Shown in pieces: positions 1-47,573 of a stretch of 47,573 nt of DNA. The position numbers were made by a program, and so were the translations under genes. This stretch comes from Lama guanicoe (lineage: Eukaryota): the NCBI GenBank assembly GCA_013239625.1, contig MU053611.1, positions 62,001 through 109,573 on the forward strand. Reading direction: 5' to 3'. The notes beneath the pieces are model-generated. The model was not told where the DNA came from, made no database searches, and worked only from the letters and a program-made list of their open reading frames with translations. Position 1 is the first letter of the stretch, and each line of letters opens with the position of its first letter.

Positions 1-199
1 GAAACTCCTCTGGATAGAAGGCTGAAAGATATGCTGAGAGCAATGATGCCTATTTTCCCATACAGAGTTATGTTGCACGTGTGCACACACGCGCGCACAC
101 ACACACACACCCTCACTTACTTTGTACAATGCAACAAGTCAAGGGCTAGATAAGATTCCTAGGAACGTTTCTTTTATTAGCAGTAGCTTACATAACTTT

Positions 200-1170
200 C
201 GCTGCTAGCCCAGAGGGTGAACAGTGACCAGATTCACTCCTTCACCTGAAAACACTTAAAAAAAAAACTTGGAAAACAATATACAAAACATCTAATTTCA
301 GATACTGGTTGTCTTCCTGAGTTGAGGAGACTGAGTTGAGGGCCCAGTAGGGCCAAGGTAGTTAGAATTCACCTAGCAGAGTACAGGATTTCATGGACAA
401 GGAGAGAAAAGAGACAGAACGGATTTCAGAGACCCTCAGAGAGTCTCTCTAGGGTCTCCAGCTGAGCACTGATTACGTCAGGAAACGACCCCAATGCTGG
501 GGAAAGAACCACCCGAAAGGAACGGAGGGAACGATCCCTGTTCACTCACACAGGGCCAGGAATAGCTGGGTTTCCACTGGTCAGGGTGGGGAATGTTGAA
601 ATCAAGGTGCACTATGCAGAGTACTCAGATGGTATCACTTTAGTAGTGAAGCAAAATCATCCCTAGACCGAAGACTGCTCTGGTTCTACCAAAAAACACT
701 TCAAAATTATCCTAGAAAGGATGATACTGTTTCTATCGAGCATATACTGCCTCCTGGAAAACAGCTTAAGAATATTTACAGAAATACAAAATTTCTATAC
801 CCAATACATTAAAATTTGATAAACATATCACCAGGCATAAAAAGAAGTAGGAAAAATCAATCAATGGAAACAGATCCAGAAATGACATTAATTACAGCAT
901 TAGGAGATGTGGGCATTAACACAGTTTTATACTGTTTTATGTTCAAAAAGGTAGAGGAAAGATTAATTATATTAAATAAAAAAGATAAAAGATACTTTAA
1001 AAAAAAGACCAATGTTGAACTTTTAGATATGAAAACTACAATGTCTGGAATGAAAAATATACTGGAAGAAATTAGAAGCAGATTAGACATTGCAGAAGAA
1101 AAGATGGGTACATTCAGAAAATTTAGCAATGTAAACTATCCTAAATGAAATAGGAACTGAAAAAAAAAAA
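200..1170 (+). mobile_element. Old L1 (L1MC/L1MD-type) 5' UTR and ORF1 fragment
   Basis: ORF 816-1148 contains the L1 ORF1p coiled-coil motif (MKNILEEIRSRLDIAEEK), preceded by L1M-like 5' UTR sequence. Second copy at about 20690-21656. Confidence 0.75.
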
Positions 1171-1177
1171 GGAAAAT

Positions 1178-1345
1178 TCCATGTTCCAGACGTTACTTTA
1201 GGCATTTTACATATATCACCTCATTCAATCTTAACAAAATGCTGGGAAGGCACTAAAATTTTCCTCATCTTACACATGAACACACAGCAGAGAGAAATTG
1301 ATTAATTTGTCATACAAATTCACACAGCAACTAAATACCTGAGCC
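1178..1345 (-). mobile_element. MIR SINE remnant
   Basis: Degenerate MIR core (ggcattttacatatatcacctcattcaatcttaacaa...cacagcaactaaat). Copy at about 21664-21830. Confidence 0.6.
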
Positions 1346-1477
1346 AGCGTCAGAACACACACAGTAGGTGGCAGAATGTGCAACCTCACTTCATAAAAGC
1401 AGAATCAGTCAGGAAGCAGTTAGTCTTGAAACAGAAATTGGAGTTCTGGAAGCTTCATTTAGATCCCAAAGCCACTG

Positions 1478-2143
1478 NNNNNNNNNNNNNNNNNNNNNNN
1501 NNNNNNNNNNNNNNNNNNNNNNNNNNNNNNNNNNNNNNNNNNNNNNNNNNNNNNNNNNNNNNNNNNNNNNNNNNNNNNNNNNNNNNNNNNNNNNNNNNNN
1601 NNNNNNNNNNNNNNNNNNNNNNNNNNNNNNNNNNNNNNNNNNNNNNNNNNNNNNNNNNNNNNNNNNNNNNNNNNNNNNNNNNNNNNNNNNNNNNNNNNNN
1701 NNNNNNNNNNNNNNNNNNNNNNNNNNNNNNNNNNNNNNNNNNNNNNNNNNNNNNNNNNNNNNNNNNNNNNNNNNNNNNNNNNNNNNNNNNNNNNNNNNNN
1801 NNNNNNNNNNNNNNNNNNNNNNNNNNNNNNNNNNNNNNNNNNNNNNNNNNNNNNNNNNNNNNNNNNNNNNNNNNNNNNNNNNNNNNNNNNNNNNNNNNNN
1901 NNNNNNNNNNNNNNNNNNNNNNNNNNNNNNNNNNNNNNNNNNNNNNNNNNNNNNNNNNNNNNNNNNNNNNNNNNNNNNNNNNNNNNNNNNNNNNNNNNNN
2001 NNNNNNNNNNNNNNNNNNNNNNNNNNNNNNNNNNNNNNNNNNNNNNNNNNNNNNNNNNNNNNNNNNNNNNNNNNNNNNNNNNNNNNNNNNNNNNNNNNNN
2101 NNNNNNNNNNNNNNNNNNNNNNNNNNNNNNNNNNNNNNNNNNN
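1478..2143. other. Assembly gap (666 N)
   Basis: Run of N. Confidence 1.
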
Positions 2144-2226
2144 AAACCCTGAAACTGTGGTCTGTGCCTCAGCAAACCAAATGTGAGCATCTTACCAGTG
2201 TAAACAGAACACACTGCCGCTAATTC

Positions 2227-2248
2227 TCTGCTATGGCAACCACCGTTG
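2227..2248. promoter_or_regulatory. RFX X-box-like motif with adjacent MYB site; candidate germ-cell/ciliary promoter
   Basis: tctgctatggcaac (2227-2240) matches GTTGCYATGGCAAC at 12 of 14 positions. accgttg (2242-2248) reads CAACGGT on the minus strand. Both lie just 5' of the first exon-like segment. Confidence 0.4.
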
Positions 2249-2334
2249 AGTGAGCTCTGCGCATCCTCAGATGCTTTCTGCATAGCTAAGAAAATCAGTG
2301 TAACATTCTCCGTAGTCTTTAGGCGTTAAGTAGA

Positions 2335-2721
2335 AGCTTTCAGTTGAGCACCGACCATGTCAGCTTAAAGCAGATCATGTTTCAAGAATCAAGAGAAGCA
2401 CAACATGAAAAGCAAAGGAAGAGTGCCAAACTGTGGCTGAGTGAACAGCTGTGGCCTAGATCTAGAGGAGCTGTAACAGTGGTGCTCCCGATTTAAAACG
2501 ACTTCTGTGAAAATTCTGAATGGCAGATCTCAGACAAGCTATATTTAAACATTCACGTATAAAGTTAGCTTTCTTTTCTATCCAGAGCAGTAGCGGACAG
2601 GAATTCAAAGCTTGGCCTCCTAGACAACATCTCACAAGCTCTTCTGTATTTCTTTGTACCTCTCGGTTTATCTCCCTATAAATTAATTGTGGATGTTTAT
2701 ATAGTTAGCACTTGAGAATTG
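2335..2721 (+). pseudogene. Candidate first exon(s) of the RGSL1-like pseudogene; boundaries uncertain
   Basis: Non-repetitive segment reading MFQESREAQHEK... and SGQEFKAWP (cf. RGSL1 NSQWSLWP). The donor is weak. Confidence 0.3.
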
Positions 2722-3029
2722 GTCAACTTAACATTAATATAATGGTAGAAATTCTGATTGTTATTGAAAACTTTTTTAGTAGGTTTAAAGAATAAGACCT
2801 ATTTTGTGTTGAGGAATTGTTATAAACATTTATCAGAAATTACATATACAACATCATGAATAAAGGTGTTTTACAGCATACAAATATATTAAAACTAAAT
2901 TAAGACAGACTGAATTTCTAATGGATGGACTAGTCAGTTTGCTGTGTTTTTGTTTTTAATTGAAGAAGTGAGGCGGTTGTTTAATTGTTGAGGAAATTGG
3001 TTCACTGAGGTCTTCTGTGTAATAAGAAA

Positions 3030-4100
3030 AGGCAGGAGATCATTAGTGTAAACTTGGAGTGAAGAGCATCTTTTTACAAAGGTAATAAGCCCAGAATATG
3101 TAAAGACAAAATACAGACATATGTGACTATATACAAAAGAATTAAAAGGTATGATACATACATTATAAACAGAGTCCAACGACATGTGATAGACTGAGAA
3201 AAATATTGGCAAAATATGGGTCAGATAAAAGGTCAGCAATCCAGCCACCACCAAATGGCTATAGATCAAGAAGAAAAAGACAACCAACCTAAAGAAATAC
3301 CAATCAATTATATGAGTAAGAAGCTTATAGATGTAGAAATCAAAATGTTCAGTGAATCTATGATTTCCCAAGTTTATTCATAGCCTGAGAAATGCAAATA
3401 AAAGGAAGAATATGGTGCTATTTTTAAACTATCAGACTGGTCAAACTTTGAGATATATCGTCCACTGCTAGTAAAAACATGGATAAATGTACATCCTACT
3501 TTACTGCTAGTCAGAGTGTAAATTGCTGCAAACATTTTGGAAGCTAGTCTGGGAATATCTATTAAAACTCATATTAAGTGAACCTTTTGAAATGGCCCAG
3601 TTTGGGAAGCATTCCCATAGCAATTAAATAATTAGGATCTAAGAATACGCATACACAGACACACACTTGGATATTATCGTAGCATTATCCATAGGAAAAA
3701 TTAGTACAGAAAACAACAAAAATAGACAAGGGTAGGTAAATGATTGAATCAAAGGGTGTTGCTTTCATTCAATGTGATAGTCAACAATTATTAATAAGTA
3801 TGTGTTTAATCAATAGCTATTCAAATGGAAGAGTACCCAGGATATACTGTTAAAAGGAAAAAGAAGTTGCAATATGTGTACAAAATGGTCTGGTTTTAAT
3901 AAAACAAATAATTGCAAAAATAAGGGCACCATTCATATGGGTTTATAGGTTTGTGTATATTTTTTTAAGCATGAGGAAAAGAGTGTATGGATAACGTCAC
4001 TAAAACTGGTAATTTTGCAGACAGGGATGAGAATTTGAATACAGAATCCATTTGCAACTTGAGAAAAGAATTTAATAAATAGAACCTTAAATATAAATAT
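3030..4100 (+). mobile_element. Ancient L1 (L1ME-type) ORF2 3' end and 3' UTR
   Basis: Degenerate L1 3' motifs (gactgagaaaaatattggcaaaatatgg; agaaatgcaaataaa; gtaaattgctgcaaacattttggaag). Duplicated at about 5464-6534. Confidence 0.6.
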
Positions 4101-4109
4101 TTAATAGAA

Positions 4110-4640
4110 GTAAACAGCATTTCTCTACTTGGCACTTATTTTAGTGTAAGGAATGAGATAGGAATCAAACTTTACTTTCTCAAAGATTAGTTAGTTGTCT
4201 GAGCACCCTTTATTGAATGGCCCATCTTTTCGCCAGTCTGAAATGTTATCTTGTACGAAATCCTCATATTAATCTGTCTCATTCTGTACTGCTATTTATT
4301 TCATGGCTTTAATTTCTGTCACTTTAAAAAACAGTCTATTATAAAACTGAAAAACTCAGTCATTACTCTTATCACAGTTTAGTTAGATCCCACCACACAT
4401 GAAATTTGGCATATAAAGTTATTTATCATTTTGTCAAATTCAAAAAAAATTCTACTCAACATTTGATTAGGATTGCATTTCATTTATAATTTTGTTTAGG
4501 GAAAACTAATATCTCACTATATTCAATAGTTCTTTCCCCAAAGTATGTATTTTTATTTATTCAAGTATTCTTCCAGGACATTAGAAAATTTTTTGTTTTC
4601 TTCCTATCTGTTATGCACATTTTTTATTTGTGAATGTGTT
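4110..4640 (-). mobile_element. Ancient L1M ORF2 fragment
   Basis: Antisense L1 motifs (agttgtctgagcaccctttattgaat; tttgattaggattgcatt). Duplicated at about 6544-7074. Confidence 0.5.
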
Positions 4641-7600
4641 ATGCAAGTATGAAATAAGCTATCTGATTCAGCCTTAGTTGAACAAAACTAAGCATACTAT
4701 TTAAGTTTGAGCCCAAATAATTCAAGAAACTACCAGACATGCTTTAGTGGCTATAAAACATGATTCAGTGGTTGGAGCTGATTCTTAATCCATAATGTAT
4801 TCCATGTCCTTACAATTTCTAATTGTTGCTTTATTCTAAGTTCTTTATTTTTTAGTCTTATTCTTTATTCTCACTTGCCTCATGACAATAATTTTTCAGT
4901 ATGTATGAGGGAAAAGATCATGGAACTGAAGTCAGTCACAATTTTTGTTAAGTCCTTCAGAAAATTTCTAAATAGAATATAGTACATTTCTCAATTTATA
5001 GTTTATTGAGTTACAGTCTTACATATAATAAGCATTTTTAAATGCCTTTGTCTATATTTGAGATAAATTTCAAAATGAGTATCTATAATGTAAAAATATC
5101 TTTAAAGTCTAAAAGCAAAGAATAGGAGTGTGGTATAACAGCATAGTACTACACCCCAAACCAGTAAATTAGTCTGAATTTTCTTTTTTTTTTTTTTTAG
5201 AAAACTTTTTTAGTAGGTTTAAAGAATAAGACCTATTTTGTGTTGAGGAATTGTTATAAACATTTATCAGAAATTACATATACAACATCATGAATAAAGG
5301 TGTTTTACAGCATACAAATATATTAAAACTAAATTAAGACAGACTGAATTTCTAATGGATGGACTAGTCAGTTTGCTGTGTTTTTGTTTTTAATTGAAGA
5401 AGTGAGGCGGTTGTTTAATTGTTGAGGAAATTGGTTCACTGAGGTCTTCTGTGTAATAAGAAAAGGCAGGAGATCATTAGTGTAAACTTGGAGTGAAGAG
5501 CATCTTTTTACAAAGGTAATAAGCCCAGAATATGTAAAGACAAAATACAGACATATGTGACTATATACAAAAGAATTAAAAGGTATGATACATACATTAT
5601 AAACAGAGTCCAACGACATGTGATAGACTGAGAAAAATATTGGCAAAATATGGGTCAGATAAAAGGTCAGCAATCCAGCCACCACCAAATGGCTATAGAT
5701 CAAGAAGAAAAAGACAACCAACCTAAAGAAATACCAATCAATTATATGAGTAAGAAGCTTATAGATGTAGAAATCAAAATGTTCAGTGAATCTATGATTT
5801 CCCAAGTTTATTCATAGCCTGAGAAATGCAAATAAAAGGAAGAATATGGTGCTATTTTTAAACTATCAGACTGGTCAAACTTTGAGATATATCGTCCACT
5901 GCTAGTAAAAACATGGATAAATGTACATCCTACTTTACTGCTAGTCAGAGTGTAAATTGCTGCAAACATTTTGGAAGCTAGTCTGGGAATATCTATTAAA
6001 ACTCATATTAAGTGAACCTTTTGAAATGGCCCAGTTTGGGAAGCATTCCCATAGCAATTAAATAATTAGGATCTAAGAATACGCATACACAGACACACAC
6101 TTGGATATTATCGTAGCATTATCCATAGGAAAAATTAGTACAGAAAACAACAAAAATAGACAAGGGTAGGTAAATGATTGAATCAAAGGGTGTTGCTTTC
6201 ATTCAATGTGATAGTCAACAATTATTAATAAGTATGTGTTTAATCAATAGCTATTCAAATGGAAGAGTACCCAGGATATACTGTTAAAAGGAAAAAGAAG
6301 TTGCAATATGTGTACAAAATGGTCTGGTTTTAATAAAACAAATAATTGCAAAAATAAGGGCACCATTCATATGGGTTTATAGGTTTGTGTATATTTTTTT
6401 AAGCATGAGGAAAAGAGTGTATGGATAACGTCACTAAAACTGGTAATTTTGCAGACAGGGATGAGAATTTGAATACAGAATCCATTTGCAACTTGAGAAA
6501 AGAATTTAATAAATAGAACCTTAAATATAAATATTTAATAGAAGTAAACAGCATTTCTCTACTTGGCACTTATTTTAGTGTAAGGAATGAGATAGGAATC
6601 AAACTTTACTTTCTCAAAGATTAGTTAGTTGTCTGAGCACCCTTTATTGAATGGCCCATCTTTTCGCCAGTCTGAAATGTTATCTTGTACGAAATCCTCA
6701 TATTAATCTGTCTCATTCTGTACTGCTATTTATTTCATGGCTTTAATTTCTGTCACTTTAAAAAACAGTCTATTATAAAACTGAAAAACTCAGTCATTAC
6801 TCTTATCACAGTTTAGTTAGATCCCACCACACATGAAATTTGGCATATAAAGTTATTTATCATTTTGTCAAATTCAAAAAAAATTCTACTCAACATTTGA
6901 TTAGGATTGCATTTCATTTATAATTTTGTTTAGGGAAAACTAATATCTCACTATATTCAATAGTTCTTTCCCCAAAGTATGTATTTTTATTTATTCAAGT
7001 ATTCTTCCAGGACATTAGAAAATTTTTTGTTTTCTTCCTATCTGTTATGCACATTTTTTATTTGTGAATGTGTTATGCAAGTATGAAATAAGCTATCTGA
7101 TTCAGCCTTAGTTGAACAAAACTAAGCATACTATTTAAGTTTGAGCCCAAATAATTCAAGAAACTACCAGACATGCTTTAGTGGCTATAAAACATGATTC
7201 AGTGGTTGGAGCTGATTCTTAATCCATAATGTATTCCATGTCCTTACAATTTCTAATTGTTGCTTTATTCTAAGTTCTTTATTTTTTAGTCTTATTCTTT
7301 ATTCTCACTTGCCTCATGACAATAATTTTTCAGTATGTATGAGGGAAAAGATCATGGAACTGAAGTCAGTCACAATTTTTGTTAAGTCCTTCAGAAAATT
7401 TCTAAATAGAATATAGTACATTTCTCAATTTATAGTTTATTGAGTTACAGTCTTACATATAATAAGCATTTTTAAATGCCTTTGTCTATATTTGAGATAA
7501 ATTTCAAAATGAGTATCTATAATGTAAAAATATCTTTAAAGTCTAAAAGCAAAGAATAGGAGTGTGGTATAACAGCATAGTACTACACCCCAAACCAGTA

Positions 7601-7669
7601 AATTAGTCTGAATTTTCTTTTTTTTTTTTTTTGTTGTATACCAAATTTACTGAACAAACACTTATCCAA

Positions 7670-8000
7670 GCATTTATTCAATAACAGTTTTGAATACTTA
7701 ATATGTGCCAGGAAATGGGCTAGATTCTGAGGATATAAAGATGCGTATCGGTGGAGCATACACAAAGTGAACCAGCAAGTACAGCACACGATGTAATACT
7801 TACTATGTTAGTCATACGTCCAGGCGCATGACAGGCTCCTTAGCTGTTTAAGCTTTTGATGACACGGAGCATGTGGTGTTTTAGGGAAAGTTTCTCAGAA
7901 GGGTTGTTTAAGTTGAGAACTAAGGAGGAGTAGGAGTTAGTGCACAGAAGAGAGTTAAAAAGAGTTCTGGGTAGGTACCTCAGTGTCAGTGTGGCAGGTT
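7670..8000 (-). mobile_element. L2 LINE 3' end
   Basis: catttattcaataa...ttgaatacttaatatgtgccagg is the typical reversed L2 terminus. Confidence 0.6.
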
Positions 8001-8075
8001 CAGACATACATAGTGCTAGATGAGACAAATGAATGTTTGACTTTGCTGTGTCCTTTGTTACCTTTTCAAACCGAG

Positions 8076-8165
8076 GAAATGGTGAAGAAAATCCAATAAT
8101 ACCTACACTGTACACATAATACTTGCAGATGTTAAAAAAAAACGTTGGTCTTCAGTGATAAAATG
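8076..8165 (+). pseudogene. Pseudo-exon (90 nt)
   Basis: ccgag|...atg|gtaaaa. Ends KKRWSSVIKW (cf. RGSL1 AKYKGLLTW). Contains stops. Confidence 0.35.
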
Positions 8166-8879
8166 GTAAAACACCTGTTGGCAAAACAGATATAACTATA
8201 GTTATACATTCTCAATATATCAAAAGTTTTAACATCTATTTTACAAACTTTGAAACATCTTTGGTTTAGAATTTCCTCTATTTGGTCTTTTTCTATCCTT
8301 AAAGCATTTAATAATTCTGAACCAATATTTTACCCAAGTTTTTAATAAATCACTTAAAGACAACAAATGGATATGATCCCAATTAAATAACTAAGTAAGG
8401 TTTCAATGCAGAATAGTTTTCTTAAAATGAGACAAGCTGAAATAGAATTGATACATTTATAATGTGAGAAAGTACCAAAATATTTAAATGCAGAGGCTTG
8501 CAGAAAAGTAAAAAGCCAAGACTTCAAAAGGATCAGAAAGGGCAAACAAAATAGTCTTTTTGGCACAACAAATACTAAGTAATTCAAATAATATCAATAA
8601 TATTAAGTACATTTGTGTTCCTTGTAGCAAACCCTTACATTCTCAACATAAACTATCTAGTCTCATTATACCTTTGTCCTCTGTGTCCTCCATGCAAATA
8701 GTCATGTTCATGCAGCATTCTTTCCTTTATTGTTATAGCTTCAGTGGTTGAAGTGTTGACCCACTTCCTTCAAGAGCTGCCTCAAGGTCTTCTTCTTCAG
8801 GAAACTTTCTGTTAGCATTCTAACCCACATCAATCTTCCCATTCTCTGAAATACCAATATTATCAATATCATGCATTTT

Positions 8880-9080
8880 TGGCATCATTCCTCAGATAGT
8901 GATTGAGTGGTGCCTACACTGTGCTAGGTGCCAGGGAAGCAATGATAAATAAAGCGTGACTCCTTCTCTCAAGTTGCTCACAGTCTAATCAGGGAGACAG
9001 ACATGGGAAAAATTACAATGGCAAGTGCTTTGTTAAACATATTCAGAAAATGCCATTAGGGGAACAGAGGCTGGAGTAGT
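8880..9080 (-). mobile_element. L2 3' end remnant
   Basis: ctgtgctaggtgccagggaagcaatgataaataaag...ctcaagttgctcacagtctaa. Confidence 0.55.
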
Positions 9081-9773
9081 TTGTTTAGTCATAGTCTATT
9101 TTTATTGTTTCATGTGCCATGTATACTTTCATTTTTCTCTTTTTTGCCCCCTAGCTCACAGCAGACACCATAATACAGAATATCTTGTCATCTGTTCAAT
9201 TAAGTGTTTGAATATATTTCCATGAGAAAAATAACAATGTCTTTGTAACTTTTCTGTAAATCTAGAACTGTTCTAAAATTTAAAAACTTATATAAAAATA
9301 ACACAAAGGACTATGTTTTTGTCTAAAAAGAAGTAATACTGATAAATAAATCAAGTTCCCATTCAGTCCACATATATTTCCCCTCTTCTTAGTAATTTTG
9401 ACTATTGTTCTCAGAGCCTATTACCTCTTTCCCACATCCATTTTTTTTGTCTAAAATTCCCCTGCATTCCTCTAAATTAGTTAAAACCTGCAAGAAGATG
9501 CAAATTGATTAACGTGCAGCAGTTTAAACATGAGCACTAATTCCAATTTTGAAAAATAAATGTGGCCATTTTTAGCATTAGAACTTGGAGACATCAGTTG
9601 GCTACATGTGCATATGGAACCTAAATGCCAAATGTCTGACTGTTAGGCCAGTTTCACCCTTAAAAAAAAACAAAACAAAAAGAGAGAGATTCCTCATTCT
9701 TTGTGGAGGCAACCTGAGATAACAGAATGCTCCCCACCTTATAACAGTTTTCTTGCACCTCCTAGAATGTGGT

Positions 9774-10274
9774 TGTATCAGTTTCCTCTCGCTGTGATAA
9801 CAAATTACCTCAAACTTGGTGGCCTGAAACAACACAAATTTATTATGTTTTAGTTTGGGAAGCCAGAGCCCAAAATGGGTCTTAATGGGCTGAAAAGCAA
9901 GTGTCAGTAGGCCTGAGTTTCTTCTGATGGTTCTGGGGAAGATTTGCTTCCTTACCTTTTCCAGCTTCTAGAGACCACCCACGTTCCTTGGCTGGTGGTC
10001 CCACTCCTCTGTCCTCAAAGCCAGCAACATTGAACTGAGTCCTTCTCACACTGCTGACTCTGATTCTCGCTCTTCTGCCTCCCTCTTCTGTGCTTTCCTT
10101 GTGATCACACTGAGCCCACCTGGGTAATCCAGGCTAATCTCATCTCGAAGTCAGCTGATTGGCCAACAGTTCCATCGGCTACCTTAAATCCCCTCTGCTG
10201 TGGAACCTAACATTTTAAAAGGCTTTGTGGATTAGAACATGGATATCTTTGGAAGACCTTTGTTATCTCTAGCA
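9774..10274 (-). mobile_element. MLT1C-type MaLR solo LTR
   Basis: Begins tgtatcagtttcct...aacaaattacctcaaacttggtggc and contains ccagcttctagag and gggtaatccagg motifs. About 500 bp, ending in ca. Confidence 0.8.
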
Positions 10275-10599
10275 TTGTGCTGATAAAATATCTGCCCTCC
10301 TCTGATTAGACAAGACAGCACCAGCTTTCCAGGGTCCTGCAGAGAGTGGAAACAAGACTCAGTCCCCTCTCTGCCCTTAGAAAATACAGCACCATGGATT
10401 ACCATTCGTGGTGAGTAATGAGAACTCTTACTTCCCCTTGTGAGTTAGGGATTCTACCTTTCTCAGAAGGTACATCTCTTGATTCTGTCTTCTGTGTGAT
10501 AATCCTCACCGGATTAAACACAGAAGAACTTGTTTTCAATTTTCCCTTTGGAAGTCAATTTTGACAATTTTAATGATAAGAGTATCAGTCAAGATTTTA

Positions 10600-10930
10600 C
10601 TCTGATCATCAAATTAAAGCTGATCCTGACTAGACACTGGTATTGAGAAAATTCAAGCACCATGTCTCTTCAGTGGGTTTTCTGAACCTCCAGTGTACGT
10701 CAATCATCCTCTCTGAAACAACAGCTAAATTCCAGCCTTGGGAAGGGGCCCCCTCACCAAGTTTGTTTCATTCTTGGTATTATTTCTCAGCTGCAGTGTG
10801 TTCTTTAGAGTTTTCATTTTATTCCCTTGAGTAGCAATTCCCTAAAAGTAGTTTATATTTCCTTACATTAAACTCTCCCTGTTCAGATTACTATGATTTC
10901 TGTCTCCTGATTAGACCCTGACTTATAAAG
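10600..10930 (+). mobile_element. ERVL LTR remnant (LTR33/LTR41-like 3' end)
   Basis: Terminus attaaactctccctgttc...tttctgtctcctgattagaccctgact. Confidence 0.45.
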
Positions 10931-11313
10931 GGTTTGAAGAGAATTCAATGGTAATTATACTAGTTCACTGAAGCTTCTCTAAGGATATGATTTGATCATT
11001 TTGTTTGAAGAATTCTTCAATGTCTTCGTGTAAAGGCACTATTTGGAAATATGATTATATTTTAAAATAGTTTCAAAAACTAGGGGAGCTAGATGTATTT
11101 ACACTAGTAAATTTGGCTATTTTACCATGATTGAAATCTTATTTTCAAATCTTATTTTCACACTGTTGATTACTGTACCTTCCTGTTTTCCCCTTCTAAT
11201 ATTTGATGTAAATCTTGTTTATATTTCATGATTACTTTGTATATTTAAAGTATCACTTGCATTTAAATGTAACAGATACTTCACAATAAACGAACTATTT
11301 TTTTCTCTACTAG

Positions 11314-11455
11314 GAAGACATATTCCCATTTCCAAAAGCATATTCTCGGTACTGTAAAAAACCAAGTTTTCTCTGTGCAACTATATTAAAAAGTTACTCC
11401 TAACTTTCAGTCAGTTGCCCACTTAATATTAAAGTTATTTTCACATAATAAGAAT
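11314..11455 (+). pseudogene. Pseudo-exon (142 nt, frameshifted)
   Basis: Strong acceptor ttttttctctactag| and donor |gtgagt. Reads EDIFPFPKAYSRYCKKPSFLCATILK / PNFQSVAHLILKLFSHNKN. Confidence 0.6.
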
Positions 11456-11659
11456 GTGAGTAGTTTTCTTGGTTCATTTTAGTAATACTTTTTTTTTCTT
11501 CTCCAATGTCTAGTGATCGAGACTGACTCTTAATAATAAAAACCAGAGCGTAAAGACAGGCTAAACAGTCTGCTTAATGAAAAAAAAAATTAACTCCAAA
11601 CGTATGTGAACTATGTAGACAAGATAATTAAATGATGATTTTGTTTTTCTTTTGTTTAG

Positions 11660-11712
11660 TTTTTCTCCTTTCACTGCAGTATTTTATTTTCAAAGCTGTC
11701 TAAATCAGACGA
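11660..11712 (+). pseudogene. Pseudo-exon (53 nt)
   Basis: tttttcttttgtttag|...ga|gtaagc. Confidence 0.45.
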
Positions 11713-11883
11713 GTAAGCTATGGTTGTAATACCAGTCGGTCACGTCCAGACCCAGATTAAGCTTTGGATGTGACACTGCCCACATCATAGCATTCAGGTC
11801 CCTTTAGCTTTATTTTCCCATGTACTTTTCAAACTAATGTGCTTGATCTTATTGACTGTCCCTCACTGTCTTATTGCTTTCAG

Positions 11884-12132
11884 CCTGGTTTTAACTCCTC
11901 ATCCCAGCCTCAGATTGAAATTTATTTTCAAATATTTGATTGTTTCTTGATCAGGAGGTATCTCAGAGACATTCTTACACACTCTGTAACCTGCAGTCTC
12001 GACCTGATGCTACCCCTGTGGCTGGCCCTTGATCTCAGAATCCCAGCTGAAAAAGAAGGGGCTGCTGGACAAGAGGCTATGTCTTACAATACTTGAAAAT
12101 CATGAAAGCATGCAAAACAAACAAATGTCATG
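11884..12132 (+). pseudogene. Pseudo-exon (249 nt)
   Basis: ttgctttcag|...tg|gtactt. Coding-like composition that underlies ORFs 11839 and 12029. Confidence 0.45.
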
Positions 12133-12497
12133 GTACTTGGATAAATTACTAAAGTATCCAATTGTGGTGTGTATCTCTTTACACATATCCAAAAGTATAT
12201 TTCAAATACTTAGAGTGTACACACACACAATTTCTTTCTTTCTCTTTTTTTTCCTCTCTCTCTCTGGCATGCACATTCACAGACATACACTCATATCCTT
12301 GCAGATACACACACTGACACAAACTCACAGACATTTGCTGCTAATATAAGTGCCTAGAATCCTATGTTTTCTCTGTTCCTTGCCTGGGAGAGTTGAGCTT
12401 TGAAGTCAGGAAAGCGGCTATAGGTTTTAGCCTATGGGTATATTTAAGAGATGCCTCAGCAAAAGTCAAAGAACAGGGGTGAATTATCCTTCTATAT

Positions 12498-12679
12498 CTG
12501 TGGTTCTCATCCCTACCTGCACATTAACATCACCTGGGGAGCTGTTACAAATTAACGCCTGGGCCCAAATCCAGATCAATCAAGTTAGATTCTCTGGTGG
12601 CAGATTCTGGGTATTAGCAGTGTTTTACTTAAAAGCTCTCCGAGTACTGCTAATTTGAAGCCATGGATGAAGACCACTG
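12498..12679. mobile_element. MER5A-type hAT-Charlie MITE
   Basis: Terminal inverted repeats ctgtggttctca...gaagaccactg, internal catcacctggggag, and ctcta-like flanks. Confidence 0.8.
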
Positions 12680-12811
12680 CTCTACTCTCCTGTAATTTTA
12701 ATTCCACTGCCTCCAATTTTAACTTCAGCCAGGGCTGCAGCAGCAGCAACCGCCTTCTTTGCTGACTATTGTACAGCTAATTTGACCATTGCGTTCTTGC
12801 TTGCTAACATT

Positions 12812-13190
12812 TGGTCAGCAAATATTACTGAGCACCTACACGTGATACTTGTATGTTTGTGGCTTTGAGGACACAGAGGTGAATGAAACAGCAAAGACTC
12901 AGTTTTGTTCAGCAGTGGGAAAAGGCAGACAATAAACAGATAAATACGCATATAGTGTGCAGGTGGTAATAACCACTATGAAGAAAATTCAAGAGGAAGA
13001 TAAGGAGGTGGAGTGATGTGAACAAAACGCTGGTGAACTATTTTACATGGGATGTCATGGAAAGTGACTTTCATAAGGTGACATTCAATAGAGATCTCAA
13101 AGAAGTGTCTGTGTGAATCTTGTTTTTTGGAAAGAGCATTGCATAGAAAGAGAAACAGAAAATTAAGAAACACTGAGGGAACAGACTATT
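12812..13190 (-). mobile_element. L2a 3' end
   Basis: cagcaaatattactgagcacctac...gcagacaataaaca. Confidence 0.65.
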
Positions 13191-13284
13191 TTTAAAGGGT
13201 GCTCAGTGAAAAATATTTAAGTGGTAAGTCCACTAAGAATGTAAGTTGTCTTCGTAGAAAATGTTGCCAATTGCATTACCTTTT

Positions 13285-13746
13285 CTTCATTAACTACATT
13301 GAGGTATAATTTATATTAGTAAAATAAACACATTAAGTGCATATCATGATAAATTTCAAGTGTGTATACCCACATGATCATTACCAAAATAAAGACAGAA
13401 AGTTCTCTTGTATCCCTTTACACTCAAATTCCATGCCCCTACCTACCCTAATCTTAGTCCTATCACAATAGATTCATTTTGTTTGCCTTAGAGCTTCACT
13501 GAAATAAAGTCATTTTTGTGTTTCTGGTTTCTTTCAGTAAGCATGCATATTTGAAATTTATCCATGCTAATACATGTATAAATATTTCTTTTCATTGCTG
13601 AGTGGGATTTCATTATACAAGTATAATCACAATTTGTTTGTCCATTCATATGCTGATGGACATTTGAGAACTTTGTGTTCTTGGCAATTATGAACAAAGC
13701 TGCTAAAAGCCTTGGTGTATAGGTGGTTTTGTGGAGATAAGTTTTC
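13285..13746 (-). mobile_element. Old L1M 3' end
   Basis: ttgaggtataattt...gctgatggacatttg...attatgaacaaagctgct. ORF 13488 resembles the L1 ORF2p C-terminus (AALFIIAKN). Confidence 0.75.
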
Positions 13747-14428
13747 AGCATCTGACCTCAGCCTCCAGAGGGAGCCTGACCAGCATACCCACCATGTAAG
13801 AGCACAACACCCGCTGTGTTGGGAGGGGGCGCAATCTGCTTGCCAACAGGCACTGGGAGCAGCACAGACCAGAGGTGCTAACGGGGGCCTCTGGAAGCAA
13901 CAAGCTGAGTTCATGAAACAAGGCAAAGACAGAAAGACCTACTCATAAAATCATTAAGAGAGCACAGTCTCTACAGGAACACATCCACATTTTTTTTTCT
14001 TTTTTTCTCATATATATTTTCTTTAACTTTTTAAATATTTACTTTTTAAACAATTGTGTATGTCTATGTTTTTAATTCCTTTAAAATGTTTCTTTTAAAA
14101 TATTTCTATTTTTATTATTTTTTTAAACTCGTTTCAATTTCAGTTTTATTTCCCTTGGCTTTGTTCTCCTATTATTGATTACGCTCAGTTTTCAAACTTT
14201 TTGTTCTTTCCCCCTCTTTTAAGATTTTTACAATACGTCCCAACTCAATTTTTATTTCGCTTCAACTTGTTCTTCTGTTATTGGTTATACACAGTTTTCA
14301 AAAGTTTTATTTCTTGTTTTTTAAAATTTTCTTTTTTTTTAAGTAATGCTTTAGATAGATAAATAAATAAACTCCTTAAGGGCCACAATAGATGACTGAT
14401 ACTCCTTAAGCAACAGTGCCAGAGAGAT

Positions 14429-15330
14429 ATGAGCAAGATGAAGAAGCACAGGAACCATTCCCAATTAAAAGAACAAGAGAAATCCCCTGAAAGAATGATG
14501 AATGAAATAGACTTTGATGGCCTACTAGATCAAGATTTCAGAAAAGGGGTGCTAAAAAGTACTGAAGGAACTAAAAGAGATAGTGTTTAGAGACATAGGA
14601 TATGTCAAAAATGAAACTAAAGCTATAAACAAGAGCCAATTAAAATTGGAAAACACATTTGCTGAGATGAGAACTGATCTAAAGGCTGTACAAAGCAGGC
14701 TAGATAATGCAGAGGAACGAATAAGTGACCTAGAAGACAGGACAACAGAAAGCACCCAATCTGAACAGCTGAGAGAAAAACAAATAAAAAACAATGAAAA
14801 CAATGTAAGGGACCTATGGGATAATATAAAGCGTGCCCATCTATGCATAATAGGGGTTCCAGAAGGGGAAGAAAGAACAAAGGGGATTGAAAAGGTATTG
14901 GAAGAAATCATGACTGAAAACTTCCCAAACCTAAAGAAAGAATCAGATATCCAAGCACAGGAGGCTCAGAGGGTCCCAAACAGGAAGAACCCAAACAGAC
15001 CCACACCAAGACATACCATAATCAAGATGGCCAGAGTCAACGATAAAGAAATGATCCTAAAGGCAGCAAGAGAAAAACAAAGAGTGAGTTACAAGGGAAC
15101 CCCCATAAGGCTCTCAGCTGATTTCTCAACACAAACTCTACAGGCCAGAAGGGAGTGGCAAGAAGTATTCAAAGTCCTGAATGAAAAAAAGATGCAGCCT
15201 AGGATACTTTATCCAGAAAGGCTATCCTTTAGGATAGAAGGAGAGATAAAGAACTTCACAGACAAGGAAAAACTAAGAGTCTAGTAAAACTAAACCCATG
15301 CTAACAGAAATATTGATAGAGCTACTCTAA
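14429..15330 (+). pseudogene. L1 ORF1p (frameshift near 14555, premature stop at 15282)
   Basis: ATG at 14429. ORF 14583-15284 has the conserved RPTPRHTIIKM, PIRLSADFS and QPRILYP motifs. Confidence 0.92.
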
Positions 15331-15741
15331 ATAGAAAAGAAGCAGTATGCTACAGAAATGAGAAACTCATAAATGAAAAGGTGATAACTACCATGAATTA
15401 CAAACAGAATAAACACATAATTGTAAAAGAAGACATCTAAATCATTAAGCGTGGGAGTGGGAGACAATAAAATATAGAATTTTTTTTCTTCTTTTTTTAA
15501 AAAAATTCTTTGTTCTTGGTAGGATGGGTTTGAGATTATATTACTATCTGTTGAACACAAATAGTTACAGTAACAGGTTAATATACATATAAAAGAGGGT
15601 AACCACAAGCCAAAAACTTACAAGTGAGTCACAAAAACTAAATAAAATCCTTGAAAATACAAAGGAAAACTACCAAACCACAAAAGGAAGAAGAAAGGAA
15701 CAAAGAGGAAATACCAAATCAACTGCAAAACTAAGTTCAAA

Positions 15742-18700
15742 ATGGCAATAAACACTCATCTATCATTAATTACTGTAAATGTCAATGGACTAAATGCTCC
15801 AGTCTAAAGACGTAGAGTGGCAGACTGGATAATAAAGCAAGAACTTTCAATACGCTGCATACAAGAGACCCACTTCAGGGAGAAGGACATATATAGATTG
15901 AGAGTGAAAGGATGGAAAAGGATAGTCCATGCAAATGGAAAAGCCAAAAAAGCAGGTATAGAAGTACCGCTTTCAAACAAAATAGACTTTAAAACAAGGG
16001 CCATAAAAAAAATAAAAAAGGACATTTTGTAATGATTAAAGGAGTAAGACAAGATGAGGATATTACAATCATTAATATATATGCACCAAACATAGGAGCA
16101 CTTAAGTACATAAAACAAATACTAACAGAGATAAAGGGGGAAATCGATGGGAATACAATCATTGTCGGAGATTTTAACACCACATTAACATCACTACACA
16201 GAACTTCCAGACAGAAAATAAATAAGGCAACAGAGAAATTAAATGATACAATAGAAAAATTAGATTTGGTGGATATTTTCAGAACATTACACCTCCCAAA
16301 AATAGCATATACATTCTTTTTAAGTGCACATGGAACATTTCCTAGGATTGATCATGTACTTGGGCACAAAAGAAGCCTCAGCCATTTTAAGAAGATAGAA
16401 ATTATCTCAAGCATCTTTACTGACTACAAAAAATGCCATGAAACTAGAAATCAATTACAGAGTAACAAAGGAGAAAAAAAATGAAAGCACGGAGATTAAA
16501 CAACATGCTATTAAAAAACCAATGGGTCAAAGATGAAATCAAAGTTGAAATTAAAAACTACCTTCAGACAAGAGAAAATGAAAACACAACAACACAAAAC
16601 TTATGGGACGCAGCAAAGGCAGTGCTAAGAGGGAAGTTTATAGCGATACAGGCCTTCCTCAAAAAAGAAGAGCAATCTTAAATGGACAATCTAACCTAAC
16701 AGCTAAAAGAACAAGTAAAAGAAGAGCAAAAACACCCAAAAGTCAGCAGAAGGAAGGAAATAATAAATATCAGGGAGGAAATAAATAAAACAGAGATTTA
16801 AAAAACAATAGAAAAAAAAAAAAAGTCAAACCAAAAACTGAGTTTTTGAAAGAATAAATAAAACTGACAAACCTCTGGCCAAACTGACAAAGAAGAAAAT
16901 AGGCAAAATAAGAAAGGAAAATGGAGAAATTACAAACAATAACACAGAAATACAGAATATCATATAAGAATATTATGAACAACTATATGGAAACAAAATG
17001 GATAACCTAGAAGAGATGGACAAGATACTGGAAACATACAGTCTACCAAGACTGAATCAAAAAGAAACCGACCACTTGAACAAACCAATCACTAGAAATG
17101 AAATCCAATTAGCAATAAAAAAACCTCCCTAAAAATAAAAGTCAGGACTGGACGGCTTCACCGGGGAATTCTACCACACATACAGAGAAGAACTTGTACC
17201 AGTCCTTCTCAAACTCTTCCAGAAGACTGAAAGAAGGGAATATTGCCAAACTCATTCTATGAAGCCACCATCACCCTGATACCAAAACCTGGCAAAGACA
17301 CTACCAAAAAAGAGAACTATAGGCCAATAACACTGATGAACATAGACGCAAAAATCCTGACCAAAATATTACCAAATAGAATCCAACAGCACATAAAAAA
17401 GATTATACACCACAATCAATTGGGGTTCATCCCAGGGACACAAGGATGGTTCAACATATGTTAATCAATCACTGTACTACATAACATCAACAAGAGAAAG
17501 GACAAAAACCACATGATCATCTCAATAGATGCAGAAAAAGCATTTGATAAAATTCAAAACCCATTTATGATAAAATTCAAATCCATTTATGATAAAAAAA
17601 AAACCCATCTATGATACCAAAGTGGGTATAGAGGGAACATATCTCAACATAATAAAAGCTATATATGACAAACCTACAGCCAGCATAGTTCTCAACGGTG
17701 AAAAACTCAAAAGCTTCCCACTAAAATCTGGGACAAGACAAGGATGCCCACTATCACCACTCCTATTCAACATAGTCCTGGAAGTCCTAGTCACAGCAAT
17801 CAGACTATCACCACTCCTATTGAACATAGTCCTGGAAGTCCTAGTCACAGCAATCAGACAAGAGAGAGAAATAAAAGGGATCCAAATTGGAAAAGAAGAG
17901 GTAGAAGTGTCACAATATGCAGATGGCATGATGCTATATTTAGAAAACCCTAAAAGGTCCACACAAAAACTACTGAAACTAATCAAAGAATTCAGCAAGG
18001 TAGCAGGTTACAAGATTAACGTTCAACAATCAGTTGCATTTCTTTACACTAATGATGAATCAACAGGAAAAGAATGTATAGAAACAATCCCCTTTAAAAT
18101 AGCATCCAAAGGTAATAAAATACCCAGGAATAAATCTAATCAAAGAGTTGAAAGACTTATGCACAGAGAACAATAAAACATTTTTGAAGGAAATTAAACA
18201 AGACTTTAAAAATTAAAAGATCTCCCATGCTCCTGGATTGGAAGAATCAATACTGTTAAAATGGTCACACTGCCCAAGGCAATCTGCAGATTTAATGCAA
18301 TCCCTATAAAACCACCCAGAACATATTTCACAAACCTTGAAAAAAGTCATAATACAATTTAAATGGAATCACAAAAGACCTAGAATTGCCAAAGCATTAC
18401 TGAAGAAAAAGAAAGAGACTGGAGGAATAACTCTCCCAGACACAGACAATACTACAGAGCTACAGTAATCAAAACAGCATGGGACAAAAACACATATGGA
18501 CTAATGGAACAGAACAGAGAGCCCAGGAATTAACTCACAAAATTTTGGTCAACTAATCTTTGACAAACGAGGCAAGAACATACAATGGAATAAAGACAGT
18601 GTCTTCAGCAAATGGTATAGGGAAAACTGGACAGCAGCATGTAAAGCAATGAAGCTAGAAGACTCCCTTACACCATACACAAAAATAAACTCAAAATGGA

Positions 18701-19597
18701 TCAAAGGCTTACACATGAGACAAGATACAATAAACCTCCTAGAAGAAAACATCGGAAAAACATTATCTGACATACACTCAAAAATGTTCCCCTAGGGCAG
18801 TCTACCCAAGCAATCGAAATAAAAACAAGAATAAACAAGTAGGACCTAAATAAACTTAAAAGCTTTTGCACAACAAAAGAAACCATAAGCAAAACAAAAT
18901 GACAACCTATGGAATGGGAGAAAATTTTTTCAAAACATGAAAGTGACAAAGGCTTAATCTCTAGAATATATAAGCAGCTCATAGGACTTAATAAGAAAAA
19001 AAGAACAACCCAATCTAAAAATGGGCAGAAGACCTAAATGAGCAATTCTCCAAGGAAGAAATACAAATGATTAATAGGGACATGAAAAAAATGCTCAATA
19101 TCACTAATTATCAGAGAAATGCAAATCAAAACTACAATGAGGTATCACCTCACACCAGTCAGAACGTCCATCATTCAAAAGTCCATAAATGACAAATGAT
19201 GGAGAGGCTGTGGAGAAAAGGGAACCCTCCTACACTGCTGGTGGGAATACAGTCTGGTGCAGCCACTGTGGAAAACAGTATGGAGATTTCTCAAAAGAGT
19301 AGGAATACACTTACCATATGACCCAGTAATCCTACTCCTGGGCATATATTCAGAAGGAACCTTACTTCAAAAAAAACACCTGCACCCCACTGTTCATACC
19401 AGCACTATCTACAATAGCGAAGACATGGATACACCCTAAATGCCCATCAACAGATGACTGGACAAAGAAGAGGTGGTATATTTATACAATGGAATACTAT
19501 TCAGCCATAAAATGACAACATAATGTCTTTTGGAGCAACACGGAAAATGTCACCATATGTGAAATAAGCCAGAAAGAGAAAGAAAAATATCATATGA
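15742..19597 (+). pseudogene. L1 ORF2p (endonuclease / reverse transcriptase), multiply disrupted
   Basis: Endonuclease motifs (NIYAPN, IIVGDFN, RIDH) and RT motifs ([33 protein letters not shown]). The catalytic F/YADD motif reads YADG at 17916-17927. Confidence 0.95.
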
Positions 19598-20014
19598 GAT
19601 TGCTTACATGTGGAAACTAAAAAAAAAACAAAAAGACAAAACAAAACAAGAAACAAACAAACAAAAAAAAAAAGAAAAAAGAAAAGGAAAAGACAAATGA
19701 ACATAAATACAAAACAGAAACAGGCTCATAGACATAGAATACAACTTGTGGTTGCCAGGGGTGGTGGGAAGGGATAGACTGGGAGTCCAAAATTTGTAGA
19801 TAGTGCCATGTATATATAGAATAGATAAACGAGATTATGCCGTATAGCACAGCGAAACATATGCAAGATCTTGTGGTAGCTCTTGGTGAAAAAGTACGCA
19901 ACAATGCACATATGTATGTTCATGTATAACTGAAAAATTGTGTTCTACACTGGAAATTGACACAGCATTCATTGTAAACTGCCTACAACTCAATAAAATA
20001 AAATTTAAAAAATA

Positions 20015-20200
20015 TACATTGTCTTGTGCCATTCTCAAAACAACACTTTGAAGTATGGTGTGTGATTATTTCTGTTTTCACATGATAAGACTGATGTGCC
20101 AAGAGATGGCCTGATTAAACTCATTTAGTGTACAAACAGTAGAATAGGTCAGAGTTGGAACCAAGCAGTTTAGTTCCATAGCTTATACCTGACCACTGTT
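20015..20200 (-). mobile_element. MIR remnant
   Basis: ccattctcaaaacaacactttgaagtatgg...agagttggaaccaagcagttt. Confidence 0.55.
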
Positions 20201-20487
20201 GACTCTCTCAACAGCTGACACAATCATTTTACTGAGGGAAGCAACAACTACCTCTGCTTAGAAAATTCAAGTCTAGAGAGCTTGAGTGAAGGTTGAAAAG
20301 CAAAATCTGCGAAGAAAAGGTGTGAATTATCATACAAAGATTTACAAGAGTTTTGATGTTTCTATTGTTCCACCCAGGTAAATGGGAAGTGAAGAGTCAG
20401 AACAAGGGAGAGGGGATGACTGGAAGTGTGAAGTGATTAAATGAAAACCTTCCTGGGACTATGTGGTTGAAGGCTCAATGGGCCAGC

Positions 20488-21963
20488 GAAACTCCTCTGG
20501 ATAGAAGGCTGAAAGATATGCTGAGAGCAATGATGCCTATTTTCCCATACAGAGTTATGTTGCACGTGTGCACACACGCGCGCACACACACACACACCCT
20601 CACTTACTTTGTACAATGCAACAAGTCAAGGGCTAGATAAGATTCCTAGGAACGTGTCTTTATTAGCAGTAGCTTACATAACTTTCGCTGCTAGCCCAGA
20701 GGGTGAACAGTGACCAGATTCACTCCTTCACCTGAAAACACTTAAAAAAAAAACTTGGAAAACAATATACAAAACATCTAATTTCAGATACTGGTTGTCT
20801 TCCTGAGTTGAGGAGACTGAGTTGAGGGCCCAGTAGGGCCAAGGTAGTTAGAATTCACCTAGCAGAGTACAGGATTTCATGGACAAGGAGAGAAAAGAGA
20901 CAGAACGGATTTCAGAGACCCTCAGAGAGTCTCTCTAGGGTCTCCAGCTGAGCACTGATTACGTCAGGAAACGACCCCAATGCTGGGGAAAGAACCACCC
21001 GAAAGGAACGGAGGGAACGATCCCTGTTCACTCACACAGGGCCAGGAATAGCTGGGTTTCCACTGGTCAGGGTGGGGAATGTTGAAATCAAGGTGCACTA
21101 TGCAGAGTACTCAGATGGTATCACTTTAGTAGTGAAGCAAAATCATCCCTAGACCGAAGACTGCTCTGGTTCTACCAAAAAACACTTCAAAATTATCCTA
21201 GAAAGGATGATACTGTTTCTATCGAGCATATACTGCCTCCTGGAAAACAGCTTAAGAATATTTACAGAAATACAAAATTTCTATACCCAATACATTAAAA
21301 TTTGATAAACATATCACCAGGCATAAAAAGAAGTAGGAAAAATCAATCAATGGAAACAGATCCAGAAATGACATTAATTACAGCATTAGGAGATGTGGGC
21401 ATTAACACAGTTTTATACTGTTTTATGTTCAAAAAGGTAGAGGAAAGATTAATTATATTAAATAAAAAAGATAAAAGATACTTTAAAAAAAAGACCAATG
21501 TTGAACTTTTAGATATGAAAACTACAATGTCTGGAATGAAAAATATACTGGAAGAAATTAGAAGCAGATTAGACATTGCAGAAGAAAAGATGGGTACATT
21601 CAGAAAATTTAGCAATGTAAACTATCCTAAATGAAATAGGAACTGAAAAAAAAAAAGGAAAATTCCATGTTCCAGACGTTACTTTAGGCATTTTACATAT
21701 ATCACCTCATTCAATCTTAACAAAATGCTGGGAAGGCACTAAAATTTTCCTCATCTTACACATGAACACACAGCAGAGAGAAATTGATTAATTTGTCATA
21801 CAAATTCACACAGCAACTAAATACCTGAGCCAGCGTCAGAACACACACAGTAGGTGGCAGAATGTGCAACCTCACTTCATAAAAGCAGAATCAGTCAGGA
21901 AGCAGTTAGTCTTGAAACAGAAATTGGAGTTCTGGAAGCTTCATTTAGATCCCAAAGCCACTG
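20488..21963 (+). repeat. In-context copy of the segment duplicated at 1-1477
   Basis: Direct identity with 1-1477; continues into unique flanks on both sides. Confidence 0.95.
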
Positions 21964-22329
21964 GGCAATATCTAAACTCAGGGCAGGGTGGTATTGTGGC
22001 TTTGGTGTGGACTTTACAAAGAGCAGCTTTCAGAACTGTGTTCTGGCTGAATTCTTCAGTACTATATTTTCATTCCCTAATTCTCTTGCCTGTGCAAGTA
22101 TAGAGTTCTCCTAATTAATTTTACATCCATGGCTTTAGTTTTATTTCTATGATTTTTTGGAAGATTGTCACTTCTACTTAGTGTTGGTTTATATTGTTCT
22201 GATTCTGTTTCTTACTCTGATGATTATCAGTGCTATAACCCTATTACCTTTTCAAAGTAAATTCCTACAAAAGAATAATTATATGCAAGAAATAACAACA
22301 ATAACGATGGTAACACCCAAATACTCACC

Positions 22330-22680
22330 TCTCACTATTATTCTATTGGATATCCTTCACTTTTGCAGGACATGTATCAGGCATGTGGATTACTACACTA
22401 CGGTTATACACATGCTTATGTATTTCCTGGTGTGCACGTGCATGAGCTTCTTTACGCTGTAGGGCTAAAAGTGGAATTGCTGGGCATATGGTATGTGCGC
22501 CTTCAGCTCTAACAGACAAAGCCAAAATGTCTTCCAAGGTTGTTGGCCAAGTTATACTCCCCCAGCGTGTAAATAATTCCTGTTAATCCACAACCTCCAT
22601 AAAATTTACTATTTTGATACTCTTCGTTTATTTCCATTTGTGAGTGTGAAATGGTGTCTGATTACGAGCTTTGTTTGCAA
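22330..22680 (-). mobile_element. Ancient L1ME fragment
   Basis: agtggaattgctgggcatatggtatg...gtgtgaaatggtgtctg. Confidence 0.65.
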
Positions 22681-22879
22681 GTTGTCTCCCCTTACCTTTG
22701 CATTCCCAGAGGCTAGGAAAGTTCCACTGAGATTCAGTTGGCAATCACTGGGTACGTAGTTGTTGACTGGATACATGAAGTTGAGGATTCAGTCCAGTTG
22801 ATTAAGAGAATGGTAATGCTGTTAATAGAAATAAGGAAAAAGGGGAGAAATAAGATGAGATTGTTTCTTTGAACATCAG

Positions 22880-23009
22880 GTAAGATTTTTAAAATGAAAT
22901 AAACTGAAAACTAGTTTGTCAACTGAAAGACAGTGGCCACATCAATTGAAGAATGTCATGTATTACTGCAGTCCCTTCTTTGTATTATTGACTCCTAAAA
23001 TTTGGTCCA
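22880..23009 (+). pseudogene. Pseudo-exon
   Basis: tttctttgaacatcag|...ca|gtaagt. EECHVLLQSLLCIIDS*NLV resembles RGSL1 VDFWILAENILSIDEMDLEV. Confidence 0.5.
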
Positions 23010-23159
23010 GTAAGTAAGGATACAAGTATTTGCTACAACTTATTTTCTTAAGACTAAGTATTTTCTTCATACTAGATGAAGAAAATCATCTTGTCTTACT
23101 TAAATATTTTAAAATTTGGTAAGAAAGCAGAAGTAAATTATGTATGTGTGTCTTTTTAG

Positions 23160-23279
23160 CCATCACTGGTATTAAGTCATTGAATCTTTTTTATGATTAA
23201 GACTGCATGTTGAGATAAATGAGTCATTTGTAAGGGACCTGTCCTGATGATGAATTACCCGTTATTTCAAAGAGAAGAT
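23160..23279 (+). pseudogene. Pseudo-exon (120 nt)
   Basis: tctttttag|...gat|gtaagc. HHWY*VIESFL*LRLHVEINESFVRDL resembles RGSL1 DYYLSLLLMLRATHLQEGSRVVTL. Confidence 0.55.
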
Positions 23280-23906
23280 GTAAGCATTATTAATGCTTCA
23301 GTGTAAGAACTGTTTCACCACTAAAAAAGGAAGTGCCCTTAGAAGTGGAAAACAAAAACAAAATAAAAAAAACCTTAGGCTATAATAAGCTGACCTAGTC
23401 ATTCTGGATTCTGAAGCAAAGCAGAGTTTTGTGATTACCAGTGGATTAATAATTGCCTGTATAATTAATGTTTTAATTCACTTAGTATATTTAAACTGGC
23501 TATATTATGAGCTCTATGTTCAATGAACATTTGCTCAGACTTTCACTTTATTTTGGTTATGTCCTCCTGAGCCCATCACCATTTCAGCATGTCATTCAGA
23601 TTGTCATTTTCACACAGTTAGTTGTTTTATTATTATGGAAATTATGGTTTAAGAGTAATTTGATATTGCACTTTTCAATGTTGCGAAGGATTCTCCAAAC
23701 ATACTGCGTTTATTTTTGTATAATTTTGAACCAAAATTGTAATCTCTTTTAATATTTAGGGAAGAACTAAAGCCCTGCATAGAGTGCATTTGGCACTGAA
23801 AGTGACAGGCATTTATTCCACTGAAAGATATAATTAAATTTGAGAAATGAAAAACAGATTTGTAAGAGTCTTAAATGCTTGTATCTGTCCTTTTGTGTAT
23901 TTGCAG

Positions 23907-23996
23907 AGTTGGCTTCTGAGATTCATTAATGTTGGAGAAGTGAATCTGAATTTCAGAGGCAAAACTAGAGGAAAGGCCAAATAATGGAAAAATGAA
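23907..23996 (+). pseudogene. Pseudo-exon (90 nt)
   Basis: ttttgtgtatttgcag|...|gtagga. SWLLRF resembles the RGS-domain end SYWLPNF. Confidence 0.5.
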
Positions 23997-24116
23997 GTAG
24001 GAAAAACTAGAAGCATCCATACTTTCATTCCTTATTCACATTATTTTTTCATTCACTTCTTAGTATCTCTCTTACGAATTCACTTTTTATTATATTCAAA
24101 GTTCTCTGCTAGGCAT

Positions 24117-24558
24117 TGTTAAGGGTTGAACTGTGTCCACCTTGAATTCACATGTTGAAGTTCTAACTTCCAGTAGCTCAGAATGCGACCTTATTTGGAA
24201 ATAGGTCCTTGTAGATGTAATCAGTTAAATCAAGATGAGGTCATACTGGAGTAGAGTGCACCCATATACCAATATGACTGGTATCTTTATAAAATGGGGG
24301 AAATCTGGACGCAGACACATACATGGGGAGAATGCCCTATGAAGATTGGAGTTATGCTACCACGAGTCAAGGAACTACCAGAAACTAGGAGAGAAGCATG
24401 GAACAGACCCTTCCCTGGCACCTTTAGAGGCAGCATAACCCTGCTGACACCTTGATTTCAGACTTCTGGCCTCCAGAACCATGAGACAATAAGTTCCTGT
24501 TGTTCTAAGCTATCCAATTTGTCGTGCTTTGTCATGACAGCCCTAGCAAACTAATACA
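24117..24558 (+). mobile_element. MLT1B/C-type MaLR solo LTR
   Basis: tgttaagggttgaactgtgtcc...gaccttatttggaaatagg...cagccctagcaaactaataca, with TG...CA ends. Confidence 0.85.
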
Positions 24559-24859
24559 GGTGGCTTTATGACATGGAGGTAAGGTCAACCAATGCCAGAA
24601 GATCCAAGTTTGTACACAAGATGAGATGTGATTTCATCTGTACTGAGATGAATGAAGGAAGGGCTGAATATGGAGAACCTATAGGGTTAAGAAGAAATCA
24701 ATGTACCTAATAAATACTAGCAGTGTTAATTAATGAAAAAACAGTTAAATTGGAGAATTAAAAATATTCATAAATGCCCTGAACATTTTATTTTAATCTG
24801 AAAGACTTAAATGTACATTAATCAGTTGTTGATGCCTAGCCAAGGCTTTCTTTTTCTTT

Positions 24860-25238
24860 GACTGAAATTCAACATCATTCTTTTGGAGTAAACCACACCC
24901 ATAAGGCATCATTAAAGATTTCCAGTTTGAACATATTTAACATAGAACAAGGCCATATGTGTTTATAATCGTGCTGAGTGAATCATTCTGGATATTTATG
25001 ACATTTTTTGTCAGTCTTTTAAAGTTGACAGCCAATAACAATATTTTAAAATCTAAGTCCCATTTATCAAGTCTTTCCTTATTATTCAAATCAGTTTTCA
25101 CAGAAACAATAGTTTTCCTCTTTCACACTCATATCATATTGATTTACATAACAACAAATTACTTATGTAATGACACTGACAAGTGCAACAGATAGAAGCA
25201 GATTGGAAATCAGCGCTATTGATTTATTGATAGAAGAA
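24860..25238 (+). pseudogene. Larger pseudo-exon; 5' boundary uncertain
   Basis: Donor gaa|gtaagt at 25239. Includes ORF 24959-25195, and its end reads QIGNQRY*FIDRR (cf. RGSL1 CAGNPFRDHLKK). Confidence 0.35.
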
Positions 25239-25429
25239 GTAAGTAAGAATGCTGGCAAGCAGTCTAAGAGCTGTGAGATTTCAGTATTCTCTGGACATCA
25301 CACTTTACAGAGGAATTAAGTGGCCCGGGTTAATCTGGAAAGTTGAGTCATCAGAGATTTATTAAAAGAGTTTCAAATAGTATTTAAAAAGGGCAAAGGT
25401 ATAAAAGAAGAGGAAACAGATGAGCAGGA

Positions 25430-26010
25430 GCACTGAACAAAATCTACTGTTAACTGACAAGTATGAGTTAAGCGCAGACTACGTTTTACGCACTGGAGTT
25501 ACATGAAGGAAGGAAATTAATCCCCTGTTCTCAAGGAGCTTATATTCTTAATAAACATGTTACTATATCATTAACTGAGGTGTACTGAAGGCTGAAAAGA
25601 AAAATAAACCAGAGTAGGCAAGGAAGAAAATGAGTGCTTTTCTTAGATGTTTGTTAATAAGGGCCTCTCTGATAAGGTGAGATAAATCTAAGTAGAGACA
25701 TTAAAGTAAAGGAGTCATCCATAAGGATATCTTTCCAGGCACAGAGAGGAATGAAGTGGCATTAATCACAGACAAGTAAAGAGACCACTGTGGCAGAGGA
25801 AAGTGAGCATGGTGGGGAGTGGAAGAAATTGAAGCAGTGATTTGCAGAGGCTGAGAACGAGGGTGGAGGATGCAGATCATGAGAGTCCTTGCAGGAAGAG
25901 AGTTCATTGGAGGGATTTTAGCAGACAGCAAAATGTTCTTTTTATTTCTTTTTTTCTCCAAAAGCATCATTCTGTTGACTGTGTGGAAAATAAACCAGAG
26001 ATGAGAGCTA
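25430..26010 (-). mobile_element. L2 fragment
   Basis: cccctgttctcaaggagcttatattct...ggcctctctgataaggtga...gtggaggatgcagatcatg. Confidence 0.65.
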
Positions 26011-26099
26011 GCAATAGTGGAATTGGTATTTACAAACTAGACTCTGCTAAGCCCAGATCATGCCAATCTGGTCCCCATTCAGCTCACAGACATCTTCAA

Positions 26100-26932
26100 G
26101 CTTCTCTGCCTCTCTCCTAGAGTCCTCCAAACCTGCTCTAATTCCAGTGAATTCTATGTCACTACATGGCCTTCTCAACATTCTCAGTTGCTGATAACAT
26201 CAACCTAAAATTTCTTCTTGAGTCATCCCTATTCTCATTGCCCACATCCAATCAGCCACCAACTCCTGTTCTCTTCTGTCCATTTCCACCATTTCAAACT
26301 GATCTCCATGCACCACATCTCAGGCCCTGAACCCACATCCCAATATCAATGCTTGCCTTACTCTAATACATTTCAACTCAGCTGCCAAAGTGAAACTTCA
26401 AAAATATATATCAGAGAGTTTTCTAAAATGCATTCCATTCTCCTGCTTAAAACTCTTCTCTGGCTTCCCATTTCTTGAAATACAAAGACCAAAATCTTTA
26501 AGTGAGCCACACTTGTGCCTGCCTACTCAACCTACCTCTGAAGTCTCATAGACAACTTCTCTTCTCGTTCAGTATGTAGCTACTATTTGAACTTCTCTTC
26601 TTTGTTATTAAACTTTCTAAGATCTTCCCTGAGTTATACAATTTCACTTTAGCACAAAATCATTCACTCTCGCAATCACAACCCCGCCCCCCCCTTTTTT
26701 TTAACTCTTCACTTATTACATTTCTAAATCTCAGTTTTGTTGTTGCAAGACTCCACTGACTTACGCGGATCTGCGTTGCATCTGTGCATTTGCATCATGG
26801 AGTGCAGACTGACCTTTATGTGCGATAAGTTCCATGAAGACAGGGGCTATATGTCTGTTCTGTCCCCAGAACCTGTCAATGTAATGAATGTGACATGGTA
26901 GTAAATATATGAATGAAGGAATAGATGAATGT
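26100..26932 (+). mobile_element. L2 3' fragment
   Basis: ctcctgcttaaaactcttctctggcttccc...aagttccatgaagacagggg...gaatgaaggaatagatgaatg. Confidence 0.7.
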
Positions 26933-27037
26933 GTTTTCGTCTCACCCTAAATCATCAGTGTTTACTCATAGTCTTTTCTCTCCTGTACGATTATGTCTAT
27001 GATACTGTTTGGTAGTAACAATTTCTTTCCTCCGTAG

Positions 27038-27284
27038 AGAGAACAGACTTTATCTGGCTTTATTCTTTCTGGAAGTTTTCAGTACCACACCAAATCCTGA
27101 ATTCAAGATTAGACTGGGGGAAACAATATGATTATAATTACCGTGCAACGAGCTTTCGTCCTCATCAGCGGAACACTGGAGGCGCAAGGGAAGGACATCA
27201 TCTCTAGACTTTCAGTTCTTTGCTAAAATGGCAACTTCTAGTCAATTATCCCCTACCATGTTATTTTAAATTGTCACTTCCCAC
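27038..27284 (+). pseudogene. Pseudo-exon, RGS-like domain
   Basis: atttctttcctccgtag|. ENRLYLALFFLEVFSTTPNPEFKIRLGETI and LEAQGKDIISRLSVLC*NGNF*SIIP resemble RGSL1 ...QHFLSVLL...NAIFRHLLGDRI... and LPLKSQTIQGLKELLPSGDVIPWIP. Confidence 0.6.
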
Positions 27285-27443
27285 GTATCATCATATTCTA
27301 GCCAGCTTGAGTCCTTTCTCTCATCATCGTTTGCTTCATTTAAGTGGAATTCCTAGGGTACTCTGGGCTCTACCTGACACTTCCTGTATCTCCTGTGTAC
27401 TTCTAAACTCCGTTCTACTTTTCTTGATCAGTTCTCTTTTCAG

Positions 27444-27520
27444 ACCTTAGAACCAAGCCTGGAGCTCACCTCTATATGTCAGATTCTTTTTCACACATGA
27501 TCTTTCACTGTTGACAATAG
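27444..27520 (+). pseudogene. Pseudo-exon (77 nt)
   Basis: gttctcttttcag|...ag|gtcagg. TLEPSLE.../HLYMSDSFSHMIF resembles MLSPWYDEFLDEEDYWFLLF. Confidence 0.5.
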
Positions 27521-27749
27521 GTCAGGGAATGTATAGTGGCTTTACCCCCCCCCCCATACTTGTGTTTTTCCTGGCTTCTAGCTAACTCCTGTCTCCTAGT
27601 CCTAATGCTCACTGGTGACTCACTATATGGTCAGAACATCGATGCTTGGTGTTCTCTGCACCAGATGCCTAGTTAAGGCTAAATCCTTAACAGATATTGG
27701 GGCACTCACTCCATGGTGTCTTTTCTAGCCATTCTTCTTGCATCTGTAG

Positions 27750-27912
27750 GGTAAAGTCTGAAGCTGTGTATTACTCATTGGGTTTATTGTGTGACGCAAA
27801 ATGTACTGTGGGATCCCCAAAAAAGAGTTGGGGAATGTTAGTTGGAGTTGACTGTGGGATGTTCACTGGGATATACTATGAAGTGACTGTGGAGATGCTT
27901 TGTCTGTGGAAG
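27750..27912 (+). pseudogene. Pseudo-exon (163 nt, frame still open)
   Basis: ttcttcttgcatctgtag|...aag|gtgggt. AVYYSLGLLCDAKCTVGSPKKSWGMLVGVD resembles RIQQSLELSQALADMKEMDYRQWRKIATED. Confidence 0.55.
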
Positions 27913-28585
27913 GTGGGTATCTGGTAGACAGAAGCAAATGAGGTCCCTGAGACACGAACAGATGCAGAAGTTACTGGGGCATCCTACTGGAATCAAATCA
28001 AATCTTTAGCTCTGAGTACCTTATAATGAGCCAAATCTCCATTGTCACATAATTTCTTAATTAGTCACTCATTCTGGCTTCCTTTTCTAAGCAGTCTATT
28101 ATTGATTGAGTTATTTTACTATTTAATTGTTATTCAAATTTTTATGGAATTGTACCTTGCCTCTTCCATTGTAATTTTTTGAAAGTAGGCACACCTCCAG
28201 CAACAGAGTACATCTCACCTTATAATGATCACTAAACACACACTAAATTGATTCAATACTCTTCCGTAACAACAATGACCACAGTACACCCTTGGGGAGG
28301 GTAGCTGGGGGTAGCATGAAGAAAGATGTCAAAGATTCACACTGAGCACTATTATAGGTCATATAATTTTATTTGCACATTTGTATATATTTGTGCATGC
28401 CTGCTAAGCAAGGCTATTCAGGAAATGCCACAAGGTCATTTAGAAAGCAACTGAAGGATGGAGAGGGAATAAATGATTTAATCAGTATCCTTAAAACCAG
28501 TTTATGCTTTTTTTTAAACTTTGCAAGTAGAAAATGATAAAAGCAGCACAGTTTCATTTTATTGTCATGCCTCTTGTCATTTCAG

Positions 28586-28768
28586 CAAATATATATATGC
28601 CAAATCTAATTTTAGGATAATATGTAAGCAATTCTAACTTGTCCCACAGTAAATCTCTGAACTCTATGGCAGCCAAGCTAAGAAATACAGAACACAGGCT
28701 GTTCCACTTCAAATTAAAGAAGTCGCCTTATTGAAAGGTTGCAAAGAGGTATTCTGTTGAGTGTACAG
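28586..28768 (+). pseudogene. Pseudo-exon
   Basis: cttgtcatttcag|. One frame reads SNFRIICKQF*...KEVALLKG, resembling DDYKIYCEKA...RKMSLLKR. Confidence 0.5.
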
Positions 28769-28834
28769 GTTTTTAAATGAGAGTTTACCACTCATCCTTC
28801 TTGCTTTTTTTCCTCGTTGATTTTTTAATACCAG

Positions 28835-28925
28835 AAATGCTTTCAAACTTGTACCAGAAAATGAATTTCTATAAAGGGCCACAGAGCTCCTTTGAGTAGC
28901 ATAAACAAGATGTTCGAGCAAGATG
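28835..28925 (+). pseudogene. Pseudo-exon
   Basis: Long pyrimidine tract then ataccag|...atg|gtatcc. (R)NAFKLVPENEFL*R resembles RNLTEVLL...REFLKER. Confidence 0.5.
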
Positions 28926-29149
28926 GTATCCGTGGACACAGCAGCATGTCTTTAATTGGATATACGTGCATTTGCTTTTTACCACTCTTGTCTATTGTAA
29001 TGTTTCTGTGCTTCCAAGGACATTTCTTAAAAATTAAAATAATACTGAAAGAAATTTCACTGGAAAGTGAGCTACCGCCCTACAGGACACTTGAATTCTT
29101 AACCTAGAAAATGGGCATTAGTTGATACAAACCTGATAACTCCCATTTC

Positions 29150-29490
29150 AGCAAACACCTTGACTTGTCTTACATTTATTTATATTCCCCCACGTCCTTG
29201 GGTAATAGCTTTTAATCATTGGCCTGCTGCTCTTTTCTCTATGTATACTCCTTCCCTTAGATACCTCTTTTATTTCCAAAGCTTTGATCTCACTTCTGTA
29301 CATACAGCTCCCAAATCTTTATCAACATCAACTTACTTCTGTACTCCAGAGACATAGCTATATGTACCTAGTGGACATTTCTTACTACAAACCTACTCAT
29401 CTCTTCAATTTCAAATGTCAAGGCCTAAAGTCAATATTGTATCTACCCATCTTCACTCTTTTCAAAATTTCCTAATTACTGTTGAGAGTA
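29150..29490 (+). mobile_element. L2 fragment
   Basis: ctctatgtatactccttcccttagat...cagctcccaaatctttatc...cctagtggacatttct. Confidence 0.6.
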
Positions 29491-29920
29491 CTATGGAGCG
29501 GAGCTGTGGATCAAGATGGTGATAATAAGAGAAGGAATCCTGGAGCCAGTTCAATGTAATCAATCTGATGTGCAATGAACAATGGAAGTTATAAAAGATG
29601 TCCAACTTAGACATTGATCTGTGCCAGGAACACATCCATTCTCTTCATTTGACCAAGTTAGTAATACACTTTCCCAGTGATACCACCTCTCTCTCTCTCC
29701 TTTTATCTGAACCCAAATGTCACTGTAGTTTTAACCATCACTTCTTGTATCTTCTAGATGACATTTTTAGTAAGAAAGGTTAAGAACTTACTAGATATTG
29801 TTTTTAGCTAAAAAAAAAGTCTTTCTAATAAGTGTCTGAAGAATTAAAAGTCCTCCATCATTTCTATATAATGCCTTAGAACCAAGTGCACTGTTTCTGC
29901 AGTTTCTTTTTTTCATTTAG

Positions 29921-30085
29921 GTGGAAATATACGTAGAATTTTCTCAAGGAACTAGACTTTTTAATAGAGAATATTTTTCTCAAGACATTCCAATTCCATT
30001 CCTTCAAGATCAATGATGGAAAAGGAAGAATATTCACCATATTTTATTATGATTTCAAACTCAAATAATAATTTTCTATGAATTT
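29921..30085 (+). pseudogene. Pseudo-exon; 3' boundary uncertain
   Basis: tttctttttttcatttag|...|gtatgt. LIENIFLKTFQ resembles RGSL1 LIENVIKTFFQ. Confidence 0.55.
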
Positions 30086-30106
30086 GTATGTACCTACTAG
30101 GCACCA

Positions 30107-30305
30107 GCAAGATGTAGTGGAAAAAGCATGGCTGTTGTACTCAGCACATCTGGCTTTAAATACTAAGTCCACCAGAAATCCTAGGTCCACAACCTACTTG
30201 CAGAATTACCTCAGACAAGTCATTTAACTCTGTGAAGATAAGGTTTCTTTATTTTTGAAGTGAGGATAATAGTGCCTATCTTATGAGTTCATTTTAAGGG
30301 TTACA
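30107..30305 (+). mobile_element. MIR SINE
   Basis: gtagtggaaaaagcatggct...cctcagacaagtcatttaactctgtg...tgaggataatagtgcctatct. Confidence 0.7.
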
Positions 30306-30879
30306 GGCAAATGGTTCTAACTATCTTCCCAATTTATTTTTGGTGAATAATTCTTAGCATTCCTCCCATGATGAGTTTTCATCTCACAGCATACAAGAGG
30401 TCATCTGTTTTTAATTCACTCATTCATTGAACCAACATTTATTGGGCACAGGTGAGTACCAGGAGCTGTGCTAGGCAACTGATAAGAAAGATGCAAACTC
30501 TTATAAAAGAGGTCCAAGTTTAAGTGGGGAAGTAAACAAGAAAAAAAATTAGAAAAATAGGATAAATACTTTAATTGAAGTATCCACAAGGTTACCACAC
30601 TCTTTACAATAATAGATTTCCCAGAGCTATTTGGACGTTTTCTTCCTTATGACTGGTCAGGTCTCCTATCCAAGTCCTTACTCCCAGGCTTCAAGAGATG
30701 CTTTCCATTAAATTATAATTCTTCTTTTCTGGGTTCTTAAGAAATGGATGAGAAACGTCAATTTTGTTTTTTATTAGCACTGAGACTCACACAGAAACAA
30801 GATTTAGAGATCAAGGATATGTGTCATCCAGCAAACTGCTGGAGGCTGTGTTGACACTGAAAAGGTTCATCTGATTATA

Positions 30880-32030
30880 TTTTCAGAGCATCTTTACTGA
30901 AGTATAATTGACACACAATAAACTGCACATATTTAAAGCATACAACTTGGTAATTCTGAAATAGGTATGTACCTGTGAAACACTTGCTAGAATCACAATA
31001 ATGAATATATTTATCATCCTTTAAGTCTCCTTCTGCTGCTTTGTGATTCCTCCCACCTGCCCCTCCCTGTCCACATCTCCTCATCCCCAAGCAATCACTC
31101 ATCTGCTTTCAGCCACTTATATATTAATTTGCATTTTCTGGAATATTATATAAATGGAATTAACAGTATGTACACTTTTGTCTGGCTTTTTCACTTAGCA
31201 TGATTATTTTGAGATTCATTCATGTATTTTGATGTATCAGTAGCTCAGGTCTTGTAATTAGTAATATTCTGTGTGGATATACCACAATTTATTTATCCAT
31301 TCTGGGTTGTTTTCAGTTTGGGGTGATTATAAATAAAACTGCTATAAATATTCATGTATATACCTCTGTATGGACATATGCTTCTATTTCTTTTGGATAA
31401 ATACCTATGAAGTGCGATGCATAGGTAATTTGGTAGATACATATTTAATTTTGTAAGTTGTTGTCCAACTATCTCGCAAAGTGTTATGCATTTCCACCAG
31501 CAGAGTGTGAGTGTTCCTGTTTCTCTACATCCTCAACAATAGTTGATATGGTCAGACTTTTTAATTTTAGTTATTCTAACAGATATATATTAGTACTTAA
31601 TGTAGTTTTAATTTGCTTTTTCCTAATGGGTAATGATGCTGGACATTTTTCAAGTGATTATTTGTCATGTGTTTCTTTGGTGTTTCTTTGTCTTTCAAAG
31701 TCATTTGCCCACTTTTTATGTCTTTGTGTATTCTGGATACAACTCCTTTATTAGATATGTGATTTGTAATTATTTTCTCTCCATCTGTAGCTTGAATGTG
31801 TGATTTTTGAAAACAAAATTTTCTTAATTTGGTAAAGTCCAACGTATCGGGGTTTTTTTGCTTGTTGTTTTCTTTTTAAATTCTGGAGCTGCATATAAAA
31901 AACTGTTGAGTACCCCAAGGTCACAGAGATTTTCTACTATATTCTCTTTAAGATGTTTTTATAGTTTTAACTTTTACATTTAGGTCTATGGTATGTCTTG
32001 ATTTAATTTTTATACATGAGGTGTGGTTTA
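30880..32030 (-). mobile_element. L1MD-type 3' end
   Basis: ctttactgaagtataattgacacacaataaactgcacatatttaaag...tttacatttaggtctatg. Confidence 0.85.
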
Positions 32031-32049
32031 ATAGCCAGAATTCCTAACA

Positions 32050-32282
32050 CATTTGACCCTTGAACAACACTGGTTTAAACTGCAGGGGTCTACTTATAAG
32101 CAGATTTTTTTTTTTCAACGAAGACTCACTCCAGTCTTACATGATCTGTAATCTGCCTTGTTGGTTGAATCTTCAGATGAGAAGCCATGGATACAGAAGG
32201 CTCAATGTAAAGTTATACACAGATTTTTTACAGTATGGAAGGTCACAGCCCCTAATCTCCCACATCATTTGAGGGTCAACTG
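32050..32282. mobile_element. Tigger2a/MER8-type MITE (TcMar-Tigger)
   Basis: Terminal inverted repeats catttgacccttgaacaac ... tttgagggtcaactg. Confidence 0.8.
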
Positions 32283-32295
32283 TGCTGTGTTCTAG

Positions 32296-32355
32296 CCACT
32301 ATACTTTATGTTATAATATGATAAGCAAATTTAGGGAGTATGGGAAAATGGAAAG
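32296..32355 (+). pseudogene. Pseudo-exon (60 nt)
   Basis: gttctag|...aag|gtaaga. Reads HYTLCYNMISKFREYGKME. Confidence 0.4.
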
Positions 32356-32757
32356 GTAAGAAAAATAAATAGAATCATGATAGAAAAAAGTTGTAATAAG
32401 CTTGACTGATGACATATGTTGGATCCAATGAATTAAGTGAATTGGTAGCAGAAACAAGTATGGACAAAATAAATCAGTAATTTTTAGTGATCTTAAGAGC
32501 AATAATAATAAACCATTTCATTAACAGATATATTATTTTGCTACAGTATTAGCATGATACACAGAGTCATTCACAGTCTGTCCTCATCTTCTTTGCCAAC
32601 TTTTCTAAACTTACTCTTCATGAATTCTAATTTATTAATCCCTCACGGATTCATACTTTTCTTTAGCATGCTGTACTTTTTCTTCAAATTTCATGCATTG
32701 AAAGCCATGGACTGATGTCATTCTCTTTCAACTCAGACATTCCTAATCATCTAAGTT

Positions 32758-33419
32758 CATTGTAAAGACTTCTGCCTTCACAGAAGTCACTTTTCTGTTG
32801 GCAAAGTGAGTTGATACTTCTCTGTCTCTAGCACCTGGAGCACACTTGTTACCGCACTGTGTGTGCTGGAAGTGTTCAGCTTCCCTACACCACACTGCAT
32901 TGTGAACACTTCAAGTAGAAAGGACAGGGCTCATTAAGGAAGAGGAACATAGGATAGTGAGAAGATTAAAAAACTCAGCTTTTGTTCTTTCTTTTTTTAA
33001 ATTAATGATAAAGAAGATAAGGTGTGTATACACACACACACACACTGGAAGTAGTAACTCAGCCTCACAAAGGATGACATCTTTTCATTTCTGACAACAT
33101 GGATGGATCTTGAAGGTATTACACTAAATGAAACAAGTCAAACATCACCCCATTGTAAAGATTTCTGCCTTCACAGAAGTCACTTTTCTGTTGGCAGAGT
33201 GAGTTGATACTTCTCTGTCTCTAGCACCTGGAGCACACTTGTTACCGCACTGTGTGTGCTGGAAGTGTTCAGCTTCCCTACACCACACTGCATTGTGAAC
33301 ACTTCAAGTAGAAAGGACAGGGCTCATTAAGGAAGAGGAACATAGGATAGTGAGAAGATTAAAAAACTCAGCTTTTGTTCTTTCTTTTTTTAAATGAATG
33401 ATAAAGAAGATAAGGTGTG

Positions 33420-33450
<31 letters not shown>

Positions 33451-33545
33451 TGGAAGTAGTAACTCAGCCTCAAAAAGGATGACATCTTTTCATTTCTGAC
33501 AACATGGATGGATCTTGAAGGTATTACACTAAATGAAACAAGTCA
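32758..33545 (+). repeat. Slightly diverged tandem duplication (32758-33140 / 33151-33545) with a 10-nt spacer
   Basis: Direct alignment shows about 4 substitutions plus different T-run and (CA)n lengths. The spacer is aacatcaccc. Confidence 0.92.
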
Positions 33546-33846
33546 GATGGAGAAAGACAAATACCGTATGATTTCATTCATATGTGAAATACAAAAAACA
33601 AATACAATAAACGAACAAACAAAAACAAACATGCAGACACAAAGAACAGAGCAGTGGTTACCAGAGGAGAAAGGATGAGGGGAGGGTGAAATGGGTAAAG
33701 GGCTCAACCGTATGGTGACAGACCAAAACTGAATTTTTGGTGGTAGGCATGTTATGAGTGTATACAAATGTAGAAATATAAAATCGTATGTATGAAATGT
33801 ATATATTATAAACCAATTTTATATCAATAAAAATAAATTTTAAAAA
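33392..33846 (+). mobile_element. Laurasiatherian-type L1 3' end with (CA)n
   Basis: acaacatggatggatcttgaaggtatt...agtggttaccagagg...tcaataaaaataaa. Partial copies at about 33000-33140 and 35835-36065. Confidence 0.85.
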
Positions 33847-34091
33847 TCCCCAACCCTCTGCTTGTAAACAATTGAATGGACTGAGGGACATTATTTGTAG
33901 AGAATTTCGCAGGGGCTAGGTTATCTGAAGGACTCTGTGTGTGGAAATGGGATCAGACTTCATAGATGCAGATACTTTTTAGGGACACAAAATAGATATA
34001 TTTCAGGTCATTATAAAAAGGAGTTTGCTTTTATACAGTTAAACTTGCCTGAAGTAATGATCTATTTTAAGAAGCTTACTCCTGTTAACAG

Positions 34092-34154
34092 TTTGTTCAA
34101 TATATGATCTATAATTATTTGGCAGCGATGTTACAGATGAAATTAAAACATTTG
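34092..34154 (+). pseudogene. Pseudo-exon (63 nt); duplicate at 36311-36373
   Basis: cctgttaacag|...ttg|gtgagt. Confidence 0.5.
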
Positions 34155-34425
34155 GTGAGTCTAGATAGAAGTCTATCTATTAAAATTTGCAATTATTTAA
34201 ATTTGGAAACTTGAACTCTTTATTCAGACCTTGTCCAAGACTGGCAGATGTTTCACAAATGTCTTTCCTTTCCTTTATTTTCCCCTGCTTGCTTTCCATC
34301 ATTTTCCATTTCACTGCCATTAGCCAGCCCTAAATGAAAGAATTCCAGCAATTAATGCAGCTTAGCTTCTTAACGGGGATGTCTACATCCAACTTGTGTC
34401 TGTTTTAATTTATTATTTCTAACAG

Positions 34426-34505
34426 AGAGATGTTTTGAAGACTTCCATGAACTTATTCCCTCTAACCTACAGAATCATGGTTGATGACTAGAAGTTATTG
34501 GGCAT
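34426..34505 (+). pseudogene. Pseudo-exon; duplicate at 36645-36724
   Basis: ttattatttctaacag|. RCFEDFHELIP resembles RGSL1 KWFKDYQDLFP. Confidence 0.5.
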
Positions 34506-34519
34506 GTATTAATTGCTTC

Positions 34520-35015
34520 CACCATCCACTATTCATCTCATTTAGCCTTCGCAACAGTCCTCTGAGGTATTAGTAATATCCTTATTTTATATCCAAGGAA
34601 ACTTGCCCAAGGTCATGTAACTAGTAAGCAATGAAGATGGGAATCTTCCTGGTCTGATTCCAAAACTAAACCGTTAAACATTCTCCACCTTCTCCCCAAA
34701 CACCTTATTCTGACTCCCAGTAGCTGTATTTGGTTCACACTGTTTATCCACCCTGATTTTCCACTGGTTATTGTCCTATATTAACTTATTTCAGATGAGG
34801 CAATCAGTTCACTATCCTCTGAATGTTTCTCATATATTCTTCATATAATATGATAATTTTCTTAGTTTTTCTCAACTTTAGTTTCCTCTTCAGTAAAAAA
34901 AAAAAAGTATACTACTACTACTTACTTCATAAGGCTCTTGTGAGAGTTAGATGAGAAAACCTTGCATAAAGTATAGACCAGGCACATAGTAAGCTTTCAG
35001 TTATTAGCTGTCATC
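34520..35015. mobile_element. Two MIR remnants (about 34520-34690 minus, about 34860-35015 plus); duplicated at about +2219
   Basis: aacttgcccaaggtcatgtaactagtaag; tttagtttcctcttcagtaaaa...cacatagtaagct. Confidence 0.65.
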
Positions 35016-37844
35016 ATCCTCACAATTACTGTTTACATATTCTAGTAATAATTTATAAAGGGGGAATTTTATTATATTTTAGAAATGTATAATAAAAAAG
35101 CACCATACAAATTCACATTTGAACCTGGCAGGTGTTCATAAATACATTGTAATACTATTGTGAAGGGGATCCATGAATGTAGATCCACTGAGTTATTGCT
35201 AGGCTACCTTGCAAAGGTGCCTTCTACAAAAATTCCTTTGACTTTCACTTATTTAAATTAGCCTACATTAAAAGACTGCTCTGTTATGTTTATTGCTTAA
35301 GGTAGTATTAGTGCAACTTAGTAGATTCAAATATTCTGCACAGAATTTTAACTAAAAACTAAATTTCAAGATAATTTGGCACTTGGTTTTAAGGAAAATG
35401 AAAACAAATTGATGAATCTTAACATTATAAAAATAAATGGCAAAGGTATCGGAATCATTAGAAAAATGTTTAGTAAACATGTATTCTGAATTAAAGACTG
35501 TAAAGGACTTATTTTAAACATTTTGTTTTCTTTAAAGAAACCTAGTCTTTGGGGTAAAATGAAAGAAAAAAACCAGTAACTTAGTAGAAGTTTACATTCT
35601 TGGATCTTTTATATTTTCTCCATTAGGAGGCTTAAAGCATGAAACATTAACTTACAAATAAAAGGAAACACAAAGATACATCAAGTAGTTACAAAAAGCA
35701 ATGGAGCAAGATGTTGAGGTAAAATTGGCTGGAGACTGATGTCGGAAGGATCAAAAGCAGAAAGATTCGGGCCTCAGAAAGTGCAATCAGAGACTGTCAA
35801 ATTTCACTGATATCTCAATGCAGCGTGCAGATTAAATAAACAAACAAACATGCAGACACAGAGAACAGAGCAGTGGTTACCAGAGGAGAAAGGATGAGGG
35901 GAGGGTGAAATGGGTAAATGGCTCAACTGTATGGTGACAGACCAAGACTGAATTTTTGGTGGTGGGCATGTTATGAGTGTATACAAATGTAGAAATATAA
36001 TATCGTATGTATGAAATGTATATATTATAAACCAATTTTATATCAATAAAAATAAATTTTAAAAATCCCCAACCCTCCGCTTGTAAACAATTGAATGGGC
36101 TGAGGGACATTATTTGTAGAGAATTTCACAGGGGCTAGGTTATCTGAAGGACTCTGTGTGTGGAAATGGGATCAGACTTCATAGATGCAGATACTTTTTA
36201 GGGACACAAAATAGATATATTTCAGGTCATTATAAAAAGGAGTTTGCTTTTATACAGTTAAACTTGCCTGAAGTAATGATCTATTTTAAGAAGCTTACTC
36301 CTGTTAACAGTTTGTTCAATATATGATCTATAATTATTTGGCAGCGATGTTACAGATGAAATTAAAACATTTGGTGAGTCTAGATAGAAGTCTATCTATT
36401 AAAATTTGCAATTATTTAAATTTGGAAACTTGAACTCTTTATTCAGACCTTGTCCAAGACTGGCAGATGTTTCACAAATGTCTTTCCTTTCCTTTATTTT
36501 CCCCTGCTTGCTTTCCATCATTTTCCATTTCACTGCCATTAGCCAGCCCTAAATGAAAGAATTCCAGCAATTAATGCAGCTTAGCTTCTTAACGGGGATG
36601 TCTACATCCAACTTGTGTCTGTTTTAATTTATTATTTCTAACAGAGAGATGTTTTGAAGACTTCCATGAACTTATTCCCTCTAACCTACAGAATCATGGT
36701 TGATGACTAGAAGTTATTGGGCATGTATTAATTGCTTCCACCATCCACTATTCATCTCATTTAGCCTTCGCAACAGTCCTCTGAGGTATTAGTAATATCC
36801 TTATTTTATATCCAAGGAAACTTGCCCAAGGTCATGTAACTAGTAAGCAATGAAGATGGGAATCTTCCTGGTCTGATTCCAAAACTAAACCGTTAAACAT
36901 TCTCCACCTTCTCCCCAAACACCTTATTCTGACTCCCAGTAGCTGTATTTGGTTCACACTGTTTATCCACCCTGATTTTCCACTGGTTATTGTCCTATAT
37001 TAACTTATTTCAGATGAGGCAATCAGTTCACTATCCTCTGAATGTTTCTCATATATTCTTCATATAATATGATAATTTTCTTAGTTTTTCTCAACTTTAG
37101 TTTCCTCTTCAGTAAAAAAAAAAAGTATACTACTACTACTTACTTCATAAGGCTCTTGTGAGAGTTAGATGAGAAAACCTTGCATAAAGTATAGACCAGG
37201 CACATAGTAAGCTTTCAGTTATTAGCTGTCATCATCCTCACAATTACTGTTTACATATTCTAGTAATAATTTATAAAGGGGGAATTTTATTATATTTTAG
37301 AAATGTATAATAAAAAAGCACCATACAAATTCACATTTGAACCTGGCAGGTGTTCATAAATACATTGTAATACTATTGTGAAGGGGATCCATGAATGTAG
37401 ATCCACTGAGTTATTGCTAGGCTACCTTGCAAAGGTGCCTTCTACAAAAATTCCTTTGACTTTCACTTATTTAAATTAGCCTACATTAAAAGACTGCTCT
37501 GTTATGTTTATTGCTTAAGGTAGTATTAGTGCAACTTAGTAGATTCAAATATTCTGCACAGAATTTTAACTAAAAACTAAATTTCAAGATAATTTGGCAC
37601 TTGGTTTTAAGGAAAATGAAAACAAATTGATGAATCTTAACATTATAAAAATAAATGGCAAAGGTATCGGAATCATTAGAAAAATGTTTAGTAAACATGT
37701 ATTCTGAATTAAAGACTGTAAAGGACTTATTTTAAACATTTTGTTTTCTTTAAAGAAACCTAGTCTTTGGGGTAAAATGAAAGAAAAAAACCAGTAACTT
37801 AGTAGAAGTTTACATTCTTGGATCTTTTATATTTTCTCCATTAG

Positions 37845-38117
37845 GAGGCTTAAAGCATGAAACATTAACTTACAAATAAAAGGAAACACAAAGATACATC
37901 AAGTAGTTACAAAAAGCAATGGAGCAAGATGTTGAGGTAAAATTGGCTGGAGACTGATGTCGGAAGGATCAAAAGCAGAAAGATTCGGGCCTCAGAAAGT
38001 GCAATCAGAGACTGTCAAATTTCACTGATATCTCAATGCAGCGTGCAGATTGATGGATGCTACCAACGATATATCAATGGAAATGTCTTTGGCAATACTG
38101 GATATGTTTTTATCAGT
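37845..38117 (+). pseudogene. Pseudo-exon (273 nt); truncated duplicate at 35627-35833
   Basis: atattttctccattag|...agt|gtaagg. TVKFH*YLNA and YINGNVFGN resemble RQEFEDYLHQ and LVKRRIFGH. Confidence 0.5.
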
Positions 38118-38647
38118 GTAAGGGAGGATGTCTGTAAAGATTGATACATTTTGTAGTCTTCTCTCATTGTTCATAAGTGCTTCTGATCATCAGTTACAGG
38201 GCCTGTGCCTCGTTCCCTTTGTGACTTCTATTTGGAAATGGTATATGAGCATGGTTTACCTGCTTTTCCACCTATTTGCCATGCCTCATGGTTTCAGGTT
38301 ATACTATAGGAAGTGTGTGAGTGTGTGTGCACGTGAATGTGTGTTTACGCACATGTACATGATATGTGCACGCATGTGCATTTTTTCTTGTTCTTACTGG
38401 AGTCATTGCCTGCAATTTTTGGTTTCCATGCAGGTGACCAAATAGCCTATTGTCAGATATACGCAAAATACATTATTAGCAACAAAAGATAGATTTTTAG
38501 GTCACTCATGTGCTATATATGCTGGAAAAGACTATCTATGATACCTGTGTGCCATAAAATACCAAGAATATAATATGTTCATCTATGTGCTTAACTGTGA
38601 TACAAAATAAGAAAGCACTTTCAAGTCTTTTTTTTTTTTAAATAAAG

Positions 38648-39124
38648 CCATACTCATCAAAAAAACTTTCTGAATTGGAGGAAATCTTTATTTAAAGAAT
38701 ACTTGTTATTGTCAAAATCTTGTAGCAGTCTGAATACATATACATGGGATTTCCTGAATTTATAAATCTACCTTTGGTGGACAGACTCAATTCTAAGAAA
38801 CATTCATCATGTTAAGCTATTTCCATTTGGGCTGACAGTAAATTGTTCCTGTGAGAACTGTCTGAATGGATGAAATGAGTTCTTTTTTTAGCTCTTTATA
38901 TTTAAGTGAGGTGCACATGACACAACATATTTTAGATAAAAAATGTTCTTGAGTATGGTGAATAAAAATATAGAAAGTAGGTTCCTATTCAATCTGATTT
39001 TTTAATGAAACATAAGATGTTTTCCTTCTTAGGAAGGGTTGTGTAGCCCTCTTGCAGACACAATTTTCCTATACATATTTATTACTGGGTGAAAATTATT
39101 TCACTTAAGATAAATACTGGTTGA
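38648..39124 (+). pseudogene. Last three pseudo-exons (about 38648-38837, 38892-38952, 39033-39124)
   Basis: SELEE/FKEYLLLSKSCSSLNTY, LYLSEVHMTQHIL and NFPIHIYYWVKI resemble RGSL1 SEMEKFNDLVSSAHMLQVNRAY, VNVPEFQKDAIL and VFPVVMYFWKRF. aataaa at 39153. Confidence 0.55.
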
Positions 39125-39799
39125 AAGAATGACTAAATCTTTTAGCATATGCAATAAATTGGCTTTCACATTACAGCATAAGTTAAACTAACAGAGGACA
39201 AATTACACTTAAAAATACTTGAAATCTGCTCAGTTAATCTGCAAAGTTTTAATTAACTCTCTTGAGGGTTGAGTAAGGTGCAGTGGATAATTCTGAAGAT
39301 ATTCTTCAAGTAATAGTAAAATTAGTATAAATCGCACATGAGTTTATCCTACCAAACAACTGTTTTTATTCGTTTCATCAAACTAAAGATACCAAATGTG
39401 AAAAAAATATAGGCAGAATACAGTAAAATTCTTCCCAGTAAATAATAATGCATGAAAATAATGCAAGGACAACTGAAAATGGACTGCATTTTAAAGTCAA
39501 ATTCATTAATAATAAATTTTTTAAATGAGTCTGAAGCAGAAATCAGTTTACAAAATTTGAGGGATACTAACGATGGCTATTTAGTCTAGGCTGTTTTCTA
39601 CTATGGTTACTAAGTTGAGACCTGTCCATTAGCTGAGAGGCACACTTGGAAACATACTTAGGGAGTTTCAGTAGAAAGCATTAGTCATCAGGCTTATAAA
39701 GGCAGTGATGCCATGCCAAAACTCCACATGCACAAGTTAAGCAGAAGAAAAACAGTGTAACACCTAAAATGTTAGTATGTGTGCGTGTATATAACCTTT

Positions 39800-40604
39800 T
39801 GTTTCTCACCAAAACTAAAAAATTTGTTTTTGGGAATTCAGTTTTGCTGGTCATATATTTACTTAGCTTTTGCTTTCCTGAAAAAACAGATTATTATTTT
39901 GCCTGAATCTACGAATATTTTTTACTGGATAAAGTACTAAGTTTGCAGTTTTCTTTCTTTTAACACATTAATACTATTCCAATGATTTTTGGCTTGTCAG
40001 TTTCTCATGAGGAGTTTGTGGTTATTATTATCTTTACTGTACTTACACAGTAAGAACTTTCCTCTGGCTTCTTTCCAATTTTTTAAAATAATTTTTTAGC
40101 AATTTGATTATGATATTTTTAGTATCGGTGTTTGCGTTTTTTGGAAAAAAACTATTTCTACCTTCTTAACTTAGCAAGTATTTCTCCACAGACTTTTTTT
40201 CCCTCAATCCCTCCCTACCTTCCGAGTATGAAACAACGTAAGATGCTTGATACTGTCACTTGGATCACTGAAACTTTAAAATTTTTTCACTCTTTTTCCT
40301 TTCTGTGCTTCATTCTGGATAGTTTCTGTTGCTGTTTCTTCAAGTTCAGTGTTTTCACTCTTCACAAGATTCACCTTTACCTTCAAGTTCAATTTTCCTT
40401 CTGCAATATCTAGTTGGTTGGTAATACCTTGCAGTGAAATGTTTATTTCAGACACGGTATCTCTCATCTGTAACATTTTTAAGTTTTATGTTTTTAAAAT
40501 TTCTCTTGATTTTTATGTTTCTTTAAATTTCTCTCTTCATTACAGCCAAATTTTCCTCTGAGTAAGTCCACAGATTCACAGTAACTATTTTAAAGTCCAT
40601 GTCT
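39800..40604 (-). mobile_element. Old L1 (L1MD/ME-type) ORF1 fragment
   Basis: ORF 40276-40476 (GITNQLDIAEGKL...ELEETATETIQNEAQKGKR) is an L1 ORF1p coiled coil. Confidence 0.8.
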
Positions 40605-41479
40605 GGGCATTAGCAAAACGGCGGCACAGGAATTTCTACCACTCAGCCACCCCCACCCTCAACTATCTGCTCAGAAAGTACCTTCACGCCAGCCAAGGAT
40701 TCCAGGTGAAGGATTCCAGGCTCTCATTGAAGCGTAGAAACAAGGAGGGAAGGAAAGACAGATTCCCATCACCCCCAGGACCCTTCCCACAGGTCCTAGC
40801 GGCCCGCATGCGCAAACGGAGAGACGCCGCCGCCAGGAAGGAGAATGGAGGGAGCGCCTGACTTCACCACCCACCTGAGGGGAGAGCAGCCTTGCCGCAG
40901 CACTCGCGGACGCCCTAGGTCCGAAGTGACTCACTGCGGGCTCCCAACAACACAGCCTCTCGGACTGCGGCCCCTGCTGCCTCAGTGACCTCAGTCTTCC
41001 CCGGGGCCTGCTGGCTACCAGCCGCCTGAGGAAGCTCCCGCGAGACCAGGCCCACGACGGCTGTCCGGGAATCAAGAAACTGGCTCACCTGCGTCTCCGG
41101 ACTCCAGGCCGACTCCAGGCCTCCCGCACGCCTCCCGCACGCCTCGCGCCCCTTGTCTGCCTGCCGCTCACGCAGCCTCAGGTGGCTCCTTGGCCCCAGG
41201 CTCTCAGCAGGCCCCAGCGAATCCGGGCGTCCGGTTCCTCCAGGAGACAGGCGGCTCCAGGGACCTTAGGTTGCTCCACGGCCCTAAGTCCCCGGAGAGC
41301 GACGCCTGCCGGCCCCGAGGCCCCGTGCCTCTCGCGTGGACCAGGTGGCGTCCACAACGCCAGGCCTCCGCAGGTTCCCGCGAGCCCGCAATCCTGAGGG
41401 ATTGGTCTCACAACTGCGCCTGCGCCCGCGGCTCCAGTAGCCCCAAGCAGCTCCCGTCGCCGCCCGAAGCGTTTTCCAG
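40605..41479 (+). promoter_or_regulatory. CpG island, apparently derived from an L1M2-like 5' UTR; candidate (bidirectional) promoter
   Basis: GC- and CpG-rich in an AT-rich context. Starts gggcattagcaaaacggcgg, like L1 5' termini. NRF1-like sites at 40805-40814 and 41415-41425, reverse CCAAT at 41401. Donors: CAG|GTAAGT (+, 41480) and CAG|GTGAGC (-, 41088). Confidence 0.7.
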
Positions 41480-42145
41480 GTAAGTCAAAGCTTCCTGTTT
41501 TAAGTCTTCTAGTGGTGAAAACGGAAAACATCCAAGAATATATAGCTCTACTAAGTTACTGTTTTTCTCTTTCGCTTTACCCAAAAGGCTAAGTTTCTTT
41601 AAAGAAAACAATACTTAAGAAAAGTCCCTCATATTCTTTAATTCAAAATGTTTACTAAACATTTTTCTAATTTATCTAGATCCTTTTGCCATTTATTTTC
41701 ATAATAGTAAGATTCATCAATTTTAATATGCATTAATATGTTTTCATGTGCTTTAAAACTAAATGGAAGAAGTGCCAAATTATCTTGAAATTTAGCTTTT
41801 AGTTAAAATTCAATACACAATATTGTGAATCTACTCCAGGCTGCGCTAATTCTACATTAAGCAATAAACGTGATAGGAGTCTTTTAATGTAGGCGAATTT
41901 AAATAAATGCCACTTAAAGGAATTTTTATAGAAGGCGCCTATGCAAGATAGACTAGCAATAACTCAGGGAATCTACATTCAGAGCTGTTCTTCACAGTGG
42001 GATTACAGTGTATTTATGAACACCTGCTGGGTTCAAGTGTGAATTTGCACGGTGATTTTTAAATTATGTATTTCTAATATACATTTACTTACATACCCCA
42101 TTTGTGAATTGTTCCTGAGATGTGCAACAATCACAGTTGTAAGGA
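41480..42145 (-). repeat. Diverged inverted copy of about 35010-35655 (also about 37230-37873)
   Basis: The reverse complement aligns continuously, e.g. aagtgccaaattatcttgaaatttag, tgtttactaaacatttttctaat and tgtatttatgaacacctgc. Roughly 75-80% identity by eye. Confidence 0.9.
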
Positions 42146-42961
42146 CGCTTTTTATTTTGATGTGTATAAATCTGTTTCTTATTGGAAAATGCAAATAATT
42201 TTTTCTTTTCTCTTAAATTTACCATTCAGAATTTTGTAGCGTAAATGTAGAATAGCACATCTTCTAGCTACTATCTCTCTTAAATTCCTTAGGCTGCAGT
42301 GACTATATTTTGACTACATTTCTAAAATGTAGTCTTTTTCAAGGTTGAGCACAGCCTTAAATTCATGCATTGCTGTCAATGGGGAGGATGGGTGAACGGT
42401 CTGTGGGTGGTGTCATTTACTCAAAGAATAAGTGTTCTTCATCTGAAACAGCATACAGCCAACCTAGAAAAGCACAACATCACCATTTAAATTGGAGTCA
42501 AGAGAGGGCATAATCAGAAGAACCCTTTGGTATTATAGAGCAATGGTTAAAAAATTCTTGGACGTTAGGGCATGGCCACCCCTAGAGGACTGTCTAGCCT
42601 GTTCCTGTGGGTGTGATGAAAGCCTTGGGTGCCAGAGGTGATGGTAGAATGAGTAGGGTAAAGTGCTGAAGATCAGAGGTGGTGGCATGTGGTTGAAAGA
42701 GTCAATTCACTAGCTAATAGAGCTCCTCAAGCCCAAGGGTTGGTGGTGGAATCTCATCAGCTTTGAGTGTATTGAACTCACATGTGTTCAACATGAGTGA
42801 GAGTCACAACAAATCAACATATAGGTACCATTTTGGTGACCTAATCTCACACAATCTAGTGAAAGAAATACTATGCCAGTTGTCAGGAACAAAAAGTGCG
42901 TTAGGCCTCCTTTGTAGAATCTTGCAGCCCTTAGACAATTTCATAAACGTGAATGTCAAAA

Positions 42962-43560
42962 TGTTACCGGGAAAAGGAAAATAAGAATTACCTCGGTTCT
43001 TAGTCACCTGAAAAAAAGAATTTTTGATGAGAGACAGAAAACATGATATAAGCAAGATTTTTATTAGTGAAGTAAAAAAATAGAAAAAAGTACACTCCTG
43101 AGAAATGGGAGTTGGCCAATCCAAGAGGGGAAAAATGGTGCCGTTTCCTGGTTTTGTTTTTATATCCTGATTTTATGATTGCTTGATTGGTTAATTGATT
43201 GATTTACAACTCAGGTTCCCTGTGCTCTGGTTGATTGACAGTTGAGGTTCCTTGTGTTCTGGATTGTTCTTTTCCCCTTTTGCTCCCCCTGCCCAGTTAT
43301 CATTACTGTCTAAACTACCTAACAGGAACTCCTTGTGGCTTTTAGTGGATCCCGTGCATGGGAAGTTTCTTAGAGCCCTGAAGGGAGAAGTGGGGACTGA
43401 GGCTCACACAATTTCTGGGCAAGGCTCAAGGAACTCCACTCATGTATCACTACTAGTCTCAGCTGTTCCTAGGCAATGGGGGAACCTTTCTTTGAAAAAG
43501 CAAAACATGGTAACCCCTTGAGGTATGGGGCTGGGGGGCAGAGCCACTGCCTATATCTAA
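42962..43560 (-). mobile_element. ERV1-type solo LTR; partial copy at 45341-45794
   Basis: Starts tgttaccgg. On the minus strand there is AATAAA at about 43060, a TATA-like motif at about 43160 and CCAAT boxes. About 600 bp. Confidence 0.6.
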
Positions 43561-43585
43561 GGACAGTATTTCTTTTACACTAGTA

Positions 43586-43802
43586 CAGTTTCTAGCCTCA
43601 GCACTAGTGGTTTTTTAGCTGAATAATTTTTTTCTGTGGGGGACTGTCACATGCATTGTGGGATGTTAATCAGCATCCCTGACCTCTACTCACCGGACAC
43701 CAGTGGTGTCCCTCGCTCCCCAAATGTGACAACCAAACATGTTTCCAGACATTACCAAGTGTCTTTTGGGAAAGTAAAATCATCCTTGATTGAAAACCAC
43801 TG
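43586..43802 (-). mobile_element. MER20 hAT-Charlie element; copy at 45820-46036
   Basis: gcatccctgacctctactca...gtgacaaccaaacatgtttccagacatt...ttgaaaaccactg. Confidence 0.85.
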
Positions 43803-44375
43803 TTTTAGAATTTTAGTTCTTCCAGTAAAGTATCCTAATATTTCTACTGAATCTTTTGAGTATTAGAAGAGTTCTCTTCTTTATATTGGCCAGAAGTTTG
43901 TCTTCTAGTACTGCATTAGCTCTGGAAGTTTCTTTTCTTAAAGTTCCCTGGAAGTTTGTTTCAATTAACCTCATGGAATTTCACCTGTGCGTTTGTGGCT
44001 TAATATTCAGCAGCAGATTCAAGGAAGACCCTGTGCAGGTATCTTGAACTCTTTCCTTTGTGTAGCTTCTCGTTTTTTCTGTTAATTTGTCCTCCAGATT
44101 TCACCACCATCCTTCACTGAATACTCATCTCTATCTCCTCATTTCTCTCAGAATTCCATGAATGTCTTAGGAAACTGATCTTGCCAAGGAATCTCTAGGT
44201 AGAAAGGAAAGTAAATATAGACCTACCTTTTTCTCTCCTGGGTCACAATGCCACCTTGCTGCCCACCAGTATCTGAGAATAATTGTTTCATATGCTTTGT
44301 CTGGGGTTCTAGTTGTTTCTGTCATGGGGGTAAATTCAGTTCCAGCTACTTCATAATAGCTGGAAGAAGAGTCCC
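43803..44375 (-). mobile_element. 5' end of old L1MD/ME, likely the same element as 39800-40604; copy at +2234
   Basis: ttctagttgtttc...ccagctacttcataatagctggaagaagagtc matches the reversed 5' terminus of old L1s. Confidence 0.6.
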
Positions 44376-44419
44376 TTCCCCTTATCTTCTCTTAAAATAA
44401 GCTTCTTGATCAGATTTTT

Positions 44420-45310
44420 AATTTTTTCAGTGGTAGTTCACTTCCCACTCTCACCTAAACGTACTCTAATCTGTTTTTCACTTTGATTACTCTCACTCTG
44501 CCGAATGGTTTTTGTCTAAGATTACTAAGTGACTTCTTTATCCCCAAACCCCTTTGCATTGTTTGACTTCTCAATTGATCTGACCTCTCAGCAGGGTTAG
44601 GCATTTTTGATTACCATCTCCCTCCTTGGGAAGAAACAAAAACAAAAATAAAATGAAACAAAAATAAATCTTCCTTCTCTTGTTTTCGTAACACTTGGTG
44701 TTTTATTCTTCTCCATCCAGCTATTAGAAGCCTCACACTTTGGACCTAGACCCCTCCACTGGGCTCTAGGATAGAATATTCATTTACTAACTTGGCATTG
44801 CCATCAAGAAATCTCAAGGGAATATCAAATATGGTAGCTCAAAGACAGAGCACTTCAGTTTATTTGCTCCAAAACATGAAGTTCTTCCTGAGTTTGTTAT
44901 CTCAATAAATGTTACCATAATTTGTCCAGCTGTGCCAAAAAAAGATATCCTTGACCATTTCCTCTCCTTCACTTCCATGCCATCCATCACTAGACCCTGT
45001 CAGTCAGTTGAACATCCTAAATATCCTATAAATTCATCAACTGCCCACTTCCAACCCTTGATCAAATCATCCTCATGTCTTCTAGTCTATTGCAATACCT
45101 TAAAGATCTTTATTTGCACTGACTTCTGTACAACCTCTTCTCCACCTTGCTGCCAGAGTGGTCTCAAAATGCAATCTGGTTATGACAGCTCTTGCCTAAG
45201 TGGGTTGCTTGGTATCCAGTTGCTTTTAGAATAAAGACTTAAAAATTTAATATGACACATATTCTCTTCTTAGAACACATAACTGCTTATGACCAACTTC
45301 CTTCTCCTGC
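44420..45310 (+). mobile_element. L2 ORF2/3' fragment; copy at +2234
   Basis: tgacctctcagcag...tatctcaataaatgttacc...ttgctgccagagtggtctcaaaatgcaatctgg. Confidence 0.7.
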
Positions 45311-47573
45311 CCCTGACAAACACATTTATTTATTACTCTAGGGAGTTGGCCAATCCAAGAGGGGAAAAATGGTGCCGTTTCCTGGTTTTGTTTTTATATC
45401 CTGATTTTATGATTGCTTGATTGGTTAATTGATTGATTTACAACTCAGGTTCCCTGTGCTCTGGTTGATTGACAGTTGAGGTTCCTTGTGTTCTGGATTG
45501 TTCTTTTCCCCTTTTGCTCCCCCTGCCCAGTTATCATTACTGTCTAAACTACCTAACAGGAACTCCTTGTGGCTTTTAGTGGATCCCGTGCATGGGAAGT
45601 TTCTTAGAGCCCTGAAGGGAGAAGTGGGGACTGAGGCTCACACAATTTCTGGGCAAGGCTCAAGGAACTCCACTCATGTATCACTACTAGTCTCAGCTGT
45701 TCCTAGGCAATGGGGGAACCTTTCTTTGAAAAAGCAAAACATGGTAACCCCTTGAGGTATGGGGCTGGGGGGCAGAGCCACTGCCTATATCTAAGGACAG
45801 TATTTCTTTTACACTAGTACAGTTTCTAGCCTCAGCACTAGTGGTTTTTTAGCTGAATAATTTTTTTCTGTGGGGGACTGTCACATGCATTGTGGGATGT
45901 TAATCAGCATCCCTGACCTCTACTCACCGGACACCAGTGGTGTCCCTCGCTCCCCAAATGTGACAACCAAACATGTTTCCAGACATTACCAAGTGTCTTT
46001 TGGGAAAGTAAAATCATCCTTGATTGAAAACCACTGTTTTAGAATTTTAGTTCTTCCAGTAAAGTATCCTAATATTTCTACTGAATCTTTTGAGTATTAG
46101 AAGAGTTCTCTTCTTTATATTGGCCAGAAGTTTGTCTTCTAGTACTGCATTAGCTCTGGAAGTTTCTTTTCTTAAAGTTCCCTGGAAGTTTGTTTCAATT
46201 AACCTCATGGAATTTCACCTGTGCGTTTGTGGCTTAATATTCAGCAGCAGATTCAAGGAAGACCCTGTGCAGGTATCTTGAACTCTTTCCTTTGTGTAGC
46301 TTCTCGTTTTTTCTGTTAATTTGTCCTCCAGATTTCACCACCATCCTTCACTGAATACTCATCTCTATCTCCTCATTTCTCTCAGAATTCCATGAATGTC
46401 TTAGGAAACTGATCTTGCCAAGGAATCTCTAGGTAGAAAGGAAAGTAAATATAGACCTACCTTTTTCTCTCCTGGGTCACAATGCCACCTTGCTGCCCAC
46501 CAGTATCTGAGAATAATTGTTTCATATGCTTTGTCTGGGGTTCTAGTTGTTTCTGTCATGGGGGTAAATTCAGTTCCAGCTACTTCATAATAGCTGGAAG
46601 AAGAGTCCCTTCCCCTTATCTTCTCTTAAAATAAGCTTCTTGATCAGATTTTTAATTTTTTCAGTGGTAGTTCACTTCCCACTCTCACCTAAACGTACTC
46701 TAATCTGTTTTTCACTTTGATTACTCTCACTCTGCCGAATGGTTTTTGTCTAAGATTACTAAGTGACTTCTTTATCCCCAAACCCCTTTGCATTGTTTGA
46801 CTTCTCAATTGATCTGACCTCTCAGCAGGGTTAGGCATTTTTGATTACCATCTCCCTCCTTGGGAAGAAACAAAAACAAAAATAAAATGAAACAAAAATA
46901 AATCTTCCTTCTCTTGTTTTCGTAACACTTGGTGTTTTATTCTTCTCCATCCAGCTATTAGAAGCCTCACACTTTGGACCTAGACCCCTCCACTGGGCTC
47001 TAGGATAGAATATTCATTTACTAACTTGGCATTGCCATCAAGAAATCTCAAGGGAATATCAAATATGGTAGCTCAAAGACAGAGCACTTCAGTTTATTTG
47101 CTCCAAAACATGAAGTTCTTCCTGAGTTTGTTATCTCAATAAATGTTACCATAATTTGTCCAGCTGTGCCAAAAAAAGATATCCTTGACCATTTCCTCTC
47201 CTTCACTTCCATGCCATCCATCACTAGACCCTGTCAGTCAGTTGAACATCCTAAATATCCTATAAATTCATCAACTGCCCACTTCCAACCCTTGATCAAA
47301 TCATCCTCATGTCTTCTAGTCTATTGCAATACCTTAAAGATCTTTATTTGCACTGACTTCTGTACAACCTCTTCTCCACCTTGCTGCCAGAGTGGTCTCA
47401 AAATGCAATCTGGTTATGACAGCTCTTGCCTAAGTGGGTTGCTTGGTATCCAGTTGCTTTTAGAATAAAGACTTAAAAATTTAATATGACACATATTCTC
47501 TTCTTAGAACACATAACTGCTTATGACCAACTTCCTTCTCCTGCCCCTGACAAACACATTTATTTATTACTCT

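Follow-up and report, generated by a model that had tools for sequence, protein, structure and literature searches.

Layout of the locus

The window, a stretch of 47,573 nucleotides from a Lama guanicoe contig, carries about 20 exon-like segments in one orientation, which we infer to be the exons of one gene; their frames and edges were picked by eye. All lie on the plus strand. The first, a candidate N-terminal segment (2344..2556), reads in one frame with a single stop; its splice edges are weak, its assignment is uncertain, and it may resemble the RGSL1 N-terminus. A frameshifted candidate exon with the motif SSVIKW follows (8129..8268, 3' end approximate). Further on, within the putative gene and in the same orientation, is a LINE-1-like element (14300..20030, limits approximate) with a 242-aa open reading frame at 14556-15284 and broken ORF2-like frames; the L1 label is our assumption.

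The segment containing VLLQSLL (22942..23009) has a good donor at 23010 and no good acceptor within 60 nt. Two exon-like pieces with AG/GT edges (23076-23118 and 23160-23229) come next, outside the motif list of the preliminary description. Two more (23760-23808, with a GC donor, and 23907-23996, beginning SWLLRF) are separated by 98 nt and have phases 0/0. One or more further decayed segments may occupy 24946..25238, with a weak acceptor and a donor-like site at 25239; a likeness to RGSL1 is presumed here.

The longest candidate exon (27038..27265, 3' end approximate) contains the motif NPEFKIRLGETI and is interrupted by several stops and one or more frameshifts; its acceptor ranks in the top 0.2% of 1375 AG sites. 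A 77-nt candidate exon beginning TLEP (27444..27520) has an acceptor in the top 2.9% and a donor in the top 3.4%. The next candidate (27750..27912) contains several frameshifts, and matching DNA from another assembly (P0005) spans two of its window frames without a stop. Candidate exon 28528..28623 is free of stops, ends in NFRII and has an alternative acceptor at 28586. That at 29019..29113 retains an acceptor in the top 4.1% and has lost its GT donor; together with its 5' flank it is 51% identical to P0002, in the same frame. Two pieces then lie at 29758-29885 and 29921-30010 (LIENIFLKTFQ); we take 29758..30010 to be the start of an RGS-like domain, and it has no Pfam or PDB match. Two of the gaps between exon-like pieces, 41 nt after 23118 and 35 nt after 29885, are too short for introns.

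The distal part of the locus is complicated by a 2.2-kb tandem duplication (33623..38051), in which 33623-35833 is repeated at 35842-38051 with 99.5% identity. Two candidate exons (34007-34154, donor in the top 1.1%, and 34426-34500, CFEDFHELIP) have second copies in the duplicate, which is why CFEDFHE recurs at 36650. The duplication junction breaks an exon-like segment; the duplication of this part of the locus is probably an assembly artefact. Also between candidate exons, 35044..35655 is a minus-strand, 78% inverted copy of 41480-42116 that starts at a GTAAGT donor. Thus the segments, earlier described as non-repetitive, are so only in part. Beyond the block lie the single-copy 3' end (38052..38117, donor 38118) belonging to an exon-like segment whose earlier part closes the block, two candidate exons (38434-38500, acceptor in the top 1.3%, and 38726-38837), a frameshifted candidate exon with FPIHIYYW (39033..39088, acceptor in the top 0.5%), and a possible last coding segment with uncertain edges (39440..39590), whose likeness to RGSL1 is again assumed. 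By eye the locus therefore reaches about 39590, past the end at 39124 given previously.

A CpG island (40700..41500; GC 67%, CpG observed/expected 0.73; plus-strand GTAAGT donor at 41480) is likely the promoter of a neighbouring gene, of which no coding exon was recognised in the window.

Ten motifs had been named as running in order along the locus. Nine are present literally, in plus-strand frames and in that order (positions 8149, 22960, 23907, 27093, 27444, 28608, 29961, 34431 and 39065); the tenth, SLGL..W..D, does not fall in one frame, although its SLGL part is at 27775.

Splice signals, phases and stops

A dead multi-exon gene on the plus strand is modestly supported by two observations: the placement of acceptors and the phases of candidate junctions. 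Acceptors scoring at least 2.3 lie within 60 nt upstream of six of the nine motifs, whereas random positions have one in 19.5% of cases (P 0.003, binomial); the test is partly circular, the segments having originally been chosen with splice sites in view, and its weights are textbook-type frequencies. Phases are consistent at 7 of 10 GT-AG candidate junctions (P 0.02) and inconsistent at the other three; when two post hoc choices are left out, 5 of 8 agree (P 0.09). Two additional junctions with non-GT donors are also in phase.

Splice signals are enriched at these chosen edges and show no plus-strand excess in the bulk of the core. In the non-circular test, strong acceptors across 22800-30100 number 8 on the plus strand and 10 on the minus strand. 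The counts for 38052-39700 are 3 and 0, and a control region lacking candidate exons behaves alike (6 versus 1); strand excess was accordingly rejected as independent proof.

Stops and frame changes do occur within the segments, as first described: 33 of the 621 codons in 21 candidate segments are stops. The reading frame is thereby disabled in the manner of an unprocessed pseudogene. This density is not below the background of 6.2% (P 0.21), and therefore the open-frame signal is gone. Nor do the segments offer any long run in a single frame. The 33 stops outnumber the average of 25.6 obtained by simulation even with 0.6 substitutions per site. Dating of the loss by stop density was abandoned, the count being at background. 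Purines make up 52.1% of the candidate segments and 47.6% of the sequence between them, a comparison in which pyrimidine tracts fall outside segments by construction.

The undepleted stops and the absence of a plus-strand splice excess in the core are what would be seen if there were no fossil gene at all, only chance matches between 24 kb of AT-rich non-coding DNA and a protein of 1,000 residues, selected by eye. The chance chains scored below carry neither splice-site nor contiguity constraints, whereas the actual segments sit at good acceptors and their phases agree more often than 1 in 3. On balance, with the protein comparisons below included, this explanation is considered unlikely.

Protein searches and the proposed family link

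Neither RGSL1 nor RGS22 nor any RGS domain was matched in Pfam, the PDB, a library of 1.84 billion representative proteins, three word-based searches or the ESM Atlas. The completeness of the gene likewise has no support from the tools. The Pfam scan covered plus-strand frames outside 13650-22000, each searched apart with stops read as X; the RGS model (PF00615) matched none of 18 long and 24 short frames, across which the domain would be split among frameshifted exons. Sub-threshold models such as zf-UBP were set aside as unrelated. Six PDB searches (E≤10) gave only chance matches (E 0.5-4.6), none of the RGS family. Phmmer, run with one frame of 27006-30050 against the 1.84 billion proteins, returned four matches and no RGS-family protein; the four are short unnamed open reading frames in clusters of one or two members, and were rejected as proteins and read as translated, matching mammalian DNA. 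The word-based protein searches (E≤10) gave no match among 62, 3704 and 8000 candidates respectively; in the latter two, unrelated segments of the window were stacked into alignments to serve as queries, with simulation used for tuning. Two short pieces submitted to the ESM Atlas gave no usable match, a result uninformative either way. Among metagenome contigs, none of 56 candidates and one of 548 (L001) was retained; L001 was then rejected, since neither blastn nor tblastx matched it to the window.

Simulation sets the reach of these searches: relatives below 45% identity are mostly missed. A target of 35% identity was found by phmmer in the 1.84 billion library in 4 of 100 trials; for A3, with a three-word rule assumed, the figure was 0 of 150. 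At 45% identity the PDB search finds 94 of 100. Phmmer finds 97 of 100 intact targets of 55% identity, a figure weakened by the library consisting of 50% cluster representatives. That phmmer and the word searches found no intact relative thus argues only against a close one, of at least 55-65% identity.

The empty searches are a further point for chance matching, tempered by their low power below 45% identity. So is the score of the ten motif pairs that had been quoted in evidence: they total about 190 BLOSUM62 units (hand-scored), whereas colinear chains of ten matches reach 271-296 with random proteins of 1076 aa, for which neither splice sites nor contiguity were required. The pairs by themselves are no evidence of kinship.

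The RGSL1/RGS22 family link instead rests on a putative tiling of human RGSL1. The roughly 20 segments presumably tile that protein from N to C terminus at some 25-30% identity, and consecutive segments from 27038 to 34500 would map to one contiguous stretch of it, with matches at splice edges. Several matches outside the earlier list also appear to sit where contiguity predicts; this weighs against chance, with the proviso that it is of the same kind as the earlier motif comparison and not independent of it.

A different possibility is that the fossil gene is genuine and belongs to another family, or has RGS22, or a relative without annotation, as closer kin than RGSL1. The acceptors and phases are gene-like whatever the family, and the assignment to RGSL1 has no support from the tools. 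Pfam, the PDB and the protein libraries, for their part, suggest no alternative family. RGS22 is described as highly conserved (PMC13443885), and an RGS22 ortholog should therefore have been obvious. The bovine protein is modelled in PDB 9FQR (PMC11779644) and appears in no match list from the six PDB searches; at 45% identity it would usually have been found, provided that the searched copy includes that chain. A family other than that of RGSL1, or a closer affinity to RGS22, is accordingly judged improbable.

A probable fossil paralog and its relatives

The DNA of the locus is real, because its words recur in sequencing runs: of 24 runs listed, at least 20, spanning 7 studies and 4 organisms, contain a fraction of 0.97-0.98 of the words of 26900-30100, and 13 of them carry a flag as the possible origin of this DNA. 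None of the runs listed as holding locus words is an RNA run. Four matches in other assemblies provide a baseline for neutral divergence: in translation, the best pieces of three are 51-67% identical to the window, and those of the fourth, which cross frameshifts, 30-33%.

This baseline bears on whether the locus is simply the camelid RGSL1 ortholog, pseudogenised in this lineage. In favour of this, RGSL1 is presumably the closest human protein. Yet the best motif pairs appear to share only about 33 of 77 residues (43%, a hand count on hand-picked motifs), below the 51-67% of three of the four unpicked baseline translations, and an ortholog within mammals would be expected to exceed the 25-30% that we assume overall. 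The earlier statement that this is not the RGSL1 ortholog is thus reasonably argued. An intact target of 55% identity would, in addition, usually have been found, a point softened by the use of 50% cluster representatives. Human RGSL1 has the 3' end of RNASEL as its downstream neighbour, whereas here a likely CpG-island promoter lies about 1 kb away. Cattle, moreover, carry an annotated RGSL1 (PMC11274160). A pseudogenised ortholog is accordingly very improbable.

The best explanation, to which we assign a probability of about 0.6, is that an old paralog in the RGSL1 family died long ago and left this locus as its unprocessed fossil. What it would share with RGSL1 is the order of about 20 segments, the overall coding size and the matches at exon edges. 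Unlike RGSL1, the locus consists almost wholly of broken or short segments. It would resemble mammalian unprocessed and unitary pseudogenes in having introns, colinear decayed exons, remnant splice sites and later repeat insertions; in contrast to them, decay here has brought stop density to background, and no living counterpart was retrieved.

RGS22, presumably the other known member of the multi-RGS-domain family that includes RGSL1, offers an analogy for the ancestor. It is a metazoan radial-spoke component, and the residues for G-alpha contact are missing from its four RGS-like domains (PMC13443885, PMC11779644). The living ancestor, by this analogy, would have had about 1,000 residues and several RGS-like domains, and would more likely have acted as a scaffold in the structure of motile cilia or the sperm flagellum than as a G-protein GAP. 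Loss of the paralog probably dates back to early mammals, and the locus would no longer yield a protein; neutral decay would have followed, with insertions such as the sense-strand LINE-1 gained along the way.

A more specific proposal is held tentatively, at somewhat less than even odds: that the RGS22/RGSL1 family had a third full-length member in vertebrates, likely serving as a scaffold in cilia or sperm flagella, which survives intact in marsupials, monotremes or sauropsids, was lost once in early placentals, and left the colinear fossil in this window. No published description of the fossil gene was found among the papers listed or in the supplements of PMC13443885 (5 files) and PMC6886504 (9 files); the text and supplement files of the former make no mention of RGSL or a paralog. 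An automatic "RGS protein-like" model in non-mammals may already exist at NCBI or Ensembl.

RGSL1 itself is almost unstudied, being absent from titles among the matches listed. Should the locus be no more than an ancient duplicate that died, its interest would be that of a footnote to annotation. If a third family member was indeed lost in placentals, it would provide a dated loss to be compared with changes in cilia and sperm tails, and any copy still alive in another lineage would allow a test of whether the protein localises to radial spokes.

Segments, edges and frames

The plus-strand locus is read here, with a probability of roughly 60%, as a genuine unprocessed pseudogene of great age whose putative family is that of RGSL1, though it is distinct from RGSL1 itself. 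The preliminary description had proposed this from ten motif pairs, each aligning a window peptide by eye with a human RGSL1 peptide. Nine of the ten window motifs lie in plus-strand frames in the stated order, and the tenth is absent from any single frame. Reading the three frames around the motifs delimited, by eye, 21 segments totalling 621 codons, and the 33 stops within them bear out the claim of broken frames. One segment, 2344–2556, reads through some 70 codons of one frame interrupted by just one stop; its likeness to RGSL1 is presumably confined to the last third, leaving the first two thirds unexplained.

Splice-like boundaries, also claimed earlier, stand in part. Among 1375 AG sites, the acceptor at 27038 ranks within the top 0.2%, 39033 within 0.5%, 38434 within 1.3%, and 27750, 27444, and 29921 each at about 3%; those at 2344, 24946, and 38726 are weak. 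An acceptor scoring at least 2.3 lies within 60 nt upstream of six of nine motifs, compared with a rate of 19.5% at random positions (binomial P 0.003), an enrichment that is partly circular because the segments were picked using splice sites. A non-circular strand comparison of the core region (22800–30100) found no plus-strand excess (eight strong acceptors and two pairs, versus ten and four on the minus strand). From 38052 to 39700 strong acceptors number three on the plus strand and none on the minus, and a control region free of candidate exons is likewise skewed (6 versus 1). Reading-frame phase agrees at seven of ten GT-AG junctions (P 0.02), or at five of eight (P 0.09) without two whose frame or donor was picked after the phase was seen. 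Two inter-segment gaps, at 35 and 41 nt, fall below the size of mammalian introns. Stop density in the segments is not under background (P 0.21), and the stop count exceeds the mean simulated for a coding frame that had accumulated 0.6 substitutions per site. Hence either indels have thrown the segments partly out of frame or they are non-coding, and no date of loss can be read from them.

Could the matches be chance, with no fossil gene present? Ten random 1076-residue proteins, compared with 24,454 nt of unique plus-strand DNA, gave best colinear chains of ten 8-residue matches scoring 271–296 each; the ten motif pairs, scored by hand, sum to about 190 (about 33 of 77 residues identical), so by themselves they amount to no more than chance. 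Against this, the segments from 27038 to 34500 would map consecutively to one unbroken stretch of human RGSL1, with their best matches presumably falling at splice edges; segments at 23160, 24950, 38434, 38726, and 39440 follow in what we take to be the expected order. This putative tiling concurs with the motif pairs yet is not independent of them. Chance is judged somewhat unlikely.

Duplications and surroundings

The window has an AT-rich, mammalian-type base composition (GC mostly 30–40%) and an N gap at 1478–2143. A nearly full-length, probably LINE-1-like element at about 14300–20030 shares the plus orientation of the putative gene; within it are an ORF1-like frame of 242 aa and, at 17750–17859, a tandem duplication of 54 nt. 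Three large tandem repeats, 2.2–2.4 kb each, are present: 2766–5198/5200–7632 and 43107–45339/45341–47573, both 100% with no differences, and 33623–35833/35842–38051 (99.5%). Because the copies are near-perfect and of similar size, they are probably assembly artefacts. A shorter tandem duplication (32758–33545; about 390 nt, 96% identity) immediately precedes the 2.2-kb block at 33623–38051. Positions 1–1477, which run right up to the N gap, are copied at 20488–21963 (99.9%); the scaffold may be wrongly ordered upstream of 22 kb, a doubt that extends to the two most N-terminal segments. By contrast with a one-off sequencing error, the decayed sequence at 26900–30100 recurs: its words are present at 0.97–0.98 in 20 of 24 listed sequencing runs (four organisms, seven studies), and 13 of these runs are marked as ones from which the assembly itself may derive.

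Beyond the segments lies a CpG island (40700–41500; GC 67%, CpG observed/expected 0.73) with a plus-strand donor at 41480, a donor-like site on the minus strand near 40680, and two motifs, at about 40806 and 41415, presumably of NRF1 type. The island may drive transcription in both directions, in which case its leftward transcript would be antisense to the putative fossil.

The segments were described as non-repetitive, which fails for some of them. The block at 33623–38051 holds second copies of exon-like pieces, one of them cut by the block junction, and 35044–35655 (copy, 37262–37873) is a 78% inverted match, about 610 nt long, of 41480–42116, and so is not unique exon DNA. Both members of this pair begin exactly at a GTAAGT donor, one following the CpG-island exon; either the start of an intron was long ago duplicated in inverted orientation, or the pair belongs to a repeat not yet recognised.

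Relatives and orthology

A Pfam search of 18 long and 24 short plus-strand frames gave no RGS match; an RGS domain here would be split across frameshifted exons. Neither Pfam, PDB nor the protein libraries pointed to a different family, and a fossil gene of another family is judged improbable. With phmmer, one frame of 27006–30050 matched four of 1.84 billion representatives: short ORFs, each in a cluster of one or two members, that derive from Logan and ENA assemblies. They span candidate exons plus intervening DNA (three at 51–67%, one at 30–33% across frameshifts), and are therefore read as matching DNA of other mammals. Word-based protein searches found nothing at E≤10 among 62, 3704, and 8000 candidates scored; PDB sequence searches gave chance matches only; and ESM Atlas, with no usable match for two short pieces, was uninformative either way. 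Bovine RGS22, modelled in PDB 9FQR according to PMC11779644, was not among the PDB matches, though its chain may lie outside the PDB set searched. The sole match of two metagenome scans, L001:5616–5741 on a contig of 50% GC (tblastn 38%, E 4e-6 among candidates), has no window similarity and was set aside as chance. In simulation, phmmer recovered 0, 4, 44, 97, and 100 intact targets per 100 at 25, 35, 45, 55, and 65% identity; under an assumed three-word rule, two word-based searches with stacked alignments of window segments recovered 0, 5, 36, and 108 of 150 (A3) and 1, 9, 57, and 156 of 200 (A6) at 35–65%. The empty searches thus weigh against the presence of a close, intact relative in these libraries, and hardly bear on a distant one.

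The putative matches are to RGSL1, and the locus could be its camelid ortholog, pseudogenised. In that case its identity to human RGSL1 should be no lower than the identity between two mammalian copies under neutral drift. Such a neutral baseline is 51–67% for three of the four phmmer matches (top-scoring, hence biased upward), whereas the hand-picked motifs reach only about 43% by hand count. Moreover, the neighbour of human RGSL1 is presumably the 3′ end of RNASEL, whereas the locus has the putative promoter at the CpG island some 1 kb downstream. RGSL1 is also annotated in cattle (excerpts of PMC11274160). Orthology is therefore unlikely, the least probable of the readings weighed here.

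A possible lost family member

Under the preferred reading, a pseudogene of the RGSL1 family other than RGSL1, an intact third member may survive outside placental mammals, a proposal held tentatively. The papers listed in literature searches included no report of a third RGSL1/RGS22 family member; neither "RGSL" nor "paralog" occurs in the text and five supplement files of PMC13443885 (figures not searchable), and nine PhyloCSF supplement files of PMC6886504 (two others unsearched) hold no RGS22 or RGSL entry.

With its frames broken, the locus today is predicted to yield no protein. If the family call holds, its living ancestor would have resembled RGS22, which, according to two reports (PMC13443885, PMC11779644), has four RGS-like domains without G-alpha contact residues, stabilises radial spokes, and is found in motile cilia and in the flagella of sperm.
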